In this document: in pieces, positions 1 through 64,000 of the stretch
How the letters are laid out: every line of letters starts with the position of its first letter
How positions within the stretch are numbered: position 1 is the first letter of the stretch
From: Candidatus Eiseniibacteriota bacterium
GTDB lineage: Bacteria > Eisenbacteria > RBG-16-71-46 > JABDJR01
DNA: 64,000 nucleotides
Assembly: GCA_963783375.1 (NCBI GenBank)
Contig: CAWANH010000029.1
Coordinates: forward strand, 1,408,001-1,472,000
Reading direction: 5' to 3'
Made by a program: the position numbers and the translations under genes
Notes under the pieces: model-generated
The model's database searches: none
What the model was told of the DNA's origin: nothing
What the model saw: the letters and a program-made list of their open reading frames with translations, nothing else

Positions 1-80
1 GAGGACGACCCGGGATCGCGCTGACAACCGAGCTGGCGGTCAGATGCCCACCGCAGCAGTGGGGTCATGAATAACCCGGG

Positions 81-1242
81 CTAGTGTCATGCGTCGGAAG
101 TACGTTTACAGAATCTAGCAATTGAGGCAAGGATCTCATCTGCAGATTTTGTCCACACGAGGGGCTTGGGGCTCTGGTTGGTAACCTCGATGTAGAGCTT
201 GATAGCCTGATTGAGCCGTTTGACGCTCCGATGAGTGGCTCGACGTAGCGCCTTGTCGGTCAGTGCGGCAAACCACCGCTCGACGAGGTTCATCCAGGAG
301 GAGTAGGTCGGCGTGAAGTGGAGGTGGAAGCGCGGGTTTCGAACGAGCCACCGCTTCACCGCGGGCACCTTGTGGGTCTGGTAGTTGTCGAGGATGAGGT
401 GAACGTCGAGGTCATCGGGGACCTCGGCGTCGATCGTTTTCAGGAAGCCGAGAAACTCTTTCGCTCGATGGTGTTTGTGAAGACTTCCAATGACTCGCCC
501 GGACTTCACGTCCAGCGCAGCGAACAGGGTCGTGGTGCCGTGGCGAACGTAGTCGTGCGTGTGCCGTTCGCACTGCCCTGGTCGTAACGGCAGGAGAGGC
601 TGTGTGCGGTCGAGAGCTTGGATCTGGGACTTCTCGTCCACGCACAGCACGAGCGCCCGCTCCGGTGGATCCATGTACAGCCCCACGACATCGCGTACCT
701 TGTCGATGAACAGGGGATCATTGGAAAGCTTGAAGGTATCGGCCCGGTGAGGCTGGAGCGCAAAGGTGTGCCAGATGCGTCGCACGGTGGTGGCGCTCAT
801 TCCCGAGACCTCCGCCATGGAGCGGGTACTCCAGTGGGTGGCTCCCCTGGGTGTCGAGTCGAGGGTTTTTGCGATGACGCGTTCAACCTCTGCATCGGAG
901 ACCTTGCGAGGAGCTCCGGGGCGAGGCTCATCGGTGAGCCCGTCGAGTCGGCGCTCAAGAAAGTTCGAGCGCCACTTGCCGACCGTGACCCGGGTGATGT
1001 GAAGGTGCTCGGCCACCGCGGAATTGGTCCACCCCTCGTCCGCGAGAAGCACGATGCGGGCACGGGTGGCAAGTCCTTGCGCCGTCTTGGGGCGGCGTGC
1101 CCAACCCTGGAGTACCTGACGTTCTTCGGTAGAAAGCCTGAGCGACTCGAGCGTGCGTCCACGTGACATGGCAACCCTCCTTTTGGAGGAGCATGCCGCA
1201 TGGGACTCCGGATGTATAGTTATTTCTGGCGCAAGACACTAG
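81..1242 (-). mobile_element. IS630-family insertion sequence
   Basis: Imperfect terminal inverted repeats CTAGTGTCATGCGTCGGAAGTA (81-102) and TATTTCTGGCGCAAGACACTAG (1221-1242), with CTAG at both ends, enclosing an IS630 transposase. Confidence 0.92.
87..1169 (-). CDS. IS630-family transposase (HTH + DDE)
   Basis: 360 aa; motifs VLCVDEKSQIQAL, HDYVRHGTTTLFAAL, LILDNY, HFTPTYSSWMNLVERWF. Confidence 0.96.
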   Translation of the reverse strand: MSRGRTLESLRLSTEERQVLQGWARRPKTAQGLATRARIVLLADEGWTNSAVAEHLHITRVTVGKWRSNFLERRLDGLTDEPRPGAPRKVSDAEVERVIAKTLDSTPRGATHWSTRSMAEVSGMSATTVRRIWHTFALQPHRADTFKLSNDPLFIDKVRDVVGLYMDPPERALVLCVDEKSQIQALDRTQPLLPLRPGQCERHTHDYVRHGTTTLFAALDVKSGRVIGSLHKHHRAKEFLGFLKTIDAEVPDDLDVHLILDNYQTHKVPAVKRWLVRNPRFHLHFTPTYSSWMNLVERWFAALTDKALRRATHRSVKRLNQAIKLYIEVTNQSPKPLVWTKSADEILASIARFCKRTSDA

Positions 1243-2793
1243 GAGCCCGTCCGAGTAACGATCAAGAGCGGGCTCCCTCTGGTCATGCGCCGCACGGGAT
1301 TTGTTAGCACCCGGGTGTTTTCGGGTTCGCCCGTTGATCGGGCCGCCTTGGATCGCGAGGGGAGCCGCCCCTCGGAGGCGGTTCCGCCCCCTTTTAGGCC
1401 GATCCGACCGCCTTGGCCCACTTCAGGAGGTTGTGGGCCGTGCAGATCAGGTCCCACTCCCCCCGAACCTTCGCGAAGCCCCGCAGCAGGAACTGGCGGA
1501 ACCCCCGGGCTTGCTTCATCTGTCCGAACACCGGCTCCACCGTTTGTTTCCTCAACCGGTACCGGCTCCGGTGTCCCCCCTTGCGTAGCCGCGTCCGCAT
1601 CGCCGCGGTCCGGGGCCCCGGGTTCTTCTCCTTCCCGTCGGTCGGCGACGCGCTCCCGTGCTTCTGTCGTCCCGTCGCCACGTACCCCCGGATGTGCCGC
1701 CGATCCAGTTCCTTCAGGTTCTCCTCCGAGCAGTACCCCGCGTCCGCCGACACCTCCTGCGCCTGCCGACCCGTATTCTCCTCGACTTGCGTCACCAGCG
1801 GAACCAGCTCGCCGGCATCCGACGCCGACTGCGTCACCCCCCGCGCCACGATCACCTGGCTCCCCGCATCCACCGCCGCCTGCGCGTTGTACCCCTGGAT
1901 GAACCCGTCCTTCGTCTTCAGGATCCGGCTCTCCGGATCCGTGAAGTTCCGCTGCGCCCGCGCCGGAGGTTCCCCCTTCGGCGTCTTCTGAGGGCGTCCC
2001 CGGCCCCGCTTCTCCGGCTTCTCGGCCGCCTCCACCCCCGCCTGCTCCCGCGCCTCCGCCTCCAACGCCGCCTTCGCCTCCCGGATCTTCGCCAGCCGCT
2101 TCTGCTTGTTGGCGACCCACTCCGGCAGCTCGTCACCCCGCCGGTCCGGCCCGTACTCCTCATCCTCCTCCGCGTCCACCCGCCCCGCCTCCTTCAGCCA
2201 CCGCTCGATCTCCCCCCGCAGCCGCCCCTCCTCCCCCTTCATCCGACCGTAGCTCATCGCCTTGTGCTTCGACGCGTTCGCCTTCACCTTCGTCCCGTCC
2301 AGCGACACGTGCCCCAGCTGCACCAACCCCGCTTCCCGGCACAACCGCAACACCTGCACGAACAGACCTCCCAGCCCCTCCAAATGCCGCTTCCGGAAGT
2401 CGCTGATCGTCCGAAAGTCCGGCTTCTGCAGCGCCGTCACCGCCATGAAGTCCACCCGCTCCTCGCACGCCCGCGCCAACCGCCGCGAGGAGTACACCCC
2501 CTGGCAGTACCCGTACAGCAGCAGCGCCGTCATCATCACCGGGTGGTACGGCGGATACCCCCGCGCCTCGGTGTACTCCTCCAGGATCGCGGACAGATCC
2601 AGGGTCTCCCGGACCGTATCCCGCACCAGATGCGCCAGATGGCCCGGCGGCACCAGTTCATGAACCGAGGGAGGCAGCAACCACACTTGATCGACGTCCC
2701 AGGGACGGAAGGTCTTGCTCATGACCTCCAAAAACCACACCCCCACCGCCCTGTCTAGATCAAATCCGGGGGATTACTCGGACGGGCTCCTAG
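1239..2793 (-). mobile_element. IS1182-family insertion sequence
   Basis: Perfect 20-bp inverted repeat including CTAG: CTAGGAGCCCGTCCGAGTAA (1239-1258) and TTACTCGGACGGGCTCCTAG (2774-2793). Confidence 0.92.
1394..2722 (-). CDS. IS1182-family transposase
   Basis: GYPPYHPVMM, SSRRLARACE, PDFRTISDFRKRH, LDGTKVKANASKHK, NFTDPESRIL, GYNAQAAVD, ADAGY, VEPVFGQMK. Start at MSKTFRPW. Confidence 0.95.
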   Translation of the reverse strand: MSKTFRPWDVDQVWLLPPSVHELVPPGHLAHLVRDTVRETLDLSAILEEYTEARGYPPYHPVMMTALLLYGYCQGVYSSRRLARACEERVDFMAVTALQKPDFRTISDFRKRHLEGLGGLFVQVLRLCREAGLVQLGHVSLDGTKVKANASKHKAMSYGRMKGEEGRLRGEIERWLKEAGRVDAEEDEEYGPDRRGDELPEWVANKQKRLAKIREAKAALEAEAREQAGVEAAEKPEKRGRGRPQKTPKGEPPARAQRNFTDPESRILKTKDGFIQGYNAQAAVDAGSQVIVARGVTQSASDAGELVPLVTQVEENTGRQAQEVSADAGYCSEENLKELDRRHIRGYVATGRQKHGSASPTDGKEKNPGPRTAAMRTRLRKGGHRSRYRLRKQTVEPVFGQMKQARGFRQFLLRGFAKVRGEWDLICTAHNLLKWAKAVGSA

Positions 2794-3149
2794 GAGGCTC
2801 CCAGTTCCTGGAGCCGCCGGCGGGCCGAGGCCTCGTCCGGGCGCTGATTCAGAATCGCCTCGACGTTCACCACCTGGAGAACGGCGCAGACCCGCTGGGA
2901 ACAGCCGTAGATGGCCAGCCCTCCCTTCTCCTGCTGCACCCGGGTCAGGAGGCGGATCAGGATCCCCACCCCCGCGCTGCTCAGAAACTCCACCTTGGAC
3001 ATGTCCAGGAGCATGGAGGTGGCCTTCTCCCCCAGCCTCTCCGAGATGAAATCCCAGAACTGGGTCGCCCCCAGGGCGTCGAGCCGGCCCACGGGGTGAC
3101 AGTGAAGAACGGTGCTCAGATCCTTGTCCGTCTCGCACGTGATGCGCAT
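2790..3149 (-). CDS. STAS-domain anti-sigma factor antagonist
   Basis: 119 aa; GRLDA...LLDMSKVEFLSSAGVGIL with the conserved phosphorylatable Ser region. Its stop codon is part of the IS target CTAG. Confidence 0.9.
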   Translation of the reverse strand: MRITCETDKDLSTVLHCHPVGRLDALGATQFWDFISERLGEKATSMLLDMSKVEFLSSAGVGILIRLLTRVQQEKGGLAIYGCSQRVCAVLQVVNVEAILNQRPDEASARRRLQELGAS

Positions 3150-3226
3150 GATTCCCCCTGTTGATCGTTTACCCGACCGATGCAGAAGCCCCGAGCCGAA
3201 GCGCCATCGGGAGCTTCCTCAGATTC

Positions 3227-3240
3227 TGTGGAAATCCACA
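3227..3240. promoter_or_regulatory. Candidate upstream activator sequence for a sigma54 activator
   Basis: Perfect palindrome TGTGGA-AA-TCCACA about 80 bp upstream of a -24/-12 element. Confidence 0.5.
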
Positions 3241-3316
3241 ACGGAGAGTCTTCCGGGATTTCCCCGCCGCTTCGCTAATCGTTTGTACCCAAGGTAGTAA
3301 TAAGATCATCCCAGAG

Positions 3317-3333
3317 TTGGAACGGACCGTGCA
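3317..3333 (+). promoter_or_regulatory. sigma54 (-24/-12) promoter of the octapeptide-repeat gene
   Basis: TTGGAACGGACCGTGCA gives GG-N10-GC, close to the consensus TGGCACG-N4-TTGCW. A sigma54 activator gene lies nearby. Confidence 0.7.
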
Positions 3334-3426
3334 AAGGTGAGGGGCCATGACGGGGCCCGGTGCGGAGCGAACCTTCTCCGGCCGGAGACGGAGGCGCAAA
3401 GACCACAATCCGAGGAGGTTCTTATC

Positions 3427-4047
3427 ATGGCTACCCGCTCGTTCAAGCGACCGCAGGCCCGACCGACCACCGCCACCACCGTGAAGATAGATGTCGCCGG
3501 CGACTTCATCGACGACATTAGCGGGTTGGCGCCCGCGGAGATCGCCAAGCTGAGTCCGAAGCAGATCGTGGCGCTCGCTCCGAAGCAGATCGCCGCCCTC
3601 GCCCCCAAGCAGGTGATGGCGCTCGCTCCGAAGCAGATCGCCGCCCTGGCGCCCAAGCAGGTGGTGGCGCTGGCCCCCAAGCAGATCGTGGCCCTGGCCC
3701 CGAAGCAGATCGCCGCCCTCGCCCCCAAGCAGGTGATGGCGCTGGCCCCGAAGCAGATCGTGGCCCTGGCTCCGAAGCAGATCGCCGCCCTCGCCCCCAA
3801 GCAGGTGCTGGCGCTGGCCCCGAAGCAGATCGTGGCCCTGGCTCCGAAGCAGATCGCCGCCCTCGCCCCCAAGCAGGTGCTGGCGCTGGCCCCGAAGCAG
3901 ATCGTGGCCATGGCCCCGAAGCAGATCGCCGCCCTGGCTCCGAAGCAGATCGCCGCCCTCGCCCCCAAGCAGGTGATGGCGCTCGCTCCGAAGCAGATCG
4001 CGGCCCTGGCGCCCAAGCAGATCGCCGCCCTCGCCCCGGTCGGCTAG
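3427..4047 (+). CDS. Octapeptide-repeat protein, 206 aa, (LAPKQ[IV][AVML]A)x20, function unknown
   Basis: Strong SD GAGGAGG before ATG 3427; in-frame 24-bp repeats with synonymous codon variation; terminator follows. Confidence 0.85.
   Translation: MATRSFKRPQARPTTATTVKIDVAGDFIDDISGLAPAEIAKLSPKQIVALAPKQIAALAPKQVMALAPKQIAALAPKQVVALAPKQIVALAPKQIAALAPKQVMALAPKQIVALAPKQIAALAPKQVLALAPKQIVALAPKQIAALAPKQVLALAPKQIVAMAPKQIAALAPKQIAALAPKQVMALAPKQIAALAPKQIAALAPVG
3550..4038 (+). repeat. 24-bp coding tandem repeat, 20 copies, with partial 72-bp higher-order period
   Basis: Unit consensus ct(c/g)gc(c/t)cc(c/g)aagcag(atc/gtg)nnngc(c/g). Confidence 0.95.
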
Positions 4048-4062
4048 AGCGCCCAAAGCCCA

Positions 4063-4105
4063 CGAAAGAGAGGGACCCCCTTCGGGAGGTCCCTCTCTTC
4101 GTTTC
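4063..4105. terminator. Intrinsic terminator between convergent genes
   Basis: GAGAGGGACCCCC-TTCG-GGAGGTCCCTCTC stem-loop followed by TTCGTTT. Confidence 0.8.
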
Positions 4106-4118
4106 GGGTTCATCCGTC

Positions 4119-5447
4119 TCAGTTCCATCGACCCCGTTCGAATGCTTCGGCCAGCCGGAGGAGATCCTCCTGGTAGGCTTGGGGCATCTTGGCGAACGCT
4201 TTCCGGAGAGCCAGGAACCGCTGGCCGGGGGTGCGGCCGCCCCCTCGCATGGCCCCGGTCGCCGCGGCCAGAAAACGCTCCAGCTTGGCCCGCACCCGAG
4301 GCTCCAACGCCCGCTCCCCCGCGACCTTCACCGCGGCGGCCTCCACGTTCCAGCGTTCCTGGGCCAGGGTACGGAACCCCTCCCCCTGGAAGTAATAGGT
4401 GAGCCCGCTCCGGGAGCAGACCGGGATCTGGCGCGGATCGTTCACCTCGCGCTGGCGGATCGTCAGCATGCGCTCGGCGAGGGCGATGTTGAAGTGGTAG
4501 CGGCGGAGCTGGGCCAGAACCCACCCCCCCACCTCGGCCGCCGGGGCCTCGGGGTCGCCGGCGGGGCTCTCCGGAGTCGGAGCGCCCGATCCGAGCATGG
4601 GTTCGGCGAGACGGTGCCGGGAGAAAACCGCCACCACGTGGCGATCCCGGATCTCCTCGCCCCCCCGGGCCTCGATGAGGAGCGCGCTCACGATGTTCTG
4701 AAGCTCCCGGACGTTGCCGGGAAAGGAATAGACCATGAGCCGCCGGAGCGCGTCGGCACGGACGACGGGCCGGGGACGTTTCCACTCCTGGGCGTGGCGA
4801 TCGAGGAAGTGGTCGATCAGGGGCGGAATGTCCTCGCGGTGCTCCCGAAGCGGGGGCAGGCGGATCGGAAAGACGTTCAGACGGTAGTAGAGGTCTTCGC
4901 GGAAGCGGCTCTGGCGCACTTCGCCCCGGAGGTCCCGGTTGGTGGCGGCCACCACCCGCGCTCCACTCCGGCGGGTTCCCTCGCCGCCCACCGGGGTGAA
5001 GGTGCCTTCCTGGAGGACGCGGAGCAGCTTCACCTGGGCGGAGAGCGTCATCTCGGCGATCTCGTCCAGGAACACCGTCCCTTCGCGGGCGCGCTCGAAG
5101 ACCCCGGCGTGGGCGCGGGAGGCGCCGGTGAAGGCGCCCGGCACGTGGCCGAAGAGTTCGCTCTCCAGGAGGGTCTCGGGGATGGCCCCGCAGTTCACCG
5201 CCTCGAACGGCGCGCGCCCGTCGCTTCCGTGCTCGTGGATGAGCCGGGCCACCAGTTCCTTGCCGGTTCCCGACTCCCCCTCGAGGAGGACCGGGGCCCG
5301 GGTCGTGGACACGCTCTCCAGATCGTCCAGCACGGCCATCATGGCCGCGCTCCGGCCCACGATGCGAACCCCTTTTCCCTTCCCGGCCCTTCGCCCGCCG
5401 CTCATCGGGTCCGCATCGGCGTGTTCGTATCCTCCCTCGGTGTGCAT
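4119..5447 (-). CDS. sigma54-dependent enhancer-binding protein lacking an N-terminal sensor domain
   Basis: Walker A GESGTGKEL, LESELFGH, GAFTGA, Walker B FLDEI, FREDLYYRLNV, FPGNVRELQN. Atypical C-terminus. Start may be ATG 5405. Confidence 0.92.
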   Translation of the reverse strand: MHTEGGYEHADADPMSGGRRAGKGKGVRIVGRSAAMMAVLDDLESVSTTRAPVLLEGESGTGKELVARLIHEHGSDGRAPFEAVNCGAIPETLLESELFGHVPGAFTGASRAHAGVFERAREGTVFLDEIAEMTLSAQVKLLRVLQEGTFTPVGGEGTRRSGARVVAATNRDLRGEVRQSRFREDLYYRLNVFPIRLPPLREHREDIPPLIDHFLDRHAQEWKRPRPVVRADALRRLMVYSFPGNVRELQNIVSALLIEARGGEEIRDRHVVAVFSRHRLAEPMLGSGAPTPESPAGDPEAPAAEVGGWVLAQLRRYHFNIALAERMLTIRQREVNDPRQIPVCSRSGLTYYFQGEGFRTLAQERWNVEAAAVKVAGERALEPRVRAKLERFLAAATGAMRGGGRTPGQRFLALRKAFAKMPQAYQEDLLRLAEAFERGRWN

Positions 5448-5474
5448 AGTCGCACTGTAGCACCACTGGAATGA

Positions 5475-5496
5475 GATTTGAATTACCTTTCAAATC
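5475..5496. promoter_or_regulatory. Palindromic operator candidate
   Basis: GATTTGAA-N6-TTCAAATC, AT-rich, just upstream of the activator gene in a divergent intergenic region. Confidence 0.55.
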
Positions 5497-5688
5497 ACCC
5501 CGACGGACCTGCCCAACCGGAGGGCGCAACGAAGCATCCCCCCCGCCGCTCTCGACTTACCCCGTAACCTCAGCCAGAATATGGGCCGCGGCGGCGGGGG
5601 GAAACGGGCTCCGCCGGCGGACCGGACGCGGTGCGGATCCCAGGACGGACCGGGGGTCGAACCCCGGCAATCAAAATGGAGGGGTGCG

Positions 5689-6717
5689 GTGCGGAAACCA
5701 GTGGTTCTCATCACCGGGGCGAACGGAGAGGTCGGGCACGGGCTCATCCAGGAGCTGGCCCACGACGGCCACGAGGACATCCTGGCCATGGACCTGGACC
5801 CGGTGGAGGAGTCGCTGGCCGGACTCTGCCGGGCCACCTTCGTGGGGAACATCCTCGACCGTCACCTGATGGAACGCATCGTGAGCGAGTACGAGGTGCG
5901 GGAGATCTACCATCTCGCCGCCCTCCTCTCCACCCGCGCGGAGTACACCCCCGAGACCGCCCACCAGGTGAACGTGGAGGGGACGATGGGGCTCCTCCAG
6001 CTCGCCATGGAGCAGTCGAGCTGGCGCGGCGAACCGGTGAAGTTCCTCTACCCCAGCTCCATCGCGGTCTACGGCCTCCCCGATCTCGCCACCAAGGAAC
6101 GGGCGGGGAAGGTCAAGGAATACGAGTGGACCAACCCCACCACCATGTACGGCTGCAACAAGCTCTACACCGAGAACCTGGGCCGCTACTTCGCCCAGCA
6201 CTACCGGCAGCTCGCGGCGGAGCTGGACAGCCGCCGGGTGGACTTCCGCTGCCTCCGGTATCCGGGGATCATCAGCGCGGTCACCATGCCCACCGGGGGC
6301 ACCAGCGACTTCGCCCCGGAGATGATCCACGCCGGGGCCAAGGGCGAGCCCTACGCCTGCTTCGTGCGCGAGGATTCCATCATCCCCTTCATGGCCATGC
6401 CGGACGCGATCAAGGCCATCCTGAGGCTGGCCGGGGCGGAGGTGGGACACCTGAAGCGCCGGATCTACAACGTCACCAGCTTCAGCCTGGCCGCCGGGGA
6501 GATCCGGGACCGGGTGGTGAAGGCCTTCCCCTCCGCCGACATCACCTTCGAACCGGATCTCAAGCGCCAGGCCATCGTGGACACCTGGCCCCTGGACGTG
6601 GACGACGGCCCCGCCCGCCGGGAGTGGGGCTGGCAGCCGGAGTACGACGCCGACCGCGCCTTCGACGAGTACCTGGTGCCGGAGATCCGGAAGCAGTATC
6701 ACGCGGCGAAGGGCTGA
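5689..6717 (+). CDS. NAD-dependent epimerase/dehydratase family, likely SDR-type L-threonine 3-dehydrogenase
   Basis: LITGANGEVG, YHLAALLS, PSSIAVYG, YGCNK, GGTSDFA. GTG start after GGAGG. Confidence 0.85.
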   Translation: MRKPVVLITGANGEVGHGLIQELAHDGHEDILAMDLDPVEESLAGLCRATFVGNILDRHLMERIVSEYEVREIYHLAALLSTRAEYTPETAHQVNVEGTMGLLQLAMEQSSWRGEPVKFLYPSSIAVYGLPDLATKERAGKVKEYEWTNPTTMYGCNKLYTENLGRYFAQHYRQLAAELDSRRVDFRCLRYPGIISAVTMPTGGTSDFAPEMIHAGAKGEPYACFVREDSIIPFMAMPDAIKAILRLAGAEVGHLKRRIYNVTSFSLAAGEIRDRVVKAFPSADITFEPDLKRQAIVDTWPLDVDDGPARREWGWQPEYDADRAFDEYLVPEIRKQYHAAKG

Positions 6718-6746
6718 GAGCCGGAGTCCGGACCGAGAACCGGATT

Positions 6747-6770
6747 CCCGACCCGAACGGTTGGGTTTTT
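6747..6770 (+). terminator. Intrinsic terminator
   Basis: CCCGACC-CGAAC-GGTTGGG then TTTTT, 30 bp after the stop codon. Confidence 0.65.
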
Positions 6771-6918
6771 CGTAATCCACCGGTTTTTCCGTATTCCAGG
6801 TAAGAAATTCCGCCGGTGGCCGGTCTCCTTTGGCGGATGCGCCGATTCTCGGTTAGATTGGTCATATACTGGGTGTAGCCTCCGCACCCTTCTCCCGAGC
6901 CTACGAGGAGACCCGGCC

Positions 6919-9900
6919 GTGACCAGAAAGTCCTTGCCCCTGCTCGTCCTGCCTGCCTGTTTGGCCCTCTGGTCGGCCCGGACCTTCGCCGCGCCCCCAC
7001 GCCTCCCCCCGGTCAAGGATCTCTCGACCACCGTGGCATCGCCGCCCGCCGTCCGACTGCCCGCGGGGGTGTTCTCCACCGCGGCGGTGGAGACGACCTG
7101 GTTCGGCGGCACGGTCTGGGACGCCGATTCCTCGCGCTGGGAGGCGATTCCCGGGGGAACCTGGACGTTCGACAGCGGGGTGGGTTCGAGTTACGAGCAC
7201 CCTGCCGGCTCCTGCAAGGACCCTTCGCTCCACAGTCGCATGGAGGGGTGGACGAGCGAGGACTGGAGCATCGGGGGGCCTGAAGCCCGCTTCCGTCGGC
7301 TCACCGTTGCGGACTTCGCACCCGGTATTGCCTGCGTCGGCTCGGACGCCGGTTTGGGGGGTAACGCCTCCGCCTGGGCCGGGCTCCTCCAGCCCGAGGC
7401 CGGCTCCCTCTGCTGGGTCTCCGGCCAGGGATACGGCAATTACTGGTACGTGTGCTTCGAGAAGACGTTCACCACCGATGGGAGCGGCAATGTCGCTCTG
7501 GTCTACGACTACACCAACGATACCGAACCCAACTACGACTTCAGCCGGGTCCTGGTCGATACCACGGGGGCCGGGTCGGCTCCCGATGTAGAACTCACGA
7601 CCTATACGGGGGCGGTGTCCGCGACCCACGACTCCCTGACGTTGGTCCCGGGGGCGACGCTTCCGGGTGGCCTGGGGCTCTATACCGTCAAGTTCTGCGC
7701 GACTTCCGACGGCGCCTATTCGGACGAGGACGGGTACACTCCTACGACCTGCGGCGCCTTCGCGGTGGACAACATCGCGGTCACCGGCGGCGGCGTCTCG
7801 GACGTCTCCGATTTCGAGACCGGGGACGACGGCTGGGTGGAAGTCCATCCCTGCCGGGGGCGTGGTGATTTCGCGGACATCCGGGACCTGTCCGACCTGC
7901 CGGTCATCCCGGGGTCGACCGGGTCCTGCGACCTCAGCGACTCGGTCCTGGTCTTCTTCGACCCCGCCACGGGGAGGCACCCCCTCATGCAGGACAACGT
8001 GGCGATCTCCCCCTGGATCGACCTCGCGGCGGCCGGTGTGGCCGGACAGGCCGGAAAGGTGGTCCAGACCGACTTCTACGCCGACCTTCCCCTGCAGGAC
8101 TACGTCTTCGTCGAGGTTCTGGTGCAGTGGTACCCCGACACCTGCGGCGTCACCGGCCTTCCGGAAGTCAGCCCGTTCGTCTCCGCCGGATCGGTGTACT
8201 ACTTCGGGAACACGCCCCGCTGCAGTGGACCGGGAGCCGGGCCCTTCCGGCTGGATTTCGCGCCGTTCGTCAACCCGCAGGCCATCCGGATGCGGATCGC
8301 GCTGGGAGTCTGGGAGTCCTCCTGCAACTTCATCGAATGCCGCTCCGGGGGGAACGCATCCCCCTGGTTCGACAACGTGCGGGTGGGGGTGTACGCGCCC
8401 CCGCCCGACATCCAGGACCTGATCGACGCCGCCGCTCCCGGGGACACCCTCCGGGTGCCGGCCTGGACCTACACCGGGCCGCGGAACCGCGACCTGGATT
8501 TCCGCGGCAAGAACCTGGTGCTCTTGGGCGCGGGCAAAGACGGCACGATCATCGACTGCGAGGGGCTGGGCCGGGGATTTCTGTTCCAGACCGGCGAGGA
8601 CTCCACCGCGGTTGTCCAGGGGTTCACGATCCGGAACGCCTGGGCCGGCCTGGATTCGACGGGAGCGGAGCGGAACGGGGGGGGCGCCGGGCTGTCCGGG
8701 GCATCTCCGACCTTCCGGGATTGCACGTTCGAGTCCTGCAACGCCTTCAACGGGGGCGGTATCTACGCAACGGGGGGCTCTTCCCTCAGGCTGGAATCCT
8801 GCCGTTTCGACACCCAGACCGCTTCCGAGAGAGGCGGAGGACTCTATCTCTCCGGCGCCGCCGCAACGCTACAGGAATGCTCCTTCGATTCCTGTCACGC
8901 GCAGGAAGGGGGAGGGCTCTACGGCGATATCGGTTCCTCGATCGACCTGAAGGAGTGCACCTTCAGCTCCAACACCGCCGTGCAAGATGGCGGCGGGCTC
9001 ACCGCCGGCGGCGATACGCTCCATGTCGGTGGTTGCCTGTTCCTGAACAACGTATCCGACCACGGAAGCGGTGGGGGCGGGTTTCTCTACTGCCCTTCAA
9101 CCGTCGACAGCTGCACCTTCTCGGGGAATGCGGGTATCGCTCTCTATTCCGGGTACTCCTACCAGTTGTGGAGCCCCCAGCCCGGATCCTCAATCCGGCT
9201 TCAAGGCCTTGCAGGCTCCTCGACGCTGTCCGGGGCGTACTATCCGATCGAGATAACCAGATGTGATTTCCAGGATAACTCGGGAAGCGCCGTAGCCGGG
9301 GGTGGAATCTCCATCGAGGGGTGCACCTTCGTGGGAAACACCGGTACGAACGGGGGAGCCGTAAACGCGAACTTCGTCTCGGTGATCGGATGCCTCTTCA
9401 CCGACAACACGGCCGAGAACCGGGGGGGAGCCCTCTTCGGTTTCGTGGTCGATTACGAGGACTGCACGATTAGCGGCAATCAGGCCGGTGAAGGGGGGGG
9501 GCTGTTCATCGGGAACGGGCTCGTCTCCTGGAGTCATGTGAGCGGGTGCGGCATCACCGGAAACCGGGCGACCCGGGGCGGCGGTGCGGCCTTCTGGCCG
9601 GGGGACGATCTCGTCCTATTCGATCACTGCACGATAGCCGGCAACTCCGCCCATCTGGGCGGCGGCATCTTCGTCAACGAGGCCGCGCAGCCTACGATTC
9701 AGCACTCCATCCTGGCGGTCAATTGCGCCGACAGCCTTGGACCCACGCTCTTCACAGAATCCGAGATATCCTCGGCTGACTTTGTCTGCTCCGCGGTGGA
9801 TTCCGCAGGCATCGCGGGCTCGGGCGCGGTCACCTACACCGGCCCCCAGGTGTTCACCAACCCCGTCTTCTGCGGTCCCGTGTCCTGTGAGAGCGCCCCC

Positions 9901-10302
9901 ACCACCGACGGCGATTACCGCCTCGCCGCCAACTCGCCGTGCCTGCCGGGGGCCAGCCCCTGTGACTCCCTGATCGGGGCGCTCGGCGAGGGCTGCGCCA
10001 TCGTCGGCGTGCCCGGCGGGAAACCACCGGTCGTCACCCGGCCGCTCCTGGCGGCGTTCCCCAATCCTTTCACGGGGTCGCTCCGGATCCAGTACGCGGT
10101 GCCGGGGATGGCGCCGCCGCGCCTCAGCATCTACACCATCGCGGGACGGCTGGTGCGGGAGCTTCGACCGGCGGCGACGTCAGGGATCGTCACCTGGGAC
10201 GGTCGTGATGCAGACGGCGCGGAACTCCCCGCGGGGGTCTACTTCGTGAAGATGGCGGGGCCGGCTGGCGGCAGCGTCCAGCGGGTGGTGCTCCTGCGAT
10301 AA
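6919..10302 (+). CDS. Large secreted protein: Cys-rich N-terminal domain, right-handed beta-helix (Pmp-like GGG/FxxN repeats), C-terminal FlgD-Ig-like domain
   Basis: Signal peptide; IQDLIDAAAPGDT...NRDLDFRGK; repeated NxAxxGGG motifs; FPNPF...WDGRDADGAELPAGVYF. Confidence 0.85.
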   Translation: MTRKSLPLLVLPACLALWSARTFAAPPRLPPVKDLSTTVASPPAVRLPAGVFSTAAVETTWFGGTVWDADSSRWEAIPGGTWTFDSGVGSSYEHPAGSCKDPSLHSRMEGWTSEDWSIGGPEARFRRLTVADFAPGIACVGSDAGLGGNASAWAGLLQPEAGSLCWVSGQGYGNYWYVCFEKTFTTDGSGNVALVYDYTNDTEPNYDFSRVLVDTTGAGSAPDVELTTYTGAVSATHDSLTLVPGATLPGGLGLYTVKFCATSDGAYSDEDGYTPTTCGAFAVDNIAVTGGGVSDVSDFETGDDGWVEVHPCRGRGDFADIRDLSDLPVIPGSTGSCDLSDSVLVFFDPATGRHPLMQDNVAISPWIDLAAAGVAGQAGKVVQTDFYADLPLQDYVFVEVLVQWYPDTCGVTGLPEVSPFVSAGSVYYFGNTPRCSGPGAGPFRLDFAPFVNPQAIRMRIALGVWESSCNFIECRSGGNASPWFDNVRVGVYAPPPDIQDLIDAAAPGDTLRVPAWTYTGPRNRDLDFRGKNLVLLGAGKDGTIIDCEGLGRGFLFQTGEDSTAVVQGFTIRNAWAGLDSTGAERNGGGAGLSGASPTFRDCTFESCNAFNGGGIYATGGSSLRLESCRFDTQTASERGGGLYLSGAAATLQECSFDSCHAQEGGGLYGDIGSSIDLKECTFSSNTAVQDGGGLTAGGDTLHVGGCLFLNNVSDHGSGGGGFLYCPSTVDSCTFSGNAGIALYSGYSYQLWSPQPGSSIRLQGLAGSSTLSGAYYPIEITRCDFQDNSGSAVAGGGISIEGCTFVGNTGTNGGAVNANFVSVIGCLFTDNTAENRGGALFGFVVDYEDCTISGNQAGEGGGLFIGNGLVSWSHVSGCGITGNRATRGGGAAFWPGDDLVLFDHCTIAGNSAHLGGGIFVNEAAQPTIQHSILAVNCADSLGPTLFTESEISSADFVCSAVDSAGIAGSGAVTYTGPQVFTNPVFCGPVSCESAPTTDGDYRLAANSPCLPGASPCDSLIGALGEGCAIVGVPGGKPPVVTRPLLAAFPNPFTGSLRIQYAVPGMAPPRLSIYTIAGRLVRELRPAATSGIVTWDGRDADGAELPAGVYFVKMAGPAGGSVQRVVLLR

Positions 10303-10307
10303 GGTCG

Positions 10308-10333
10308 TACAAGCCCACAGCTTGTATGTTTTT
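10308..10333 (+). terminator. Intrinsic terminator
   Basis: TACAAGC-CCACA-GCTTGTA then TGTTTTT, directly after the stop codon. Confidence 0.6.
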
Positions 10334-10447
10334 CCCCGGGTATCTCGATGTAGGATAATAACTTAAGTCCTGGCAAGCAATTGCCGGTCAACCTGGTCGA
10401 TGGTTCCCGCGCGCCTGACCTCGGAGACCACGCCCCCCCGCCAGGGT

Positions 10448-11404
10448 TCACTCGGTTTCCCCGGGTACACCCGGCTCCGCCCCCGGCTTCGCCGCCTCCC
10501 CCAGCCAATCCCGGGGGGTCAGGAACTCCTCCAGGAGCCGGGCCTCGGGCGAGCCCGGCTCGGGCTCCCAGTCGTAGCGCCAGCGCACCACCGGGGGCAT
10601 CGAGGACAGCACCGACTCGATCCGCCGACCCGACTGGAGCCCGTAGCGGGTGCCGCGGTCGTAGAGCAGGTTGAACTCCACGTAGCGGCCGCGGCGCATG
10701 AGCTGGAAGTCGCGCTCGCGCTCGCCGTAATCCATGCCCTTCCGCCGGGTCAGGATCGGGAGGTATCCGGGGAGGAACGCGTCGCCGACGCTGCGCAGGA
10801 ACTCGAAGGTGCGCTCGAACCCCCACGTGTCGAGATCGTCGAAGAAGAGCCCCCCCACGCCGCGCGCCTCCTCGCGATGGGGGAGGAAGAAGTACCGGTC
10901 GCACTCGGCCTTGAACCGGGGGTACACCTCGGCCCCGAAGGGCTCGCAGGCGGCCAGCGCGTTCCGGTGCCAGTGCACCGCGTCCTCGACGAAGCCGTAG
11001 CAGGGGGTGAGGTCGAAGCCCCCCCCGAACCACCACACGGGCTCCCGGCGCGCCATCTCGGCCACGAAGCAGCGCAGGTTCATGTGGGTGATGGGGGCGT
11101 AGGGATTTCTCGGATGGATGATCATCGAGAGCGAGACGGCCTGGAAGCCCCGCCCGGCCAGCTCGGGCCGGCGGGCGGTGGCCGCCTCGGGGAGCGCGTC
11201 GCCGACCGAGTGGGAGAAGTTGACCGCCGCCTTCTCGATCGCCCCCCCTTCGCTCAGGACCCGGGGACGGGCCAAGCCGCCGCCTGGATCCTCGTAGCGG
11301 TCCTCCCGGAAGCGTCCCCCGCCGTCCGCCCGCTCCAGCGCTCCGCAGATCGCGTCCTGGAGGGCGAGCAGGTAGTGGCGAACCCGTTCGGCGGGAGCGC
11401 TCAT
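10448..11404 (-). CDS. hemF: Oxygen-dependent coproporphyrinogen III oxidase
   Basis: [45 protein letters not shown]. Confidence 0.96.
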
Positions 11405-11528
11405 CGTCCCCCCCGCCTCGCCAACCGGCAATCGGACGCGTGCCGGCCCGCCTGTCGCGGATGCGACACGCCATGGTTCGCGTCCCTCGGGGCGGGCGCG
11501 CGACACTCCACCCTGATCCCGGACGCGT

Positions 11529-12464
11529 TCATCCTCCGCCCCACGTTTCCTGCTCGAGGGCGACCGCCGCGGGCTCACCGCCGGTGACCCCGGCCAGGAT
11601 GCGATGAACGGCGCGGACGCCGTCGGTAAGCGCCCCCGGTCCCGGCTGGAGGATGGCCGAGGCATCGATCTCGTACACCCGCCCCTCCTTCATGAAGGGG
11701 GCTTCGGGCCAGCCGGCGCGCTTCTCCAGATAATCGCGACGGAACTTCCGCCCGCACCAGGAGGCCATGTACACGTCGGGGTTTCGGCGCAGCACGAACT
11801 CGGGACCGTCCAGGGTCCGGTCCCGGGCCAGCCGGGCGTCCTTGAACTCGGGGAAGATGTCCACCCCGCCGGCGATCTCCACCAGCTCCATGACCCATCG
11901 GATCCCGGAGATGAGCGGGTCGTGCCATTCCTCGAAGTAGACCCGCGGGTGCCAGGGGAACCGTTCCGCCGCCGCGGCGATGGCCGCAAGCTCTTCGCGG
12001 AGGGTCTCGGCGAGGGCCGCCCCGCGCTCGGGCGCACCGATCAAGGCGCCCAGGTTCCGGATCATGCCGAGGATCTCGGCCACCGAGCGCTGGTTGAAGC
12101 AGTGGACCTCGAGGCCGTGCCGGATCAGCTCGGCGCAGATGTCGGCCTGGAGATCGGAGAACCCCAGCACCAGGTCCGGCCGGAGGTCCAGGATCTTCCC
12201 GGTCTCGGCCTTCAAGAACTGGGAAACCACCGGCTTCTCGCGCTTGGCCCGCGGCGGACGCACCGTGAAGGCCGAGATGCCGACGATCCGGTCCTCCGCC
12301 CCCAGCCGGTAGAGGACCTCGGTGGTTTCCTCGGTGAGGCAGACGATCCGGCTCGGCTCGTGGCTCCGGCGCCAGTCGCTCGAGGCTCCGCCGCCCGCGT
12401 CCCCCCCCGGACCGCCGCCGGCCGCAACTTTCGGGCCGCCGCTTCTGGATGAATCGGATTTCAC
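11529..12464 (-). CDS. Cobalamin/iron-complex binding protein (BtuF-like)
   Basis: [56 protein letters not shown]. Start uncertain. Confidence 0.85.
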
Positions 12465-12616
12465 TTTGCTATCGTGCTCCCCGGCTATTGCGTTCCCGCC
12501 GGCGGGAACCCGCCGTGCCCGGCGCGGGCGGGAAGGAAAGGGGCGGCGACGACCGCCCGGCGAAGCAGGCATCCTTTTCGGATGTCTCTATCCACAAGGG
12601 TACGAAGATCACATCC

Positions 12617-14638
12617 ATGCGTCGAGTCCCTCTCGCCGTCGCCGGCCTGGTCCTGACCCTGGCCGCCCTCTGGGGCGCGGCCGGACGGGCGCCCCTCGCC
12701 CTCTCCCCCCTGGTGTGGTTCGCCGCCCTCTGGCTCCCCGGGGCCCCCTTCGCCCTCACCGGACGCGGCCCCGCCCGCTTCGACTCCCTCTGGCTCCCCC
12801 TCGCCCTCGGCCCGGTGGTGTTCGGAGCCGGGGTGTGCGCGGGACGCTTCGCCGGGCTTCCCCTCCCGGCGGCCGCCTTCCTCACCGTGGCCGCGAGCTA
12901 CCTCGCGTGGCTCGCCGTGCTCGTGAGCCCGCGGAGCGAAGCCCCCGCCGCACCGGGATCCCCCGCCCCGGGAGGCCCATGGCTGGGGCCGCTCCTGGCC
13001 GGGGCGGCGATCTTCACCCTGGGGATCCTCCCACCGCTCCTCCACCCCCCGCTTCGGGTGCGGGACGACGCGCTCCTCCACCTTCCCATCATCCAGCGCA
13101 TCCTCGCCGGATCGTTTCCCCCGGAGAACCCGTTTCTGGCCGGAACGCCCCTCCCCTACTTCTGGTTCTACCACGCGGTGATGGCCGGGGTGGACCGTCT
13201 CTCCGGGATCCCGCTCCCCTTGAGCCTCACCCTTCTCAACGTCCAGGCGCTCGCGGTGCTGCTCCTGGCCCTGGACCGGCTGGCGCGCCGCCTCGGGCTC
13301 GGGCCCACCGCCCGCGCCGCCACCCTCCTCCTCTTCGGCCTGGGGCTCTCCCCCTGGGGATGGGGCCGGCTCCTGGTGATCCGCGCCACCCACCCCGAAC
13401 TCAACTGGGCGCTGGTGAAGACCTACGGCATCGCCGGGCTCCTCCCGCTCCTGAACCGGATCGATCCCCGGCTGGCGGGATCCCTCACCAAGATCGCGGT
13501 CTCCAACGCCTTCCCCATGAGCCTGGCCCTCTTCGCCCTGGCCGCCACCCCGCCGGCCCGGACCGGCTCCCCGGTCTGGATCCGCCGGGGGATCCTCGTC
13601 GCCGGCTGCGCCCTCTTCCACCTGGTGACCGGGTTCCTCCTCATCGCGGGGCTGGGGCTGGCATGGCTGGTCTCCCGCCTTGCGCCGGACGACGAGTCCG
13701 GCCCCTCGGCCCGCTTCGCCGCGCTCCTCGCCCTGGCCGCGGCCCTGATCGTCACCGTGCCCTACGCGATCGAGGTGATCGGGGCCCGCACCGGGGAGAG
13801 CGCCACCACCCTGGTCTACCAGCCCGACCGGGCCCTGAAACTCCACCTGGCCCTCATCGGAATCTGGCTCCTGGCCCTTCCCGCGCTCGTGACGTGGGCA
13901 CGCCGGGGCCTCGGACGGGCCTGGCTGGCGGTCGGGGCCCCCGCCCTGGTCCTCCCCTTCGCCGTCCACCTGATCGACGGTAACGAGTACAAGTCGATCT
14001 TCCTCCTGCTGGTCCTCCTCGCCCCCGCGGCGGGAGAGGGGCTTCGCCGGATCACCGGAGGCCGTCGGTGGGTCATGGGGCTGGTCGTGGCGGCGTTCGT
14101 CCCCACCGCCTGGCTCGCCGCCCAGGGGTACGTGTCCGATACCCCGCCGGGGGTTCTCTCTCCCGCGGAACGGGGGCGGCTCGAGGCCGCGGCGGCCGCT
14201 CTCCCTTCCGACGCGGTGCTCTGGCGGATCGATCCCGGCCGGGACTATTCCGCCTTCACCTTTCCCCTGGGCCACCCCATGTTCGTGAGCGACCCCTACG
14301 CGCTCCGGATCCTGGGGGTCTGGAACAGCGAGGAGGCGCGCTGGCGCCGGGGGGACCTGAAGGCCGCCGAGGAGGGAAAGCTCCCGGAGGCCCTGGCCGC
14401 GGCCCGGGACCGGCTGGACGGGCGCCCGCTGGCCGTCCTGGTGAGCGACGACGACGCCCGCCGCTACCCCTGGCTCCCGGCCGGGGTCCGGCGACTGGGG
14501 CTCCGCGAGGCGGCCCGGGCCCCCGGTCTCACCCTCTTCGTCCCCCCCGCGCGGGGCCGGGGGCGGGGCCTGCCCGGCTCCCCCGGCCGGACCGGCGCCG
14601 GATCGGGAGATCCTCCGGGAAGCGCGCCAAATCGCTAA
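12617..14638 (+). CDS. Polytopic membrane protein, possibly a GT-C fold glycosyltransferase
   Basis: Many TM segments; first loop D..LH...PPENPFLAGTPLPYFWFYH resembles GT-C-like proteins. Confidence 0.65.
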   Translation: MRRVPLAVAGLVLTLAALWGAAGRAPLALSPLVWFAALWLPGAPFALTGRGPARFDSLWLPLALGPVVFGAGVCAGRFAGLPLPAAAFLTVAASYLAWLAVLVSPRSEAPAAPGSPAPGGPWLGPLLAGAAIFTLGILPPLLHPPLRVRDDALLHLPIIQRILAGSFPPENPFLAGTPLPYFWFYHAVMAGVDRLSGIPLPLSLTLLNVQALAVLLLALDRLARRLGLGPTARAATLLLFGLGLSPWGWGRLLVIRATHPELNWALVKTYGIAGLLPLLNRIDPRLAGSLTKIAVSNAFPMSLALFALAATPPARTGSPVWIRRGILVAGCALFHLVTGFLLIAGLGLAWLVSRLAPDDESGPSARFAALLALAAALIVTVPYAIEVIGARTGESATTLVYQPDRALKLHLALIGIWLLALPALVTWARRGLGRAWLAVGAPALVLPFAVHLIDGNEYKSIFLLLVLLAPAAGEGLRRITGGRRWVMGLVVAAFVPTAWLAAQGYVSDTPPGVLSPAERGRLEAAAAALPSDAVLWRIDPGRDYSAFTFPLGHPMFVSDPYALRILGVWNSEEARWRRGDLKAAEEGKLPEALAAARDRLDGRPLAVLVSDDDARRYPWLPAGVRRLGLREAARAPGLTLFVPPARGRGRGLPGSPGRTGAGSGDPPGSAPNR

Positions 14639-14751
14639 ATAATTGAAACACAAAACCTTACACGGACTTTTTCGAGCTTCTTGCAATCCGACCGTCGATC
14701 CCCTATACAATCCACCCCTGCCTTTGGGTCGTGCACCGTGGAGAGCCTGTC

Positions 14752-17439
14752 ATGCCGAAGCGCCTTGTCATCGTGGAGTCCCCGGCCAAAGCCCGCACCA
14801 TATCGCGGTACCTGGGGAAGGACTTCATCGTCGATTCCAGCATCGGCCACATCCGGGACCTCCCGGGCAACGCGGCGCAGATCCCCGCCGGCCTCAAGAA
14901 GGAGCCCTGGGCCCGGCTCGGGGTCAACGTGGAGAACGACTTCGAGCCCCTCTACGTGGTCCCCTCCGAGAAGAAGAAGAAGGTGAGCGAGCTCAAGGCC
15001 GCGCTCAAGGGCGCCGACGAGCTGCTCCTGGCCACCGACGAGGACCGCGAGGGGGAGGCGATTTCCTGGCACCTGGTGGAGCTCTTGAAGCCCAAGGTGC
15101 CCTACCGGCGGCTCGTCTTCCACGAGATCACCCGCGAGGCCATCCAGGGCGCCCTCGACCACACCCGCCCCATCGACCAGCGGCTGGTCTCGGCCCAGGA
15201 AACCCGGCGAATCCTGGACCGGCTCTTCGGCTACGAGGTCTCGCCGCTCTTGTGGAAGAAGATCGGGCCGAGGCTCTCGGCCGGCCGGGTCCAGAGCGTG
15301 GCCATCCGGATGATCGTGATCCGGGAGCGCGCGCGGATGCGGTTCCGGGAGAGCGTGTACTGGGATCTCGATGGGACCTTCCGCACTGCCGCAGGGAAGG
15401 ATTTCGGGGCGCGCCTGGTGTCCCTGGGCGGGAGCCGGGTGGCCACCGGGAAGGACTTCGACCCGGAAACCGGCCGGCTGGCCAACGCCGACGCGGTCCT
15501 GGTGGACGAGGCGCGGGCCCGCAGCCTGGCGAAATCGCTCACCGAGGCCTCGTGGCGGGTTACCGAGACCGAGACCAAGGGATTCGTGCAGACCCCCCCC
15601 GCCCCCTTCACCACCAGCACCCTCCAGCAGGAGGGGGCGCGGAAGCTCCGCTACTCGGCCCGTCGCACCATGCAGGTGGCCCAGCGCCTCTACGAGAACG
15701 GCTACATCACCTACATGCGGACCGACTCCACCACCCTTTCGGAGCAGGCCATCGGCGCGGCCCGCCGGGCGGTCACCGCGCTCTACGACGAGAGCTACCT
15801 GTCCAAGTCCCCCCGCCAATTCAAGACCAAGGTCAAGAATGCCCAGGAGGCCCACGAGGCCATCCGCCCGGCCGGCGACCAGTTCCGGACCCCCGTCTCG
15901 ATCAAGGGGGAGCTCACCGCCGAGGAGTTCAAGCTCTACGAGCTCATCTGGATGCGCACCCTGGCCGGCCAGATGGCCGAGGCCCGGGGGCGGCGGATGA
16001 CCGTGCGCCTGGCCGCCGACGACGCGGTGTTCCAGGCCTCGGGGAAGGTCATCGACTTTCCCGGGTTCCTCCGGGTCTACGTCGAGGGCTCGGACGATCC
16101 CCAGGCGGACCTGGCCGAGCAGGAGTCGATCCTCCCCGACATGAAGGAAGGGGATCCCCTGACCTGTCGCGGGCTCGAACCGAAGGAGCACCGGACCCAG
16201 CCTCCGGCCCGCTTCACCGAGGCTTCGCTGGTGAAGGAGCTGGAGGCCAACGGGATCGGACGCCCCAGCACCTACGCCAGCATCATCGACACCATCCAGC
16301 GCCGCGAGTACACCTTCAAGAAGGGCTCGGCCCTGGTCCCCACCTGGCTCGCCTTCGCGGTGGTGAACCTCCTGGAGAACCACTTCCCCGAGCTGGTGGA
16401 CGCGGGGTTCACCGCGCGGATGGAGGACGACCTCGACGCCATCTCCCGGGGGGAGGCGGAGTCGCTCCCCTACCTGAAGAATTTTTATTTCGGAAACGGC
16501 CAAAAGGGATTGAAGCCCCAGCTCGAGCTGAAGGTGGAGAAGATCGACCCGCGCACGATCTGCACCATCGTCCTGGGGAAGGACGAGGAGGGCCGCGAGG
16601 TGGCGGTCCGGGTCGGCCGCTACGGCCCGTTCCTCCAGCGGGACGAGGACACCTCGCCGATCCCGGACGGGACGCCTCCGGACGAGCTGACCCTGGAGCG
16701 GGCGAAGGAGTTGCTCGCCACCGCCCAGCAGGGACCGCGGGTTCTGGGAAGCGATCCCGAGACCGGGGCCGAGGTCACGGTGCGGGACGGGCGCTTCGGG
16801 CCCTACGTCCAGCTTGGCGAGGCCGAGGGGAAGAAAAAGCCCAAGACCCAGTCCCTCCTCAAGACCATGACCACGGAATCGGTGGATCTGGCGACCGCGC
16901 TCAATCTCCTGAGCCTCCCCCGGGTAGTGGGGCAGGACGAGAACGGCGAGGACGTGATGGTGGCCTACGGTCGGTTCGGACCGTATCTGAAGCGGGGGAA
17001 GGACACCCGGAGCCTGGAACGGGAAGAGCAGGTCTTCACCGTGACCCTTGAGGAGGCGCTCCACATCCTGGCCCAGCCCAAGAAGGGCCGGAGGCGGGGA
17101 TCGGAACCGCTCAAGGTGCTGGGGGCCGCGCCCGACCTGGACGGGGCGGAGGTGAAGCTCATGGAGGGCCGGTTCGGGCCCTACGTCACCGACGGCGCCA
17201 CCAATGCCTCGATCCCGAGGGGAACCGACCCGGAGAGCGTGAACCTGGAACAGGCGGTCCACCTGATCCAGGAACGGAGGGCCCGCGGGCCGGCCCGGAA
17301 GAAGACGACGCGAAAGAAGACGGGGGGCACGGGCAAGACCGGCGGCCGGAAGAAGACCGCGGCCAAGAAAACCTCGCGGAAGAAGACGGCTCGCAAGAAG
17401 AGCGCGACCAAGAAAGCGAGCAAGAAGGCTTCGAAATGA
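14752..17439 (+). CDS. topA: DNA topoisomerase I with Topo_C repeats and Lys-rich tail
   Basis: LVIVESPAKA, LATDEDREGEAISWH, SAGRVQS, ITYMRTDS, AQEAHEAIRP, four GR[FY]GP repeats. Confidence 0.97.
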   Translation: MPKRLVIVESPAKARTISRYLGKDFIVDSSIGHIRDLPGNAAQIPAGLKKEPWARLGVNVENDFEPLYVVPSEKKKKVSELKAALKGADELLLATDEDREGEAISWHLVELLKPKVPYRRLVFHEITREAIQGALDHTRPIDQRLVSAQETRRILDRLFGYEVSPLLWKKIGPRLSAGRVQSVAIRMIVIRERARMRFRESVYWDLDGTFRTAAGKDFGARLVSLGGSRVATGKDFDPETGRLANADAVLVDEARARSLAKSLTEASWRVTETETKGFVQTPPAPFTTSTLQQEGARKLRYSARRTMQVAQRLYENGYITYMRTDSTTLSEQAIGAARRAVTALYDESYLSKSPRQFKTKVKNAQEAHEAIRPAGDQFRTPVSIKGELTAEEFKLYELIWMRTLAGQMAEARGRRMTVRLAADDAVFQASGKVIDFPGFLRVYVEGSDDPQADLAEQESILPDMKEGDPLTCRGLEPKEHRTQPPARFTEASLVKELEANGIGRPSTYASIIDTIQRREYTFKKGSALVPTWLAFAVVNLLENHFPELVDAGFTARMEDDLDAISRGEAESLPYLKNFYFGNGQKGLKPQLELKVEKIDPRTICTIVLGKDEEGREVAVRVGRYGPFLQRDEDTSPIPDGTPPDELTLERAKELLATAQQGPRVLGSDPETGAEVTVRDGRFGPYVQLGEAEGKKKPKTQSLLKTMTTESVDLATALNLLSLPRVVGQDENGEDVMVAYGRFGPYLKRGKDTRSLEREEQVFTVTLEEALHILAQPKKGRRRGSEPLKVLGAAPDLDGAEVKLMEGRFGPYVTDGATNASIPRGTDPESVNLEQAVHLIQERRARGPARKKTTRKKTGGTGKTGGRKKTAAKKTSRKKTARKKSATKKASKKASK

Positions 17440-18242
17440 CGAACCGGCCGGCGCGGCCGGGACCGGTCCTTCGACCGGCGGGCGGTCCCTGGCCGGCTAT
17501 CCTCCTCCTTCTCCTCCCGGCCTTCCTGGCCTCCGGCCTCGCCTGCGCCACCGCCCCCAAACCGGTCACCGCCTACGTCGCCGCGTCCCTGGTGGACGTG
17601 ATGGAGCGGGCGGCGCGGGAGTACGCCAAGACGGGAGGGGGGCCGGTGGACGTCCGCCCGGGCGGCTCCGGCGCCCTGGCCGTGCAGATAGAAAACGGCG
17701 CCCCCGCGGACCTCTACGCATCCGCCGATCCCCGCTGGATGGACGAGCTGGAGGAGAAGGGCCTGATCGGGAAGGGAACCGCCCGGACCCTGGCCTGGAA
17801 TTCCCTGGTCCTGGTGGTGCCCAAGGACTCCCGGGTGATGGACAGGGGGTTCTCGACGGTGACCGATTTCCGGAAGATCGCCATCGGCGACCCCGCATCC
17901 GTCCCCGCGGGACGCTACGCCGAGCAGGCCCTCAAGAATCTCTACCTGTGGAAGGACGCCCAGGACCGCCTGGTCGAGACCCCCGACGTCCGCGCCGCCC
18001 TGGCCCTGGTGGAGCGCGGCGAGGTGGACGCGGGGATCGTCTACGGGACCGACGCCCTGTTGAGCGAGAAGATCCGGATCCTGGCCCGGCTCGGCGCGGA
18101 CACCCACGATCCGATCGTGTACATGGCCGCGGTGCTGAAGGATTCCCGGCATTCGTCGGAGGCGACGGACTTCCTGGATTTTCTGACCGGCCCGAAGGGA
18201 AAAGAGATCTTCACCGGGTACGGGTTCCAGGGGGGCGAGTGA
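17436..18242 (+). CDS. modA: Molybdate ABC transporter substrate-binding protein
   Basis: AASL, SGALAVQIENGAPADLYASAD, IGDPASVPAGRYA, DAGIVYGTDA. Confidence 0.93.
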   Translation: MTNRPARPGPVLRPAGGPWPAILLLLLPAFLASGLACATAPKPVTAYVAASLVDVMERAAREYAKTGGGPVDVRPGGSGALAVQIENGAPADLYASADPRWMDELEEKGLIGKGTARTLAWNSLVLVVPKDSRVMDRGFSTVTDFRKIAIGDPASVPAGRYAEQALKNLYLWKDAQDRLVETPDVRAALALVERGEVDAGIVYGTDALLSEKIRILARLGADTHDPIVYMAAVLKDSRHSSEATDFLDFLTGPKGKEIFTGYGFQGGE

Positions 18243-18284
18243 TCCCCGCCGGCCGGTCCCGGCGCGGAACCGAGCGATCGTGAC

Positions 18285-18969
18285 GTGATCCTCACCCCCG
18301 CCGAATGGTCGGCGCTTCGCATGTCGCTGCTCGTGGCCGGGGCGTCCCTGGTGGTGGCGCTCCCCGCGGGGGTGGCCCTGGGCTGGATCTTCGCCCGGCG
18401 CCGGTTCTTCGGCAAAGCCGTGCTCGAGGCGGTGGTCTTCCTCCCCCTGGTGCTTCCGCCGGTGGTGACCGGGTACCTGTTGTTGATGGTCTTCGGCCGG
18501 AACGGCTGGGTGGGACGGCTGCTCTGGGACGTTCTCGGTCTCCAGGTGGTGTTCACCTGGGTGGGGATGGCCCTGGCCGCGGCGGTGGTGGGGCTCCCGC
18601 TCCTGGTTCGCGCGGTCCGCCTCACCTTCGAGGGGGTGGATCCCGGGCTGGAGTCCGCCGCCCGTACCCTGGGGGCGGGACCCTGGCGGACCTTCTGGCG
18701 GGTGACGTTGCCGCTGGCGCGGCCGGGGATCGTGGCCGGAGGGCCTCCTGGCTTTCGCCCGCGGGCTGGGCGAGTTCGGGGCCACGGTCATGGTGGCGCC
18801 CAACGTGGCCGGCACCCGGACCCTGGCCCTGGAGATCTATCGCCAGGCCGCGATCCCCGGGGGGGAGGCCGCGGTCGGCCGGCTGGCGCTCATCTCCATC
18901 GCCCTCTCACTGGCCGCGCTCCTCGGGACCGAGTGGTTCGGCCGGCGCGGGCGGAGGCGTGAGCGATGA
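18285..18969 (+). pseudogene. modB: Molybdate ABC permease with a 1-nt frameshift near 18741 (possibly a sequencing error)
   Basis: LPLVLPPVVTGYLLL and the EAA loop are in frame; the conserved LAFARGLGEFGAT continues in the shifted frame to TGA 18969. Confidence 0.85.
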
Positions 18970-19210
18970 TCCGGGCGGCGCGCACCCCCATGATCCTTGA
19001 CCTGGGTGGGTCCTCCACCGCCGATCGTTCCGAAAGGCGGGCGCGATGAGGCGGGCGGCGCGCACCCCCATGATCCTGGGTCCGGGCAGGTCCTCGACCG
19101 CCGAACGCTCCGAAAGGCGGGCGCGGTGAGGCGGGCGGCGCGCACCCCCATGATCCTTGGTCCTGGGCGGGTCCTCGACCGCCGAACGCTCCGAAAGGCG
19201 GGCGCGGTGA
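18966..19210 (+). repeat. Three tandem 80-81 bp repeats between modB and modC
   Basis: Unit ...CGGGCGGCGCGCACCCCCATGATCCT...CCGAAAGGCGGGCGCG(A/G)TGA starting at about 18966, 19046 and 19126. Confidence 0.9.
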
Positions 19211-20262
19211 TCCGCATCGATCTGGATCTACGTCGCGGATCCTTCCCGGTGACGATGGCCTTCGAGTCCGGGGCCCGGGTGAGCGGGCTGTTCGGCCCCT
19301 CGGGGAGCGGCAAGACCACCGTGCTCATGGCCCTGGCCGGGCTCCTGACCCCGCTCCGCGGCCACGTCGAGATCGGCGGGACCGTCCTCTTCGATTCGGC
19401 CCGGAACGTGAACCTGCCTCCGGAGAAACGCCGGGTGGGGATGGTCTTCCAGGAGGGCCGGCTCTTCCCCCACATGAGCGTGCGCGAGAACCTCGAGTTC
19501 GCCCGCCCCCTTCGCACCGTGACCGGGCCGGGGTTCGACGAGGTGGTGCACCTGTTCGATCTCGAGCCGCTCCTCCCGCGCGCGGTGGACGCGATCTCGG
19601 GAGGGCAGGCCCGGCTGGTGGCGGTGGCCCGGGCGCTCCTGGTGAAACCCCGGCTCTTGCTCCTGGACGAGCCCATGACCGGCCTCGACCCCGATCTCCG
19701 CCGCCGGGTGCTGGCGTATCTCCTGCGGCTCCGCGAGACCATGGACGTCCGGGTGCTCCTGGTGAGCCATGTCTTCTCGGATTTTCTGGCCCTGGTCGAG
19801 GAAATGGCCCTGGTGAGGGGCGGGGCCCTGGCCGCGTTCGGCCCGCCGGAAGAGCTCATGGGGTCGGCCCTGGACGGGGCCGAGGCCGGATCGGTGGAGA
19901 CCACCCTCTCGGGAAAGGTCGTCGAGACGGTGGAGGGGCGGGCGGTGGTCGCGTGCGGGGGGGCGCGGCTGGAGCTGTCGTTGCCTTCGGCGCGCGTGGG
20001 GTCCGAGGCCTACGTGACCGTGGGCGCCGAGGACGTGCTGGTCGCGGTGGGCGGCGCCCCGGTCACCAGCGCCCGGAACGCGATCCCCGGCCGGGTGCTC
20101 GAGCTTCGACCGGCGGGGGCCAATGTCCTGGTGGCGGTGAACGCGGGCCCGGTGATCTGGGCCGAGATCACCCGGCGCTCGATCGAGGACCTGGGGATTG
20201 CTACGGGGCGCGAGGTGCATCTGTTGGTCAAGTCGAGCGCGCTTCGGGGGGTGGTGATCTGA
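19207..20262 (+). CDS. modC: Molybdate ABC transporter ATPase with TOBE domains
   Basis: GPSGSGKTT, VFQEGRLFPHMSV, ISGGQ, LLLLDEP, SARNAIPG. Confidence 0.92.
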   Translation: MIRIDLDLRRGSFPVTMAFESGARVSGLFGPSGSGKTTVLMALAGLLTPLRGHVEIGGTVLFDSARNVNLPPEKRRVGMVFQEGRLFPHMSVRENLEFARPLRTVTGPGFDEVVHLFDLEPLLPRAVDAISGGQARLVAVARALLVKPRLLLLDEPMTGLDPDLRRRVLAYLLRLRETMDVRVLLVSHVFSDFLALVEEMALVRGGALAAFGPPEELMGSALDGAEAGSVETTLSGKVVETVEGRAVVACGGARLELSLPSARVGSEAYVTVGAEDVLVAVGGAPVTSARNAIPGRVLELRPAGANVLVAVNAGPVIWAEITRRSIEDLGIATGREVHLLVKSSALRGVVI

Positions 20263-20450
20263 GGAGCGCCCGGGAGCGCGTCTCACCCAGCTCATGCAGG
20301 ACGCCGCAATGACATCGCGCGTTTGCATTGCATGAGTTCGGCTGGGTTGGGAAGACGCCGTGGTGCCGGACCGCGCCCATCGCCACTCGGGCTCATCCGG
20401 AGTTCAGGAGCGCCCGGGAGCGCGTCTCACCCAGCTCATGCAGGACGCCG
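20262..20450. repeat. 45-bp exact direct repeat (20262-20306 and 20406-20450)
   Basis: AGGAGCGCCCGGGAGCGCGTCTCACCCAGCTCATGCAGGACGCCG occurs twice; the second copy is inside the 3' end of the HNH gene. Confidence 0.9.
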
Positions 20451-22081
20451 TGGCACCCGGAGCAGAGGGTTACGAGATTCTCCGCCCGGTTCGAGCCGCC
20501 CGCGGCCCGCGGGCGCACGTGGTGCACCTCCAGAAAGCGGCTCCGTCCGCAGCCGGGCATTCGGCAGCGATGGGCGTCCCGGACCAGAACCTCCCGCCGC
20601 ACCTTGGGGGGAATCGCGGCACGGTTCTTCTCCCCCGGTTGCCGGATTCGGGCATCGCAGAGGACGGCTTCCAGCTGGTGACGGCTCACCGCCCGCTCGC
20701 CGCGGCCGGTACCAACGAACCCGCGGCCGCAGTCCTCGCACCGGCGGACGAAGACCTGGTAGGGCGGGTGGGCCGGCGCCGTCTGCCGGGCTATCCCGGA
20801 CCCTTCCGCTTTCCCCGGGTATCTACTTGTGGCGCTTGTGATTGACTGAGGTTCAACCGGAGCCGCCGGCTGGGAACCACCGGCCGTTCCTGGCAACTGG
20901 GAATCACCGGCCGGGCCGGCTGGGTGGGAATCGCCGGCCGGGCCGGCTGGGTGGGAATCGCCGGCCATTGCGACCGAGTGGGAACCACGGGCCGGGGCGG
21001 GCGGTTGGGAACCACCGGCCCTCCCGGCCCGCGGTGCGCTTTCAATCCCCCGCCGCTCACTCAGGAGCGCCTCGAGCGCGGCGAGGAGGATCTCGTTCCG
21101 GCTGCCCTTCTCGCCGGTCTTCCTGAGGGCTTCGATCAGGGCCTCGTAGCGGGCGTACTCCAGGGGGCTCAACCGATAGCCCAGGTCCACCGGGACCTCC
21201 ACGGCGGGAAAATCCACATCGGCGTCGTCCACGGGGAAAGTCTCCAGGGCTTGGGTATGCGCCGCGAGGGTTCCCGCCGGGTGGGCCTCCGTGGCCGGGG
21301 AGTCGGTTTCCGAGACCGGATCGCCAGGGATCGCCACCGGCGCACCGTTAGACCGCACGTCGCTTGACGCCAGGGCATCCACCCGCACGCCATTCGACCG
21401 CACGTCGCTTGACGCCAGGGCATCCACCCGGACGCCATTCGACCGCACGTCGCTTGACGCCAGGGCATCCACCCGCACGCCATTCGACCGCACGTCGCTT
21501 GACGCCAGGGCATCCACCCGGACGCCGTTCGACCGCACGTCGCTTGATGCCAGGGCATCCACCCGCACGCCGTTTGAGGGTACGCCGCTCGACCTGGCGC
21601 CGTTCGACCGCACGCCATCCGCCCCCTGAACCAACGCGAGCCCGCCCTGGGCCGGATTCCGCCGGCGGGCGGCCCGGGCCCGCGACCGGGTGGCGCGGAT
21701 CTTCCGCTCCAGGGCGCGCCGACTCGAACCCCTGGCCTCCCGGAGCCAGGCCGCCTCGGTCTCGGGGGTGGCCACCCGGGCCACTTCGCGGGCCGTGGTC
21801 CAGGGGACGTCCCCCGACGCGACCGACTTCCTCAACCCCGGGAGGTGCTCCAGCGCCTCGGCAAGCTTCAGGAACTGGGCGGTCTTCCCGGATGAAAATC
21901 CCAACCGCTCCCCGGCGTACTGATGGACGGACGAGTATCCGAGTTCCCGGTAGAGCTTCCGGCGGACCATCTCTCCGAACCATAGGACGGAGCGCTCTTC
22001 GGCGGCCCGGTACTCCTGCAACGCGCCGCGGAGATGCGCATCCACCTCTTCTGCTGAGAGACCGGGGCGATATTCGGCCAT
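20393..22081 (-). CDS. HNH endonuclease with helical (DUF222-like) N-terminus and repeat-expanded linker
   Basis: C-terminal VRREVLVRDAHRCRMPGC...LEVHHV...GGSNRAENLVTLCSGCH; N-terminal LYRELGYSSVHQYA; SD GGAGG before ATG 22081. Confidence 0.88.
   Translation of the reverse strand: MAEYRPGLSAEEVDAHLRGALQEYRAAEERSVLWFGEMVRRKLYRELGYSSVHQYAGERLGFSSGKTAQFLKLAEALEHLPGLRKSVASGDVPWTTAREVARVATPETEAAWLREARGSSRRALERKIRATRSRARAARRRNPAQGGLALVQGADGVRSNGARSSGVPSNGVRVDALASSDVRSNGVRVDALASSDVRSNGVRVDALASSDVRSNGVRVDALASSDVRSNGVRVDALASSDVRSNGAPVAIPGDPVSETDSPATEAHPAGTLAAHTQALETFPVDDADVDFPAVEVPVDLGYRLSPLEYARYEALIEALRKTGEKGSRNEILLAALEALLSERRGIESAPRAGRAGGSQPPAPARGSHSVAMAGDSHPAGPAGDSHPAGPAGDSQLPGTAGGSQPAAPVEPQSITSATSRYPGKAEGSGIARQTAPAHPPYQVFVRRCEDCGRGFVGTGRGERAVSRHQLEAVLCDARIRQPGEKNRAAIPPKVRREVLVRDAHRCRMPGCGRSRFLEVHHVRPRAAGGSNRAENLVTLCSGCHGVLHELGETRSRALLNSG
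20865..21020 (-). repeat. Degenerate 27-bp coding repeats (GDSHPAGPA-like), about 6 copies
   Basis: TGGGAA recurs at 20871, 20898, 20925, 20952, 20979 and 21006. Confidence 0.8.
21351..21575 (-). repeat. 45-bp coding tandem repeat x5 (NGVRVDALASSDVRS)
   Basis: GACCGCACGTCGCTTGACGCCAGGGCATCCACCCG(C/G)ACGCC(A/G)TTC units; degenerate copies continue to about 21620. Confidence 0.92.
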
Positions 22082-22361
22082 GGGAACCTCCAGGAGCTTG
22101 TTTCTACGATTGCTATTCATTTGACTAGTATCGCGTGTGCGAGCACGAGGGTCAACTCTTTATTCTAGATTCGCTCATGAAATCGAAGCACTTGGCCGGC
22201 CCTGACCGCCGCGCCCATCACGAACCCCTTATTGCGAACATTGCTTCCCCGGGGAAGCACGGCCGGCGCGGCCGAGGGGACGGTGCCCCTTCGGATGAGG
22301 CGCGCCTCTGGAGGCGCGATGGGAGCGAAGCGGGACCCGTCGCGCCGAGAGAGCGAGCGCG

Positions 22362-22519
22362 GGAACGTCCAAGCGAACGTTCCGAGCGAGCACGGCGTGC
22401 CGAGCCGATGGGGCCCGGCCCGGACCGCCGCGTCGGAGGAGCGCGTGAAGGAACGTCCGGCGAACGTTCCGAGCGAGCGCGGCGTGCCGAGCCGATGGGA
22501 CCCGGCCCGGACCGCCGCG
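22362..22519. repeat. About 70-bp intergenic direct repeat, 2 copies
   Basis: GGAACGTCC..GCGAACGTTCCGAGCGAGC.CGGCGTGCCGAGCCGATGGG.CCCGGCCCGGACCGCCGCG at about 22362 and 22450. Confidence 0.85.
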
Positions 22520-22719
22520 CCAGAGTTCAGGGCCCGGGGCCCGGTCCGGTGGGCCGCGCCGGAGCCCAGCGCCCCTCCTGCGCATCCCTTGCCCGTGCGC
22601 TACAATCTCCCCTCGGAACGTGGAATCGCTCTCGGCCCGGGTGTTCCGTCCGCCGCCGCCACGAGTACCGCCGGTGCGGCGACAGATCATCCGGATCAGG
22701 CCCCAAAGGAGAACCGCCC

Positions 22720-22932
22720 GTGCCCATCAACAAGGAGTTGCTCGACATCCTGGTCTGCCCCGTATCCCACGCGCCCCTGGTCGTGGACGGCGAGACCCTG
22801 GTCTCGACCGACAAGGAGACCCGCCGCCGCTACAAGATCGATGACGGGATCCCCAACATGCTGATCGAGGAGTCCGAGGAACTGGACGAGGCGACCTGGT
22901 CCGCGATCATGAAGCAGCACGGGAAGGCATGA
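22720..22932 (+). CDS. Trm112/YcaR-family protein
   Basis: ELLDILVCP...L...RRYKIDDGIPNML; SD AAGGAG before GTG. Confidence 0.88.
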   Translation: MPINKELLDILVCPVSHAPLVVDGETLVSTDKETRRRYKIDDGIPNMLIEESEELDEATWSAIMKQHGKA

Positions 22933-23044
22933 TCCGCGGCCGCTCCCCCGCGAGGCCGCAGGTGGGGCCCGGCGTTACACCGCCCGTCCGCCGCCGCTCC
23001 CCCGCGGGGAGGCCGGCGGAGCCTCGCGCCCCTTTCCCCCGGCC

Positions 23045-24178
23045 ATGATCCGCGACGGGGCCCGCCACTTCCTGGACTTCGACGGCGAGACCTACCTGAA
23101 CTGCGCCAACCAGGGGCCGTTGCCTCGGGTGACGATCGCCGAGATCGAGGCGGCGATACCGGTCAAGGCGTACCCGAACCGCGTCGACGACGACATCTAC
23201 TTCCGGATCCCCAACCGCGTCCGCGCCGCCGTCGCTCCCCTGATCGGAGTCCGCCCCGAGGAGATCACCATCGGCACCGGGTCGTCCCACGGGATGAACG
23301 TGGCCGCCCTGGGGTTCCCCTGGCGCGAGGGCGACGAGGTGGTGATCGGATCCAACGAGTTCCCGAGCAACATCTACGTCTGGGCCAACGCGGCCCGCCG
23401 GGCCGGCGCGAAGCCGGTCTTCGTGGACTCCCCCACCCGCACGCTGCCCACGGCAAGGCTCATGGAAGCCATCACCGCCCGCACCCGCGCCGTGGTGGTG
23501 AGCCTGGTGGACTTCGGGAGCGGCGAGGTCCAGGACCTGGACCGCCTGGGGGCGGCCTGCGCCGAAGGCGGGATCTTCCTGGCCGTGGACGCCACCCAGG
23601 CCTGCGGGGTGGTGCCCCTCGATGCCCCCGCCCAGCACGTGAACCTCCTCACCGCGGCCGGCTACAAGTGGATGCTCGGCCCCTACGGGTGCGGGTTCGC
23701 CTGGCTGGATCCGGGGTGGTGGGACCGCATCGCCCCGACCTACGTCACCTGGACCGCGGCCGAGGGCGCGGAGAACTTCAACACCCTCCCCCGCGCGGAC
23801 TGGCAATGGGTGGGGACCGCCCGCCGCTACGATGCCCCCGAGGCGGCGTCGTTCCTGAACCTCTCGGGGTTGGCCCGGAGCGCGGAGTGGATCGGGGAGA
23901 TCGGCCTCGGCGCGATTCACGCGCACGTCACCGGACTGCTGGCGCACCTCGAACGGGATCTGCCGGCGCCGTTTCGCCGCCGGGCCACGCCGTCGGTGGT
24001 GGCCGGGCCGATCCTGGCCATCGAGGCCGACGATCCCGCCCCGGTTCACGCCGCGTATCAGCGCCTCCGCGATGCCCGGATCCGGGTGAGCCTTCGCGAG
24101 GACGCCATCCGGGTCTCGCCCCACGTCTATAACACCGAAGCGGACGTCGAGAGGCTATTGGCGCTTCTGGCCGGGTAG
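23045..24178 (+). CDS. Class V PLP-dependent enzyme (cysteine desulfurase/kynureninase-like)
   Basis: YLNCANQGP, EFPSN, VDATQ, AGYKWMLGPYGCG, IRVSPHVYN. Confidence 0.9.
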   Translation: MIRDGARHFLDFDGETYLNCANQGPLPRVTIAEIEAAIPVKAYPNRVDDDIYFRIPNRVRAAVAPLIGVRPEEITIGTGSSHGMNVAALGFPWREGDEVVIGSNEFPSNIYVWANAARRAGAKPVFVDSPTRTLPTARLMEAITARTRAVVVSLVDFGSGEVQDLDRLGAACAEGGIFLAVDATQACGVVPLDAPAQHVNLLTAAGYKWMLGPYGCGFAWLDPGWWDRIAPTYVTWTAAEGAENFNTLPRADWQWVGTARRYDAPEAASFLNLSGLARSAEWIGEIGLGAIHAHVTGLLAHLERDLPAPFRRRATPSVVAGPILAIEADDPAPVHAAYQRLRDARIRVSLREDAIRVSPHVYNTEADVERLLALLAG

Positions 24179-24224
24179 GGAGCCTCGAGACCGCGAATAC
24201 CGAACCTAGGAGGCCCGCACCGCC

Positions 24225-24863
24225 ATGCCGGATTCCGCCGCCGCCGATCGACGCGAGCAACTCTTCCGCCGCGGACTGCGCCTTGAATATTTCAGCGTCG
24301 CCTGGGATCTGATCGAGGGCGGCGTGGCCTTGGCCGCGGGCATCGTCTCCGGAAGCACCGCACTCATCGCGTTCGGCGCGGACAGCGCGATCGAGGTGAT
24401 CTCGGCCCTCGCCCTGGTCCGGCGATTCCGCGAAGCGGGCCCCGAGGCCACCGAGGAAGAGCACGACGCGGCCGAACGCCGGGCGCTGGGTATCGTGGGG
24501 GTGACGTTCTTCCTGCTCGCGGCCTACGTCGCCTTCGAGAGCGTTCGCGGGCTCGTCCATCACGAGGCCCCGGAGCGCTCCCCGGTGGGGCTGGCGCTGG
24601 CGCTGGTCTCGCTCGTGGTCATGCCGCTGCTGGCCCGCGCCAAGCAGACCACCGGACGGGCGCTGAGGAGCAAGGCGCTCCAGGCCGACGGCGCCGAGAC
24701 CTGGGTCTGCGCGTATCTCTCGCTGGCCCTGGTCCTGGGAACCGGGCTCCACATGCTGTTCGGCTGGTGGTGGGCCGACGACGCGGCGGCGCTGGCCATG
24801 CTACCGGTGTTGCTATGGCAGGGATGGGAGACGCTGGAGGAGGCGCGGGAGGGGGAGGATTGA
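24225..24863 (+). CDS. Cation efflux (CDF-like) membrane protein
   Basis: STALIAFGADSAIE, ALQADG, GWWWAD; about 6 TM segments. Confidence 0.82.
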   Translation: MPDSAAADRREQLFRRGLRLEYFSVAWDLIEGGVALAAGIVSGSTALIAFGADSAIEVISALALVRRFREAGPEATEEEHDAAERRALGIVGVTFFLLAAYVAFESVRGLVHHEAPERSPVGLALALVSLVVMPLLARAKQTTGRALRSKALQADGAETWVCAYLSLALVLGTGLHMLFGWWWADDAAALAMLPVLLWQGWETLEEAREGED

Positions 24864-24965
24864 CCGGGGCGGGTGTCGAGGGCGACCGAGCTGAGGTGCA
24901 CCGCCGGCTGGGGCTCGAAGCTGTGCTATAGTACCGGAGAACCCCCGGGCTTTGGGGAGAAACCC

Positions 24966-26438
24966 GTGAGCCGCCTCCATCTCGTCCTGGCCGCCGTTCT
25001 CCTAGGCATCGCCGTTTCCGCGTCCAGCCCACCGTCCACCTCCGCCTGCACCTGCCGCCCGACGGATCTCCTGAGCGCGCTCCTGGACTCCGACGTCATC
25101 TTCAGCGGCACCGCGGTCTGGTCGGCCGACCCCCGCGCGGGAGAGTCGACCATCAGCAGCGCGGATCCGATCCACTACCACTTCGCGGTGGACCGGGTCT
25201 ACAAGGGCGAAGCTGCGGATAGCCTCCTCGTGATCTCGGCCCGCTTCGGCGCGTCCTGCGGCTACTCGTTCAAGCCCGGCAAGCGCTACCTGGTGTATGC
25301 GTGGGCACACAACGACACCCTTACCACCGGCCTTTGCACCCGGAACGCGCCCCTCGAGCGGGCCGGGGAGGATCTCGCGTTCCTGGAGACCGTCCCCAAC
25401 GGCACCGCGGCGGAGGTGGACGCGGCCCTCACCGCCTCGGCCCGGGACAGTCTGGACGATCCCCGCCCCGAAGTCCGGAGCCGCGCCTTGAGCGTCTACG
25501 CGGCAACCGCGGACCCGGCGGCGGTCCGCCACGCGCTGCTCAAAGCGCTCCAAGACCCCGCGATCCGGGTCCGCGCGACGGCGCTCAATAGCTGGCAACT
25601 CCGGATCGGCCGCGACAACGCGCCCCTGGCCCCCGTCCTGCCCCTCCTCCAGGACCCCGAGCCCTACCTCCGCCAGCTAGCCGTCGGAGCGCTGGCCGGC
25701 GCCCGGCAGAATGCCGACTCCGCGGCGGCCGCGCTGATCCCGCTGACCCGCGACCCCGACCTCGAGGTGCGGCGGGCGGTGGCCAACACCTTGAAGAACC
25801 TGGACGACGCCGCGCCCGCCGCCCGGGAACTGCTGCTCGAGATGTGGCGGACCGATCCCTCGAGCCGGGTCCGGGTGGCGGCGCTTTGCGGCCTACCCGT
25901 GGAACGGCCGCCCTCGGAGGAAACCGTGGCGCGGTTGCAGGCGGCGGCACGGGACACGTCTCCCGAGGTGCGCGCCGCCGCCACCGTGATGCTGGGGTAT
26001 TCCAGCCTCGCCGAGGACCCCTGGTCCGCGGTGCTCCGGGTCGGCCTCCTCGCCGATCCCGACCCGCGGGTGCGCAATTCGGCGGGGACCTCCGTTCGCG
26101 CCCGGGGAACCGACGTCTGGCGCCGCGTCCCGCCCGGGGCCATCCTGCCGGTGCTCGCCGAGGCGGCAAAGGACACCGCGTACGGCGTGTACAGCAGCGC
26201 CCTCGCCGTTCTGGGCATGACCGGACGGCGGGAGGCGGCGCCGATCCTGGTGAGCGCCCTCGACGATCCCCGGGACGCGGTGCGGAACCTGGCGCTCTAC
26301 GCCCTCGGCGACCTGGGACCCGCCGCAGTCACCGCGGTTCCCCGCCTCCGGCAGCTCGAGGCACAGTCCTACGGGCGCACCAAGGCACTGGTGGGCAACA
26401 CCCTGCGGAGGATCGAGGCCTCGGGCGGCGGGCGGTAG
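24966..26438 (+). CDS. Exported TIMP/NTR-like domain fused to HEAT repeats
   Basis: Signal peptide, then A-CTC...DVIFSG...SCGYSF..GKRYLVYA...CTRN; multiple LxDPxPxVRxxA repeats follow. Confidence 0.75.
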   Translation: MSRLHLVLAAVLLGIAVSASSPPSTSACTCRPTDLLSALLDSDVIFSGTAVWSADPRAGESTISSADPIHYHFAVDRVYKGEAADSLLVISARFGASCGYSFKPGKRYLVYAWAHNDTLTTGLCTRNAPLERAGEDLAFLETVPNGTAAEVDAALTASARDSLDDPRPEVRSRALSVYAATADPAAVRHALLKALQDPAIRVRATALNSWQLRIGRDNAPLAPVLPLLQDPEPYLRQLAVGALAGARQNADSAAAALIPLTRDPDLEVRRAVANTLKNLDDAAPAARELLLEMWRTDPSSRVRVAALCGLPVERPPSEETVARLQAAARDTSPEVRAAATVMLGYSSLAEDPWSAVLRVGLLADPDPRVRNSAGTSVRARGTDVWRRVPPGAILPVLAEAAKDTAYGVYSSALAVLGMTGRREAAPILVSALDDPRDAVRNLALYALGDLGPAAVTAVPRLRQLEAQSYGRTKALVGNTLRRIEASGGGR

Positions 26439-26543
26439 ACTCCCGGGTCACGCGGCAAGCCCGAGAGGCCCGGCGTGGAGCCCCGGCCCACCCCCGTGCT
26501 ACCCTCCGCCCGCAATCAACCGACCCATAGGAGCACCCCGCCC

Positions 26544-27311
26544 ATGCGCATCACCACCTGGAACGTGAACTCGGTCCGGGCGCGGCTCGACCGGGTGATC
26601 GCCTGGCTCGAAGCCAACCGGCCCGACCTCCTCTGCATGCAGGAGATCAAGACCCTCGAGGAGACCTTTCCCCGCGAGGCGTTCGAAGCCATCGGCTACC
26701 GGCTGGCCATCCACGGACAGAAGACCTACAACGGGGTGGCGTTCGCCTCGCGCACCGAGCCGGCGGAGATCACCCGCGGCATGCCCGGCGACCCCGAGGA
26801 CGCCGAGGCCCGGATCATCGCCGCCACCGTGGACGGGGTGCGGGTGGTGAACGTCTACGTCGTCAACGGGAAGGCGGTCGGCGACCCCAAGTACGACCAC
26901 AAGCTCGGCTGGCTGGACCGCTTCCGGGACTACCTTCGGACCGAGCTGGAACGGCGCCCCGCGCTCCTCGTCTGCGGCGACTTCAACATCGCCCCCGAGG
27001 ACCGGGACGTCCACGACCCGGACCTCTGGCGCGGCAAGGTGCTTTTCAGCGATCCGGAGAAGGAAAAGTTCCGCGCGCTCCTGGATCTCGGGCTCGCCGA
27101 CGCTCTCCGCCTGCACAATTCCGACGACGGTGTTTATACTTGGTGGGACTATCGCATGGGGGGCTTCCGCCGGAACCTCGGGGTGCGGTTGGATCACTTC
27201 CTGGCCAGCGACGCCGCCGCGGCGCGCATCCGGGAGGTGACCGTCGACCGCGAGGAACGAGGCGGCGAGAAACCCTCCGACCATGCCCCGGTCACCGCGA
27301 TCCTCGACTGA
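26544..27311 (+). CDS. xth: Exodeoxyribonuclease III
   Basis: TWNVNS, QEIK, YNGVA, GDFNIAP, YTWWDYR, SDHAPV. Confidence 0.95.
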   Translation: MRITTWNVNSVRARLDRVIAWLEANRPDLLCMQEIKTLEETFPREAFEAIGYRLAIHGQKTYNGVAFASRTEPAEITRGMPGDPEDAEARIIAATVDGVRVVNVYVVNGKAVGDPKYDHKLGWLDRFRDYLRTELERRPALLVCGDFNIAPEDRDVHDPDLWRGKVLFSDPEKEKFRALLDLGLADALRLHNSDDGVYTWWDYRMGGFRRNLGVRLDHFLASDAAAARIREVTVDREERGGEKPSDHAPVTAILD

Positions 27312-27352
27312 CCGGAGCGGGTGGTCCCGAACCGGGAAACGTGACGCTGCTC

Positions 27353-28312
27353 ATGATCGAACATCCCGAATCCGAAGAACCCGTCGCCCCGACGGTGGAC
27401 GAGCCGGCCCTTCGCCGGGTCCATTACAACGCCGTCATCCTCGGGGAGCGGATGCTTCACGGCGCGGTGATGGTGATCCGGGTCAAGCCCGACGGCCCCC
27501 TCCCTCCGGCGCTCCCCGGACAGTGGATGGAGCTGGGCCTGGGGATCTGGGAACCGGTCATGCCGGGGGCCGAGGCCGGGAGCGCCCGGCGCTCCGCTTC
27601 GGACTCGGTGGTGCGGCGCGCCTACTCCATCAGCTCCCCGATCCTCACCCCCGATCACTCGAAATTGATCGACCCCGGGGACGAGGAAGCCTTCGAGTTC
27701 TTCCTGAGCCTGGTGTTCCCTCCCGCCCAGCGCGCGGCCCGGGTGCCGAACCTGACCGGCCGGCTCTTCTGCCTCCAGGAGGGGGACCGGCTCTTCATGT
27801 CTTCCCAACCGATGGGAAGCTACACCCTGGACGGGTTGACGCCGGGACAGGACGTTCTCTTCCTGGCCACCGGAACCGGTGAGGCCCCTCACAACCGGAT
27901 GATCTGGGAACTCCTGCGTAGCGGACACCCGGGGCGGATCGCCTCCGTGGTCTCGGTTCGCCACTGGGACGATCTCGCCTACAACGAGGTCCACCGCCGG
28001 CTGACCGTGATGTACCCCCACTATCGCTACGCCGCCTTCGCCACCCGGGAGCCGGAGAGCCGGGGACGGCATCTCCAGGATCTGCTCCTCGACGGCACCC
28101 TGGAGCGGATGGCCGGATTCCCCATCGATCCGGAGAGCACGCAGATCTTCCTGTGCGGAAACCCCGCGATGATCGGGCCGCCGAGGCTCCTGAGCGGGAA
28201 GCGTTCCTACCCGGACACCACCGGGATGGTGGAGCTTCTGGAGCGGGAGTACGGGATGACCGCCGATCTCCGAGGGGCCCCGGCCAACCTCCACTTCGAG
28301 CGGTACTGGTAG
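27353..28312 (+). CDS. Ferredoxin/flavodoxin-NADP+ reductase
   Basis: RRAYSISS, LATGTGEAPH, FLCGNPAMI, C-terminal ERYW. Confidence 0.88.
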   Translation: MIEHPESEEPVAPTVDEPALRRVHYNAVILGERMLHGAVMVIRVKPDGPLPPALPGQWMELGLGIWEPVMPGAEAGSARRSASDSVVRRAYSISSPILTPDHSKLIDPGDEEAFEFFLSLVFPPAQRAARVPNLTGRLFCLQEGDRLFMSSQPMGSYTLDGLTPGQDVLFLATGTGEAPHNRMIWELLRSGHPGRIASVVSVRHWDDLAYNEVHRRLTVMYPHYRYAAFATREPESRGRHLQDLLLDGTLERMAGFPIDPESTQIFLCGNPAMIGPPRLLSGKRSYPDTTGMVELLEREYGMTADLRGAPANLHFERYW

Positions 28313-28313
28313 C

Positions 28314-29396
28314 TCAGCCCACCTCGAGCATCCGGTCGAGCGCGATCCGCGCCCGCACCCGGATCTCCTCCGGCACCTCGATCACGTACTGCTCCCGCCG
28401 GAGCGATTCCAGGGTGTCCTCGAGGGTGATCTCGTTCATGTGGGGGCAGCGCACGCTGCAGAGGCGGATCATCTCGCGCTGGGGATTCTTGGCCGCGATG
28501 TTGTCCCCCATGCTGCACTCGGTGAGGAGCAGGTAACGCCCGCTCTGCATGTTCTCCACGTAGCGGATCATGGCGGTGGTGCTGCCGGAGAAATCCGAGG
28601 CCGCCACCACCGCCGGGCTGCATTCGGGATGGGCCAGGACCACCGCGTCGGGGAACTGCTTGCGGACGTTCTCGATGTCCTCGACGGTGAACTTGTCGTG
28701 GACCTCGCAGCGGCCGCCCCAGCCGATGATGGCGTTCTGGAGCCTGGCCGCGTCGGCGGCGCCGTCTCCGGACCCGCCGTTTCCGTCCGGGCCCGGGACG
28801 ATGAACTCCATCCCGGTCTCCCGGGCCACGTTCCCCCCCAGGTACTCGTCGGGTAGGAAGATGATCCGGTCGTGCCCTTTCGCCTTCAGCTTCCGCACCA
28901 TGTCCTCGGCATTCCCCGAGGTGACGCAGTAGTCCGACTCGGCCTTCACGTCCGCGTAGGTGTTGACGTAGGTCACCACCGGCACCCCGGGGTAGCGTGC
29001 CTTGAGCCGCCGGACGTCCCCGGCGGTGATGCTGGCGGCCAGGGAGCACCCCCCCTTGGCGCTGGGGAGGAGCACCTTCCGTCCCGGGTTCAGGATCTTG
29101 GCCGTCTCGGCCATGAAGCGCACGCCGCAAAAGATCACGATATCCGCCGCGGCCTCGGCGGCCACCCGGCTCAGGTAGAGGGAGTCCCCGGTGTAGTCGG
29201 GCACGGAGTGGTAGAGCACGGGCTCCATGTAGTTGTGCCCGAGGATGATCGCGTTCTTCTCGCGCTTGAGGCGGTTCACCTCGACGGCGAGCTCGGCCTT
29301 GGCCTGGAGCTCGAAGTCCGGGACGACATCGGCCAGCCGCTCGCGGAGGCGATCCAGCATGGAGGGAACGGTGTCGGGATAGATGATGGTGCTCAT
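28314..29396 (-). CDS. nadA: Quinolinate synthase A
   Basis: ILGHNY, FCGVRFMAETAKILNP, GCSLA, YVNTYADVKA, LAHPEC, CPHM. Confidence 0.96.
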   Translation of the reverse strand: MSTIIYPDTVPSMLDRLRERLADVVPDFELQAKAELAVEVNRLKREKNAIILGHNYMEPVLYHSVPDYTGDSLYLSRVAAEAAADIVIFCGVRFMAETAKILNPGRKVLLPSAKGGCSLAASITAGDVRRLKARYPGVPVVTYVNTYADVKAESDYCVTSGNAEDMVRKLKAKGHDRIIFLPDEYLGGNVARETGMEFIVPGPDGNGGSGDGAADAARLQNAIIGWGGRCEVHDKFTVEDIENVRKQFPDAVVLAHPECSPAVVAASDFSGSTTAMIRYVENMQSGRYLLLTECSMGDNIAAKNPQREMIRLCSVRCPHMNEITLEDTLESLRREQYVIEVPEEIRVRARIALDRMLEVG

Positions 29397-29454
29397 GGCC
29401 GATCCATTCTACTCTCCGCCCTCACGGTGAGCCAGGGTCCAGTTCGCGTCCGGA

Positions 29455-29901
29455 TCAGGCCGCCGGCTCCCGATCCGCCGCCGGGGCGCCGGACCGCCCC
29501 CGCCGGAAGAGCCCGACGCGATTGAGAAGCCGGTCCAGGGAGAAGAGCCCGCCCCCGTGGGCCATGAAGAAGAGCGCGATGACCGCATAGGTGAGCGCCA
29601 GCTCCTTTCTTCCCCACGGATCGCCGCCGTGAACCACCAGCGCCGCTCCCAGCATGGTTCCGAAGATGAAGAGCGCGGCCACCCGGGTGGCGAGGCCCAG
29701 GGCGAGAAGTATCCCGCCCAGGAACTCCGAGAGCAGGGCGATCGTCCCCATGACGAGCGGGGCGGGGAACTTCTGGAGGGAGTCCCCGGCCAGGAACGTT
29801 TCGTGGTTCACGAGCTTGCGGATGCCGTGGGCGAAGACGAAGTTGAGGCCGATCCAGACCCGGAGGGCGAAGATCCCGAACTCGGTGATTCTCGACTGCA
29901 T
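29455..29901 (-). CDS. DoxX-family membrane protein
   Basis: LRVWIG..F..HGIRKL, EFLGGILLALGLATR, GGGLFSLD. Confidence 0.88.
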   Translation of the reverse strand: MQSRITEFGIFALRVWIGLNFVFAHGIRKLVNHETFLAGDSLQKFPAPLVMGTIALLSEFLGGILLALGLATRVAALFIFGTMLGAALVVHGGDPWGRKELALTYAVIALFFMAHGGGLFSLDRLLNRVGLFRRGRSGAPAADREPAA

Positions 29902-30247
29902 GCACGCTCCTTGTGGATTCGGGAAAGGCGACGACGCGCCGGGGACGGGTGCGGTGTCGGTGCTACCCCGGCGAACCGCCGGTATTCCTCGAATCAGATA
30001 GGATAACTCATCGGTACGACTTGCCCGGATTCGAGCATGCGCCATGGATCGCCGCGACCCCGCACCCCCCCTTCCGAGGAAGATCCCCTTGTACCGTCAA
30101 CTTCTTGGCGCGCTTCTCCTTGTCGGCTTGGCGGGCCTCGCCGCCCCCATCGAACTCGCCGTCTCCGCCGCCCGATTTGCCCCCCCGGCGCCGAACGCGT
30201 AAGCTCCGCCTTCGAGACGCGGGAAGGGGATCCGAGGGAGGAACGGC

Positions 30248-30466
30248 ATGAGCGATGATCTGGTGATGGTGAGGCGGTTCGACAACGAGGTGGAGGCGGA
30301 GATCGCGCGCGGCGAGCTCGAGGCCTCGGGAATTCCCGCCGTGGTCCTGAAGGACGATGCCGGAGGGATGTACCCCTTCCTTCAGGGAGCGAGCGGGGTC
30401 CGGCTCATGGTCGCACCGGACGACGCCGAGCGGGCCGCGGACATCCTGGAGTTGGGCTCGGACTGA
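30248..30466 (+). CDS. DUF2007-like small protein
   Basis: EAEIARGELEASGIP...VRLMVAPDDAERAADIL; SD GGAGG. Confidence 0.8.
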   Translation: MSDDLVMVRRFDNEVEAEIARGELEASGIPAVVLKDDAGGMYPFLQGASGVRLMVAPDDAERAADILELGSD

Positions 30467-30520
30467 CCGGGCGGCGATGATCGCCCACCGAGGCCACGAC
30501 TTGCGCGCACCCGACTCCCC

Positions 30521-31852
30521 ATGACCCGAACCCTTCCGGACGGTCCCGCCCCCGGCGGCCGCGCCGCCGAAGTCTTGATCGCCTTCGCGCTTCTCTCGCT
30601 GGGAGGGGCGTTCGCCTGGGCGGTCGCGGCGCCGTCGCTCCTCCACGGTTCCTTCTACCTCCCTCACGTCTTGGCGTTGACCCACGCCATGACCCTGGGT
30701 TGGGTGACCTCGGCGGCCATCGGCGTCTTCCTCCGCCTCTCCCCCCCCATCCTCGGAACCCGGCCCAAGGGGCCTCGGGAAAGCGCGGTTCTCTTCGTCC
30801 TCTGGTTCCTGGGCGCGACGGGAACCGCCTTCCACATGGGCGAGGGGGACTGGTTCGGAGTGTGGACGGGGGGAGCGCTGTTGACCGCCGCGGTGGTCCT
30901 CTTCGCGGCGCTCCATCACGACGTCTTTCGCCGGGCGTTCCGCGGAGACTGGATGGCCGCCTATGCCGCGGGCGCCATGGTGAACCTGCTCCTGGCCGCG
31001 GCGGCGGGCACCGCCCTCGGCTGGGCGCGCGGCCTCGGGTGGTTTCCCCCGACGCCATGGGCCGGGGTGGGGGCTCACTTTCTCCTGGCCGAGGCCGGGT
31101 GGGTCACGGTGCTGATCCTGGGGTTCGGGCGCAAGCTCCTCCCCACCCTGGCTCCGGCGAGGGAACGGGACCGGTGGGAGTCCCCGCTCCGCTTCGGGAC
31201 GCTCATGATCGGAACCTGGGGCTCGGCGGCGTGCGTGCTGCTCGCGCCCCGCTGGCTTCCGATCCCCGCGCTCGTCCTGGCCGGCTCGATCTTCCTCCAC
31301 CTTGCGCGCCCCCTGGCCAAGTGGCTGGGCGGGCGGGTGCGGGACCGGGCGAGTTCCTGGGGGACGGCGGCCCTGGCCTGCCTCGCGCTGGCCACGCTTC
31401 TGGGGCTTGCCCTCGCCCTCGGACTCTTCCCGGCCACCGCCCGTCCCCGGGCGCTCTTCGCCTACGGATTCCTGGCCCTGATCGGGTGGAACACGCTGGC
31501 CATCGCATCGTTCGCGCTCAAGCTCTTTCCGATGTGGGTGTGGCAGGTACGGTTCCAGAAGGACCTGGGGAAACGACCGGTCCCGGCCATGATGGACCTC
31601 TACAGCCACCGGCTCCAGCACGCCACCGGGGCCGCGCTCTTCGCCGGCTCGCTCGCCGGAGCCGCGGGGCTGTTGCTGGGCGTCGCGCCGCTCACCGACT
31701 GGGGGGTGCGCCTGGCCGCCGCCGGCGTGCTCTGCTTCCTGGTCAACTTCGCCCTGATCCTTCGCTGGCGGATCCCGTCGGTGGCCTACCGCCCCGACGA
31801 GGAGGACCGGCGGAAGTTCGAGGAGACGTGGGGGGGACACGCGGCGGATTGA
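30521..31852 (+). CDS. 12-TM membrane protein with conserved His (NnrS/heme-copper-associated-like)
   Basis: LTHAMTLGW, AHFLLAEAGW, LKLFPMWVW; hydrophobic throughout. Confidence 0.6.
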   Translation: MTRTLPDGPAPGGRAAEVLIAFALLSLGGAFAWAVAAPSLLHGSFYLPHVLALTHAMTLGWVTSAAIGVFLRLSPPILGTRPKGPRESAVLFVLWFLGATGTAFHMGEGDWFGVWTGGALLTAAVVLFAALHHDVFRRAFRGDWMAAYAAGAMVNLLLAAAAGTALGWARGLGWFPPTPWAGVGAHFLLAEAGWVTVLILGFGRKLLPTLAPARERDRWESPLRFGTLMIGTWGSAACVLLAPRWLPIPALVLAGSIFLHLARPLAKWLGGRVRDRASSWGTAALACLALATLLGLALALGLFPATARPRALFAYGFLALIGWNTLAIASFALKLFPMWVWQVRFQKDLGKRPVPAMMDLYSHRLQHATGAALFAGSLAGAAGLLLGVAPLTDWGVRLAAAGVLCFLVNFALILRWRIPSVAYRPDEEDRRKFEETWGGHAAD

Positions 31853-31936
31853 CGCGGCCTCCGCGCCCGGGAACGCGATGGCATCCCCGGGGTTCCGCGT
31901 TCCCCCGGTGAGCCCCGCGCCACCGGCCCGGCCCGG

Positions 31937-32605
31937 CTACGACGCGGCGTGGGCGGCGGGCATGACGTAGAGCGCGATGGCCATGAAGTGGCAGACGCTT
32001 CCCGTCACCACGCACAGGTGCCACATGGTGTGGCTGAACGGCAGGCGGCGGCTGTGGTAGAAGTAGGTGCCGCCGATGTAGGCCGCCCCGCCGGCCAGGA
32101 GCCACACGAACGCCCCCAGCGGGAGCGAATGGAGGAGCGGCCGGATCGCGACCACCCCCAGACAACCCATCGCCACGTAGATCACCGTGGAGAGAAGCGG
32201 GAAGCGTCCGGTGAAGAACGCCTTGTACACGATCCCCGCGGCGGCGATCCCCCACACCAGGCCGAACAGGGTCCATCCCCACCCGCCGCGCAGGGCGACC
32301 AGGGCGATCGGCGTGTAGGTGCCGGCGATGAGCAGGTAGATCGCGGCGTGGTCGAGCACCTCGAAGACGTGTTTCAGCCGGGGCCGGCGGAAACCGTGGT
32401 ACAGCATGCTGGTGGTGTAGAGGGTGATGAGGCTCAGGCCGTACACCGAGGCGGCGACAATTCCCCGGGCGTCCCCGTGGATCGCGGTGTGGACGATCAG
32501 GATCGGCACCCCCACCAGGCAGGCCGCCAGGCCCAGGCCGTGGGTGATGCTGTTGGCGATCTCTTCCCGAGCCCCCGGAACGGGAGTTTGGGTCCGTGGC
32601 TTCAT
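31937..32605 (-). CDS. Hemolysin III/PAQR-family membrane protein
   Basis: EEIANSITHG, SMLYH, LDHAAIYLLIAGTYTP, HTMWHLCV. Confidence 0.93.
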   Translation of the reverse strand: MKPRTQTPVPGAREEIANSITHGLGLAACLVGVPILIVHTAIHGDARGIVAASVYGLSLITLYTTSMLYHGFRRPRLKHVFEVLDHAAIYLLIAGTYTPIALVALRGGWGWTLFGLVWGIAAAGIVYKAFFTGRFPLLSTVIYVAMGCLGVVAIRPLLHSLPLGAFVWLLAGGAAYIGGTYFYHSRRLPFSHTMWHLCVVTGSVCHFMAIALYVMPAAHAAS

Positions 32606-32748
32606 CTCGATTCAGGATAGCACGCGCGATGGGGCGGTCGACCCGGACCGTGCCGGGATTCGGTGGAACGCGGACGTCGGCGCGCGGCGCCGGCCGGCCC
32701 GGGTTTTCCGGGCGCGCCGGCGGGACCCACAGACGTTGCGGCTTGGGG

Positions 32749-33705
32749 TCAGAGACCGACCGCCGCCGGTTCGGGCGTCCCCGGGACCTTGGTGCGCGCC
32801 GGCCGAGGCCCCGGCGTGAGCGACGCCGGCCCCAGGCAGCTCAGTACCCGGGAGGGCGTCCCCAGGTCGGTCCACCCACAGGCCGGGACGGGAAGGAGGC
32901 GCAGGGCCGCCTCCGACCCCTGGAGAAGATCTCCCGAGAAATCGCGGGCGGGCAGGCGATCGTAGAGCGCCGAGACCTCGGACCAGCGGCGAACCCCGGA
33001 ACTCCGGTTCGCGAACGCGCCGGTCAACCCCCGCACCAACCCGGGAAGCCGCCGCTCGTAGAGACGGAGGAGGGTGCGGCCCCGGGTCACGAAGATGAAG
33101 CTGTTCCACACCCCGCCCCGGCGGCGGAGCCGGCTCGCGACTACCTCTTCCGGTTTCTCCACGAAAGACGCGACCTCGAAGAGCCCTTCCCCCGCGATCG
33201 GACCCGGGGAGATCCAGCCGTATTCGGTGTCGCCGGTGTCGGGGGCGATCCCCAGGAGCACCACCTTTTCCGGATGCCGGTCGATCTCCGCGAACGCCCG
33301 GTGGGCCGACTCGGCCAGCACGTCCTCCTCGTCCACGTAGTGGTCGGAGGGAAGGACCAGGAGCCGGGCCTCGGGGTCCCGGCGAAGGACTTCGAGGAGC
33401 GGGAGCAGGATCCCCACCGCCGTTCCCCGGTTTCGCGGCTGCACGACAAGATTCTCGGCGGCCAGGGCGCCGAGTTCGTGCCGCCACCACCGACGATGAT
33501 GAGCGGCCACCACCGCCAGCGTACGCTCGCGGGGAACCACGCGTTCGGCCCGGTGGAGGGCGGTCTGAAGGAGCGAGGCCTTGCCGTGAACGTGGCAGTA
33601 TTGCTTGGGCACCGCCACGCCGTCGGCCCCGGTGGTGAGGGAGCGAAGCCGGGTCCCTTCTCCCGCGGCAAGGACGAGGGCCCAATCATGTCGATCGGAA
33701 CTCAT
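32749..33705 (-). CDS. Mannose-1-phosphate guanylyltransferase-like nucleotidyltransferase
   Basis: VLAAGEGTRL, PKQY, QPRNRGTA, PSDH, EYGWI, FVEKP, GWTDLGTP. Confidence 0.88.
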   Translation of the reverse strand: MSSDRHDWALVLAAGEGTRLRSLTTGADGVAVPKQYCHVHGKASLLQTALHRAERVVPRERTLAVVAAHHRRWWRHELGALAAENLVVQPRNRGTAVGILLPLLEVLRRDPEARLLVLPSDHYVDEEDVLAESAHRAFAEIDRHPEKVVLLGIAPDTGDTEYGWISPGPIAGEGLFEVASFVEKPEEVVASRLRRRGGVWNSFIFVTRGRTLLRLYERRLPGLVRGLTGAFANRSSGVRRWSEVSALYDRLPARDFSGDLLQGSEAALRLLPVPACGWTDLGTPSRVLSCLGPASLTPGPRPARTKVPGTPEPAAVGL

Positions 33706-33895
33706 TGAAACGCACCATCCCCTGATTGAATTGCCGGTCCCCTGGAATCGAACTTCCCCCCGGTTGTCGGCGGAAACGGGCACGGGGATAGAAAAAAAGA
33801 GGGAGAGGCTAAATAGGCCGGATGAAATCGGACCACCGATTGAAGGGATCATTCAGACCCGGCGGAAAAGCGATTCAATCCGTCGGGAACCGGGA

Positions 33896-34759
33896 TCACT
33901 CGATGGCCACGACCTCGCGGATCTCGGGGATCGCGTCCTTGAGGAGGGTCTCCACGCCCATCTTGAGGGTGGCCCGGGAGGACGGGCAGCCGGTGCAGCT
34001 CCCCAGCATGTAGAGCTGGACCACCCCGTCGTCGTAGCCGGCGAAGGCGATGTCCCCGCCGTCCCGCTGGACCGCCGGACGCACCACGTCTTCCAGGATC
34101 TCCACGATCCGGCGCTCCACGTCGCCCAGCTCGGCGGGGTCGCGCGGGGAGGGCTCCATCGCGGTCCCGCCGTGGGCGAAATAGGCCTGGAGGCGCTTTC
34201 CAATTTCGGCCTGAAGGTCGGGCCAGTCCGCGCCCGGCATCCGGGTCACCGTACAGAAGCGCTGGATGAAGAAGAGCCCCTTCACCTCGGGGATCTCCAG
34301 GAGGAACCGCACCAGGGTGGGATCGGTGTCGCGGACCGGACGTGCGTGGGTGGCGCTTCCCTCGGTCATGAGGTTCCGGTTCAAGCTGAACTTCCGGGAT
34401 TCGGGGTTCGGGGTCTCGGCCACCTGGACCGAGACATTGGTGAAGGTGACGAACTTCCCCGCCCGGACGTCGATGGTGTAGCCGCGGAGCCGCTCGTAGT
34501 CCTCGTCGGTGACCTGGAAGGGGACGGGGAACTCGGGGCGAAGGGGCCGGTCGGAGGTCTTGGGCTCGAAGCCCACTCCCACGCTGAAGCCGATCTGGGT
34601 GGGCTGGGTGAGTATGAAGAAGGCCAGGCCCTCTCCCCCCTCGTAGCCGGCCAGACGGGTCCGGACCTCTTCGGCCGCCGCCTCGGTGAGGGTCAGGGGG
34701 GGCTCGTGGGAAGGGTCGTAACGATCCCGCTCCGAATTGACGATATTGCGAATGCCCAT
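33896..34759 (-). CDS. NfuA-like Fe-S carrier (degenerate A-type domain + Nfu_N + NifU-C)
   Basis: LTLTEAAAE, ETPNPES.KF, VRPAVQRDGGDI, GSCTGCPSS.ATLKMGVE. Confidence 0.88.
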   Translation of the reverse strand: MGIRNIVNSERDRYDPSHEPPLTLTEAAAEEVRTRLAGYEGGEGLAFFILTQPTQIGFSVGVGFEPKTSDRPLRPEFPVPFQVTDEDYERLRGYTIDVRAGKFVTFTNVSVQVAETPNPESRKFSLNRNLMTEGSATHARPVRDTDPTLVRFLLEIPEVKGLFFIQRFCTVTRMPGADWPDLQAEIGKRLQAYFAHGGTAMEPSPRDPAELGDVERRIVEILEDVVRPAVQRDGGDIAFAGYDDGVVQLYMLGSCTGCPSSRATLKMGVETLLKDAIPEIREVVAIE

Positions 34760-35026
34760 GAGGACCCTCGAGGTTGGACCGGCCGGGAGAGATCCCACCG
34801 GATCCCGGGAAACCGATCGAATTGGTCGGAATCAAGTGTACCGGATCGGGACCCGCCCGTGGCAAGCCTGTCGGGACGGCCGCCGGAGCCCGGTCGAGGC
34901 AGGCGCCCAGGCGCCCGCCGGGCGAATCCCCGGGACCTCTGCTAAGGTGCTTGCAGGACTCGGGGAGGAGGTTCCGACCGTCCACGGGGTTAACGGGCCG
35001 GGACCGGCGATACGTGGGAGGCGGCT

Positions 35027-37471
35027 ATGTGGCTCATCGTCCTGATCGTGATGGCGGCGACGGGGTCCTTCTTTCTCTACCGAGGCCGGGCGTTTCCCGC
35101 CTGGGCGGTTCCGGTGGGAATCTGGCTCGTGGTCTGGCGGGTGAGCGGCCACCTCCCCTTCCTCTTCTGGCTGACGGCGATGGTGTTCGTGGCCGCGGCG
35201 GTCCTCTTCGGCATCCCCAGCTTGCGTCAGCGCCTCGTGACCCCGCCCCTGATGCGTTTCATGGCCGGCTACCTTCCCCGGATCAGCGACACCGAAAAGC
35301 TCGCCCTGGAGGCGGGCACGGTGTGGTGGGACGGCGATCTCTTCTCGGGACGCCCTAGCTGGTCCAAGCTCCTCGACTTCGAGCCGCGCGCCCTCAACCG
35401 GGAGGAGCGGGCCTTTCTCGACGGGCCGGTGGTTGAACTCTGCCGGATGATCGACGACTGGGAGGCCCATCGGAGAGGCGACCTCCCTCCCGCGGTCTGG
35501 GACTTCATGAAGTCCCACGGCTTCTTCGGCATGATCGTTCCCAAGGAATTCGGCGGGCTCGGATTTTCGGCCGCGGCCCACAGCGCGGTGATCACCCGGA
35601 TCGCGAGCCGGAGCGTGGCCGGGGCGGTGACGGTCATGGTTCCCAACTCCCTCGGCCCGGCTGAACTCCTGCTTCACTACGGCACCGACGCCCAGAAACG
35701 CCGATTTCTCCCCCGGCTGGCCCGAGGGGAGGAGATCCCCTGCTTCGCCCTCACCGAACCGGAAGCGGGGAGCGACGCCGCCTCGGGGAAGAGCCGCGGC
35801 ACGATTTGCCGCGGGGTTTTCGACGGCGAGGACGTGTTGGGAATGCGCCTGGATTGGGAGAAGCGCTACGCCACCCTCTCCCCGGTGGCCACGATGATCG
35901 GCCTCGCCTTCACCCTCCACGACCCCGAGCATCTCCTCGGCGAGAAGGAAGACCTGGGGATCACCTGCGCCCTCATTCCCAGCCACCTCCCCGGGGTGGA
36001 GATCGGCCGACGGCACGATCCCCTCGGGGTGCCGTTCCTGAACGGCCCCACCACCGGCGTCGGCGTCTTCGTACCCCTGGAGTTCATCATCGGCGGCCCC
36101 CGGATGGCCGGGCAGGGCTGGCGGATGCTCATGGAGAGCCTGGCCGCCGGCCGCTCCATCTCCCTTCCCGCCCTCGCCGCCGGCGCAGCCGAGGTCACGG
36201 CGCGGGTGACCGGGGCCTACGCGTCGGTGCGCGAGCAGTTCGGGGTTCCCATCTCCGCTTTCGAGGGGATCGAGGAGCGACTGGCCCGGATCGGCGGGCT
36301 GGCCTACCTGATGAACGCGACCCGGGGGCTTACCGCGGCCGCGGTGGACGCCGGAGAGAAACCCTCGGTGCTCTCCGCGCTGGTGAAGGCCTACATGACC
36401 GAGTTCATGCGAATTTCCGTGAACGACGGCATGGACGTTCTGGGAGGAGCGGGGATCAGCCGTGGTCCCAGGAACATGCTGGCCGCGTCCTACATGGCGC
36501 TTCCCATCGGCATCACGGTGGAGGGGGCCAACATCCTCTCCCGCTCCCTGATCATCTTCGGGCAGGGCGCGATCCGCTGTCATCCCTACGTCCTTGAGGA
36601 GATCCACGCGGTGGAGACCCGGGACCTCGGCCGGTTCGACCGCGCCTTCTTCGGCCACATGGGGTTCGTCCTGTCCAACTGCTTCCGGGCCTGGGTGCTG
36701 GGCCTCACCGGCGGCCGGCCGGCCCGCCCCGGTCGCGGGGGCCCGATGGAAACCTACGTCGGCGAGCTATCCCGCATGAGCGCCGCATTCACCTTCATGG
36801 CCGACATGACCATGGCGCTCCTGGGCGGAACCCTGAAACGGAAGGAGATGCTCTCCGCCCGAATGGCCGATGCCCTGGCCTGGATGTACTTCGGCTCCGC
36901 GATCCTCAAGCGGTTCGAGGACGAGGGACGGCCGGGGGTCGATCTCCCCTTCGCGCGGTGGGGGCTCGAAAAGGCGCTTTTCGAGATCCAGTCCGCTCTC
37001 TCCGACTTCCTGCGCAACTTCCCCTCGCCGTGGGCGCGCCGCGCGATGCGGATGTCGGTCTTTCCCCTCGGGGCCCGCCGGCGCCCCCCCGACGACCGGA
37101 TCCTCGTCGAGGTGGCCGCCTCCCTGGTGTTCGGGGCGGAGGGCCGCCTGCGCCTCACCCCCGACATGTACATCCCGCCCCCCGAGGAGCCGGGACTGGG
37201 ATTCCTGGAAGCGGCTCTGGCCAAGGCGGTTCGGGCGAGGCCGGTGGAACGAAAGCTCCACGAGCAGGTCCGGCGCGGGAAGCTCGTCCGAGCCGACCGC
37301 CTGGAGCTGGTGAAGGCCGGCCTGGCCGCCGGGGTCATCACCGAGGACGAAGCGCGCCTGGTGCTCGAAGCGGAAGTCGCGCGGAACGAGGTGATCCAGG
37401 TGGACGATTTCGGCCCCGAACACTTCGACACCGCCCCGCCGGAGGGACGGAAAGCCCCGGCGGAGGCCTGA
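35027..37471 (+). CDS. fadE: Acyl-CoA dehydrogenase, FadE type
   Basis: 814 aa; ISDTEKLALEAGTVWW, VMVPNSLGPAELL, CFALTEPEAGSDA, ITVEGANIL. Confidence 0.93.
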   Translation: MWLIVLIVMAATGSFFLYRGRAFPAWAVPVGIWLVVWRVSGHLPFLFWLTAMVFVAAAVLFGIPSLRQRLVTPPLMRFMAGYLPRISDTEKLALEAGTVWWDGDLFSGRPSWSKLLDFEPRALNREERAFLDGPVVELCRMIDDWEAHRRGDLPPAVWDFMKSHGFFGMIVPKEFGGLGFSAAAHSAVITRIASRSVAGAVTVMVPNSLGPAELLLHYGTDAQKRRFLPRLARGEEIPCFALTEPEAGSDAASGKSRGTICRGVFDGEDVLGMRLDWEKRYATLSPVATMIGLAFTLHDPEHLLGEKEDLGITCALIPSHLPGVEIGRRHDPLGVPFLNGPTTGVGVFVPLEFIIGGPRMAGQGWRMLMESLAAGRSISLPALAAGAAEVTARVTGAYASVREQFGVPISAFEGIEERLARIGGLAYLMNATRGLTAAAVDAGEKPSVLSALVKAYMTEFMRISVNDGMDVLGGAGISRGPRNMLAASYMALPIGITVEGANILSRSLIIFGQGAIRCHPYVLEEIHAVETRDLGRFDRAFFGHMGFVLSNCFRAWVLGLTGGRPARPGRGGPMETYVGELSRMSAAFTFMADMTMALLGGTLKRKEMLSARMADALAWMYFGSAILKRFEDEGRPGVDLPFARWGLEKALFEIQSALSDFLRNFPSPWARRAMRMSVFPLGARRRPPDDRILVEVAASLVFGAEGRLRLTPDMYIPPPEEPGLGFLEAALAKAVRARPVERKLHEQVRRGKLVRADRLELVKAGLAAGVITEDEARLVLEAEVARNEVIQVDDFGPEHFDTAPPEGRKAPAEA

Positions 37472-37540
37472 CGCCGTAAATCGGGCGATCCCCGACGGTC
37501 GGGGCTTTCGCCGCCGCCCTTCCGCCGGTACGCTTGTGTC

Positions 37541-38743
37541 ATGACCATCACCACCCTGCCCGATTTGGCCGCCCTCGCCCGCCGTCTCCACGATCACGGG
37601 GCCTTCGCCCTGGACATGGAGTTCGAACGGGAGCGGAGCTACTGGCCCAAGCTCCAGCTCATCCAGGTGGCGATCCCCGGCGAGGCGGCCGCGGTGGATC
37701 CCCTGACGGTTCCGGATCTCTCGCCGCTCCTCGACCTCATCGCCGATCCCTCGGTGGAGAAGGTCACCCACGCCGGCCGCCAGGACGCCGAGATCTTCTA
37801 CCTGAAGTCCGGGAAGGCGCCGCGAAACCTGTACGACACCCAGATCGCCGCCGCGCTCCTCGGCCTGGGCGAGCAGATCGGCTACGCCGCTCTCGTCCAC
37901 CGGATGCTCGGGGTGAAGCTCGAGAAGAAGGAGCGCATCACCGATTGGGGGCGGCGCCCGCTCAGCCCCGCACAGCTGGAGTACGCCCTCGACGACGTGC
38001 GCTATCTCCTCCCCATCCGCGACAAGCTGAACGAGGATCTGGAGCAACTGGGCCGTCTCGAGTGGCTCCGTCAGGAGCTCACGTTCTACGAGGATCCGGG
38101 GCTCTACGAACCGGACCCCGACCGGCTCTACATGAAGGTCTCGCGATGGCGGAGCCTCAACCGGCGGGGGCTCGGGGTTCTCCGTGAGCTGGTGGCGTGG
38201 CGCGAGTCCGAGGCGGGAACGCGGGACGTGCCGCGCCAGCGGGTGGTGCCGGACGACGTGATGGTGGACCTGTCGCTCCGAAAACCCCAGCGCGTGGCCG
38301 ACCTCCGCCCGCTCCGGCGACTTCACCCGCGGGAGATCGAGCGGAGTGGCGAGGCGATCGTGGCCGCCGTTCGCCGCGGGATGGACCTCGGCGACGCCGA
38401 TCTCCCCAACCCGCCCCTGGTCCCGCGGGAGGATCCGGAGGCGACGCACGCCGTAGACCTCCTGGGAGTGCTTCTGAAACTCCGGGCCCGGGAAGTCCGG
38501 ATCGCCCCGTCGTACCTGGGCACGAGCAAGGACCTGGCTATCCTCGTGAGCTGGCTTTCCGGCCCCCGGACCGGCAAGGCCCCGGCGCTTCTCCACGGCT
38601 GGCGCCGGGACGCGGTGGGCGAGGATCTGGCCGCGCTCTACGACGGGAAGATGATTCTCCGGATGGACCCCGAGAGCCGCGCGGTGGTGATCGAACCCAC
38701 CCGGGACGCGACCGGAGATCAGGGACCGGCGCAATCGAGCTGA
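37541..38743 (+). CDS. rnd: Ribonuclease D
   Basis: ALDMEFERERSYWPKLQLIQ, DTQIAA, TDWGRRPLSPAQLEYALDDV, HRDC domain, GWRR. Confidence 0.93.
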   Translation: MTITTLPDLAALARRLHDHGAFALDMEFERERSYWPKLQLIQVAIPGEAAAVDPLTVPDLSPLLDLIADPSVEKVTHAGRQDAEIFYLKSGKAPRNLYDTQIAAALLGLGEQIGYAALVHRMLGVKLEKKERITDWGRRPLSPAQLEYALDDVRYLLPIRDKLNEDLEQLGRLEWLRQELTFYEDPGLYEPDPDRLYMKVSRWRSLNRRGLGVLRELVAWRESEAGTRDVPRQRVVPDDVMVDLSLRKPQRVADLRPLRRLHPREIERSGEAIVAAVRRGMDLGDADLPNPPLVPREDPEATHAVDLLGVLLKLRAREVRIAPSYLGTSKDLAILVSWLSGPRTGKAPALLHGWRRDAVGEDLAALYDGKMILRMDPESRAVVIEPTRDATGDQGPAQSS

Positions 38744-38744
38744 T

Positions 38745-39752
38745 TCAGGGCCTGACGAGTTCCAGGCTCTCGAACGCCGCGGCCAGCGTCTCGATTTCCC
38801 CGGGGCCGAGTTCCAGCCGGGCGGCCGCCGCGTTTTCGTCGACCTGGGCCACGTCCCGCGCTCCCACGATGGCCGCGGTCACCCCCGGCCGGTGGAAGGT
38901 CCAGGCGGCGGCGACCTGGGCCGCCGTCGCCTCGTGTCGCTCCGCGATCGGCGCCACCGTATCCCGGATGACCGCGTTCACCCGGCGCCGGTTCTCGGGA
39001 CTCAGGGTCCAGCGCTTCGCCCGCTCGTCCCCCTTCGGGAAGGTACGATCCGCGGTCATCTTCCCGGTGAGCAGGCCCTGGTCGAGGGGCGAGTACACGA
39101 TGATCCCGATGTCGTGCTCCCGGGCGTAGGGGAGCACCTCCCGCTCGATGGCCCGGTCACGAAGGTTGTAGCGAGGCTGATCGCTGGCCAGAGGAAGGTC
39201 GCCGAGGGCGAAGCGAACCTCCTCCATCTGCTCCGGGCTGAAGTTGGAGACCCCCACCGCCCGGATCTTTCCCTCCCGGTGGAGCTTCACCATCTCCCCC
39301 ATGGTCTCGGCGATCGGGGTGGTCGGGTCGGGCCAGTGGCACTGGTACAGGTCGATGACGTCGGTGCGGAGACGCTTCAGGCTCCGCTCGCACTCCAGGC
39401 GCACGGAATCCGGACGGAGGTTCCGGTAGAGCGCGTGTTTGTCCCCGTTCGGCATCACCATGTTGAAGTCGAATTCACCCCGATCGTCGTCCCAGCGGAG
39501 ACCGCACTTGGTCATGATGATCGCGCGCTCGCGGCGGTCGGCCAAGGCCGCCCCCACCACCTCCTCGGAGTGCCCCATGCCGTAGGCGGGAGCGGTGTCG
39601 ATGGCGGTCATTCCCACGTCCAGAGCCCGGTGAATCGCCGCCAGCGACTTTTCATCATCGGCCCCGCCCCAGTACCACCCCCCCATGGCCCAGGCCCCTA
39701 GAACGACCACCGGGGTCTCGATACCGCTCGCGCCGAGTTTTCGGGTTCTCAT
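38745..39752 (-). CDS. Aldo/keto reductase
   Basis: IDTAPAYGMGHSE, SLKRLRTDVIDLYQCHWPD, GVSNF, YSPLDQGLLTGK. Confidence 0.93.
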   Translation of the reverse strand: MRTRKLGASGIETPVVVLGAWAMGGWYWGGADDEKSLAAIHRALDVGMTAIDTAPAYGMGHSEEVVGAALADRRERAIIMTKCGLRWDDDRGEFDFNMVMPNGDKHALYRNLRPDSVRLECERSLKRLRTDVIDLYQCHWPDPTTPIAETMGEMVKLHREGKIRAVGVSNFSPEQMEEVRFALGDLPLASDQPRYNLRDRAIEREVLPYAREHDIGIIVYSPLDQGLLTGKMTADRTFPKGDERAKRWTLSPENRRRVNAVIRDTVAPIAERHEATAAQVAAAWTFHRPGVTAAIVGARDVAQVDENAAAARLELGPGEIETLAAAFESLELVRP

Positions 39753-39988
39753 GGTGCGCTCCTTCCGACGGTGTCGGGGTAGGCCGGTACGCGAACAATG
39801 CACGACAAGGGGCCGGGCGGGACCATTCGAACGGCTCCGCCCGTTTCCATGTTGCCCGATGCCCGCGTCCGGCGCAAGCGCCTCGCTGCCTCTCGCGCCC
39901 CGTCGCCGTCCCGCGCGTGGACCGCCGACGGCATTTCGGTATACTCAACTCCTGACGCTCACGCTCCATCAAGGACGGCAATCACGAC

Positions 39989-40963
39989 ATGACGAAATCG
40001 CTCCAGACCCTGTTGCGGGAAATCGTGGACTACGCTGGGCTCTTCCCTCCCGCCGGCCTCGCCTTGGAGCCGGCGGCGAAGAACTACGCAGGCTACCGGA
40101 CCGACGCGCGGAGCTGGATGCTGGGCCGGTTCATCTGTCCCGCGGCGCGTCTGGAGGAATTGGGGCCGCTGATCGGGCCGCGCACCCGGGAGGATCCCGC
40201 CCCCTGGAGGCTTTCCGTCCTCGGATCGCCTCCGGAGGACGCCGGGGACTTCCTGCCGAGCCTCCGGAAAGACCTGGCGCATGTCGCGGCGTTCACCCAT
40301 CGGTCTCCGGGGTATGCCATCCCCGAGGTCTTCGAGGTGCGCCTCCCCCCCTCGGTGGTGAGCGAGGGCCGGCCGGAGACCGTGCGCCGGGTGCTGGAGG
40401 GCGCGGCGGAAGCCTTGTCCGCGGCCCCGGTGCCTCCCCGCGCCGTCTATTACGAGGCGGGGTTCCCCGCCGCCTGGGAACGGGCCCTCGACGTGGTGGC
40501 CGGGGAGATCGGAGCGCTGAACCGGGGAGGCGCGCCGATCGCCGCCGGCCTCAAGATCCGTACGGGGGGGGTCGTCGCCTCGGCCTTTCCCCCCCCGGAG
40601 CAGGTGGCCCGGTTCCTCGTCGCCGCCCGCGAGGCCGGCGTACGCGTGAAGGCCACCGCCGGGCTCCACCATCCCCTCCGGCGTTTCTCCCCCGACGTGG
40701 ACGCCGTCATGCACGGCTTCCTGAACGTGTTCGTGGGGGCGGTCCTGGCCCGGACCGCCGGCCTGGACGCGACCGCCCTCGAGGCGATCCTGGCCGACGA
40801 GGACCCGGTCTCGTTCCGATTCGACGAGGAAGGCCTGGGTTGGCGGGAACACGGCGCCTCACTCGCCCGGATCGCCGCGGCGCGACGGGAGTTCGCGGTG
40901 TCCTTCGGGAGCTGCAGCTTCACCGAGCCGGTAGAGGATCTGGAGGATTTGGGGCTTCTCTGA
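39989..40963 (+). CDS. Conserved hypothetical protein upstream of fahA
   Basis: VDYAGLFPPA, KIRTGG, KATAGLHHP, MHGFLN, SFGSCSFTEP. Confidence 0.75.
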   Translation: MTKSLQTLLREIVDYAGLFPPAGLALEPAAKNYAGYRTDARSWMLGRFICPAARLEELGPLIGPRTREDPAPWRLSVLGSPPEDAGDFLPSLRKDLAHVAAFTHRSPGYAIPEVFEVRLPPSVVSEGRPETVRRVLEGAAEALSAAPVPPRAVYYEAGFPAAWERALDVVAGEIGALNRGGAPIAAGLKIRTGGVVASAFPPPEQVARFLVAAREAGVRVKATAGLHHPLRRFSPDVDAVMHGFLNVFVGAVLARTAGLDATALEAILADEDPVSFRFDEEGLGWREHGASLARIAAARREFAVSFGSCSFTEPVEDLEDLGLL

Positions 40964-41093
40964 CCCCGGTCGCCCCGCCGGGCGAGCAGGAGATGCTCCC
41001 GGAGCGACAAACCGCCGCCGTCCCGACCGCGGGATGGGAATCACGGACGACACCACCGACACCAGCCGCGGCCCCGATCGCGGAGAAGGAATC

Positions 41094-42371
41094 ATGGACG
41101 ATACCCTCGACACGAACCGCCGCTCCTGGGTCCCGGTCCCCGAAGGCTCGGACTTCCCCATCCAGAACCTCCCCTACGGGGTGTTCCGCCCCCGCAGCGG
41201 GGATCCGCGGGTGGGGGTGGCCATCGGAGAGCACGTGCTGGACCTCGCCATGCTCCAGGAAACCGGGCACCTGGCCGGAACGGACGTCCCGGACGGGGTC
41301 TTCGCCCGGGACGCTCTGAACGACTTCATGACCCTGGGGAGACCGGCCTGGACCGCCGTGCGCCGGCGGATCACCGGACTCCTGGACGCCAGGAGCGGCG
41401 AGCTTCGGGACGACGCCTCGCTCCGGGAGCGGGCGCTCCATTCCCTTGCCGAAGTCGACATGCTCCTCCCCGCCCGGATCGGGGACTACACCGACTTCTA
41501 TAGCTCCATCGAGCACGCCACCAACATGGGCCGGATGTTCCGCGATCCGGAGAAGGCCCTCCTTCCCAACTGGCGCCACATCCCGGTGGGCTACAACGGA
41601 CGGGCCGGGTCGGTGGTGGTGTCGGGCACCGGGGTCCGCCGCCCCCGGGGGCAGACCATGCCCGAAGGAGCCGAGAGCCCGGTCTTCGGCCCGTCCAAGG
41701 TGCTGGATTTCGAGCTGGAGATGGGATTCTTCACCGGGCCGGGGACTCCGCTGGGGGAACCCGTCCCCATCGAGCGGGCCCGCGAGCAGATCTTCGGCAT
41801 GGTGCTGGTCAACGACTGGAGCGCCCGGGACATCCAGCGGTGGGAATACGTGCCCCTGGGGCCGTTCCTCTCCAAGTCCTTCGGGACCAGCGTCTCTCCC
41901 TGGGTGGTGACCCTGGACGCGCTCGAACCCTTCCGAGGGCCGGGGCCGAAGCAGGAGCCCGCGGTCCTCCCCTATCTCCGGCCGGCGGAGGACGGGGCGT
42001 ACGACATCCGCCTCGAGACCTGGCTCGTGCCCGCGGGAGGGAGCGAGGCGGTCCGCCTCACCGCCACCGGCTTCCGCGGCATGTACTGGAGCATCTTCCA
42101 GCAGCTCGCCCACCAGACCGTGAACGGCACCAACATCCGACCGGGGGACCTCTACGCCTCGGGGACGGTCTCCGGCTCCGACCCCGGTTCCTACGGGAGC
42201 CTGCTCGAGCTGACCTGGCGGGGAACGAGACCCATTTCCCTCCCCGGCGGCAAGGAGCGGAAGTTCCTCGCCGACGGCGACACGGTGGTGATGAAGGGGT
42301 GGTGCGAACGGGAGGGGGTTCGGATCGGGTTCGGCGAGGTGCGCGGCGAGATCCTTCCGGCGCGCGGCTGA
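41094..42371 (+). CDS. fahA: Fumarylacetoacetase
   Basis: FPIQNLPYG, GDYTDFYSS, LDFELEM, NDWSARDIQRWEYVPLGPF, GSLLELTW. Confidence 0.95.
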   Translation: MDDTLDTNRRSWVPVPEGSDFPIQNLPYGVFRPRSGDPRVGVAIGEHVLDLAMLQETGHLAGTDVPDGVFARDALNDFMTLGRPAWTAVRRRITGLLDARSGELRDDASLRERALHSLAEVDMLLPARIGDYTDFYSSIEHATNMGRMFRDPEKALLPNWRHIPVGYNGRAGSVVVSGTGVRRPRGQTMPEGAESPVFGPSKVLDFELEMGFFTGPGTPLGEPVPIERAREQIFGMVLVNDWSARDIQRWEYVPLGPFLSKSFGTSVSPWVVTLDALEPFRGPGPKQEPAVLPYLRPAEDGAYDIRLETWLVPAGGSEAVRLTATGFRGMYWSIFQQLAHQTVNGTNIRPGDLYASGTVSGSDPGSYGSLLELTWRGTRPISLPGGKERKFLADGDTVVMKGWCEREGVRIGFGEVRGEILPARG

Positions 42372-42552
42372 CCGGCCTCAGCGCCCCTGCGGCGGGGGGG
42401 GAATGAATGGCGGTGGACGCGCCGCGGGATGGAGCCGCCCTTCCAAATCCGGAACGGCGGCCCGGGTTGGAGGAGGTGGGGGAACACCCCCCCGCAACCC
42501 CGATCGGCGCGAGCCTGGACGCATCCACCGCACGTGGATCATGCTACACTTG

Positions 42553-42582
42553 GCATTGAAATTCGTCCACTTATTTCAATGC
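42553..42582. promoter_or_regulatory. Palindromic operator upstream of HTH regulator
   Basis: GCATTGAAAT-N10-ATTTCAATGC, a perfect 10-bp inverted repeat. Confidence 0.65.
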
Positions 42583-42639
42583 GGTCCGAGCCCATTCGCG
42601 GCGGCGCGGCCCGGCATTTCGCGGAGCAGAGGAACCCGG

Positions 42640-43239
42640 ATGGCCCGGAAACGCGGTCCCCATATCGAGATCGTGCAGCGTCTGGATCAGATCCAGACCC
42701 TTGCCTCGGGGGTACGCCAGGAGATCATGGACGCGCTCCAGGCCTCCGGCCCCCTCACCGTGCGCCAGCTCGCCCGCCTGCTCGACCGTCCGGCCGATTC
42801 CCTCTATTACCACCTCAGGAGGCTCATCGCCGTGGACCTCGTGAGGGAGGAAAAGTCACGAGGCTCGAAGGACGGGGGCGAGGCTCGCTTCGAACTCCCC
42901 TTCAGTCTCTGGCAATTACGCTATGATGTAAGAGATCCGGAATCAATGAGCGCGATGGCCCGGGTCGTCTCGACCCTCCTCCGGGTCACGGATCGCGATT
43001 ACCGCCGCGCCCTGGCCTTCGAGGAGATCGTGCCCCACGGTCCCAATCGGAACGTGTGGGGGGGCCGGAGCATCGGCTGGGTGACCGAGGACGACCTGGT
43101 GGCCATCAACGGCAAGATCATGGAGATCCTGGAGATCCTCAAGCAGAACAGGCAACCCAAGGACGGCCGGCTGATCGGCTTCACCCACGCCATCACGCTT
43201 CTCCACCCCGGCCCGGACGGCGGCCGCGAAACCGACTAG
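42640..43239 (+). CDS. ArsR-like winged-HTH transcriptional regulator
   Basis: LASGVRQEIMDAL...TVRQLARLLDRPADSLYYHLRRLIAVDLV. Confidence 0.82.
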   Translation: MARKRGPHIEIVQRLDQIQTLASGVRQEIMDALQASGPLTVRQLARLLDRPADSLYYHLRRLIAVDLVREEKSRGSKDGGEARFELPFSLWQLRYDVRDPESMSAMARVVSTLLRVTDRDYRRALAFEEIVPHGPNRNVWGGRSIGWVTEDDLVAINGKIMEILEILKQNRQPKDGRLIGFTHAITLLHPGPDGGRETD

Positions 43240-43283
43240 CCTCAGCCGCGCTCTGGACCCAAGCGGTCGCCCGGACCCGCCTC

Positions 43284-44420
43284 CTACTTCATCACCGACA
43301 GCAGGAAGCCCGCCACCACCGCGGTTCCGATCACCCCGGCCACATTGGGTCCCATGGCGTGCATGAGCAGGTGGTTCTGGGGATCCTCCTCGAGGCCCAC
43401 CTTCTGAACCACCCGCGAAGACATGGGGACCGCGGAAACTCCCGCCGCGCCGATGAGGGGATTGATGCGGCCTCGGGAGAGCAGGCAGAAGAGACGGCCG
43501 AGGAGTACGCCCCCCGCGGTCGCCACCGCGAAGGCGACCGCCCCCATGACCAGGATCTCGATCGAGCTCCAGCGAAGGAAGCTGTCCGCGGTCATGGTCA
43601 CCCCCACCGAGGAGCCGAGAAGGATGGTGACGATGTTGATGAGCTCGTTCTGGGCGGTCGCGGCCAGGCGGGAGGTCACCCCACTTTCCCGGAGCAGGTT
43701 CCCGAACATGAGCATGCCGAGGAGGGGAGCCGCGGGAGGCACGATGAGGGTGCCCACCACCAGAACCGCGATCGGGAAGATGATCTTCTCCCGGCGGGAG
43801 ACGATGCGCATGGTCCCCATGTTGATCCGCCGTTCGCGACGGGGAACCAGGAGCCGCATGATCGGGGGCTGGATCACCGGCACCAGCGCCATGTAGGAAT
43901 AGCTGGCCACCGCGATGGGGCCCAGGAGCTGGGGCGCGAGCTTGGTGGCCAGGAAGATCGAGGTCGGGCCGTCGGCCCCGCCGATGATTCCGATCGACGC
44001 CGCCTCGCCCGGGGTGAACCCGAGGGCCATGGCGCCGAGAAGTGCGGTGAAAACCCCGATCTGGGCGGCGGCTCCCAGGAGGAAGGTGGTGGGCCGGGCC
44101 AGCAGAGGGCCGAAGTCGGTCATCGCACCCACCCCGAGGAAGATCAGCGGCGGGAAGATCTCGAGGTGAATGCCCTGTCCGAGGTAGTGATAGAGGCCGC
44201 CGATGGAGTCGGAGGTCGGCGGGGCCAGGATGCCGCCCAGGGGGAGGTTGGTCAGGATGGCCCCGAAACCGATGGGGACCAGGAGCAGGGGTTCGAAGTC
44301 CTTGGCCACCGCCAGGTAGATCAGGAGAGCCCCCACCGCGATCATCAGCACCGCTCCCGGGGTGAGCCCCTGGAAGCCGGTTTCCAACGCGAATCGGGAG
44401 AGTATCTGGAATAGGTCCAC
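43284..44420 (-). CDS. Na+-translocating decarboxylase beta subunit (OadB/MmdB)
   Basis: FEPLLLVPIGFG, IGIIGGADGPT, AVASYSYMALVP, HAMGPNVAGVIG. Confidence 0.95.
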   Translation of the reverse strand: MDLFQILSRFALETGFQGLTPGAVLMIAVGALLIYLAVAKDFEPLLLVPIGFGAILTNLPLGGILAPPTSDSIGGLYHYLGQGIHLEIFPPLIFLGVGAMTDFGPLLARPTTFLLGAAAQIGVFTALLGAMALGFTPGEAASIGIIGGADGPTSIFLATKLAPQLLGPIAVASYSYMALVPVIQPPIMRLLVPRRERRINMGTMRIVSRREKIIFPIAVLVVGTLIVPPAAPLLGMLMFGNLLRESGVTSRLAATAQNELINIVTILLGSSVGVTMTADSFLRWSSIEILVMGAVAFAVATAGGVLLGRLFCLLSRGRINPLIGAAGVSAVPMSSRVVQKVGLEEDPQNHLLMHAMGPNVAGVIGTAVVAGFLLSVMK

Positions 44421-44443
44421 CGCCCCGCTCTTCCCTCCGATGG

Positions 44444-44839
44444 CTAATCGAAAGTGACCAGCACCTGACCCTGCTGGACCGTGGCTCCCACCTCGATCCG
44501 CACCGAACGGACTCTCCCTCCGGAGGGGGAGGCGATGTCGCTGTTCATCTTCATCGCCTCCAGCACCAGAAGGACGTCGTTGGCCTTCACCGTGTCCCCG
44601 GGTTTGACGTTCACTTTCTTGACCGTCCCCGCCATCGGACTCACCACCGTCTTCCGATCCACCCGCTCCCCCGGTCCGGGGGCCGGGGGGGGAGTCCGGG
44701 GGAGGACGCTCTGGGCGGAGCTGACCAGTTCCCGCCGTTCCAGGCGATTGGCCGGAGACGGGTTGGCCTCGTCATCCTCCAGAAGCTCCACCTCCACCTC
44801 GTAGCCCACTCCATTCACCGTCACCCTGAACCGCTTCAT
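44444..44839 (-). CDS. Biotin carboxyl carrier subunit (MmdC-like)
   Basis: FRVTVNG.GYEVEV, Pro-rich linker, EAMKM. Confidence 0.92.
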   Translation of the reverse strand: MKRFRVTVNGVGYEVEVELLEDDEANPSPANRLERRELVSSAQSVLPRTPPPAPGPGERVDRKTVVSPMAGTVKKVNVKPGDTVKANDVLLVLEAMKMNSDIASPSGGRVRSVRIEVGATVQQGQVLVTFD

Positions 44840-45177
44840 GGTTCCCTCCGCACCACCGCGTGTGACGCCATGACCTGGAGCCTCCCCATTCGGCTCCAGG
44901 ATCCCTCCCGGCCCCGCAGGTACCGCACGGTGCGGACCCGGGCCGGGGAGCCCGCGGCGACTTCCACCGCCGCGGCGATCACCGCCACGGTCTCCGGGGA
45001 GATTCCGTCGGGCTCGTCCCCCGCGCGGCGGTCGGCCTCGGCCTGGAATCGTCGCTGGGTGAGGGTCCGCCGCCATCGCTCGGCCCGCCCGATGGCCCCC
45101 ATGACCAGGGCGAGGAGGCTCAGGGAGGCGAAGGTCACCACCAACCCGAGCAGCGCGATGAGAAGTCCCTGTCTCAA
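44836..45177 (-). CDS. OadG/MmdD-family subunit
   Basis: N-terminal TM helix, ETVAVIAAAV, W.RMGR. Confidence 0.85.
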   Translation of the reverse strand: MRQGLLIALLGLVVTFASLSLLALVMGAIGRAERWRRTLTQRRFQAEADRRAGDEPDGISPETVAVIAAAVEVAAGSPARVRTVRYLRGREGSWSRMGRLQVMASHAVVRREP

Positions 45178-45194
45178 TCATTCCCCCTCAGGGT

Positions 45195-46745
45195 TCAGAG
45201 CGGCATGGTCCCGTGCTTCTTCGGCGGCCGGAGTTCCCGCTTGTTGCGGAGCGTCTCCAGAGCGAAGGACACGTACTCCCGAGTATCCCGTGGCTCGATC
45301 ACGTTGTCTATGTGCATCCGGGCCGCGGCAAGGTAGGGCGACGCAAAGCGCTCCCGGTATTCCTCGATCCGGTCCGCCTTCAGAGCGGCGGGGTCCGCGG
45401 AGGCCGCGATCTCCCGTCCGTAGATGATCTGCACCGCGCCTTCGGCTCCCATCACCCCGATCTCCGCGGTCGGCCAGGCGAAGACGCGGTCCGCCCCCAT
45501 GCTCTTCGCGCACATGGCCAGGAACGACCCGCCGTAGGCCTTCCGGGTCACCAGGGTGATCTTGGGGACGGTGGCCGCGGCATAGGCGAAGAGCATCTTG
45601 GCCCCGTGCCGGATGATGCCGCCGTACTCCTGCTTCACGCCGGGCATGAAACCGGGCACGTCCACGAAATTCAGAAGCGGAATGTTGAAGGCGTTGCAGA
45701 AGCGGATGAACCGGGCCGCCTTGACGCTGGCGTTGATGTCGAGGGCCCCGCTCATGATCATGGGTTGGTTGGCCACCACCCCCACCGTCCTTCCCTGAAT
45801 CCGGGCGAAACCCACCACGATGTTGGGGGCGAAGTGTTCGTGCACTTCCAGGAAGTCCCCGTCATCCACCACGCGTAGAATGATCGAGCGCACGTCGTAG
45901 GGCTGGCGCGGGTCATCGGGGATGAGGGAGTCCAGGGCGGGATCGCTCTCGTACACCAGCGTCCCTTCCGGCGGACCGGGGGGATCGAGGGTGTTGTTTC
46001 CGGGAAGGAAGGAGAGGAGCCGGCGCACCAGCCGGACCGCGTCCTCCTCGTCCTCGGCCAGGAAGTGGGCCACCCCGCTGAGCGAGGTCTGCACTTCGGC
46101 CCCTCCCAGGTCCTCGGCGGTCACCTCCTCGCCCGTCACCTCCTTGATCACATCGGGGCCGGTGATGAAGAGTCGGGAGATCCCCTTGACCATGATGATG
46201 AAGTCGGTGATGGCCGGAGAGTATGCCGCTCCCCCGGCGCAGGGTCCCACGATCACCGAGATCTGGGGGACCACGCCCGAGAGCAGGGTATTCCGGTAGA
46301 AGATCCCCCCGTAGCCGGCGAGGGCATCCACCCCCTCCTGGATCCGCGCCCCTCCCGAATCGTTGAACAGCACCACCGGCGCCCCACAGAGAAGCGCCTG
46401 GTCCAGGACACGGCAGATCTTCTCGGCGTGGATCTCGCCGGCGGTGCCGCCGGCCACGGTGAAGTCCTGGCTGGATACGAAGATCAGCTGGCCGTCCACC
46501 GCACCCGCGCCGCCGACCACCCCGTCGGCGGGCATTTCCCTGCCGGCCATGCCGAGATCGACCGCCCGATGGCGGGCGAAGGCGTAGAGTTCCTGGAAGG
46601 TGTCGCGATCGAGGAGAGCCCGGATCCGCTCCCGGGCGGTCCATTTCCCCGCCTGACGTTGCTTGGCCACGCGGTCGGGGCCGCCCATGGCCTCGACCCG
46701 GGCACGCTCATGACCGAGTCTTTCGATCTTCTCCCGTGTCTTCAT
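45195..46745 (-). CDS. Acyl-CoA carboxyltransferase (methylmalonyl-CoA decarboxylase alpha, MmdA-like)
   Basis: TARERI, QDFTV.GG, DSGGARIQEG, DVPGF.PG..QEYGGIIRHGAK, PPKKHG..PL. Confidence 0.92.
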   Translation of the reverse strand: MKTREKIERLGHERARVEAMGGPDRVAKQRQAGKWTARERIRALLDRDTFQELYAFARHRAVDLGMAGREMPADGVVGGAGAVDGQLIFVSSQDFTVAGGTAGEIHAEKICRVLDQALLCGAPVVLFNDSGGARIQEGVDALAGYGGIFYRNTLLSGVVPQISVIVGPCAGGAAYSPAITDFIIMVKGISRLFITGPDVIKEVTGEEVTAEDLGGAEVQTSLSGVAHFLAEDEEDAVRLVRRLLSFLPGNNTLDPPGPPEGTLVYESDPALDSLIPDDPRQPYDVRSIILRVVDDGDFLEVHEHFAPNIVVGFARIQGRTVGVVANQPMIMSGALDINASVKAARFIRFCNAFNIPLLNFVDVPGFMPGVKQEYGGIIRHGAKMLFAYAAATVPKITLVTRKAYGGSFLAMCAKSMGADRVFAWPTAEIGVMGAEGAVQIIYGREIAASADPAALKADRIEEYRERFASPYLAAARMHIDNVIEPRDTREYVSFALETLRNKRELRPPKKHGTMPL

Positions 46746-46908
46746 CCGTCGCCCTCCTCGGGGCCGGGATAAATCCGCGCCCCAGTTCCAGCCCACCATC
46801 TTAGGCCGGGGATGGTAGCGGGGGGAACACCCAGGAATCCTGACCATTTTTGTATTCTATGATTTCCGGTGAGGCCGCGGGATTCTTATTGCGATTGATT
46901 TCGTCCGC

Positions 46909-46937
46909 TTGTTGTCGACCCATCGCTTCGGTATAGT
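46909..46937 (+). promoter_or_regulatory. Candidate sigma70 promoter of the Rieske/cytochrome b operon
   Basis: TTGTTG-N17-TATAGT in an AT-rich divergent intergenic region. Confidence 0.5.
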
Positions 46938-46977
46938 GCCGGTTGCGAGTTTGCGAACTCTTTCTCTCCGGAGAACC

Positions 46978-47454
46978 ATGGAAGATCGATCCGTCTCGCT
47001 CCCCCCATCGGGTCGCCGCCGTTTCCTGGGATGGCTCCTGGGCACGTCCGGCGCGGCGTTGCTCTTCTCCGCGCTCTATCCCGTCCTCCGGTTCATCAGT
47101 CCTCCCCGCGTTCCCGAAGCGAGCACCAACCAGGTGGAGGCGGGTCCGGTCAACGACCCCGAGCTCATCCAGAAGGGGTACAAGATCATCCACTTCGGGA
47201 ACGACCCGGTCATCCTCATACGCGCCGCCGAGAATCACTTCGTGGCCCTCTCGGCCACCTGCACGCACCTGGATTGCATCGTGGAGTTTCAGAAGAACCG
47301 GGACCGGATCTACTGCAATTGCCACGGCGGGGTCTACGATCTCTCGGGACGCAACGTGGCCGGCCCTCCCCCCCGACCTCTCACTCCGTTCAAGGTCGAT
47401 GTCGTGGCCGCCCAGAGCGGCCAGCCCGCGACCATCATCGTTTCCCGGGCATAA
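46978..47454 (+). CDS. Rieske 2Fe-2S subunit
   Basis: Tat-like RRRFL plus TM helix; CTHLDC and CNCHGG. Confidence 0.95.
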   Translation: MEDRSVSLPPSGRRRFLGWLLGTSGAALLFSALYPVLRFISPPRVPEASTNQVEAGPVNDPELIQKGYKIIHFGNDPVILIRAAENHFVALSATCTHLDCIVEFQKNRDRIYCNCHGGVYDLSGRNVAGPPPRPLTPFKVDVVAAQSGQPATIIVSRA

Positions 47455-47457
47455 AAC

Positions 47458-48615
47458 ATGGCGCGCGAATCCCTCTTCCGATGGCTTGACCGCCGCCTCC
47501 ACGTCTCCTTCCTCGTCGACGCGGGCTCCCACAAGACCGTCCCCCTCCATCGCTACACCGTCTTCTACTACCTGGGTGGCATGACGCTGTTCTTCTTCAT
47601 CGTCCAGGCGGTGACCGGCGTGCTCCTCATGCTCTACTATCGCCCTTCGGCCGGGGAGGCGTTCGAGTCGGTCGAGTTCATCATGACCACCGTTCCCTTC
47701 GGCTGGCTCCTGCGGTCCATCCATTCCTGGTCGGCCAATCTTCTCGTCTTCTTCGCCTTCCTGCACATGGCCACCGTCTTCATCATGAAGGGCTACCGCC
47801 CGCCGCGGGAACTCACCTGGATCACCGGTTGCGTGGTCTTCTTCCTGGTCATGGCCTTCGGGTTCTCCGGCTATCTCCTTCCCTGGAACCAACTTGCATT
47901 CTTCGCGACCAAGGTGGGCACCGACATCGCGGGATCGGTTCCGGTGGTCGGGGAGTGGCTGCTGCGGTTCCTCCGCGGCGGCGATCGCGTGACCGGAGGA
48001 ACCCTCTCGCGGTTCTACGGCTGGCACGTGGCCATCCTGCCGTCGATCACCCTGCTCCTCCTGGGGCTCCATCTTCTCCTCGTCCAGATCCACGGCATGA
48101 GCGAGCCCGAGGCGGTCCGGCGGCGCGAGGTGAAGTCTCCCGGCATGAAGTTCTTTCCCCATTTCGCCCTCCGCGATCTCTTCGGGTGGACGGTGGCCCT
48201 GGGCGTGCTGGCCGCCCTGGCCGCGTTGTTCCCGTGGGAGCTCGGCGAGAAGGCCAACCCCTTCGCCCCGGCCTACCCGAACATCCGGCCCGAGTGGTAC
48301 TTCATGTTCATGTTCCAGACCCTGAAGCTCGTCCCGGGGGGCGAGATCGCGGGGATCGAGTACGAGGCGTTTCCCATTCTCCTGTTCGGGCTGGGGGGGG
48401 TGGTCCTGCTCCTTCTCCCCCTCTTCGACACCGGCGCCAAGCGGGTACGAACCCTCTTCACGAACGCTCTCGGCGGAGCGGCCCTGGCCTACGCGGTGGG
48501 GATGACGGTGTGGGGCTATCGATCCGCGGTGCCTCTGCTCCTGGTGGCCGCGGTCGCGGCGCTCCTCGTTTTGACGGCGTGGCTCACGCGCGGCACGCGG
48601 AGGTCACCATCGTGA
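47458..48615 (+). CDS. Cytochrome b (unsplit; b6-like and subunit IV-like parts fused)
   Basis: YLGG, RSIHSW, GYLLPWNQ, RFYGWH, PEWY. Confidence 0.95.
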   Translation: MARESLFRWLDRRLHVSFLVDAGSHKTVPLHRYTVFYYLGGMTLFFFIVQAVTGVLLMLYYRPSAGEAFESVEFIMTTVPFGWLLRSIHSWSANLLVFFAFLHMATVFIMKGYRPPRELTWITGCVVFFLVMAFGFSGYLLPWNQLAFFATKVGTDIAGSVPVVGEWLLRFLRGGDRVTGGTLSRFYGWHVAILPSITLLLLGLHLLLVQIHGMSEPEAVRRREVKSPGMKFFPHFALRDLFGWTVALGVLAALAALFPWELGEKANPFAPAYPNIRPEWYFMFMFQTLKLVPGGEIAGIEYEAFPILLFGLGGVVLLLLPLFDTGAKRVRTLFTNALGGAALAYAVGMTVWGYRSAVPLLLVAAVAALLVLTAWLTRGTRRSPS

Positions 48616-50348
48616 TCGGGCTCTTGAACCTCATGCTCCCGCTTCTTCTCGCCGCGGATCCGGCGGCGATCGCGCCTTCGCAATCGCCACAGGCTCCGCA
48701 GACCCCGCAGACCTCCTGCACCACGTGCCACATGAGCCCCGACCTGTTCGACGCCGAGAGCCTGAAGGAGTGGGAGGGGATCGACCGGGACGTGCACCAT
48801 CAGGCCGGGCTCTCCTGCCAGGACTGCCACGGCGGCAACCCGGATCCCGCGTTGAGCGAGGATGCCGAAGCGGCCATGGACCCGAACTTCACCGCCAACC
48901 CCTTCCGGGGGGCCCCGCTCCGGACGGCGATCCCCGCGTTTTGCGGCCGGTGCCATTCCGATCCCGTCTACATGAAGCGTTTCCGTCCCGACCCGCGGAT
49001 CGACCAGGAGCAGGAGTACTGGACGAGCCGCCACGGCAAGGCCTTGCGCACCGGGGATATCAACGTGGCCACCTGCATCGACTGCCACGGCACCCACCGG
49101 ATCCTCCCCCCGGACAACCCCGAGGCCCCGGTGTACCCGACCCACGTGGCCGAAACCTGCGGCCGGTGCCACTCGGATCCCGAGCACATGAAGGGGTATC
49201 GGCTGGACGACGGGCGGCCCCTCCCGGTGGACCAGTACGCCCGTTGGTCACGGAGCGTTCACGCCAACGCCCTCCTGGTGAAGGGGGATCTCACCGCCCC
49301 CACCTGCAACGACTGCCACGGCAACCACGGCGCGACTCCTCCGGGGGTCAAGGAGGTAGCGTTGGTCTGCGGCCAGTGCCACGGCCGCGAAGCGAACCTC
49401 TTCCGGGCGAGCCCCAAGCAGGTGGGATTCCAGAACCACAACGATTTCCTGGCCGAGGCCGGGGACGAGGGTTGCGCCTCGTGTCACGACGCCGACCAAC
49501 CGCCGGGCACGATGACGGGGATTCAGCGCTTCTACGGGTGCGTGGTTTGCCACGAGAACCACGGCGTCGTCCGCCCGACCATCGCCCTCCTGAGCCCGCT
49601 CCCCGACACTCCCTGCGCGCTCTGCCACGAGGGTCCCGAGCCGGCGGGCACTACGGGGGAGCCGGAGAAGGTCAAGCAGCACTTCCGCGAGGTGCGGGAT
49701 GCCCTGCTGGCCAAGACGGTGGGGATGGCCCCCGAAGACCGGTTCGATTGGCTGGTCGACCAGGCGCTGGTCCTCGATACCCACACGCTCCCCGGCGGGG
49801 AAGGCGAGGCTCCCGCCCTCCGGCCCGAGTTTGCGCGCCTCTTCGAGCGGTTCCGTATCGGCAAGACCCACTACACCTTCGTGGATCCGGAAACCGGGAC
49901 CGAGGTCAAAGCCCGCGTTCGCCGGTGCGGCGATTGCCATGCCGCGCCCCCGGATTCGGAGCCTCCGGAAGGCGGCTTCGCCGTCTCCCAGGAGTATCTG
50001 GACGACATGCATGCGCTTACCTTGCAGATCGCCCGGGCCGAGCGGAGCTTCCTCGCCGCCCAGCGCGGCGGCGTCGAGGTCCGGGAGGCGCTTACCTCGC
50101 TCGATAGCGCGGTGGACAGCCAAATCCAGCTCGAGGTGCTCGTCCACGGATTCTCCACCAGCCAGGATGGAGCCTTCGTCGCCAAGCAGAAGGAGGGCAT
50201 GGCCCACGCCCAGGCGGCCGCGGTCACCGCTCAGCGCGCGCTCGAGGAGCTGACGAACCGCCGTCGCGGTCTCAGCATCTCCCTCATCTTCATCCTCATC
50301 TTCCTCACCGCCCTCGGCCTCAAGATCCGAGATCTCTCCCGACCCTGA
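48612..50348 (+). CDS. Membrane-anchored 11-heme cytochrome c
   Basis: 11 CxxCH motifs counted; signal peptide; C-terminal helical stalk and TM helix. GTG start overlaps the cytochrome b stop. Confidence 0.9.
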   Translation: MIGLLNLMLPLLLAADPAAIAPSQSPQAPQTPQTSCTTCHMSPDLFDAESLKEWEGIDRDVHHQAGLSCQDCHGGNPDPALSEDAEAAMDPNFTANPFRGAPLRTAIPAFCGRCHSDPVYMKRFRPDPRIDQEQEYWTSRHGKALRTGDINVATCIDCHGTHRILPPDNPEAPVYPTHVAETCGRCHSDPEHMKGYRLDDGRPLPVDQYARWSRSVHANALLVKGDLTAPTCNDCHGNHGATPPGVKEVALVCGQCHGREANLFRASPKQVGFQNHNDFLAEAGDEGCASCHDADQPPGTMTGIQRFYGCVVCHENHGVVRPTIALLSPLPDTPCALCHEGPEPAGTTGEPEKVKQHFREVRDALLAKTVGMAPEDRFDWLVDQALVLDTHTLPGGEGEAPALRPEFARLFERFRIGKTHYTFVDPETGTEVKARVRRCGDCHAAPPDSEPPEGGFAVSQEYLDDMHALTLQIARAERSFLAAQRGGVEVREALTSLDSAVDSQIQLEVLVHGFSTSQDGAFVAKQKEGMAHAQAAAVTAQRALEELTNRRRGLSISLIFILIFLTALGLKIRDLSRP

Positions 50349-51096
50349 TCCAACCGGCGGGCGGGAGGATCGTCGGAGACGGACGGCGGCCATCATGGGC
50401 ACCGACCGTCCGCCAGGGACCCACCCCTGCGCTTTCCTATCCCCGCTTCGACCTGCGGGGGGGTGGACTTCCATCTCCAGGTCCCCGCCCATACCGGGCG
50501 CGACGCGGTCCGGCGGGACACGGGACGGGATTCCCGGGAAGGGACACGAGCCCGGCCCGTTCCTGAAGTCGTGTCGTGAGGGGAGCCGATGACCGTCGGA
50601 CCGGGCACCGGAGCGTCCGACGACGCAGGCGTACCCGGTGCGGTACGTCGAGGAGGCGGACCGCGAGGACGCCCGAGCCGCCGATCAGATGCCCGCCGGA
50701 CCAGCCGGTTGGTGAATGGGCCGGACCGGAAGTGAACCCCGGGAGATTCCTGCGCCTACCCGGGCACCGCCGGTGGATCCGGATTGCCGGCTTCACCTTG
50801 AGACACCCCACTGTGCCGACAACGATGGACTCAGGTGGAAGCTTCAGACCCATGTGGACACGGGTCGGCGAGGCGCGCCCCTTCAAGTCTCGCCGCCGGA
50901 GACGGCAGTCTCTCGATGGAATAAACGGGCGGGCGCCCATCCGGACGCCCGCCCGACTTCCAGAGACCTATCGTCGCAATGGAACCCTACCGGCTCGGCT
51001 CGGTCCGGTCGACCGTGGACCGAGCCTCCCTCCCTCCGGCGACCGCCGGGCCCCGTTCAGGAACGGCCGCCCGGGCCCCGAGGGGAGGTTGGGAGC

Positions 51097-52074
51097 CTAG
51101 TGCACCGCGGCGGCGCTTGCCCCCATCCTCGAGAGACCCTCCTCGAGCAACGCCTTCGCGTAGTCGGGGTTGTGAACGCCCATGCTCTTGTCCTCGTGCA
51201 TGACGTAGAGCCAGTTGTAGAGCGCAATCCCCTGATCCTCGGGGGCCTCCGAGACGGTCGGATGCCCGTCCTCCGAGTTCTCGTTGATGAGGCCGGCGTT
51301 CACCAGCAACGCTCCGAGCTGGCTCCCCAGGTCCTCGATCTCGGTCTGCACGCCCTTGTAGTCGAAGCTCGTGGCCTCGGGGTGACAGCGCTGGCAGGTG
51401 GCCAGGGCGGGCTCGAAGTGGTGGTCATTGGTATCACCCATGTGACAATCGACGCAGGTGTTCGTCACCGCTCCGTAGTGCGGGCTCACGGTCCCCGTTA
51501 CACCGGCGCCGGCGACGCCGAGCAGCATGGCGCTCTGCGGACCGTGGTGCGGGCCCCAGTGGGAGCTGATACCGGTGATCACGCCGTTTTCCGCCACCGG
51601 GAAATCGCGACGCGGCTGGTGACAGTTGGCGCACAGGTTCCCCTCCCCGCCGTCGAAGGTCGCACCTTCGATGGAGGCGAGGTGAACCGGTTGCGCGGTT
51701 CTCAGCGAGAAGTCCGCCATCGAGTAGGTCTCGTGGATCATGTGACAGGCGCGGCAGTCCTGGCGCGTCGGGTCCGGCTGGCCCATCTCCACCTCGGTCG
51801 GGTTCTCCCCCGCCGCCACCATCTCCTGGAAGCCGTTCCCGGAGTGGCACCCGGCGCAACTTGCGCTGCTCGACCGCACGTAGGCCGTTCCGGTGCCGTG
51901 CACGGACTCCGCCCACTCGGTTTGCTTCCCGGTGATGATGCTGCTGGCGTTGTGGCAATCCGCGCAGGACAGCGGCTTGGTCGACTCGACGCGGGTGATG
52001 GTGCGATCACACGACTGGGCGCCGATCAGCACCGCGACTGCCCCGAGTGCTAGGATGGTTTTTGCGACGGACAT
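51097..52074 (-). CDS. Hexaheme cytochrome c lipoprotein
   Basis: Lipobox-like GAQSC; 6 CxxCH; C-terminal helices with GVHNPDYA. Confidence 0.88.
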   Translation of the reverse strand: MSVAKTILALGAVAVLIGAQSCDRTITRVESTKPLSCADCHNASSIITGKQTEWAESVHGTGTAYVRSSSASCAGCHSGNGFQEMVAAGENPTEVEMGQPDPTRQDCRACHMIHETYSMADFSLRTAQPVHLASIEGATFDGGEGNLCANCHQPRRDFPVAENGVITGISSHWGPHHGPQSAMLLGVAGAGVTGTVSPHYGAVTNTCVDCHMGDTNDHHFEPALATCQRCHPEATSFDYKGVQTEIEDLGSQLGALLVNAGLINENSEDGHPTVSEAPEDQGIALYNWLYVMHEDKSMGVHNPDYAKALLEEGLSRMGASAAAVH

Positions 52075-52107
52075 CTAGGCCTCCTTCTTTTCCTTTTCTG
52101 CTTGCGC

Positions 52108-53676
52108 TTACTTCCCGTGCAGGTCGTAAGCGACGTTGAACCAGACCACATTGGCGGTGTAGTAGCGATCCAGGAGAATGTAATCGTCGTAGTTGTACAC
52201 GTTGTACTTGGCCTCGAGGTGAATGTCGTCCTTGACGGCGTATGCCCCCTCGAAGAAGAGAATCGACTTCTCGATATCCAGGTCGCCGCCCACGTTCAGG
52301 AAGGTGAGACCGCTGGAAAGACGCAGATCCTTGATCCTCTCCAGGTCCACCCGGCCGGTGACGCTGTTGTTCCAGGCCCGGAACCTCCCGGTGCGATCCT
52401 GGAACTCGTCGTTGGAATACTCGTAAGTCCCCGACAACCCGCCCCATCCGGCATAGGCGTACCGGGCGTATGCGGAGGCGACCTGTCCCGTGGCGCTGAC
52501 GTCGATATCGGGATAGTCCCGGTCACGAATACGGAATCCCGAACCGATCGAAAGACCCTTGACCGGGTTCACCTCCAGGTCGCCACGGAAATGGGCGGTC
52601 TCGATGTCCTTGAGAAGGGTCAGCTCCTCCTGGTCCTTCTTCAGCCTGCCCGCGTACCGGAACCTGGCGGTGAGGAGCTTGTTGTACCGGAAGGTCGTCG
52701 CCGCCCGCCAGCTGCTGTAGTACGTGAGGGAGACCTCGTCGTCGTTGGTCTCGTATCCGTAGCCGAGGGAGACGTCGCCGTACCGGTAGAAAACGGTGGC
52801 GTCGATGTCGTTGGTGAAGCGATCCGTCTTGAGATCGGTGGTCTGGTCGTCGATCCGCTGGGCTTCGAATCGGTACTCGAGGCGCAGGGGATCGACCGGA
52901 TCGATCAGGCCGGTGTACTGGAAATTGGCCAGGGTGTAGTCCAGGTCCCCGGTGGAGAGGTTGCTGACCCCGTAGGCCGCCCGCAAGAGGTGTGTCCACC
53001 TGTCGTAGAACATGCAGGGAGTCGCGATCCGGGCCGAGACGACCTGGCCGGTGCGGTCGGCGTCCGAGTTCCGCTGGTCGCTGAAGTCGGAGACGCGATA
53101 GTCGACGGCCAGAACCCTTCGGTTCTTCCGGGCCTCCGCCGACACACGGCCGGAGAGGAGGCCGCTGTCGTACCGGAGCCCCAGGGCGTCGGCGGTTCCG
53201 GGTGGATAGGATAGACGGTTCCCGGTCTGGGTGATGTAGCCCAGGGATCCCTCGAGTTTGATCCAGCGCTCCGGAGTGAATCGCGCGTTCAGGTTCCAGT
53301 TCCGCCGGTCGGACGTCGTGTTGCGGCCGGGGTCGAACACCTGGCGGTTTTGGGTGAGCGAAGCCGACAGCTTGAATCTGCCCGGTCGCCGGTAGAGCAA
53401 CTTCCCTTGACGACTGTCGAAGTTGATCTCCTTGAGGTCGATCATCAGGTAGTTGTCGGGATTCGGCGTTCCGGTCAGGCGGAGCTGGGTGATGGAGAAC
53501 CCGTCGTGGATGTTGTAGGTCTCCTGGACCGCGGACCGGTCCCCCACCTCATCGAGGATGACCCCGCCCAGTTTCACGGTCCCGGTCCACGCCCCCGCCC
53601 GAAGCGGAGCCGCCCCCAGGACGAAGATGAGCATGGCCATGAGTGTCGCTCGGGTCTTCATTCGCATTCGCACCAT
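52108..53676 (-). CDS. Outer-membrane beta-barrel (MtrB/PioB-like position)
   Basis: Signal peptide, alternating beta-strand pattern, aromatic C-terminal strand; lies between two multiheme genes. Confidence 0.8.
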   Translation of the reverse strand: MVRMRMKTRATLMAMLIFVLGAAPLRAGAWTGTVKLGGVILDEVGDRSAVQETYNIHDGFSITQLRLTGTPNPDNYLMIDLKEINFDSRQGKLLYRRPGRFKLSASLTQNRQVFDPGRNTTSDRRNWNLNARFTPERWIKLEGSLGYITQTGNRLSYPPGTADALGLRYDSGLLSGRVSAEARKNRRVLAVDYRVSDFSDQRNSDADRTGQVVSARIATPCMFYDRWTHLLRAAYGVSNLSTGDLDYTLANFQYTGLIDPVDPLRLEYRFEAQRIDDQTTDLKTDRFTNDIDATVFYRYGDVSLGYGYETNDDEVSLTYYSSWRAATTFRYNKLLTARFRYAGRLKKDQEELTLLKDIETAHFRGDLEVNPVKGLSIGSGFRIRDRDYPDIDVSATGQVASAYARYAYAGWGGLSGTYEYSNDEFQDRTGRFRAWNNSVTGRVDLERIKDLRLSSGLTFLNVGGDLDIEKSILFFEGAYAVKDDIHLEAKYNVYNYDDYILLDRYYTANVVWFNVAYDLHGK

Positions 53677-53680
53677 CCTA

Positions 53681-54640
53681 CTACTGGTGACAGCCTGATT
53701 TGAGACAGCCTTGGTCCCTGAGCGACTCGCTCAGGAAGTTCCGGCTGGTGTAGGAACCGTGAATGTCCACGTGGCAGTCGTTGCACGGAATGTCGGCCCA
53801 TCTGGTTCCGTGATGGGAGTTCATCTGGTGTAGCGGGACGGTGTGGCACTGCTTGCACAGCTGGAAGTTCGGAGCCTCGTAGGGCTGCTTGAGCATCCGC
53901 GGCAGGTAGGACCCGTGGGGGTCGTGACAGTTCATGCAGCCCCCCTCCTCCGTGGAGTAATCCACCGTCGCCTGGTGCTCGTAGGGGAACGGTCCCTGGA
54001 ACTCGCCGTGGCAGCTCGTGCACATCTCGCTGCCGTTCCTGGACATGTCCCGGGAGCCGGCGTCCAGGGTCTTGTGACAATCGGCGCAGTTCATGACTCC
54101 GTCATCGACCGGATGCCGGAAGGGCTTGGCGAACTGATTTCCCACCGCGGTGTGGCACCCCAGGCACAGATCGGGCTGCGCTTTCCTGAGGAGCGGAGGC
54201 TGGGTGGAAGCGTGGACGCTGTGACAGCCGCTGCAGTTCACGTCGCTCCGGGCGTGGACGTTCTTTTCCATCATGTTTTGCTGGTGGCTGTTCAGGTGGC
54301 AGGTGGAGCAGATCTTGCCTTCGACCGCCGCGCTCAGGGCGGCGGGAACCGGCATCGGATACTGCTCCGGGTCCTCCTCGTAGTGACGAGAGTCCCCGCG
54401 GTGGCAATCGGTGCAGGCTACCCGGACATCGGCTCCCTGATCGGATTCCCGGGCCACCCGATGGGGGGTCAGTGCGAGTGAATCGGCCATTCCCTCATGG
54501 CACGTCAGGCATGTTTCGGTTTCACGGGGGTAGTCCCCGGCGGAGGGATCCGGCTGCGATCCGGCGAGAAGAACGATGACAAAAGGAACAAGGAATAACA
54601 CCGGCACGTAGCGACGCAGTTCCTTGGCTTGCTCTTTCAA
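53681..54640 (-). CDS. MtrA/DmsE-family decaheme cytochrome
   Basis: 10 CxxCH plus terminal CLKSGCH; GPFPYEH..., CHDPHGS, CHVDIHGS are typical of the family. TTG start after GGAGG. Confidence 0.88.
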   Translation of the reverse strand: MKEQAKELRRYVPVLFLVPFVIVLLAGSQPDPSAGDYPRETETCLTCHEGMADSLALTPHRVARESDQGADVRVACTDCHRGDSRHYEEDPEQYPMPVPAALSAAVEGKICSTCHLNSHQQNMMEKNVHARSDVNCSGCHSVHASTQPPLLRKAQPDLCLGCHTAVGNQFAKPFRHPVDDGVMNCADCHKTLDAGSRDMSRNGSEMCTSCHGEFQGPFPYEHQATVDYSTEEGGCMNCHDPHGSYLPRMLKQPYEAPNFQLCKQCHTVPLHQMNSHHGTRWADIPCNDCHVDIHGSYTSRNFLSESLRDQGCLKSGCHQ

Positions 54641-54911
54641 TGGGCCCCCTCCGAAGAAAGACCGCCTATGTAGCTCTTTCAGGGCGAAACGTACCAACAC
54701 CTTAACGGAGCCGTCAAAGTGCTTTTTCCGATTTGACTTATTCTTTTATCGTGTTCCGGAGGGAGATCTCCCCATTCAAACCTGGAATATGAGGTATCAA
54801 GAGAAAACAGATAATTCTTGTCATAAAATCTTTCCTCCGGAACCCGCCCGGGCGCGTTCCCCCGGGGGAAGGCCGCCCTGGAAAGCGGCCTCCCCCCGAG
54901 CCGTCGTACGC

Positions 54912-57900
54912 CTACGGCCCCGAGGGGGAACGCACCTGCATGTTCTCCCCCAGGTGGCACTGCATGCACAGGTCCCGGGTCTTGTCGTGGGTCAGGAGCG
55001 CCTCGAAGGGACTCGAGTGCGGGTCATGACAGGACGTGCAGGTGATGGCCAACCCGGTCCGGGGGTCCTTGGTCGGACCCTGGTAGGGGTGGAAGTGGCT
55101 CTTGGTCACATCGTCATGGCACTGGAGGCAGAGCTTTTCCTGAGGCTCGTTCAGGATGCCCCGGGTCGCGCTCCCGTGAGGGTCGTGGCAGGTGTCGCAG
55201 CCGCCCACGTCCGGGTGCTTGTACTCTCCGGCGAACATGGCCCGGTCATGGCAGGTGAAGCAGGTCGAGGCCTCGTCCTCACGCCTGAGAAGCGACGCCG
55301 TCCGCCCGGCATGGGGGGAGTGGCAGTTGAGGCAGGCCAGCTTCTCGGTCACCGCGGGGTGGACCACCGGCTTCTCGGCGTCCTTGGCATGGCCGCCGTG
55401 ACAGGTGACGCAGAGCGCCGCTCCCTCCGCCTTCAGCCCGTTCTGCCCGGCGTGGCACGCCATGCAGTCCTTCTGGGCGTAGGGGGCGTGGTTGAAGGCC
55501 AGGACGAGGCCCGGCTCGGTCGAGCCGTGGGGATCGTGGCAGCTCGTGCAGTCCCCCTTCCCCGCCTCGAACCCACGGTGCCTGGCTTTGAAGGCGGAGG
55601 CGGTCTCGTCGTGGCACTGCCCGCACAGGGCCTTGGCCGGCTCGGCCAGGAGCCCCTTCACCGTCCCCACGTGGGGGTCGTGACAGGTCTGGCAATCCCC
55701 TTCCTTGGCCGGGGGATGGGCGTTGGCCAGCCGGCTCCGCTCGGCGACCGCCGGGTGGCAGTCGGCGCAGAGGCCCGGAGCCGCCTCCTTGAGGAGTCCG
55801 GGCATGACCCCCTCGTGCCCGCCGTGGCAGACCCGGCAGTTCCCATCCCGGACCGGGCTGTGGACCAGGTCGGGGTCGGCCTTCTTGATCCGCCCGCCCG
55901 GGTCGTCATGGCACCGGGCGCAGAGTCCGGGCCCCGAGTCCACGAGCAGGGTCGAGTCGGCGGCGGCATGGGGATTGTGGCAGCTCGCGCACTCCCCCGC
56001 CTCCACCGGGGCGTGAAGTCCCTTGGGGGGCGCCGGGGCCTCGATCGCCCCGTGGCAGGACCCGCAGAGCTCGACCTGGGAGTCCACCAGCTCCACCTTC
56101 CCCCCCGGGGACTGGGGCTTGTGGCAGGTGGAGCAGGACCCCGGGCCGAAGGGCTCGTGGCGGACCGCTCGCAGGAGCCCCTTTTCCCGGCTCCGATGCG
56201 GATCGTGGCAGGATAGGCAGCTTCCCCCCTCCGGGGCGAAGTTGTCGTGGAGCTTCCTGAAATCCCGGTCCCCCACGTCGTGGCAGGAGCTGCAGGGGTT
56301 CTTCAGCGCCACCAGCCCGTCGGCGCCCTTGGTCTGGTGGGGATCGTGGCAGACCTCGCAGTTCCCCTCCTTCACCGGGGGATGGACGGTCCCGCTGTCC
56401 AGGGAGTCCTTCATCGCGGTGTGGCAGGTGAAGCAGATCTCGCCCTTGGCCGCCCTCAGGAAGGGCGGTCCGTCGGCGGTCCCGTGGGGATTGTGGCAGT
56501 CGGCGCACTTTCCCTCCGCCGCCGGCTCGTGGAGGGTCGCGGGGGGAAGATCGGCGGTCACCTCGCTGTGGCAGCCCCCGCAGAGCTCGGCGGCCGGGCT
56601 CACCAGGAGTCCGCGATTGGTCCCGCCGTGCGGCCGGTGACAGTCGGTGCACTCACCCTCGGCGAAGGGCGGGTGGGGGCTCGCCACCCTGAGCTCGTCG
56701 ACCTGCCTCGCGTGGCAGGGCAGACAGACCAGGGGCTGCTTCTGGACCAGGATGGCCGGGTTGTCGCTCCCGTGAGCCTGGTGGCAGTCGGCGCACCCGT
56801 TCCCGGCGAAGGGGAAGTGCACCACCGGGAGCTTCCGCTCCCCGGCGGTGTCCTCATGGCAGGAAAGACAGGTCACGTCCTCGGCCTGGGTCAGGAGATG
56901 CGGCTGGGTGCTGACGTGCGCGGTGTGGCAGGCGCGGCAATCGTCCTGGAGCGGGGCGTGGGGCACCTTGACCGAATCGGCGGCGGCGATCACGTCCTGG
57001 TGGCAGGACGCGCAGAGGTCCGGCGAGGCCTTTCGCAGCATGGCCTTCCCGCCGCCCCCGTGGGGGGCGTGACAGGCGTCACAGGCCAGGGCCTCGAACG
57101 GGGCGTGCCGCGACACCAGGTCCTTCTGGTCGCGCGGGTCCTCATGGCAGACGAAGCAGAGATCCTCGGCGTTTCCCTTGAGCAGGAACCTACGGTCCGC
57201 GCTGTGGGGATCGTGGCAGAACAGGCAGTCGCCTTCCGCCGCGGGAGGATGGCCGCCCGGCCCCGCGGCGGTTTCCCCCACGTCGGAGTGGCAGGTCACG
57301 CAGAGATCTTCCTTCGACGCGGTGAGCTCCCCGGGCTTGTCCGGCAGGCCGGCGTGGCAGGCCTGGCAGTCCGCCTCGGCGTAGGGAGCGTGCACGTATC
57401 CCCGGTTCTGGTCCGTGCTGGTTGAACCGTGGGGATCGTGGCACGATGAACAGGACGCGCCCGCTACCTCCGGTCGAGCATGGAGTTCCGGCAGCTCCGA
57501 TACGGGACCGTGGCAGCGGGCGCAAAGCTCTTTCTCGGGCGCGACCAGAAGGTTCGCGTTGGCCGAGTTGTGGGGAAGGTGGCACTCGGAGCACTTCCCC
57601 TCCTCGAAGGGTTTGTGTTTCCGGGTGGAGGCGATGGCCGCCTTGAGCTTGGGATGGCAGGAGGCGCAGGTCTCGGCTTCGGGACCGCGGAGCAGCCCCT
57701 TCTGGTCCGAGGCATGGGGATCATGGCAGCCGTCACAGGTGACCCCTTCCACCGCCAGATGATCCGAGCCCGAATCCGGGGCCACCTTCACGTCCTGGTG
57801 GCAATCCGTGCAGAGCTGGGGGAAGTCCTTCTGAAGGATCAGCGACTGGGCGAAGCCGTGCCGCTTGTGACAGGACTCGCAGTCCTCCTGCGCCGTCGGG

Positions 57901-58076
57901 ATGTGAACGACCTTCTTCCCCTTGAACTCGTCCCGGGCCTTCTGGTGGCAGTCGTAGCAGGGGCGTCGCTGGAGCGCCTCGCTTCGGCCGGCGAATTCCG
58001 GCAGGAAGAGCCCGGCCGCCACGGCCAGGACCACGAACCCGAGGCCGACGACGGCGGTGCGAACGCGGGGAACCAT
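54912..58076 (-). CDS. Giant 42-heme cytochrome c (paired CxxCH repeats)
   Basis: 42 CxxCH counted by hand in about 1050 aa; repeating HxP...CxxCHxPH...LL...LCxxCH units; N-terminal signal or anchor. Confidence 0.92.
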   Translation of the reverse strand: MVPRVRTAVVGLGFVVLAVAAGLFLPEFAGRSEALQRRPCYDCHQKARDEFKGKKVVHIPTAQEDCESCHKRHGFAQSLILQKDFPQLCTDCHQDVKVAPDSGSDHLAVEGVTCDGCHDPHASDQKGLLRGPEAETCASCHPKLKAAIASTRKHKPFEEGKCSECHLPHNSANANLLVAPEKELCARCHGPVSELPELHARPEVAGASCSSCHDPHGSTSTDQNRGYVHAPYAEADCQACHAGLPDKPGELTASKEDLCVTCHSDVGETAAGPGGHPPAAEGDCLFCHDPHSADRRFLLKGNAEDLCFVCHEDPRDQKDLVSRHAPFEALACDACHAPHGGGGKAMLRKASPDLCASCHQDVIAAADSVKVPHAPLQDDCRACHTAHVSTQPHLLTQAEDVTCLSCHEDTAGERKLPVVHFPFAGNGCADCHQAHGSDNPAILVQKQPLVCLPCHARQVDELRVASPHPPFAEGECTDCHRPHGGTNRGLLVSPAAELCGGCHSEVTADLPPATLHEPAAEGKCADCHNPHGTADGPPFLRAAKGEICFTCHTAMKDSLDSGTVHPPVKEGNCEVCHDPHQTKGADGLVALKNPCSSCHDVGDRDFRKLHDNFAPEGGSCLSCHDPHRSREKGLLRAVRHEPFGPGSCSTCHKPQSPGGKVELVDSQVELCGSCHGAIEAPAPPKGLHAPVEAGECASCHNPHAAADSTLLVDSGPGLCARCHDDPGGRIKKADPDLVHSPVRDGNCRVCHGGHEGVMPGLLKEAAPGLCADCHPAVAERSRLANAHPPAKEGDCQTCHDPHVGTVKGLLAEPAKALCGQCHDETASAFKARHRGFEAGKGDCTSCHDPHGSTEPGLVLAFNHAPYAQKDCMACHAGQNGLKAEGAALCVTCHGGHAKDAEKPVVHPAVTEKLACLNCHSPHAGRTASLLRREDEASTCFTCHDRAMFAGEYKHPDVGGCDTCHDPHGSATRGILNEPQEKLCLQCHDDVTKSHFHPYQGPTKDPRTGLAITCTSCHDPHSSPFEALLTHDKTRDLCMQCHLGENMQVRSPSGP

Positions 58077-58077
58077 G

Positions 58078-58629
58078 TTACTTCTCCTCGGCGCTGGGAG
58101 GTTCGTAGCCATGAACTTCCTTGAGCTGGAACGTGAAGAACGATTTCGGCGAGAAGTGAGGCGGGAAGTTCAGGAACGCCCACGAGCTGTCGACCGCCGC
58201 CCCCTCCTTGAACACCAGCACGTGGACGGCCGGGTTCTTCATTTCCATGGAGAAGTTCACCGGCTTGCCGCCGGCGATCTTGAAGTCGGGCATGAAGCCG
58301 CTCACCCGGGCGGTGTAGGGAGTGTCCCCCAGGTACATCGTCTCGCCGAGCTTCACGGTGTGGGACTCGCTCCAGCTCGGGTACATCCGGTTTCCCACCT
58401 CGAGGCCGAAGCTCAAGGTGGTGTCGGCCGCGATGGCCGCGGTGTCGGCTCCGGTTTCGGGCCCCGTGGTCCTGGGAAGCGAGCGAAGGATGGCGGCGGC
58501 GCCCGAGTCCGGCGACGCCTCCTCGGGGTGGACGGCCGCCGAATCCGCCGGCGCGTCCTGGGATCGGGCCCCGTCCGCCCAGGCCCAGACCAGGAGTCCC
58601 AACCCCACCGCGATCAAGATCCGTCTCAT
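58078..58629 (-). CDS. Exported hypothetical protein (possibly ResB-like beta domain)
   Basis: Signal peptide; FMPDFKI...S.EMKNPAV...WAFLNFP. Confidence 0.65.
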   Translation of the reverse strand: MRRILIAVGLGLLVWAWADGARSQDAPADSAAVHPEEASPDSGAAAILRSLPRTTGPETGADTAAIAADTTLSFGLEVGNRMYPSWSESHTVKLGETMYLGDTPYTARVSGFMPDFKIAGGKPVNFSMEMKNPAVHVLVFKEGAAVDSSWAFLNFPPHFSPKSFFTFQLKEVHGYEPPSAEEK

Positions 58630-59282
58630 CCGATCCCTCCCTTTCCCGGCGCCACACCCACGTCCGTCCGGTCCGACTCTCCCGTGTCCTTCGGGGGCGG
58701 CGAGCTCGACGCTCCGGCGCCGCCCCGGACCGGAGGCAGGGTGGAGAGAATCCCCTCCACGGTTTCCGAAGCCAATCGCTCCAGGCTGGACACCCGCCCG
58801 ATACCGAACACGCTTTCCTTGTCCCCGCCGTCCCGGCTGTACACCGCACTCCAGAGCACCTTCCCCCCGGGCACCTCCAGGAGCCGGAGAGACACCGAAA
58901 CCTGGGGCACCTGGCTTCCGTCCGCATCCCGATAGCCGTAGGCGAGGACCGACCCCACCAGGAGCGCGTTGGCCCCCATCTCCACCCCCAGTGAATCCAC
59001 CAGGTCCGGGGGCAGGCGGTCGGTCATGATCCACGGCTGCTTGGAGAGCGCAGCCTCCATACGTCCCACATCCACCACCGCGATCCCGCGGTGCTCGGCC
59101 AGGGCCACCGCGAGCATCGGGGCAAGCCGGTCGGGAGCGTCCCGGGTCGGCGTGTAGTTGGCCAGGGGAAGGATCCCCACCCGCCAGCTTCCGCTCAAGG
59201 GCTCCGCAACGTACGCCCGAGGCCCCGGCGCGCAGCCGGCCAGGACCAGGATGATGGCCGCGAGAACCGTCTTCCGGGTCAT
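58626..59282 (-). CDS. Lipoprotein, CsgG/LpoB/GNA1162-like fold
   Basis: Lipobox LAGC; VGILPLAN, GANALLVGSV, VSLRLLEV..GKVLWSA. Confidence 0.75.
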   Translation of the reverse strand: MTRKTVLAAIILVLAGCAPGPRAYVAEPLSGSWRVGILPLANYTPTRDAPDRLAPMLAVALAEHRGIAVVDVGRMEAALSKQPWIMTDRLPPDLVDSLGVEMGANALLVGSVLAYGYRDADGSQVPQVSVSLRLLEVPGGKVLWSAVYSRDGGDKESVFGIGRVSSLERLASETVEGILSTLPPVRGGAGASSSPPPKDTGESDRTDVGVAPGKGGIG

Positions 59283-59869
59283 CAGCGCCTCGCTCGCGGA
59301 AGTGAGGACAGAAGTCCCCGGCAGACGTCGGCGGTGAGGGTTTCCATCAGCCGCACCCCTCCCCAGCCGAGGATGGGGAAACCGGCCCCGCCCTTCCGGG
59401 TCTCGCTCGCGCTCCAGACCAGGCGGCCGGTGGCCGCGTCCACCAGGCGCACCTCGATGGAAAACAGTGGATAGGAATCGCGCCCGGAGCTCACCATCTC
59501 GTACTGCCGCACCGTGCCCATGAAGATCCCCTGCACGCCCGCCTTTTCTCCCAGTTGGGCCAGTTGTTCGGTCGACCAGGGAGTCTCGGCGGGGATCCCC
59601 CCGCGGATCTGGGTCATGTCCGCGGCGAACTGTCCGGGTTCCACCACCTCGGCGAACCCCCGTTCCAGGAGCTCGGTGAAGAACACGTTGGTGACCCGGT
59701 ATCCCGCGGCCCGATCCTGGGCGAGGCTGGTGAAGGGGATGATGCCCACCCTCTCGTAGAAAGGCAGGTCGGCCTCGGGGTTCAGGAACCGGGTCGGACC
59801 CCCGCAACCGGAGACGGCGATGAGCGTCGTCGCCACCAGGAGCGCTCGGAGCCTCGAAACGTTGTTCAT
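59282..59869 (-). CDS. Lipoprotein, CsgG/LpoB/GNA1162-like fold (paralog)
   Basis: Lipobox VSGC; VGIIPF, GVQGIFMGTV, VRLVDAATGRLVWSA. Confidence 0.78.
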   Translation of the reverse strand: MNNVSRLRALLVATTLIAVSGCGGPTRFLNPEADLPFYERVGIIPFTSLAQDRAAGYRVTNVFFTELLERGFAEVVEPGQFAADMTQIRGGIPAETPWSTEQLAQLGEKAGVQGIFMGTVRQYEMVSSGRDSYPLFSIEVRLVDAATGRLVWSASETRKGGAGFPILGWGGVRLMETLTADVCRGLLSSLPRARR

Positions 59870-59887
59870 GAAGTTCTCGCTTCCCGT

Positions 59888-61464
59888 CTAGAAATTCCGG
59901 TCCACCGAGAGACCGTAGGTGTCCAACGTGGCCCGCCCCCGGACCGCGACCTGTCGCCAGGAAAGCTGAACCCGGGTGCGACGGGCAGGCCAGAAAGTGA
60001 AGTCGGTTCCCTTGATGATCTCGGAGGAGCGCGAGGTGAGGACCAGGGCCTCCCGCCGGGACCAGTCGAGGGAGAGGGAGGTGCGCTGGCCGAGCCGCAG
60101 GTTCCCGGTCAGGCTCCCGTAGCGTTCTTCGCGGTCGATCCGGCCCCGTCCGTTCTGGCGCCGGTAGGTCGCCACCAGGTCCGCCCCCGTGGCCGGCTGG
60201 TACCCGACCTGGTACTCCCACTGGCGATCGGTCTGGGCCCTCCCGTCGATTTCGGGGAGGGTGTCCCTCCGCCAGGTGACCTCGAACCGGGTATCCCGGC
60301 TGGGAAGGGTGCGGAGCTGGATCAGGCGATGCCACTGGGTTCCGGTGGAGACCGAGCCCCCCGCGCGCGACGCCCGGAGCTCGGCGCGGGCGTTGATTCC
60401 CTTGCGGAGGAGGCCGTCCACCAGGGTGAAGACGGTGTTCTGGGGGATCGAGCCGTCTTCGGAGCGGATGTTGAAGGAGCGGAGGTAGCCGGACTGGAAG
60501 GTCATCCCCCGAACGATCTCCCGCCGGAAAATGGCCTGGAGACGAGCGTAGTCCGCTTCGATGTCTCCGTCCACGGCCTGGCGCCGTCGATACTCCCGGA
60601 GCCCTTCGAGGCTCAGCCCCTTCACCGGCTGGTAGGCCAGGCGCCCGCTCAGGTAGCGTTCGTTGATGGTCTGATCGGCGGTCAGGGCATTGTCCTGACT
60701 CCGCCCCCAGTACACCAGCGCCGAGGTACCGACGGTGAACCGCCGGGAAGGCGCCCAGCTCGAGTTCAGGTTCATTCGCTGGGTGTAGAAGGTCCGGTCC
60801 CGGTCCCGGGAACCGAAGGTGGAGTAAAGGGCGTCGTAGGTGGCCTGGGCGTTGGCCCGGCCGAGATTGACCCCGGTCCGGAGCCCCCCCGCCACTCCTC
60901 GGTCCGGGTGTCGGGGTTCAGCCCTCCCATGGGGCGGGCGTCCAGTCTCCGCCAGGAAAGGTTGCTTCCGAAAACCCCGCCGGCGGCGTAGGAAACCTCG
61001 GCCCGGCGATCGTCGGTGGTGGAGCGGCCCTGAAGGGTCTCCCGATCCTGGCGTTCGTACTTCAGCGCCATCCTCGGGGCGCCGCGCGGGCTCACGTCGA
61101 GACCGAAAAGCAGGTTCCGGTCCCGGGACGTGCTAACGCCCACCGACGTCTGCTGCCAGGGGGTGAACTGGGTGGTGAGACGCCAGGCAGGCTTTCTGAG
61201 GTCGGCGAAGAAACGGGAGCTCAGGAGGTCCGAGTTCTCTTGTCCCGGGTTCGCCCGGTAGGAGAGGGACATGCGGAGCCTGAGGTCGGCGCTTCCGGGG
61301 AGCACGGCGCGCGTGCTCAGGTCGTAGTAGTGGCGCATGACGTCCGCGTCCGCTATTCCCGAGGTGTGGTGGTACGAACCCACGTAGCGACCCTCGTAGG
61401 CCCCGGCCCCCGCCGGAACGGCCAGAGTCGCCCCGGCCAGGATGAGCGCCGCCCACCGGTGCAT
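59888..61464 (-). pseudogene. Outer-membrane beta-barrel split by a 1-nt frameshift in a G7 run (60884-60890)
   Basis: 5' ORF with signal peptide and 3' ORF ending in ...SVDRNF join in frame if the run is G8. Confidence 0.78.
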
Positions 61465-62621
61465 CAGGGTCCTCCCCGTCCCCACGGGCTCGGGCTTCCC
61501 GGTGCGCCGTTACCGGGCTCGCCCGGATTGTGAACGTTGTGGGAGGTGGGACCGGAGTAGTCGCGGCCGTGGCAGTCGTAGCAACTCTGGAAGCCGGTGG
61601 AGCGATGGGGGCCCCGGTCGGAGAGGGTGTTCATGACGATTCCCTCCACCGTCTGCGCCCCGGGAATCCCGTCCGAGGCGATGTGGCAGCCGAGGCAGAA
61701 CCGGCGGCACTGGGTCGCGTCGTTCACGGTGTCGGTGAGCCCGCTCCAGTCAACCCGCTCGTCGCTGATCAGGTATCCGTTCGGCTGCACCCGGTTGTGC
61801 CCCTCGGAACCGTGGGGATTGTGGCAGTCGTAGCAGGGGAGCATGTCCCCGACCTGGATGTGCGCGGGCCAGGAGAGGGCGACCCGGGATTCCTTCCGGA
61901 TCTGGTGGCCGGCGTGCTCGCCGTTCAACCCCGCGTCGTAGTAGTCCGCGATGTTCCGGTTCGCGGGGTCCATGCCTCCCGGCGCGTCCTGGTCGTGGCA
62001 GGAGAAGCAAAGCGCGTATTCCTCGGGAGATCCCACCGCGGCGTGGCCGCCGATCCCCCCGTAGGGCTTCAGCAGGAGGTCGCGACGATTCGGGGTGCCG
62101 TGAGGATCGTGGCAGTTCTCGCAACGCCCCTCTCCCGAGGCGTCTCGCCGGGGCATGTCGGGGTCCTGGGCGTGAGGCGAAAAGAAGTGACCCCCGGGCG
62201 TGATTCCCGGATCGGTGTAGGCGGTCTCCCCCGGCCAGCGGCCGCGATAGTTCACGCCGACCAGGCGCTCCCCGCCGGTGTTGGCCTCGAAGTAACCGGC
62301 GTCGGGTTCGGACTCGGGCATGCGGTCGGATTCGCCGAGGGGGTAATTGCCGGGACGGCGGCGGTGGCACGGTTCTGCCCCCTGGTCCCAGAAGGCGAGC
62401 TGGTTGGTGTTCTCGGTGAAGAGGAGGAGCGGATAGGGGGAGGGCTCCCACGCGTCGCCGTGGGGAGGATGGCACTGCTGGCACTGCCCCCGGGCCTGAT
62501 CGGCGTCACGGAGCACCCCGGTCTGCGGGTCCCCATGGGGATCGAAGGGCGTGTCCGCGGATATGTTCCAAGCAGCCAGAAGCAGGGCCGCCGTGAGAAC
62601 CATGCCGGAAACGGGTCTCAC
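61464..62621 (-). CDS. Exported multiheme cytochrome c (6 CxxCH plus one degenerate site)
   Basis: CQQCH, CENCH, CFSCH, CYDCH, CLGCH, CYDCH; extra AEPCH; signal peptide. Confidence 0.88.
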   Translation of the reverse strand: MRPVSGMVLTAALLLAAWNISADTPFDPHGDPQTGVLRDADQARGQCQQCHPPHGDAWEPSPYPLLLFTENTNQLAFWDQGAEPCHRRRPGNYPLGESDRMPESEPDAGYFEANTGGERLVGVNYRGRWPGETAYTDPGITPGGHFFSPHAQDPDMPRRDASGEGRCENCHDPHGTPNRRDLLLKPYGGIGGHAAVGSPEEYALCFSCHDQDAPGGMDPANRNIADYYDAGLNGEHAGHQIRKESRVALSWPAHIQVGDMLPCYDCHNPHGSEGHNRVQPNGYLISDERVDWSGLTDTVNDATQCRRFCLGCHIASDGIPGAQTVEGIVMNTLSDRGPHRSTGFQSCYDCHGRDYSGPTSHNVHNPGEPGNGAPGSPSPWGRGGP

Positions 62622-62670
62622 ACCAAGCTCCCCCGGCCGCAATGTCGAAACGGGAAGGCAATGATGGACC

Positions 62671-62714
62671 GGATTCGGGCACCGGCAGTGGCCGGATTGT
62701 CGGTGCCCGAATCC
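62671..62714. terminator. Strong intergenic hairpin after the omcS-like gene
   Basis: GGATTCGGGCACCG...CGGTGCCCGAATCC, a 14-bp perfect stem with no clear U-tract. Confidence 0.6.
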
Positions 62715-62774
62715 CGTCGAAACGGGGAGGCCGGGCGCGCTAGCGCTTCGGCCGCCCTAATCCACCACCAGGCT

Positions 62775-63845
62775 TTACTGGGCCTGGGTGTGGCACTGAC
62801 CGCAGAGGGCGCGGGCCGAAGTCCCGTCGTCGCCCTGCTCGGTCACCGTGCCGGTGCCGATCATGTAGATCAGGCCGAACGCGTTCTGGTTGCCGTGGCC
62901 CTTGTGGCACGACATGCAGGACTGCGTGAGGCCGGTGTCGGTCCCGTCGTATGCGCCGGCCTTCTGGCCGGTGGGCGACATGACCTGGACCTGGTTGGTC
63001 TTCCCGGTCAGGAAGGCCAGACCGGAGTGACCGCCGCCCAGGGCGCCGATGTCGACACCCGCCGCCGGGTGACGCACGAAGTCCGCGGGAGGAGCTCCCG
63101 TGCCGCCGATCTCCGCCCCGCCGATGTCACCGTGGAAGTTGGTGTGGCAGGCCTTGCAGAAGGAGGCATAGGCGGACGCGGTCGTCACCGGCTCGTTGAA
63201 GGTGATCGCCCCGACCCCGTAGTGGTTGGCGCTGGTGCCGCTGGAGGCATTCTCGTACACCCACTTGGTGAGATCGTTGGCACCCTCGACGTCGCCGCGG
63301 GAGTAGGTCAGGAGGGTCGAGATCCCGCTCAGCGGAGGACCATAACCGCCCAGGTTCCGATAGGTATTGACGTGAGCCGAGTTGCCGCCGTGGGGCGAAT
63401 GGCAGTCGGTGCACTTCAGACCATCGGGATCGCTGAACGTGCCGCCCGGAGCCACGGCCAGCGAGTTCAGGGTGTGCCCGGTGGTCGGCGGATAGAGACC
63501 GTTGCCGCCCAACTCGTTCAGGGCACCCGCCTGACGGACATAGCCGTTGGTGTGGGTTTCGAACACGTCCGGCGCGAGCGCCTGCCCATCGTGGCAGGCC
63601 AGGCACAGGTTGTTGATATCGTCACGGAGCAGGAACTCGAACGGGCCGCCCGGTCCGAGCGGCGTGTAGAAGCCCGATCCGTTGGGGTTGTATCCATGGC
63701 TCTGGCTGTAGTGCATGACGTGGCAGTCGGAGCAGATCAAGGCCGAGCCGGTGTGATAATCACCGGCGAATCCGACGGACACGAGCACGGTCAGAGCGAG
63801 GAGAATCCCCGGACCAAGGAGGAGTTTCTTCCTCATAGCCACCAT
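62775..63845 (-). CDS. OmcS-like hexaheme cytochrome c
   Basis: Signal peptide, then YH...CSDCHVMH, CLACH, GH...APGGT...CTDCHSPHG, YRNLGG, CKACHTNFH, RHPA, CMSCHKGH, RALCGQCH. Start may be ATG 63836. Confidence 0.85.
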   Translation of the reverse strand: MVAMRKKLLLGPGILLALTVLVSVGFAGDYHTGSALICSDCHVMHYSQSHGYNPNGSGFYTPLGPGGPFEFLLRDDINNLCLACHDGQALAPDVFETHTNGYVRQAGALNELGGNGLYPPTTGHTLNSLAVAPGGTFSDPDGLKCTDCHSPHGGNSAHVNTYRNLGGYGPPLSGISTLLTYSRGDVEGANDLTKWVYENASSGTSANHYGVGAITFNEPVTTASAYASFCKACHTNFHGDIGGAEIGGTGAPPADFVRHPAAGVDIGALGGGHSGLAFLTGKTNQVQVMSPTGQKAGAYDGTDTGLTQSCMSCHKGHGNQNAFGLIYMIGTGTVTEQGDDGTSARALCGQCHTQAQ

Positions 63846-64000
63846 TACCTCCCTTGCACGGTTGCGAGACCGATTCCGGAGACTCCGGAACCGCTTTGCT
63901 CCACATGATCGCGGGCCCCCGTCACGGGAGGCACGGCCACCTGGAGCACCTGGCAGCGGGCGCCCGCCCGCTCCAAGACTGCGAGCCGGTCCGCGGCCAG

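Follow-up and report, generated by a model that had tools for sequence, protein, structure and literature searches.

The STAS gene, repeat gene and sigma54 activator encoded in the 64,000-nucleotide stretch of DNA analysed here (the window) belong to a larger unit, conserved throughout Candidatus Eisenbacteria, of which the window shows one half. The other half is a trio operon, encoding three proteins with membrane fusion protein (MFP) domains, that lies just upstream of the window, and the parts of the unit share motifs, gene order, co-occurrence, co-loss and a conserved operator. On balance we consider it probable from the sequences that this is a six-part unit, in which the activator switches on a repeat protein that would be trimmed and exported by an M50 protease and its adaptors. 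The features are as follows; coordinates are those of the window except for the trio operon.

G000:C29 1402839-1407962, plus strand: trio operon, last stop 39 bp before the window
Trio gene 1, plus strand: MFP, 282 aa
Trio gene 2, plus strand: PqqD/RRE-M50-MFP, 686 aa, with HEMGH and NYNPLMKYDG
Trio gene 3, plus strand: GAF-GAF-TM-MFP, 723 aa
1..80, no strand: spacer linking the window to the trio operon beyond its edge
85..1238, minus strand: IS630-type element inserted at CTAG, no part of the module; DDE_3 transposase at 87-1169
1243..2789, minus strand: IS1182-type element, DUF772 and DDE_Tnp_1_6
2790-3149, minus strand: STAS gene, single-domain, 119 aa, PF01740
3215-3233, no strand: predicted enhancer (UAS) dyad TTCCTCA-GATTC-TGTGGAA
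3227-3240, no strand: palindrome described earlier, TGTGGAAATCCACA, comprising the right half of the dyad and a third half-site, TCCACA, at 3235-3240
3276-3285, minus strand: IHF-core-like CAA-N4-TTA, 10-mer TAATCGTTTG
3317-3333, plus strand: sigma54 -24/-12 promoter TTGGAACGGACCGTGCA, GG at 3319-20 and GC at 3331-32
3412-3419: ribosome-binding site of the repeat gene, GAGGAGGT
3427-4047, plus strand: repeat gene (predicted cargo), 206 aa, PF20080
4062..4102, plus strand: strong hairpin between the convergent genes, predicted intrinsic terminator (z -5.1; 0 of 200 shuffles as strong)
4119-5447, minus strand: sensor-less sigma54 activator, 442 aa, GAFTGA at 5121-5138
4122..4559, minus strand: all-helical C-terminal domain of the activator, about 146 aa, family-defining

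The original prediction placed a GAFTGA-containing activator convergent with the repeat gene and a STAS gene divergent from it, and this arrangement was borne out. Two insertion elements part the trio operon from the STAS, repeat and activator genes here, and the two halves are contiguous in relatives. The IS630-type element is flanked by CTAG copies at 81-84 and 1239-1242, and the IS1182-type element has 16-bp inverted repeats at 1243-1258 and 2774-2789; the two family names are assigned from the Pfam domains of the elements. Both elements sit in a single CTAG that forms the STAS stop codon, and genome G002 has the empty site at this CTAG, giving an insertion-free junction.

Synteny of the three window genes had been proposed as a check, and they do occur together in G006, G078/L035 and L064, and in part in G002. 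In 27 of the 111 loci identified by means of the C-terminal domain, a set with many short contigs and some redundancy, the trio adjoins the activator. A sigma54-like site followed by an open reading frame is present in 26 of these 27 loci (one of the 26, L087, being doubtful), compared with 29 of 75 other loci. Among 206 genomes of the phylum, all 29 with a core-type M50 protease carry the activator and none of the 165 genomes without the activator has one, counts that derive from an M50 profile built from activator-linked loci whose kin are not independent, and from a cut between core and second types (E<1e-120, plus the truncated G203) chosen after the data had been seen. No core-type M50 was detected in 12 of the 41 activator genomes, many of which are incomplete. 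The whole cassette is absent from G001, a member of the same genus, and all of its parts except STAS are absent from G003.

The GG-N10-GC promoter proposed for the repeat gene is indeed present, has the counterpart TTGGAACAGCCTATGCA in G006, and is one of five genome matches to a strict promoter pattern that was composed after this site had been seen. The region has the architecture of a sigma54 promoter, with an upstream dyad within 80-150 bp and rpoN in the genome, and a search of 2790-5750 yielded no sigma70-type promoter. The palindrome noted earlier is present with 5-bp arms, and its pattern TGTGG-N4-CCACA occurs at two places in the whole genome, but the conserved dyad is TTCCTCA-N5-TGTGGAA; the 14-mer, which takes in the right half of this dyad and the third half-site, was rejected as the entire operator. 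Both registers, the palindrome's and the dyad's, are enriched in homologous promoters that were hand-picked from candidate sigma54-like sites (12 of 29 each at at least 10 of 12 matches; shuffled controls for the N5 register give a mean of 0.2), and these statistics exclude six sigma54-like promoters of Sec-signal genes beside family f17 activators, in which the motif is absent by eye.

The family operator consensus is TCCGCA-N5-TGCGGA, and the centre of the window dyad is 93 bp upstream of the promoter 17-mer. With a leave-out matrix trained on other loci, window position 3213-3235 ranks first of 4,733,283 genome positions. Further genomes yielded 11 trio loci, six of them from family f17, which was absent from matrix training and has its activator on another contig; in all 11 the best operator site exceeds the 95th percentile of random windows, and the sites take one of two positions, -102/-105 or -115 to -117, which differ by one turn of the helix. 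This conserved, helix-phased and top-ranked operator supports the earlier proposals that the activator is cognate to the repeat-gene promoter and that the repeat gene is its dedicated target, and we infer that the activator very probably binds TCCGCA-N5-TGCGGA. The IHF-like site fared less well: its minus-strand core CAA-N4-TTA is weak alone but enriched family-wide (6 of 29 homologous promoters versus 0.32 expected), and the full IHF consensus was rejected, the window sequence having two mismatches and being at chance (shuffle p 0.5). The genome contains two HU/IHF genes.

The activator has an intact AAA+ domain typical of sigma54 enhancer-binding proteins, including Walker A (GESGTGKE), GAFTGA, Walker B (FLDEI), ATNRDL, FREDLYYRL and PGNVRELQN motifs and the arginine-finger region. 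It is sensor-less as predicted, with about 28 residues ahead of the AAA+ domain and no N-terminal regulatory domain. A mis-called start or a broken gene was rejected, since the short start is conserved in G002, G006 and P0005 and the protein belongs to a seven-member clade with support of 100/99. Most members of the activator family keep an N-terminal GAF-like domain, and sensor loss is a derived, clade-specific trait; P0013 may represent a second GAF loss (AU p 0.40). Sensor-less activators such as PspF and HrpR/S are controlled in trans by partners or by their own expression, and because this activator lost its ancestral GAF domain its control is probably likewise through its own expression or a partner in trans. 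It shares with PspF and HrpR/S the intact AAA+ domain with GAFTGA and the lack of an N-terminal regulatory domain, but scores below the PspF cut-offs (231.9 versus 443.55), arose by GAF loss within a GAF-bearing family, has an unusual 146-aa C-terminal domain, and has no PspA- or HrpV-like partner that we could identify.

That C-terminal domain has no Pfam match and gives a confident helical model (pLDDT 92). Fold comparison against 48,161 chains yields a best Z of 4.2, with weak HTH-type matches at Z 3.4-3.6, and Foldseek returned no match at E<=0.001, which does not amount to a new fold. The leading Atlas assignment is HTH_8 (score 0.82), and the domain is predicted to be DNA-binding, with a Fis-like HTH and an insert.

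The STAS protein has the PF01740 fold with a phospho-acceptor serine, Ser58, invariant in six of six aligned sequences, as in anti-anti-sigma factors, and scores slightly below the TIGR00377 cut-off (52.9 versus 53.45); no cognate kinase/anti-sigma or phosphatase gene is present within the locus. The original prediction had the three genes forming a self-contained switch, with STAS or the repeat protein as a possible partner acting in trans on the sensor-less activator. In its favour, the activator truly is sensor-less, STAS is present at this position wherever an ALTTAQ locus has flanking sequence (the window, G006, L035, L064 and, in part, G002), and cross-control is possible in that the enhancer is situated 66-91 bp upstream of the STAS start. 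However, L035 pairs STAS with a GAF-bearing activator, G003 retains STAS after loss of activator, repeat gene and trio, and most family loci lack such a STAS gene, orthologs being present in four of 206 genomes compared with 41 for the activator. STAS feedback is unsupported, since the gene also occurs beside GAF-bearing activators and persists where the other parts are gone; these genetics argue against STAS as an obligatory activator partner, its role as a substitute sensor was rejected on the same evidence, and STAS is a clade-specific accessory. The activator is tracked by the trio and not by STAS, and its conserved partners are the upstream MFP, PqqD-M50-MFP and GAF-MFP proteins, such that a self-contained switch now seems very improbable. 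For a partner in trans we speculatively favour the GAF-GAF adaptor over STAS.

A role for the repeat protein in place of the missing sensor is likewise unsupported, and the protein is one of many interchangeable cargo tails. Its gene contains 20.1 tandem repeats of 24 bp, encoding a basic head (MATRSFKRP) and about 20 octapeptides xALAPKQ(I/V), with no hydrophobic signal region. It matches PF20080 (ALTTAQ repeat) at 98.1 bits against a curated cut-off of 26.4, and a homolog search with this low-complexity sequence as query gave no matches. Its best PDB match is 9ZEM (E 6.7e-26, a value inflated by the repeat), the designed alpha-helical screw HeliScrew4 (bioRxiv 10.64898/2025.12.04.691947); the two share an 8-residue repeat in which proline opens the helix and the core positions are apolar, but the repeat protein is natural, Lys-rich and has a 40-residue head. 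The repeat body in this clade probably folds as a cationic alpha-helical-screw rod.

Cargo heads across the family are basic in 20 of 23 and conserved within clades only, and none of the 23 has a signal-peptide h-region. The tails are hypervariable, with tandem repeats in seven of 23 (42-252 aa), and cargos labelled Gemmatimonadota are acidic. Many cargos have the Lys/Ala-rich composition of histone H1-type proteins, which together with the lack of a signal peptide would suit a cytoplasmic role as sigma54-controlled stress proteins, histone-like or ribosome-binding, with the trio merely a long-standing neighbour. We regard this as a poor prospect because cargo remains with the trio in f17, where the activator is unlinked, because trio and cargo are lost together, and because a second type of RRE-M50-MFP protein has leader-bearing peptides (LE-x-RIAP) of its own on its flanks.

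After the trio come a sigma54 promoter, the TCCGCA-N5-TGCGGA enhancer and a small gene whose product has a basic head and a tail that varies. In nine of nine proteases HExxH and NxNPxxKxDG do not vary, leaving the zinc ligands intact as in RRE-site-2 proteases, and the N-terminal domain is called PqqD-like from weak Pfam and PDB matches and an Atlas score of 0.95. In the export reading that we prefer, the dedicated AAA+ activator would bind its operator and open the repeat-gene promoter, and the PqqD/RRE domain of the neighbouring protease would grip the basic head of the repeat protein, a recognition step that we consider likely. The protease would then clip the head and, with two further adaptors and a borrowed TolC, transport the repeat body to the cell exterior; for cleavage and export the odds appear slightly better than even. 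No ABC, RND or SecA2 energiser is encoded in the locus, and no ABC transporter adjoins the trio in G000 or G006, which sets it apart from classical type I secretion. Fifteen OEP-domain matches occur in other parts of this genome. SecA2 was rejected as an energiser in this genome, which is 97% complete and has one full SecA and a 48-position fragment at a contig end.

The lack of a pump in the locus also suits a signalling circuit, in which the trio would be a trans-envelope sensor with regulated intramembrane proteolysis of the sigma54-induced peptide or a partner, the cut product feeding back through the GAF domains of adaptor and activator. The ancestral N-domain of the activator shares homology with both GAF domains of the GAF-MFP protein (hhalign 96.9% for GAF1 and 72% for GAF2), STAS genes turn up repeatedly near the module (three in L059 and L051), and a sensory role for GAF-HlyD has been suggested (Kamneva, Poudel, Ward 2015, PMC4452313). 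However, the resemblance between the GAF domains may be generic, three MFP domains suggest an outer-membrane channel, and the long hypervariable repeat tails better match a secreted product than a signal. The window's clade, moreover, lost the activator GAF and retained the trio, and we consider signalling unlikely.

Two described systems resemble the trio. In the sections available to us, Kamneva, Poudel and Ward (2015, PMC4452313) report a GAF-HlyD / Peptidase_M50-HlyD / HlyD module with a secondary SecA_DEAD, no ABC transporter and unknown function, propose the M50 protein as an inner-membrane pore, and find most module genes little or not expressed in one expression data set. The locus described here likewise has HlyD, M50-HlyD and GAF-HlyD genes without an ABC transporter, but the phyla differ, no secondary SecA_DEAD was found in this genome, and the module as described in those sections includes no PqqD/RRE, small cargo gene, sigma54 promoter, dedicated activator or STAS. 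In the daptides, RRE-site-2-protease fusions remove leaders (10.1101/2023.03.08.531785), and MpaP/DapP share with the trio protease an RRE fused to an intramembrane site-2 protease and nearby short ORFs with a conserved N-terminus. The protease here scores 173 against a cut-off of 300 for NCBIfam NF041824, has an extra MFP domain, and is accompanied by two more MFP genes and cargo of up to 252 aa with repeats; the locus has no ELExMEAP leader, C-terminal Thr or modifying enzymes as in daptides.

Literature searches, which covered main texts and few subscription journals, found no paper describing the ALTTAQ repeat, the M50, HlyD, GAF and PqqD combination, or M50 with a membrane fusion protein, RRE and precursor peptide, and among the papers listed there was nothing on the module under Eisenbacteria or sigma54 or, at title and abstract level, under enhancer-binding proteins with STAS or anti-sigma antagonists. 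A search for site-2 protease, HlyD, small protein, Acidobacteria and RpoN also found no paper, and the one relevant preprint on LEPRxLL-type leaders mentions neither M50 nor GAF.

To the HlyD/M50/GAF trio, described in 2015 with neither substrate nor regulator, this locus adds a substrate candidate, an operator prediction and, in this clade, a sensor-less activator. A natural family with the alpha-helical-screw fold, for which the HeliScrew4 paper gives one natural PDB example (10.64898/2025.12.04.691947), is also suggested, as is an unannotated activator C-terminal domain. In a laboratory host the sensor-less activator could turn on expression of the cargo, making the role of the trio testable with six genes. 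More tentatively, the sequences may describe a pump-less, leader-directed secretion pathway, in which an RRE-M50-adaptor and two further adaptors would recognise a basic N-terminal head, clip it and export hypervariable repeat bodies, here a natural alpha-helical-screw rod, under a dedicated family of activators whose DNA-binding domain would be new to the literature and whose operator is now predicted. If true, such a pathway would amount to a new class of secretion that links RiPP maturation with type I export.

Three genes of the locus lie in the window, arranged around an octapeptide-repeat gene (ALTTAQ repeats, PF20080).

Genes of the locus in the window
2790-3149, minus strand: STAS protein, 119 aa (from the window sequence)
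3427-4047, plus strand: octapeptide-repeat protein, 206 aa, ~20 repeats (PF20080 at 98 bits)
4119-5447, minus strand: sigma54 activator, 442 aa, with a complete set of catalytic motifs

Just ~28 residues precede the AAA+ domain of the activator, and a strong hairpin parts its gene from the convergent repeat gene. The palindrome, IHF-like site and GG-N10-GC promoter of the original prediction are all present where they had been placed. The genome has one rpoN and ~25 strong sigma54-activator matches, so that adjacency alone did not link this activator to the repeat-gene promoter. The further claim that the three genes form a self-contained switch is improbable, because a trio of genes outside the window, and thus invisible in the original prediction, belongs to the layout. 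The related genome G006 has the order MFP, PqqD-M50-MFP protease, GAF-GAF-MFP, STAS (reverse), repeat gene, one inserted gene and activator (reverse), and the same trio is present in the source genome, ending 39 bp before the window. IS630-type and IS1182-type elements, 2,709 bp together, occupy one CTAG between trio and STAS, a site that is IS-free in genome G002. These two stacked elements (window 81-2793) break no gene, and the shared CTAG doubles as the STAS stop codon. The insert between repeat gene and activator in G006 encodes a 226-aa signal-peptide protein (L025:10045-10725, minus strand).

The C-terminal 146 residues of the activator have no Pfam match and were used as a family marker. 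The domain is found in 8 of 61 related genomes, among which the short activator occurs in three, the same three that have the repeat. Scans with the C-terminal alignment yielded 31 genome and 80 metagenome loci (80 of 87 retained; some redundant), and trio genes lie beside the activator at 27 of these 111. A sigma54-like site precedes an ORF at 26 of the 27 trio loci (L087 among them doubtful) versus 29 of 75 others, a comparison set that includes several cargo loci ending before the trio, cargo being the small sigma54-promoter gene beside it. Of 206 genomes in the phylum, 41 have the activator and 39 the protease, 29 of the latter being core-type (E<1e-120, plus the truncated G203, a threshold chosen after the score gap was seen); all 29 also have the activator, a count limited by a protease profile built from activator-linked loci and by the non-independence of kin genomes, for which reason the Fisher value was disregarded. 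The other ten have only a second protease type, with the activator present in one and absent from nine, and no core-type protease was detected in 12 activator genomes. More telling than these phylum-wide counts are losses in near kin: in G001 the flanking genes are the same but the whole cassette is missing, and G003 retains STAS alone.

The second RRE-M50-MFP type is a single gene with 1-4 short flanking peptides (L028:12750-13300, minus strand; L160-L163) that have an LE-x-RIAP leader and Gly/Asn-rich tails; G029 and G016 have two further genes there, one FemAB/GNAT-like by eye.

At E<=1e-12, 4 of 206 genomes have a STAS ortholog, the G002 copy being truncated at a contig edge. The idea that STAS substitutes for the missing sensor is not supported, since STAS lies alongside a GAF-bearing activator at locus L035 and persists alone in G003; it thus appears not to replace the sensor and does not depend on the module. 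Near other versions of the module, however, STAS genes recur, and a modulating role is therefore possible.

A motif search of 25 upstream regions found TCCGCA half-sites. The dyad TCCGCA-N5-TGCGGA, at 10 or more of 12 matches, occurs in 12 of 29 regions (mononucleotide shuffles: mean 0.2, maximum 3), with six Sec-signal gene promoters excluded from the count, the motif being absent there by eye. The register of the original palindrome, TGCGGA-N2-TCCGCA, also scores 12 of 29, so the predicted operator is an array of alternating half-sites; the palindrome survives as part of this larger element, which includes the N5 dyad. An operator matrix trained on 16 loci, window and G006 excluded, ranked window 3213-3235 first of 4,733,283 genome positions. 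Second came G000:C29:511964 (19.9 bits), on the contig carrying the window and ~0.9 kb away from a further gene for a sigma54 activator (C29 510553-511053). In all 11 of an additional set of trio loci, six from family f17 (not in training; activator on another contig) and five f10 kin of training loci, the best site exceeded the 95th percentile of 1,650 random windows. These sites lie at -102/-105 or -115 to -117 and those of the window's clade at -93/-94, positions across clades differing by steps of one helical turn. Taken singly, the IHF-like site of the window is weak; across the family, however, its core shows enrichment.

In most of the family an N-terminal domain of ~200 residues is present; it aligns to the GAFs of GAF-MFP and scored weakly as GAF in 4 of 6 members tested, none reaching the cut-off. 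Seven short activators form one clade (100/99) among GAF-bearing relatives in a tree of 24 of 67 rows, and a quick tree of all rows agrees; sensor loss is thus derived. The C-terminal domain is confidently predicted as seven helices with a Fis-like pattern by eye, fold searches gave weak HTH-type matches only, and we infer that it binds DNA.

Predicted cargo ORFs are 37-252 aa long. Twenty-four promoters were examined, one of which yielded no ORF; among the 23 ORFs the first 20 residues are basic in 20, seven have tandem-repeat tails (units of 6-21 residues), and a signal-peptide h-region was found in none. That these are cytoplasmic basic proteins is an unlikely alternative. The repeat family occurs in 4 of 206 genomes, and its best PDB match, a designed alpha-helical screw, suggests that the body is a folded cationic rod, as of a protein of the surface or matrix, and not a series of short cores.

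Gemmatimonadota-labelled loci L059, L051 and L105 have the activator, an acidic ELEEKEAPR-repeat cargo, three STAS-like genes and a divergent trio joined by another gene of 347 aa. In the f17-type clade (L038, L039, L043, L077-L084, L097, L100) genes for small Sec-signal proteins converge with the activator gene; the bodies of these proteins are amphipathic and Pro-tailed, and some of the genes follow sigma54-like promoters that show no TCCGCA dyad upstream by eye. The first GAF of GAF-MFP has a long Asp/Glu-rich insertion (L027:10792-12963, residues ~125-210; net -7 to -25 per 40 residues) whose length differs from clade to clade and which could pair with basic cargo heads.

HExxH and NxNPxxKxDG are intact in each of 9 protease sequences, and the N-domain of the protease resembles PqqD. 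Two reports describe a comparable RRE-protease fusion that removes the leader peptide of daptides (10.1101/2023.03.08.531785) and EpeP, an M50 protease thought to cleave and also export its product (PMC10885120). From these motifs and precedents we propose that the activator would drive the sigma54 promoter to give abundant cargo, that the RRE would bind the cargo head, that cleavage would occur within the membrane, and that the body would pass through the MFP assembly to a TolC-type channel encoded elsewhere in the genome, where such genes are present. No energiser for export is evident. A proteolytic signalling circuit would use the same protease and is unlikely, though the strongest competitor to the proposed export.

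Elsewhere in the window are three tandem arrays, close to molybdate-ABC-like genes and inside an ORF of 575 aa (20393-22120).

Tandem arrays in the window
18972-19210: 80 bp x 3
20857-21020: 27 bp x 6
21351-21571: 45 bp x 4.9

At 47059-63845, translations read by eye show clustered CxxCH-motif ORFs (multiheme-cytochrome-like) together with a gene resembling cytochrome b and others that may encode beta-barrels.

A computational study of 2015 described the trio, in the part of that account seen, without substrate or regulator (PMC4452313); that HlyD/M50/GAF module has a secondary SecA, whereas the present genome has none. Literature searches brought up no publication that deals with the cargo, the promoter, the operator or the activator family. 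The module is real, conserved and uncharacterised, and this locus adds to it a separate family of one-component activators, an operator prediction that was tested, natural deletions that serve as controls, and an activator version lacking the sensor that is handy for experiments.

Follow-up and report, generated by a model that had tools for sequence, protein, structure and literature searches.

The stretch of DNA analyzed here (the window; 64,000 nucleotides from a Candidatus Eiseniibacteriota bacterium, genome G000) carries a repeat gene on its forward strand at positions 3427 to 4047 (ATG 3427, TAG 4047), which encodes a 206-amino-acid protein with a net charge of +21. A 33-amino-acid leader (3427 to 3525, forward strand), predicted to be disordered and containing R-S-F-K-R-P at codons 4 to 9, is followed by an array of 21 in-register octapeptide units (3526 to 4029, forward strand) and the tail LAPVG. 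The opening unit, LAPAEIAK, is degenerate and acts as a capping unit in the layout; the 20 that follow, 18 beginning LAPKQ-, one LSPKQ-, and one MAPKQ-, all have Lys at position 4. A preliminary description of this DNA had read the open reading frame and the one-plus-20 organization in the same way, and its claim that acidic and aromatic residues are absent also holds, as D, E, F, W, and Y do not occur in the 20 units. The lack of a signal peptide was likewise confirmed; neither a signal nor a membrane segment was found in the repeat protein, whose best 19-residue hydropathy is 1.16, and the GRAVY value of the array is 0.69.

Compared with the commonest codon for each unit position, the units show 32 synonymous and 19 nonsynonymous differences, the latter confined to positions 1, 2, 6, and 7 and consisting of hydrophobic swaps save for one Ser, much as described earlier. 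The 3-unit rhythm noted in the preliminary description is also real: identity between units is 0.91 at lag 3 versus 0.79 at lags 1 and 2, and the DNA tandem-repeat period across the array is 72 bp. The array is single copy in the 4.7-Mb genome. Elsewhere in the window, tandem arrays lie at 18972 to 19210 (80 bp, three copies), 20857 to 21020 (27 bp, six copies), and 21351 to 21571 (45 bp, five copies), the last two inside an open reading frame at 20393 to 22045. The reverse strand at 6919 to 10302 encodes a large protein in which an apparent signal peptide, parallel-beta-helix-like repeats, and a C-terminal sorting-type tail can be recognized by eye.

The expected Shine-Dalgarno sequence, GAGGAGGT, is present at 3412 to 3419 on the forward strand, 7 nt ahead of the ATG. 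Upstream lies a sigma-54-type -24/-12 promoter, TTGGAACGGACCGTGCA (3317 to 3333, forward strand), with two mismatches to the consensus, and 90 nt upstream of the promoter is the palindrome TGTGGAAATCCACA (3227 to 3240), a candidate activator binding site. Downstream of the stop codon, a hairpin at 4057 to 4110 has a folding energy of -36.6 kcal/mol (z -5.3; none of 200 shuffled sequences matched it), with the other strand folding about equally well, and is likely a bidirectional terminator. Because the repeat and activator genes converge on it, both probably use it; the strong terminator claimed for the repeat gene is there, though probably not as its own.

The repeat gene had been called stand-alone, which was wrong. 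It is flanked by a divergent STAS gene (2790 to 3149, reverse strand; anti-sigma-antagonist-like), found in the same position at orthologous loci, and by a convergent sigma-54 activator gene (4119 to 5447, reverse strand; 442 amino acids) with an intact GAFTGA loop. The activator lacks the N-terminal extension of ~200 amino acids seen in several orthologues. Its C-terminal domain (139 amino acids; 4119 to 4538, reverse strand), a specific marker of the cassette, has no Pfam match and looks like an insertion-bearing helix-turn-helix of the Fis type. Beyond the STAS gene, a trio of co-oriented adaptor genes (G000:C29:1402839-1407962) encodes a short MFP, an RRE-site-2 protease-MFP fusion (G000:C29:1403684-1405744), and a GAF-GAF-MFP, and ends 38 nt before base 1 of the window. 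Two insertion sequences on the reverse strand (79 to 2793), one IS630-like (about 79 to 1242) and one a DUF772/DDE transposase element (about 1313 to 2793), with ends approximated from contig breaks, lie between the STAS stop codon and the trio; the adjoining STAS and GAF-adaptor genes, whose stop codons face each other, are both unbroken. These elements were at about threefold depth in run X1, which suggests several copies.

The repeat itself is not new. The preliminary description recognized no described family, a statement overturned by a match to Pfam PF20080 (ALTTAQ repeat) at 98.1 bits against a gathering cutoff of 26.4, in eight stretches of the protein; the family is catalogued yet unstudied. 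A CSTF_C match above its cutoff in the same Pfam scan was taken as a low-complexity artifact, and an NCBIfam scan gave nothing above cutoff. PF20080 was also above cutoff in Caulobacter vibrioides, which served as a control and is a laboratory strain that would permit study of the repeat family. A full HMMER scan returned 3,023 relatives at an E value of ≤0.001, the best 150 of which are 369 to 7,821 amino acids long. A word-indexed homologue search gave no scoring match with the single repeat protein as the query and merely three ordinary ALTTAQ proteins with a seven-protein alignment; ALTTAQ clusters at 0.83 to 0.86 in an Atlas search are a lead only.

Structural evidence agrees with the short-helix solenoid that had been proposed. 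The single-sequence AlphaFold (AF2) model has a mean pLDDT of 83 (about 90 to 94 over the array, with the leader disordered) and contains 21 helices of 5 to 6 residues each, one per 8-residue unit. Among PDB sequences, the closest match was to HeliScrew4, a designed protein that has been crystallized (PDB 9ZEM; E value, 6.7e-26). In a fold search (VIA) of 48,161 chains, the top match was 7QLR (Z 7.2; rmsd, 3.8; 187 residues aligned), a Z value that falls in the range the tool describes as common for repeats; HeliScrew4 was absent from the fold-search rows. Matches to LRR proteins and mesothelin were read as periodicity only (TM-score, ≤0.41), and a viral fold search showed nothing meaningful among its top rows (TM, ≤0.28). 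According to the accessible part of a late-2025 preprint, the 8-mer alpha-helical screw is a tight superhelix with 2.5 to 4 units per turn, 7QLR is the sole natural example that it names, and the fold is called "dark matter" (10.64898/2025.12.04.691947). The AF2 model contains a short helix for every 8 residues, Pro at N1, a polar or small N-cap, and an apolar core, and the repeat protein is predicted to fold as an alpha-helical screw.

Orthologues were found via the C-terminal domain of the neighboring activator. Nine screw-type loci resulted (G000, G002, G006, G078, L041, L042, L046, L047, and L048), and record titles assign such loci to Candidatus Eisenbacteria and Krumholzibacteriia; L039 is the DNA of G002 and L040 that of G006, each counted once, and the count omits two weak profile matches (G036 and G109) as well as G046. 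The repeat gene of G002 is cut by a contig end, and the comparisons below cover eight complete proteins. Repeat number was compared across these homologues, which have 19 to 29 units and lengths of 187 to 266 amino acids. PF20080 scored above cutoff in six of the seven full-length orthologues (118.7, 86.9, 85.7, 55.4, 42.7, and 35.8), and a scan of the L048 orthologue gave no match. Loss of the frame in homologues had been named beforehand as a reason to reject the gene; the frame is kept at all eight other loci, with a Shine-Dalgarno sequence and the leader motif in all seven that have an intact 5' end, at 33 to 60% identity. Across 184 units from the eight proteins, Pro occupies position 3 in 90% and Lys or Arg occupies position 4 in 92%, which bears out the regular cationic ladder postulated earlier, and all eight keep a hydrophobic core (positions 1 and 6) and cap each end of the array with distinct units. 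Charge also sets the group apart: the eight orthologues have +0.74 to +1.0 per unit versus a median of -0.11 in other ALTTAQ-like arrays, where 1 of 137 reaches +0.5 or more (the 137 being those of the best 150 relatives with measurable arrays). The super-period comprises three units here, two in four orthologues, and six in one, and is absent from two. Since it differs among orthologues, it likely records DNA duplication rather than helical pitch, and the idea of three units per turn is unsupported. Cys is found in many units of the orthologues at L046, L047, and L133 (G078), for example, in every second unit, and once the protein is exported, a ladder of disulfides or metal-binding sites could arise from them.

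All orthologues share a layout of an N-terminal motif, a variable linker, acidic capping units, and the array. The leader motif F/I-x-[KR]-P is present in 8/8 leaders with an invariant Pro (FxxP in seven and IxxP in one), and R-S-F-K-R-P is therein a plausible candidate for an RRE recognition sequence. The accessible parts of two reports describe several RRE classes that bind W/Y/LxxP motifs (PMC12710340; PMC13381572), of which the leader FxxP would plausibly be a variant, not an identical copy. The end of the leader had been likened to a double-glycine leader. That likeness is not supported: DISG-L aligns with DVSK-L, DVSK-M, DVSR-L, DISK-L, and DINA-M, in register with the first capping unit, so that the site is not kept as GG or GA and corresponds to the N-cap and capping unit of the screw. 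What survives of the earlier suggestion of a leader-bearing multicore precursor is a leader that would be read by dedicated machinery, as the FxxP motif and the linked RRE-site-2 protease fusion indicate.

That fusion was examined further. Residues 1 to 95 are predicted to adopt the beta3-alpha3 RRE fold (AF2 pLDDT, 87), with fold matches to 6JX3 (Z 9.5), 8VPO (9.1), 5V1U (9.0), and PqqD (8.0), the top ones being leader-bound lasso B1 proteins; the Pfam PqqD model was subthreshold or absent on the fusion. HExxH and NxxPxxxxDG, which provide the zinc ligands of site-2 (M50) proteases within membrane segments, are intact in 29/29 fusions, and six membrane segments are predicted. Two protease models scored below their cutoffs, NF041824 (daptide protease) at 173.5 against 300 and NF058609 likewise. 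In the protease tree, each cargo class has one well-supported branch; the seven screw-linked fusions form a single branch (support, 100/100) that spans two families of the phylum plus a Krumholzibacteriia record. The branches track cargo class, which does not prove coevolution. The GAF-adaptors have an acidic insert in the first GAF domain in 25/25 cases (39 D/E versus 4 K/R in G000), which is a charge complement to the slot product, and one membrane segment ahead of the periplasmic part. At least 676 relatives of the RRE-protease-adaptor fusion exist, annotated solely as "putative peptide zinc metalloprotease" or "RND adaptor"; about 20 further proteases of the screw clade (P0157 to P0183) are among them. 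Among the genes scanned around the G000 and G006 loci, we found no ABC exporter gene, including the C39-peptidase type, and none of the seven TolC-like genes of the genome is linked to the cassette. Behind a short lysine-rich peptide, G029 (L035) has a second precursor-like gene and, beside it, a second, paralogous RRE-protease-adaptor (10753 to 11292 and 8037 to 10541, both reverse strand); the leader of the precursor-like gene ends in LEQRIAP, followed by Gly/Ser/Lys-rich repeats. A gene resembling a FemAB-type transferase is also present at that locus.

The cassette appears to be inherited as a block. In G006, the trio adjoins the STAS gene directly, and the outer flanks (Usp and epimerase) are the same as here. 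In two genomes of the same genus, G001 (93% complete) and G003 (98% complete), searches found none of the repeat gene, activator, and protease fusion, and the distance from Usp to the epimerase is only 1.1 kb and 3.4 kb, respectively; flanks this close indicate that the block is absent as a whole. Of the nine screw loci, six contain the full trio. At L047, the GAF-adaptor abuts the contig end, the G002 trio is on another contig, and no trio was seen within the 8.1-kb contig of L046, which starts inside the activator. In G078, all six genes are kept in a changed order. In a survey of 61 relatives, the same three genomes had both the repeat gene and the activator orthologue. Among 206 genomes of the phylum, the activator domain was found in 41 and a fusion match (E value, ≤1e-60) in 39; all 29 genomes with a fusion of ≥435 bits also have the activator domain, and the full-type fusion is absent from 12 of the 41 activator-positive genomes. 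These co-occurrence counts all describe kin, not independent cases. The G006 locus has an extra gene between the repeat gene and activator (L011 7045 to 7744, reverse strand), whose called 177-amino-acid part has no Pfam or NCBIfam match. The same activator family occurs without a nearby trio at L056, L059, L061-L062, L064-L070, L073-L076, L079-L080, L085, and L097, where one to four small convergent genes encode signal-peptide-bearing, Pro-rich-tailed proteins, often together with an arginase-like gene.

In cassettes without a screw gene, the corresponding position is a putative cargo slot. A small Lys/Arg-rich open reading frame with a Shine-Dalgarno sequence follows the GAF-adaptor in 18/18 informative nonscrew genomes, a count that leaves out G168, G087, G092, and G169, in which contigs end too early, and also G088, G164, and G203. 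The products are peptides of 42 to 45 amino acids in family f9 and 41 to 51 in f10, and a fixed leader plus repeats of 5 to 8 residues in f17; an S/T-P-K/R-G/Q-hydrophobic-A motif occurs once in the short f9 peptides and as repeats of 5 to 7 residues in f17. Leaders of the nonscrew classes are basic and different from the screw leader. Several loci have two or three tandem slot paralogues in which the leader is fixed and the tail variable. In f17, the activator is on other contigs and the peptide gene remains beside the trio. Some slot products are weakly cationic, such as that of G086 (20 K/R versus 14 D/E).

The regulatory motifs recur along with the slot. We scanned for GG-N10-GC at -24/-12, the well-known consensus of sigma-54, whose activators have the GAFTGA loop. 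With up to three mismatches allowed, a site lies within 160 nt of the ATG in 7/8 screw genes versus 25 of the 1,237 genes on contig C29, and 14/18 nonscrew slot genes have the motif at the same tolerance. A palindrome near TGCGGAAWTCCGCA (≤3 mismatches) is present at 31/40 slot promoters versus 24/1,237 background regions, a contrast that is partly circular because the motif was picked by eye from these same promoters; it is mostly 90 to 115 nt upstream of the sigma-54 site. Genome-wide, counts against the backwards control were 7 versus 0, 10 versus 3, 9 versus 2, and 9 versus 0 in four activator-positive genomes and 2 versus 0 in G001, where one site was counted on both strands. Among 21 loci read at palindrome sites of G006, G078, G204, and G001, there were no more convincing palindrome-plus-promoter pairs. 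With a promoter, an upstream palindrome, an RpoN gene in the genome, and a GAFTGA activator all present, we infer from motifs that the repeat gene is transcribed under sigma-54 control. Two palindromes also accompany a sigma-54 motif at G000:C28:1212402-1212548 (L153, about 900 to 1050), conserved in G002 (L171), ~285 nt upstream of the genes for a secreted protein and a TPR-rich 1,106-amino-acid protein, presumably CHAT-like. This second site is possibly a further activator target, and the long gap might hold a small RNA.

Taken together, these observations lead us to lean toward a model in which an ABC-less machine processes and exports the repeat protein as its dedicated cargo, a reading we hold somewhat more probable than its denial. 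Several points noted above weigh against it: FxxP is not among the RRE motifs described in those reports, the nonscrew leaders differ, no trio adjoins the screw gene in view at L046 or G002, the full-type fusion is missing from 12 activator-positive genomes, and some slot products are weakly cationic. To judge from the motifs, the -24/-12 promoter at 3317 would be opened once the neighboring sigma-54 activator occupies the palindrome at 3227. While still in the cytoplasm, the cationic chain could be held by the acidic loop in the GAF-GAF-adaptor; the RRE of the fusion would bind the FxxP leader, and the site-2 protease, whose motifs are intact, would remove the leader. The adaptors would pass the chain to a TolC-like channel encoded elsewhere. 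Since the cassette has neither an ATPase or other energizer nor a linked TolC, this export step would have no known motor. Outside the cell, the rod might act as a polycation on anionic surfaces and polymers such as cell envelopes, extracellular DNA, or matrix, which is the weakest step of the model. More tentatively, and with the odds leaning against so broad a claim, the cassette may represent an undescribed ABC-independent route for secreting polycations, controlled by sigma-54 and built from an RRE-guided site-2 protease-adaptor, an acidic-loop GAF-adaptor, and a third adaptor. Its cargo slot would be evolving freely, from 40-residue lysine-rich peptides and tandem repeats of 5 to 8 residues to the folded, capped, cationic screw of this clade.

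It is conceivable that the trio is instead a trans-envelope sensor in which the protease cuts the GAF-GAF-adaptor by regulated intramembrane proteolysis and thereby switches the activator. The repeat protein would then be a cytoplasmic polycation output, a histone-H1-like protein binding DNA, RNA, or polyphosphate and possibly feeding back on the RRE or the acidic loop. The missing transporter ATPase fits this explanation, as do the GAF, STAS, and sigma-54 activator genes, which are signaling parts, the single membrane segment before the periplasmic part of the GAF-adaptor, and the second palindrome-plus-promoter site, which precedes an unrelated operon in G000 and G002. The Lys/Arg-rich slot products also presumably resemble nucleoid and histone-H1-like proteins. 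However, tandem paralogues with a fixed leader and a variable tail look like precursors, the f17 peptide gene accompanies the trio rather than the activator, and in daptide clusters, as far as the accessible text goes, an RRE-site-2 protease removes the leader of a neighboring precursor (10.1101/2023.03.08.531785). We regard the sensor as rather unlikely, though the most serious of the alternatives to export.

Processing of the array into numerous octapeptides with a signaling or antimicrobial role would also account for the linked protease and for the recurrence of the S/T-P-K/R-G/Q-hydrophobic-A motif in the f9 and f17 peptides. We consider it improbable, because solenoid core positions 1 and 6 and both sets of capping units are kept in 8/8 orthologues, neither spacers nor cleavage motifs separate the units, no double-glycine site exists, and the screw loci have no linked modifying enzyme. 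The preliminary description also pictured a protein that binds polyanions or forms filaments, and such a protein could work autonomously in the cytoplasm, its neighborhood being merely historical. It has a regular Lys ladder and a promoter and terminator of its own to recommend it, and the exposed apolar positions 7 and 8 could permit self-association. Yet the gene is lost blockwise together with the cassette in G001 and G003, the linkage is kept across the rearranged G078 locus, and capped ends would disfavor end-to-end polymerization, to extrapolate from the cap discussion in the accessible part of the preprint (10.64898/2025.12.04.691947). Autonomous action is therefore very improbable. That the array is no gene, only a tandem DNA repeat or an assembly artifact, is hardly credible. 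The remaining frames across the repeat are likewise open, and no short-read contig spans the array. The exact number of units could be misassembled. Nevertheless, conservation across the orthologues is position specific and at the protein level, the frame and start signals persist as noted above, and a strain from another study (run X4) has sequence over the promoter and leader that differs at 14 of 665 nt.

Two unstudied things meet at this locus, the ALTTAQ repeat and the RRE-protease-adaptor cassette; the literature searched, with subscription journals and bioRxiv supplements outside its scope, yielded no paper on either. The repeat family is catalogued and its fold solved; new here are the small size, positive charge, and leader of the protein, and the main finding is its context. 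At 21 kDa and with a single domain, this screw protein is of the type that, among natural members, is simplest to produce and to solve structurally. As promoter, operator, leader motif, protease, and substrate are all defined, each step can be tested in a laboratory host. If export holds, the cassette would be a secretion route without an ABC motor; such a route would give a stand-alone helical-screw protein its first natural function and would offer a tractable substrate for the whole pathway.

Comparison with known systems places both halves of the locus. With the PF20080 family, the repeat protein shares the 8-residue register, L/I at position 1, S/T/A at 2, Q at 5, a hydrophobic residue at 6, and small residues at 7 and 8; unlike other members, the screw group is small, consists of leader and array only, is rich in Pro-Lys/Arg, and is tied to the RRE-protease cassette. 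HeliScrew4 and 7QLR have the same sequence pattern, with Pro at helix N1, a Ser/Thr/Ala N-cap, and a hydrophobic core. The repeat protein is natural, uninterrupted, capped, polycationic, and leader bearing. The designed screws serve no biological function, and 7QLR, the receptor-binding protein of phage CDHS-1, is a domain of a phage fiber.

For the machinery, the closest known counterparts are the daptide leader peptidase MpaP/DapP (NF041824) and, in addition, YydH/LiaK (NF058609), which also place an RRE N-terminal to an HExxH intramembrane metalloprotease and have small leader-bearing open reading frames nearby, often several. The cassette fusion differs in that it also carries a periplasmic adaptor and is partnered by two more. 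Judged by the accessible description of daptide clusters, the cassette has no ELExMEAP leader, C-terminal Thr, Dmp enzymes, or ABC transporter; the leader and C terminus at this locus differ, and the aminotransferase, dehydrogenase, and methyltransferase set is part of the daptide definition. Type I secretion combines an ABC transporter, an HlyD-family adaptor, and TolC, and the exporters of double-glycine bacteriocins are peptidase-containing (C39) ABC transporters that remove an N-terminal leader. The cassette shares with these systems the HlyD-family adaptors and, in the mechanism proposed here, leader removal by a protease fused to the export apparatus. In contrast to them, it has no ABC ATPase, C39 peptidase, double-glycine site, or linked TolC, and it encodes three different adaptors.

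Follow-up and report, generated by a model that had tools for sequence, protein, structure and literature searches.

The cytochrome-rich stretch at positions 46978-63845 of the window (the 64,000 nucleotides of DNA analysed here) belongs to a lineage-specific island that is a mosaic of four separable modules and no single fixed machine, and every part of it is a variant of some known system. Module 1 is an ImcH-like protein with a tetraheme cytochrome, and module 2 is a variant form of the omcS-companion (osc) cluster of Geobacter. In module 3, an MtrA-type decaheme and a short MtrB-like porin are joined, in place of MtrC, by a hexaheme lipoprotein of predicted OcwA/OmhA fold, and module 4 is a convergent Rieske/cytochrome b/11-heme operon. 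On balance, we consider it likely that this mosaic lets the cell respire on acceptors beyond the outer membrane.

Six-frame translation yielded six ORFs with 11, 6, 10, 42, 6 and 6 CxxCH motifs, exactly the 81 counted in the preliminary description. Summed over six frames, 46978-63845 holds 82 motifs, and the remaining 47 kb of the window holds one; chance accumulation is ruled out by base shuffles of the same stretch (n = 100), which gave a mean of 0.69 and a maximum of 4. The cytochrome-rich genes are indeed co-located, but the 17 kb first assigned to them is too short. The island runs on for 3.6 kb past the window end, through genes for an NHL propeller, a tetraheme cytochrome and an ImcH-like protein with a NapC/NirT domain; its full length is about 20.6 kb (about 21 kb), with 91 canonical motifs. 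The Rieske/cytochrome b/11-heme genes lie on the plus strand, convergent with the rest of the island on the minus strand, where the genes from the ImcH-like protein through the hexaheme lipoprotein share one orientation with many overlaps or gaps of a few bases. No sigma-70 promoters were found in the island, and no GC contrast was seen as a sign of its recent acquisition. Terminator-like hairpins are as frequent as expected by chance (8 versus 8.5), so it is place and strength, not number, that argue for the hairpin of 13 pairs plus a T-run at 50926..50955 (minus strand), 3' of the last minus-strand gene.

Module 1 lies outside the window. Its ImcH-like quinol dehydrogenase (L001 6089-7600, minus strand; PF03264, E 3e-10) has three N-terminal membrane helices, six CxxCH motifs and one CxxxCH motif. 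ImcH of Geobacter sulfurreducens, which we take to have seven hemes and three membrane helices, shares the NapC/NirT domain, the three N-terminal helices and the seven heme motifs; unlike in that organism, the island's gene heads conduit and filament genes. These features suggest an ImcH-like identity. ImcH is reported to function in menaquinol oxidation in Geobacter (PMC12307469), and the present genome encodes a futalosine-type menaquinone pathway and cytochrome c assembly. The c554-like tetraheme (L001 5408-6001, minus strand; PF13435, E 1e-17) is encoded upstream of the NHL beta-propeller gene (L001 3845-4912, minus strand; PF01436), which begins outside the window and has its 3' end inside it (63845..64000).

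Module 2 resembles the osc cluster of G. sulfurreducens (GSU2505-GSU2493; reported by Shen et al. 2025, as cited in PMC13194489 and PMC12977616) in its NHL propeller, OmcS-fold hexaheme, second OmcS-like hexaheme, large barrel and CsgG-like lipoproteins, and in a periplasmic cytochrome complement of 26+16 hemes. Its gene order also matches that around near-canonical OmcS genes (NHL-OmcS-barrel-two lipoproteins-chaperone-26-heme-16-heme); the OmcS of G279, for example, is near-canonical, at E 3e-112 to 6EF8. The island differs in the fusion of its 26- and 16-heme genes, in lacking a SurA/PpiC chaperone, whose slot holds an unrelated 183-aa protein, in a barrel of ~525 rather than ~730 aa, in a shorter hexaheme only ~20% identical to OmcS, and in being flanked by ImcH-like and Mtr-like genes.

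The OmcS-family hexaheme (62775..63845, minus strand; 356 aa) is a candidate filament subunit. Its profile matched OmcS (PDB 6EF8) at E 2e-7, and its predicted fold did so with a Foldseek E of 5e-6 and a VIA Z of 12.6 (258 residues, rmsd 3.8 Å), at 18-23% identity. A single-sequence PDB search missed OmcS, and such searches gave no match for the porin and lipoprotein described below; profile or fold comparison was needed. All 44 homologs retain the histidine aligned with OmcS His16, which we take to be the inter-subunit heme ligand. In OmcS, one heme ligand is supplied by the neighbouring subunit (PMC6584659). The OmcS-like filament proposed earlier as one exit is thus upheld as a predicted fold and, as a filament, only as a candidate subunit. 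Among OmcS paralogs, according to PMC12977616, only OmcS itself is known as a wire, and annotation by homology is error-prone; OmcS is also reported to be dispensable for growth on Fe(III) oxide and anodes in some strains (PMC13194489). An NHL gene lies within the 10-kb flanks of the OmcS-like gene at 37 of 56 loci. The second hexaheme (61464..62621, minus strand; six CxxCH) is an adjacent OmcS-related paralog in an OscC-like position, and its hhalign match to the OmcS-like profile (98.9%) covers 39 columns only.

The osc-type outer-membrane beta-barrel (59888..61464, minus strand; ~525 aa) stands in the OscD position, matching the barrels of split-type clusters, including canonical-OmcS ones, in hhalign (96.9%, E 2e-10). 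The loss of a single base from a G-run near 60890, which reads G7 here and G8 in G002, the closest relative, splits its ORF, so that of the two beta-barrels described previously, both of barrel type by profile or language model, the second is not an intact ORF. The gene is in one frame in G002, G004, G007 and G038, and the core cox1 gene of the same assembly, the sole other case inspected, is also frame-split in a short run; the slip is likely an assembly error. Two lipoproteins, in the place of OscEFG, are homologous to those of G279 and G401: lipoprotein A (59282..59869, minus strand; CsgG/GNA1162/LpoB-like) is 32% identical to the G279 protein (E 2e-27), and lipoprotein B (58626..59282, minus strand; CsgG/GNA1162-like, with sub-threshold Pfam matches) has a profile whose matches to the lipoproteins encoded in canonical-OmcS clusters have E values of 4e-39 or lower.

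The SurA/PpiC slot of split-type clusters is occupied by an exported 183-aa protein of no assigned family (58078..58629, minus strand) that is unrelated to the PpiC profile; none of 12 homologs reached a Pfam cut-off. DUF2155, suggested by an Atlas lead (0.89) alone, was not adopted, with none of the 12 matching it in Pfam. The cluster has no PpiC gene that could correspond to OscH, which we equate, from its position, with the SurA/PpiC gene of G279 and G401. A tblastn search of this genome (G000) with the G279 SurA/PpiC protein gave no match at E 1e-3, and the genome's five other PPIase genes are outside the cluster. The 183-aa protein and the chaperone never occur together among 66 loci. In a quick tree, however, cluster type needs five changes, at least two of them forced, and the types follow lineage, so the mutual exclusion of chaperone and fusion provides no independent evidence of functional coupling.

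In place of separate OscI (26-heme) and OscJ (16-heme) genes, the island has one ORF for a 1054-aa periplasmic cytochrome with 42 CxxCH motifs (54912..58076, minus strand). The best alignments of the 26-heme proteins fall on residues ~2-657 and those of the 16-heme proteins on ~645-1041, and by this alignment the protein is a fusion of the two osc-cluster genes. An assembly artefact is ruled out: the G002 counterpart, at 95% identity, also has 42 hemes, and 27 further loci have 41-42. The 16-heme counterpart in Geobacter is GSU2494. The 26-heme protein GSU2495 is described in PMC12977616, and a GSU2494 mutant reportedly behaved as wild type (PMC9248073), which weakens the case for an essential wire. 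The 42-heme protein, introduced earlier as a periplasmic wire, is a periplasmic multiheme cytochrome and at the same time part of the osc cluster rather than an independent linker. Literature searches for a 42-heme or fused osc variant, and for extracellular electron transfer (EET) in Eisenbacteria, listed no description of it; Shen et al. 2025 and its supplements may cover it.

Module 3 begins with an MtrA/DmsE-type decaheme (53681..54700, minus strand) that matched chain A of the Shewanella MtrCAB complex (6R2Q_A, E 1e-24) and scored 181.8 bits against TIGR03508, just below the cut-off of 192.2. As in MtrCAB and MtrAB/MtoAB/PioAB, a barrel gene and a heme lipoprotein gene follow. The barrel (52108..53676, minus strand), probably a distant, short relative of MtrB/PioB, has 522 aa and, unlike the MtrCAB porin, falls under Pfam detection: it has no Pfam match itself, and 4 of 14 family members match PF11854 weakly (best E 1.4e-5). 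An Atlas lead placed it with an MtrB/PioB cluster (0.94), and PDB searches with the single sequence and the profile gave no match. The barrel nature of both porins is predicted from profiles and a language model.

The hexaheme lipoprotein (51097..52074, minus strand; lipobox-like Cys22) stands where a decaheme MtrC/OmcA surface lipoprotein would be expected. Its AF2 model (pLDDT 80) has a predicted OcwA/OmhA (NrfA-like) fold, with a Foldseek match to 6I5B at E 4e-5 and VIA Z scores of 14.0 for OcwA and 13.1 for OmhA. With NrfA-family enzymes close behind (Z 11.5), the fold does not fix its function. Against the PDB, the single sequence gave no match and the profile E 0.04 at best. The predicted fold is shared with OmhA of Carboxydothermus ferrireducens (6QVM) and with OcwA of Thermincola potens (6I5B), which is reported to reduce iron at the cell surface (PMC7829351); the island protein differs in having six hemes rather than 9 or 11 and in being a diderm lipoprotein encoded with a porin. 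Its gene follows the porin gene in 12 of 14 relatives, and it is likely the outer partner of the porin. A complex prediction for porin, MtrA half and lipoprotein scored 0.00 ("no answer"), which speaks neither for nor against this. The Mtr-like exit envisaged earlier retains its decaheme and a probably MtrB-related porin and loses MtrC.

Module 4 encodes a Rieske [2Fe-2S] protein with a Tat-type RRxFL leader and the boxes CTHLDC and CNCHGG (46978..47454, plus strand; PF00355, E 6e-12), an unsplit 385-aa cytochrome b with the four heme ligands His89, His103, His190 and His205 and a PEWY motif (47458..48615, plus strand; PF00033, E 2e-50, and PF00032), and an 11-heme cytochrome c (48612..50348, start approximate, plus strand; 11 CxxCH) with a signal peptide and, by hydropathy, a C-terminal membrane anchor. 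These features establish the Rieske/cytochrome b complex that had been described. The 11-heme protein is its cytochrome c subunit; the gene also follows the Rieske and cytochrome b genes in G002, G013, G063 and G132.

All four modules were found in only 1 of 151 genomes of the class, and probably occur in one fragmented congener. The contigs of G002 fit most of the same island, with osc genes 89-98% identical, and G004 has the whole set except the Rieske/b operon. In the congener G003, the same chromosomal site has an unbroken run of the ImcH, tetraheme, MtrA, porin and lipoprotein genes and lacks the osc block. The Rieske/b operon was not found in G003 or G004, nor an OmcS-like ortholog in the congeners G001 and G003. 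Module pairs were linked within 25 kb in 3/8, 4/27, 3/12, 3/11 and 4/8 of the genomes with both partners, the 4/27 being the Rieske/b operon with the OmcS-like gene; most pairs were unlinked or on separate contigs. Co-location thus recurs in pairs and is patchy overall, and the co-located quinol-to-exterior path put forward previously is not one conserved path. Its mixture of Shewanella-like and Geobacter-like parts holds at the level of module identity, but such a combination has been published: Mtr, Omc and Pcc occur in one genome in Desulfobacterota (PMC12133095). That combination was reported as restricted to Desulfobacterota and includes MtrC, whereas the two exits of the island lie next to each other on one strand, include no MtrC and belong to a host that is likely of a Ca. 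Eisenbacteria-type lineage.

From the observed genes, motif counts, predicted folds, 26+16 fusion and patchy linkage, we infer the partners, direction and acceptors of electron flow. The ImcH-like protein would oxidise menaquinol and pass electrons to the tetraheme and 42-heme proteins in the periplasm. In one exit, electrons would cross the short porin along the MtrA decaheme and reach the OcwA-fold lipoprotein on the surface, for reduction by contact; the other exit, of longer range, would be an OmcS-type filament, with the osc-type barrel and the two lipoproteins serving its export. Quinol entry had been assigned to the Rieske/cytochrome b complex, but the likelier entry is the ImcH-like gene, which lies a short way beyond the window and reads in the same direction as both exits. 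Menaquinol-type Rieske centres lie near +100 to +170 mV. OmcS has a reported midpoint potential of -130 mV (PMC10954620), so the potential of the Rieske/b/11-heme operon is probably too high to feed OmcS. This operon is probably an add-on with its own transcription, which allows more proton pumping with acceptors of higher potential and does not supply the low-potential filament.

The conduit could also run inward as in MtoAB/PioAB, carrying electrons from Fe(II), minerals or partner cells through the porin-decaheme to oxygen reductases, with the Rieske/b complex and ImcH-like protein reversed to reduce quinone. MtrA-porin pairs that lack MtrC and lie close to a bc complex are a typical feature of Fe(II) oxidisers, and the porin and Rieske/b genes are linked here and in G013, G042 and G075. 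Heme-copper oxidase loci and a bd oxidase in the genome make inward flow possible, and a Krumholzibacteria MAG is reported to carry both OmcS and Cyc2 (bioRxiv 2020.09.22.307553). However, the predicted fold of the surface partner is that of reductases of iron reducers, and the cassette runs in the same direction as genes of the ImcH and OmcS types, which are known from reducers; we regard inward flow as unlikely. It seems similarly improbable that the osc block makes no nanowire, and either serves to secrete or anchor surface cytochromes that do not polymerise or is undergoing decay in this strain, leaving the porin conduit as the sole working exit. A secretion role for the eight-gene block before OmcS arose is considered possible in PMC12977616, and the missing chaperone, the frameshifted barrel and the OmcS-like ortholog not found in two congeners fit this reading. 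Yet the slip is a single homopolymer base in an assembly whose cox1 is also split, the closely similar G002 genes include a barrel in one frame, and the osc-type block is conserved across several phyla. Least probable, and very doubtful, is one co-regulated chain from Rieske/cytochrome b through the 42-heme wire to both exits: Rieske/b genes adjoin osc-type clusters here and in G063, G123, G132 and G017, in G123 on the same strand ~280 bases after the 42-heme gene, and the G002 contigs fit most of the island, but the operon lies on the opposite strand here, is missing from the G003 and G004 searches, is seldom OmcS-linked and has a Rieske potential far above that of OmcS.

Outward respiration through separable modules, our preferred reading, has several implications. 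More speculatively, and at rather long odds, Eisenbacteria, Krumholzibacteriota, Latescibacterota, Zixibacteria and Fibrobacterota may share a second, stripped-down OmcS nanowire machine. In it, one 42-heme chain (~30 nm if extended) would replace the 26+16 pair and diffusing carriers, wiring an ImcH quinol dehydrogenase directly across the periplasm to a filament and to a porin conduit with an OcwA-type reductase at its outer end, with a small novel protein in the SurA role. If so, the island would be a portable, near-complete quinol-to-mineral kit with one direction of transcription. The island offers a parts list for the minimal folding and export needs of a cytochrome filament, with the chaperone absent and the 26+16 genes fused, and for the periplasmic electron crossing that loads it. 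OcwA and OmhA structures were solved from Gram-positive iron reducers; the porin-decaheme-hexaheme trio suggests that reductases of this type can take the MtrC role in diderms, in which case MtrC-based surveys would miss such conduits. The patchy linkage is a warning against reading EET islands as single fixed pathways, and the island as a whole suggests extracellular respiration in a candidate phylum that has received little study.

The island at 46978..63845 of the window (G000:C29:1408001-1472000) had been characterized in a preliminary description as a single co-located path from quinol to the cell exterior. Six-frame translation recovered the 81 CxxCH motifs assigned to six of its genes (11, 6, 10, 42, 6, and 6), compared to a mean of 0.69 in shuffles of the interval and one motif in the rest of the window, and the Rieske and cytochrome b genes were confirmed as real. 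The cluster continues past the window end with genes for an NHL propeller, a tetraheme resembling c554, and a NapC/NirT-domain protein of 503 aa, which brings the whole unit to ~20.6 kb. The 503-aa protein has three N-terminal membrane helices, six CxxCH motifs, and one CxxxCH motif, matching the layout of ImcH. The Rieske, cytochrome b, and 11-heme genes lie on the + strand; all other island genes lie on the - strand, converging on them. The island resembles the remaining window in GC content, and its nearest titled homolog loci are from Ca. Eisenbacteria and Krumholzibacteriota, so the host probably falls among these lineages. Genome-wide, 41 ORFs contain at least two motifs (403 motifs in total). 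Beside the island, at 43284-46847, lie the genes of a sodium-pumping decarboxylase (carboxyltransferase, biotin carrier, and OAD beta), a flank conserved in the closest relative (G002) and a congener (G003).

A single-sequence search with the OmcS-like hexaheme gene (62775-63845) gave no useful match; a 106-sequence profile of it matched OmcS (6EF8) with an E of 2e-7. The predicted structure (pLDDT 79.7) had 6EF8 as its only Foldseek match (E 5e-6) and aligned with it over 258 residues (Z 12.6; runner-up, Z 4.0). The His three residues past the first CxxCH, aligned with OmcS His16, which is presumably an inter-subunit ligand, is conserved in 44 of 44 homologs. Membership in the osc family, the omcS-companion cluster of Geobacter sulfurreducens, was tested against two genomes with near-canonical OmcS, G279 (OmcS versus 6EF8, E 3e-112) and G401. 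The G279 order is NHL-OmcS-propeller-barrel-two lipoproteins-SurA/PpiC-26-heme-16-heme-NHL, and G401 has an identical core. Both agree with the published Geobacter operon, and their lipoproteins and barrel have homologs in the window. Two sources between them assign folding to OscH, secretion to OscEFG, and morphology to OscD, equate oscC, oscI, and oscJ with GSU2501, GSU2495, and GSU2494 (PMC13194489), and place the 26-heme GSU2495 in the GSU2500-2493 block (PMC12977616). Many fused-type clusters (L026-L032, L049, L060, L061, L068, L070) have 9 hemes, not 6, in the second cytochrome after the OmcS-like gene; a 12-heme form occurs in L052, L058, and L076.

As judged by alignment, the 42-heme protein is a fusion of separate osc-cluster cytochromes. 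The upstream 20-26-heme protein of split loci aligned best with the part ending near residue 655 (six of seven loci), and the 15-16-heme protein with residues ~645-1041 (all seven). The osc chaperone, moreover, is replaced in the window cluster by a 183-aa protein (58078..58629, - strand). Among 66 distinct regions (69 scanned, three duplicates removed), the 183-aa family occurred in 32, a PpiC gene in nine, and both together in none. A single 41-42-heme ORF was present in 27 of the 32; the other five comprised two frameshifted regions, two cut at an edge, and one with 21 hemes. None of the nine PpiC loci had a fused ORF. Since the fused/183-aa and split/PpiC types tracked lineage in a quick tree, this pattern, including the mutual exclusivity of the two proteins, probably reflects inheritance, not repeated co-evolution. 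The G279 chaperone had no match in the genome under study, which encodes five other PPIases outside the cluster. At L055, the 42-heme gene's place is taken by a gene with half that number, 21 hemes (15828-17681), and this gene is not near the locus edge. Literature searches, mostly at the level of listings and excluding the central study (Shen et al. 2025), found no description of the fused variant or of the porin-hexaheme trio discussed below; OmcS genes of Krumholzibacteria were already reported in a 2020 preprint (bioRxiv 2020.09.22.307553).

The osc-type barrel ORF is split at a G7 run where G002 carries G8, and is a single frame in four relatives. Given that cox1 (G000:C28:355819-357160) is likewise split where the frame changes at a short run of bases, an assembly error at the barrel is likely, though not proven. 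Decay of the osc block, or a role other than filament formation, would accommodate the broken frame, but we consider it unlikely. The cox1 split is itself a sign of indel errors in the assembly. Outside the window, at G000:C28:1119068-1127193, a 23-heme gene precedes a giant repeat cytochrome in three overlapping frames (51, 9, and 15 motifs), which are probably pieces of a single gene for ~75 hemes interrupted by frameshifts. Redundancy or strain mixing among the contigs is suggested by near-duplicate multiheme clusters on C1 and C13 and by bd oxidase genes of equal score on C5 and C28.

In the Mtr-like block, the decaheme matched 6R2Q chain A, part of the Mtr complex, with an E of 1e-24. The 522-aa porin (52108-53676) had no Pfam match; four of 14 family members matched MtrB_PioB weakly, and its position in a protein language-model map is near an MtrB/PioB cluster. 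In hhalign, the porin's family aligned with that of the osc-side barrel (59888-60895; 95.6%, E 1e-8), which may reflect generic barrel similarity or common descent. The third gene encodes a hexaheme lipoprotein; its lack of CxxCK and many conserved extra His suggest bis-His, electron-transfer hemes. The best matches of its model (pLDDT 80.4) were OcwA (Z 14.0) and OmhA (Z 13.1), and NrfA-family enzymes scored not far below them (Z 11.5); OcwA is an iron reductase at the cell surface (PMC7829351). In the 14 relatives examined, of 17 with a porin match, MtrA was upstream of the porin in all and a lipoprotein homolog downstream in 12. With the lipoprotein after the porin and MtrC absent, the block would work like MtrCAB without being MtrCAB.

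The island encodes an unsplit cytochrome b carrying four heme His and the PEWY motif, and its 11-heme protein ends in a C-terminal anchor. The Rieske box CNCHGG has Gly in place of the Ser of high-potential forms, as is typical of menaquinol systems, and futalosine-pathway genes indicate menaquinone. Menaquinol-type Rieske centres lie at about +100 to +170 mV. The OmcS filament midpoint, -130 mV (PMC10954620), is well below this, making forward flow from the Rieske/b complex to the filament doubtful. In the route we favor as most likely, with moderate confidence, menaquinol would reduce the ImcH-like protein, which would pass electrons to the tetraheme and 42-heme proteins. These would supply either the MtrA-porin-hexaheme conduit or, alternatively, an OmcS-type filament, and the Rieske/b complex would be a separate entry serving higher-potential acceptors. 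The genome also has heme-copper and bd oxidases, and a second cytochrome b lies 2.4 kb from the split cox1 on C28. Inward electron flow appears improbable. Least probable is the preliminary description's single chain starting from the Rieske/b complex, given the same potential gap.

Co-location was surveyed in 151 genomes of the class, G000 included, with linkage defined as within 25 kb. Searches turned up the porin in 18 genomes, the OmcS-like gene in 47, cytochrome b in 63, and the ImcH-like gene in 43; all four together were detected only in G000. Linked pairs among genomes holding both numbered 3/8 (OmcS-porin), 4/27 (OmcS-cytochrome b), 3/12 (OmcS-ImcH), 3/11 (porin-cytochrome b), and 4/8 (porin-ImcH), lower bounds because many genomes are fragmented, and non-independent as they include kin. 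Three contigs of G002, at 93-97% DNA identity, together cover most of the island and leave a gap at the OmcS-like gene. At the same site, G003 has ImcH-tetraheme-MtrA-porin-lipoprotein without the osc block; after its lipoprotein (L102), 8-, 12-, and 16-heme genes stand where G000 has the Rieske/b operon, which marks this site as a hotspot of cytochrome exchange. In G004 only the Rieske/b genes are missing, G013 combines ImcH, MtrA-porin, and Rieske/b but has no osc block, G072 pairs osc with the Mtr-like trio, and osc is linked to Rieske/b in G063, G123, G132, and G017. In G279 (L144, 3211-7469), the canonical-OmcS cluster is directly followed by an NHL gene, an MtrA decaheme, and a true PF11854 MtrB; osc-MtrAB adjacency thus occurs in another phylum too. 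The co-location originally described therefore holds in that modules regroup repeatedly in relatives, but their differing sets do not bear out one path. The island is genuine, unusually complete, and assembled from variants of known systems, and the repeated gathering of its modules makes it a hotspot for electron-transfer genes rather than a fixed pathway.

Follow-up and report, generated by a model that had tools for sequence, protein, structure and literature searches.

A conserved 42-heme cytochrome that unites the OscI and OscJ pair in a single chain

The locus and its operon

The window, by which we mean the whole 64,000-nucleotide stretch of DNA that was analysed, carries an osc-like block on its reverse strand. 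The block runs from two hexaheme cytochromes through a barrel, two lipoproteins and a small gene to a 42-heme cytochrome gene, which is its last member. Its genes are as follows.

62775..63845, reverse strand: hexaheme cytochrome, OmcS-like by family profile (OmcS 6EF8, E 9.4e-7)
61464..62642, reverse strand: second hexaheme cytochrome, start codon uncertain
59888..61464, reverse strand: outer-membrane beta-barrel, OscE-like by position and profile (probability 95.5)
59282..59869, reverse strand: OscF-like lipoprotein (31% to the Geobacter gene, E 1e-20)
58626..59282, reverse strand: OscG-like lipoprotein (weak CsgG/GNA1162 matches, 50-64 bits)
58078..58629, reverse strand: small secreted protein of 183 aa, occupying the position that the OscH PPIase has in split operons (weak DUF2155 lead)
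54912..58076, reverse strand: 42-heme paired-CXXCH cytochrome of 1054 aa, the single-chain OscI+OscJ
57975..58076, reverse strand: its N-terminal basic and hydrophobic leader, about residues 1-34 (sequence; AF2 helix 7-35)

A first-pass annotation had placed the 42-heme gene at the end of an omcS-like operon, and both the osc-like gene order and the match of the hexaheme profile to OmcS agree with this. The profile, made from 15 non-Geobacter sequences, had OmcS 6EF8 as its sole match in the PDB. A search of the PDB with the single hexaheme sequence gave no matches, and an AF2 model of this protein was unusable (pLDDT 32.5). Its likeness to OmcS is a distant one. Pairwise BLAST of the barrels gave no match, and a frameshift near 60883 in the barrel gene is an assembly error. 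Barrel repeats can match generically in profile comparisons. The small 183-aa protein had no match in Pfam.

The operon shares with osc and oet clusters the OmcS-like hexaheme upstream, the barrel and the two CsgG-like lipoproteins (OscE, F and G). It contains neither a SurA-type PPIase (OscH) nor the propeller genes (OscD and OscK). A tblastn search of the whole genome with the Geobacter PPIase found no match, and the propeller matches that tblastn found in the genome lie outside the osc-like operon. An NHL gene is found upstream of the two hexahemes. Elsewhere, one locus (L039) keeps the PPIase together with a fused gene.

The 42-heme gene is followed after about 210 bp, on the same strand, by a decaheme-porin-hexaheme set. 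The decaheme scores 180 against the DmsE family (cut-off 192) and the barrel has an MtrB/PioB lead; a PDB search with the profile of this porin gave no matches. Just upstream are NapC/NirT-like and c554-like genes, and a Rieske/cytochrome b set is nearby. Heme-attachment genes are present in the genome, as are 35 ORFs with at least four motifs, for a total of 390 motifs.

We compared 17 loci with a fused gene, namely 16 chosen for their long contigs from the 50 other whole matches, and one frameshifted close relative. An OscF-like lipoprotein is present at all 17 loci. Upstream, 15 of them have a close relative of the first hexaheme in the window, and the small gene beside the 42-heme gene is likewise found at 15. 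By contrast with the osc genes (15-17 of the 17), a decaheme and a porin within 3-6 kb downstream were found at only two (L026 and L028).

The 42-heme protein

The gene is a single open frame (54912-58076, reverse strand) of 1054 aa plus a stop. The annotation's count of 42 CxxCH motifs, roughly one per 25 aa, was reproduced (42 motifs, 24.3 residues per heme). All 84 Cys of the protein are within the motifs, and 2000 shuffles of the protein gave a mean of 0.54 CxxCH with a maximum of 4. The ATG at 58076 is preceded by GAGGAG (ribosome-binding site) and abuts the TAA of the upstream gene, while an alternative, longer start at 58112 falls inside that gene. The leader is likely a Sec signal peptide, and it lacks a lipobox Cys. 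The RNA runs list just one piece within the gene, of 151 bases, and their contigs cannot rank expression. A scan of 54500-55100 for promoters and terminators gave nothing over chance.

Pfam recognises 21 stretches of Paired_CXXCH_1 (PF09699; E 1.9e-203, 658 bits against a cut-off of 20.6), so the protein belongs to this family. It also scores 618 bits with TIGR01905. The repeat comprises two hemes in about 48 residues, i.e., the chain is built from diheme units. Its linkers are alternately of a 'PH' and an 'HxP' type with one His each, which bears out the regular paired units that the annotation described. Its three similar junction segments are likewise confirmed. At each of them, a 23-residue linker carrying both His types (after hemes 8, 25 and 34) is followed by a heme whose next linker has no His (after hemes 9, 26 and 35). 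In this way four modules are delimited.

57354..57959, reverse strand: module 1, hemes 1-9, OscI part (9 conserved distal His)
56121..57302, reverse strand: module 2, hemes 10-26, OscI part, containing the MtrA-like rod stretch (17 conserved distal His)
56067..56120, reverse strand: His-free 18-residue linker from heme 26 to heme 27, the point at which split relatives carry a stop and another signal peptide
55452..56066, reverse strand: module 3, hemes 27-35, OscJ part (9 conserved distal His)
54954..55412, reverse strand: module 4, hemes 36-42, OscJ part, with a conserved HP..DPR motif (7 conserved distal His)

In an alignment of 78 sequences, exactly 42 conserved His lie outside the motifs. 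In 39 of these, the His is present in 99-100% of the rows; H994 and H199 are conserved in 92% and 81%. They are distributed as 9/17/9/7 over hemes 1-9, 10-26, 27-35 and 36-42. Because the number of distal His equals the number of hemes in every module, the distribution fits bis-His ligation within self-contained modules. The four modules would thus each supply their own axial ligands and be joined by His-free hinges. Apart from the ligands, conservation peaks at both ends of the chain (unit 2, 0.61; unit 41, 0.54; others, 0.30-0.51).

Relatives and the fixed number of hemes

A homologue search returned 563 proteins, and the counts given here are drawn from the best 120 of these. Among them are 79 full-length relatives with 32-40% identity, some of which carry the source labels Latescibacterota, Krumholzibacteria, Zixibacteria and Gemmatimonadaceae, names from the FCB group, to which the window's genome probably belongs as well. 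Heme number among homologs, which the annotation had proposed to compare, turns out to be fixed: 77 of the 79 have exactly 42 motifs (one has 41 and one has 40), with the junctions in register. The linker after hemes 9 and 26 is His-free in 77/77 relatives, and that after heme 35 in 66/77.

This uniformity bears on whether the gene could be an artefact, either a repeat-expansion misassembly, which the annotation had raised, or a chance read-through of two genes. The assembly does contain at least one homopolymer error nearby (60883). However, the longest exact repeat inside the gene is just 17 bp and internal DNA identity is 68-90% over short pieces. In contigs of public runs, no insertion or deletion is listed within the gene, although none of these contigs covers its full length; short joints within it (side 21-24 bases) were taken as matches from other organisms. 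In addition, the same register is common to 77 independent relatives, and the junction between hemes 26 and 27 shows no remnant of a signal peptide. The 17-bp longest repeat and the 77/79 relatives with 42 motifs rule out a misassembly, and we regard the artefact explanation as refuted.

Relationship to OscI and OscJ

A second class of matches consists of proteins of 640-780 residues with 26 motifs, which align to residues 1-660 of the 42-heme protein. In Geobacter (L042 and L043) and Desulfuromonas (L041), a 26-heme gene lies next to a 16-heme gene, downstream of the same barrel and lipoprotein genes. The order in Geobacter sp. AOG1, Geobacter sp. H2geo and Desulfuromonas is hexaheme/dodecaheme, barrel, lipoproteins, PPIase, 26-heme, 16-heme and NHL. 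In G. sulfurreducens, GSU2495 is a 26-heme protein in an eight-gene block after the omcS-like GSU2501 (bioRxiv 2025.11.06.686851), and GSU2495 and GSU2494 have been named oscI and oscJ (PMC13194489). The AOG1, H2geo and Desulfuromonas genes stood in for those of G. sulfurreducens PCA in our orthology tests.

The split proteins are colinear with the fused one. With the motif letters removed, the 26-mers of all five pairs fit best at heme 1 (scores 357-430 versus 83-142 for the next best), and the 16-mers of all five fit best at heme 27. The margins for the 16-mers are narrow (10-71) because the modules resemble each other. The motif spacing and junction patterns of the split proteins also match those of the fused protein, whose halves are about 35% and about 34% identical to OscI and OscJ of Geobacter sp. 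AOG1. Where the pair has two genes, each with its own signal peptide, the 42-heme protein comes from one frame, and its linker between hemes 26 and 27 contains no hydrophobic stretch. The protein is therefore a fused variant of OscI/OscJ.

The distribution among genomes is consistent with this relationship. In the Geobacter phylum, 40/301 genomes have a match, none of which is stop-free over its full length; the interruptions map to profile positions of about 670-686 (four were confirmed by translation). In the window's phylum, 73/201 genomes have a match; full-length matches without a stop account for 51 of these, and in 3 the gene is split at the junction. Given the colinear halves, the split genes of the Geobacter phylum and the fused forms of the window's phylum, we conclude from sequence comparison that the 42-heme gene is a head-to-tail, single-chain form of the 26-heme OscI (GSU2495-type) and 16-heme OscJ pair. 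The natural split corresponds to junction 2, between hemes 26 and 27. The first-pass annotation had read the gene as one wire cytochrome; the single chain stands, but that reading missed the join of OscI and OscJ.

Fusion/fission trees need 2-3 changes, although the starred branches force just one, and a single fused clade is not rejected (p-AU 0.34). These are quick, unrooted LG+G4 trees with 74 and 50 rows, comprising every third of the 79 matches and the loci.

The G. sulfurreducens osc cluster (OscI GSU2495, OscJ GSU2494) is thus the closest known system, with the same colinearity, spacing, junctions and gene order. It differs from the window in several respects. The 42-heme form is one chain with one signal peptide and belongs to another phylum. 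The window's operon has no SurA-type PPIase (OscH), beta-propeller OscD or downstream NHL gene (OscK), its barrel and OscG are shorter, and it includes the extra small gene. The SEEP-SRB1 core operon for a 26-heme and a 16-heme protein, or OetABI, has the same pair and a barrel, as judged by heme numbers, gene order and stated homology to Geobacter rather than by alignment (PMC5539420, PMC10553843). There, however, the pair is encoded by two genes, whose products Murali 2023 modelled on opposite sides of the outer membrane (PMC10553843), and the PPIase and propeller core genes of that operon are absent from the window's.

Our literature search found no paper on a 42-heme or fused form; Shen et al. 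2025, which may show it, was outside its scope. The available main text of Murali 2023 (PMC10553843) does not contain 'fusion' or 'fused', and the available parts of PMC3495685, PMC8478452 and PMC11323493 hold nothing further on the 42-heme protein. The gene is real and conserved, and its parts and the cluster were already known.

Predicted structure

The AlphaFold2 model of the 42-heme protein has a pLDDT of 83.5 and a pTM of 0.54. Its only clear structural match is MtrA (PDB 6R2Q chain A, E 9e-20). A ten-heme stretch, model residues 299-543, aligns structurally with the MtrA rod at Z 12.8 and an rmsd of 3.8 A across 221 residues, and the MtrA-like heme rod fold is predicted for this stretch only; Foldseek's longer alignment to MtrA has an rmsd of 16.8 A. 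The annotation's elongated wire is therefore borne out locally, by the MtrA-like rod and the fixed number of motifs; an elongated shape of the whole chain is tentative (pTM 0.54). The heme spacing in MtrA is on the scale of 8 A per heme. At 42 times about 8 A, a straight chain would be 30-34 nm long, which curvature at the hinges could alter.

The MtrA/DmsE decahemes share with the 42-heme protein the paired-CXXCH repeat and the predicted rod fold. They differ in having about 300 aa and 10 hemes, versus 1054 aa and 42 hemes in four modules, and the 42-heme protein has no conserved adjacent MtrB of its own. It passes TIGR03508 solely by summing 9 repeated stretches. GSU1996-type c7 polymers and the long wire cytochromes are similar in being single-chain wires made of modules with local ligands and flexible linkers (PMC11492766); unlike the GSU1996-type polymers, the 42-heme protein consists of diheme units and not of c7 trihemes. 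Docking of the last 10 hemes of AOG1 OscI to the first 9 of OscJ scored 0.29 against a mark of 0.32, in a run without controls.

Possible function

We lean, with modest confidence, towards a role as a periplasmic wire, in which the one-chain OscI+OscJ would form a bis-His heme rod about 30 nm long and carry electrons across the periplasm. Such a rod would most likely serve the osc outer-membrane barrel and the OmcS-like cytochrome. The chain would be exported by Sec and receive its hemes in the periplasm, where the four modules, with their own axial ligands and His-free hinges between them, would form the rod. One conserved end might dock at the osc barrel or at the base of an OmcS-type filament. 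The other might dock at a cytochrome on the inner-membrane side, for which the NapC/NirT-like and c554-like proteins encoded upstream are candidates. Where OscI and OscJ are split, they could abut end to end in the same compartment. Electrons would pass to or from the barrel and the OmcS-like cytochrome. The fusion implies functional coupling of the two parts, but the mechanism does not follow from it.

Published observations touch on this proposal in several ways. Skennerton 2017 called the 26-/16-heme pair periplasmic and without known function, and reported that it was not expressed during metal respiration in four organisms (PMC5539420). In G. soli on ferrihydrite, two late genes of the omcS region (SE37_02865 and pccJ) were up about 30-fold together with omcS; by their position, these are presumably OscI/J. 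An oscJ frameshift is among the mutations listed for current-producing G. sulfurreducens strains (PMC13194489). The periplasm measures less than 30 nm in most microbes and more than 40 nm in Geobacter, and PpcA-E can charge OmcS directly (Portela 2024), which means that Geobacter could do without a fixed wire. OmcS alone is known to polymerise (bioRxiv 2025.11.06.686851), and the window's hexaheme is only distantly like it.

The main question of topology is whether the chain stays in the periplasm. In the model of Murali 2023, OetA is periplasmic, OetI is a porin and OetB is an extracellular lipoprotein (PMC10553843). From gene order, OetA and OetB would be the 16- and 26-heme proteins, and hmlB, which comes after the PPIase in the operon table of that paper, would be the 26-mer. 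To keep this model, the fused chain could cross the osc barrel and protrude partly from the cell, as if MtrA and MtrC were combined in one polypeptide. The closest fold would suit such a conduit, since MtrA sits inside a barrel in its complex, and a simple lipobox-like pattern is present in 12/26 of the 26-mers. The same pattern, however, occurs in just 3/79 fused forms and is absent in the two Geobacter 26-mers examined. Unless it threads the barrel, a single chain mostly without a lipobox is more readily explained if both parts share one compartment, and the fusion is difficult to reconcile with OscI and OscJ on opposite sides of the outer membrane. With hemes, the chain has a mass of about 134 kDa, and its N-terminal 26 hemes would need threading through the barrel. 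Moreover, this barrel has been proposed to secrete OmcS (Shen 2025, via the citing papers PMC13194489 and PMC13712944, the latter noting a porin model for OmcS secretion). We consider the conduit unlikely.

Slightly less likely still is a scaffold that keeps OmcS-type subunits reduced or positions them at the barrel while filaments are built, with no respiratory wire. The cluster has been linked to OmcS maturation and secretion (bioRxiv 2025.11.06.686851, PMC13194489), and the gene is always beside secretion/chaperone genes, as the OscF-like lipoprotein at 17/17 loci illustrates. Yet 42 hemes in a fixed number are far beyond the need of a chaperone, and folding and secretion roles have been assigned to OscD-H, not to OscI/J (PMC13194489). 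A periplasmic capacitor without fixed partners, to which we give a lower probability again, would account for the very high heme density (24 residues per heme) and for the poor link of expression to metal respiration reported by Skennerton 2017 (PMC5539420), and periplasmic cytochromes can act as capacitors (Portela 2024). A store would nevertheless tolerate changes in heme number, which the 77/79 relatives with 42 hemes and the 26+16 split forms do not exhibit; it also sits poorly with the strict operon tie and with the peak of conservation at both ends. Given the fixed 26+16 size and the conserved ends, a wire of defined length is more likely than a store. Least probable among these functions, and quite improbable, is that the wire feeds the downstream MtrAB-like decaheme-porin pair from an inner-membrane complex. 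The pair is on the same strand, and the NapC/NirT-like gene and the Rieske/cytochrome b set could supply such a route, but its presence at 2/17 fused loci contrasts with the osc genes. The annotation's link from the inner membrane to a porin or nanowire accordingly agrees with the omcS-like operon tie and disagrees with the rarity of the adjacent pair.

The periplasmic wire also has a stronger version, which is speculative and which we hold to be doubtful, though less so than the alternatives above. OscI-OscJ, fused or split, might be a 42-heme rod of fixed length that bridges the whole periplasm and plugs the base of an OmcS-type nanowire into the inner-membrane chain, with no diffusing carriers. 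The 26+16 pattern would then be a molecular ruler kept across phyla. If true, this version would correct the OetABI topology of the sulfate reducers that are partners of ANME, and many uncultured lineages of the FCB group would be nanowire users.

The periplasmic wire bears on an open question, namely by which route electrons traverse the periplasm and charge cytochrome nanowires, and long periplasmic wire cytochromes have been named as an unexplained class (Soares 2024, PMC11492766). A conserved natural fusion suggests that OscI and OscJ act as one unit, in the order of the OscI C-terminal end to the OscJ N-terminal end, and it argues for a shared compartment. The fusion also provides a construct in one gene, and precise module borders, with which structure, conductance and complementation can be tested. 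The osc cluster is extended to about a quarter of the sampled genomes of an uncultured phylum. The heme number itself is no record: up to 113 motifs have been cited as the record for multiheme cytochromes (Soares 2024, PMC11492766), and proteins with 70-131 motifs also turned up in our analysis.

Genes adjoining the fused cytochrome

The genes around the 42-heme cytochrome gene, which joins OscI and OscJ in a single chain, are as follows (window coordinates, except for the last).

46999-54700 (within), plus strand: Rieske, cytochrome b and 11-heme genes
46999-54700 (within), minus strand: decaheme, barrel and hexaheme set, facing the preceding genes
58078-58629: small gene, at the position held by a SurA-type PPIase (OscH) in split operons
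59888-61464, minus strand: outer-membrane barrel gene, with an apparent frameshift at 60883
62775-63845: OmcS-like gene
G000:C29:1471845-1475429, minus strand: genes for a NapC/NirT-like 6-heme membrane cytochrome, a c554-like tetraheme and an NHL protein (locus L048), directly upstream of the window

The small gene occupies the PPIase position in 15 of the 17 other fused loci examined (L024-L040). The two loci that lack it, L027 and L039, both lie outside the main fused clade and retain a Geobacter-like operon, hinting that OscI and OscJ underwent more than one fusion or fission event.

The barrel gene is unbroken. Its frameshift site is a homopolymer run, and contigs from four DNA sequencing runs (X1, X2, X3 and X5) have one extra base there, so the frameshift is an assembly error.

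Much of the OmcS-like gene is covered, in close relatives, by contigs from three metatranscriptome studies. These contigs hint that the gene is expressed, although DNA carry-over is possible. The operon's second cytochrome has 9 motifs in ten of the fused loci (L024-L026, L030, L032-L034 and L036-L038), as against 6 in the window's lineage. Coming before the OmcS-like gene and sharing its strand, the L048 genes are a candidate quinol-side partner. The two facing gene sets in 46999-54700 are additional electron-transfer modules adjoining the osc block.

Related and very large chains

Six related chains with 35, 38 and 52 motifs (P0081, P0085, P0086, P0094, P0118 and P0119) reuse the same type of junction between heme modules that are otherwise arranged. 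In P0092 and P0095, a rotamase (PPIase) domain is joined to a paired-CXXCH chain of 22 and 26 motifs, respectively; these proteins are possible OscH-OscI fusions, or else gene-calling joins.

The longer paired-CXXCH proteins P0121-P0128 have 70-131 motifs and lack the junction pattern. In the sequences as given, P0121 has 131 motifs and P0123 has 129, both more than the record of 113 that Soares 2024 (PMC11492766) cites. The genome that holds the window also encodes a giant cytochrome, elsewhere.

G000:C28:1121257-1127193, plus strand: giant cytochrome, outside the window

It is built from near-identical triheme units of ~74 aa each, with 51+9+15 = 75 CxxCH motifs across three frames (two frameshifts), a unit copy number that the assembly could have affected. 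The gene follows a 23-heme gene and precedes a likely barrel gene.
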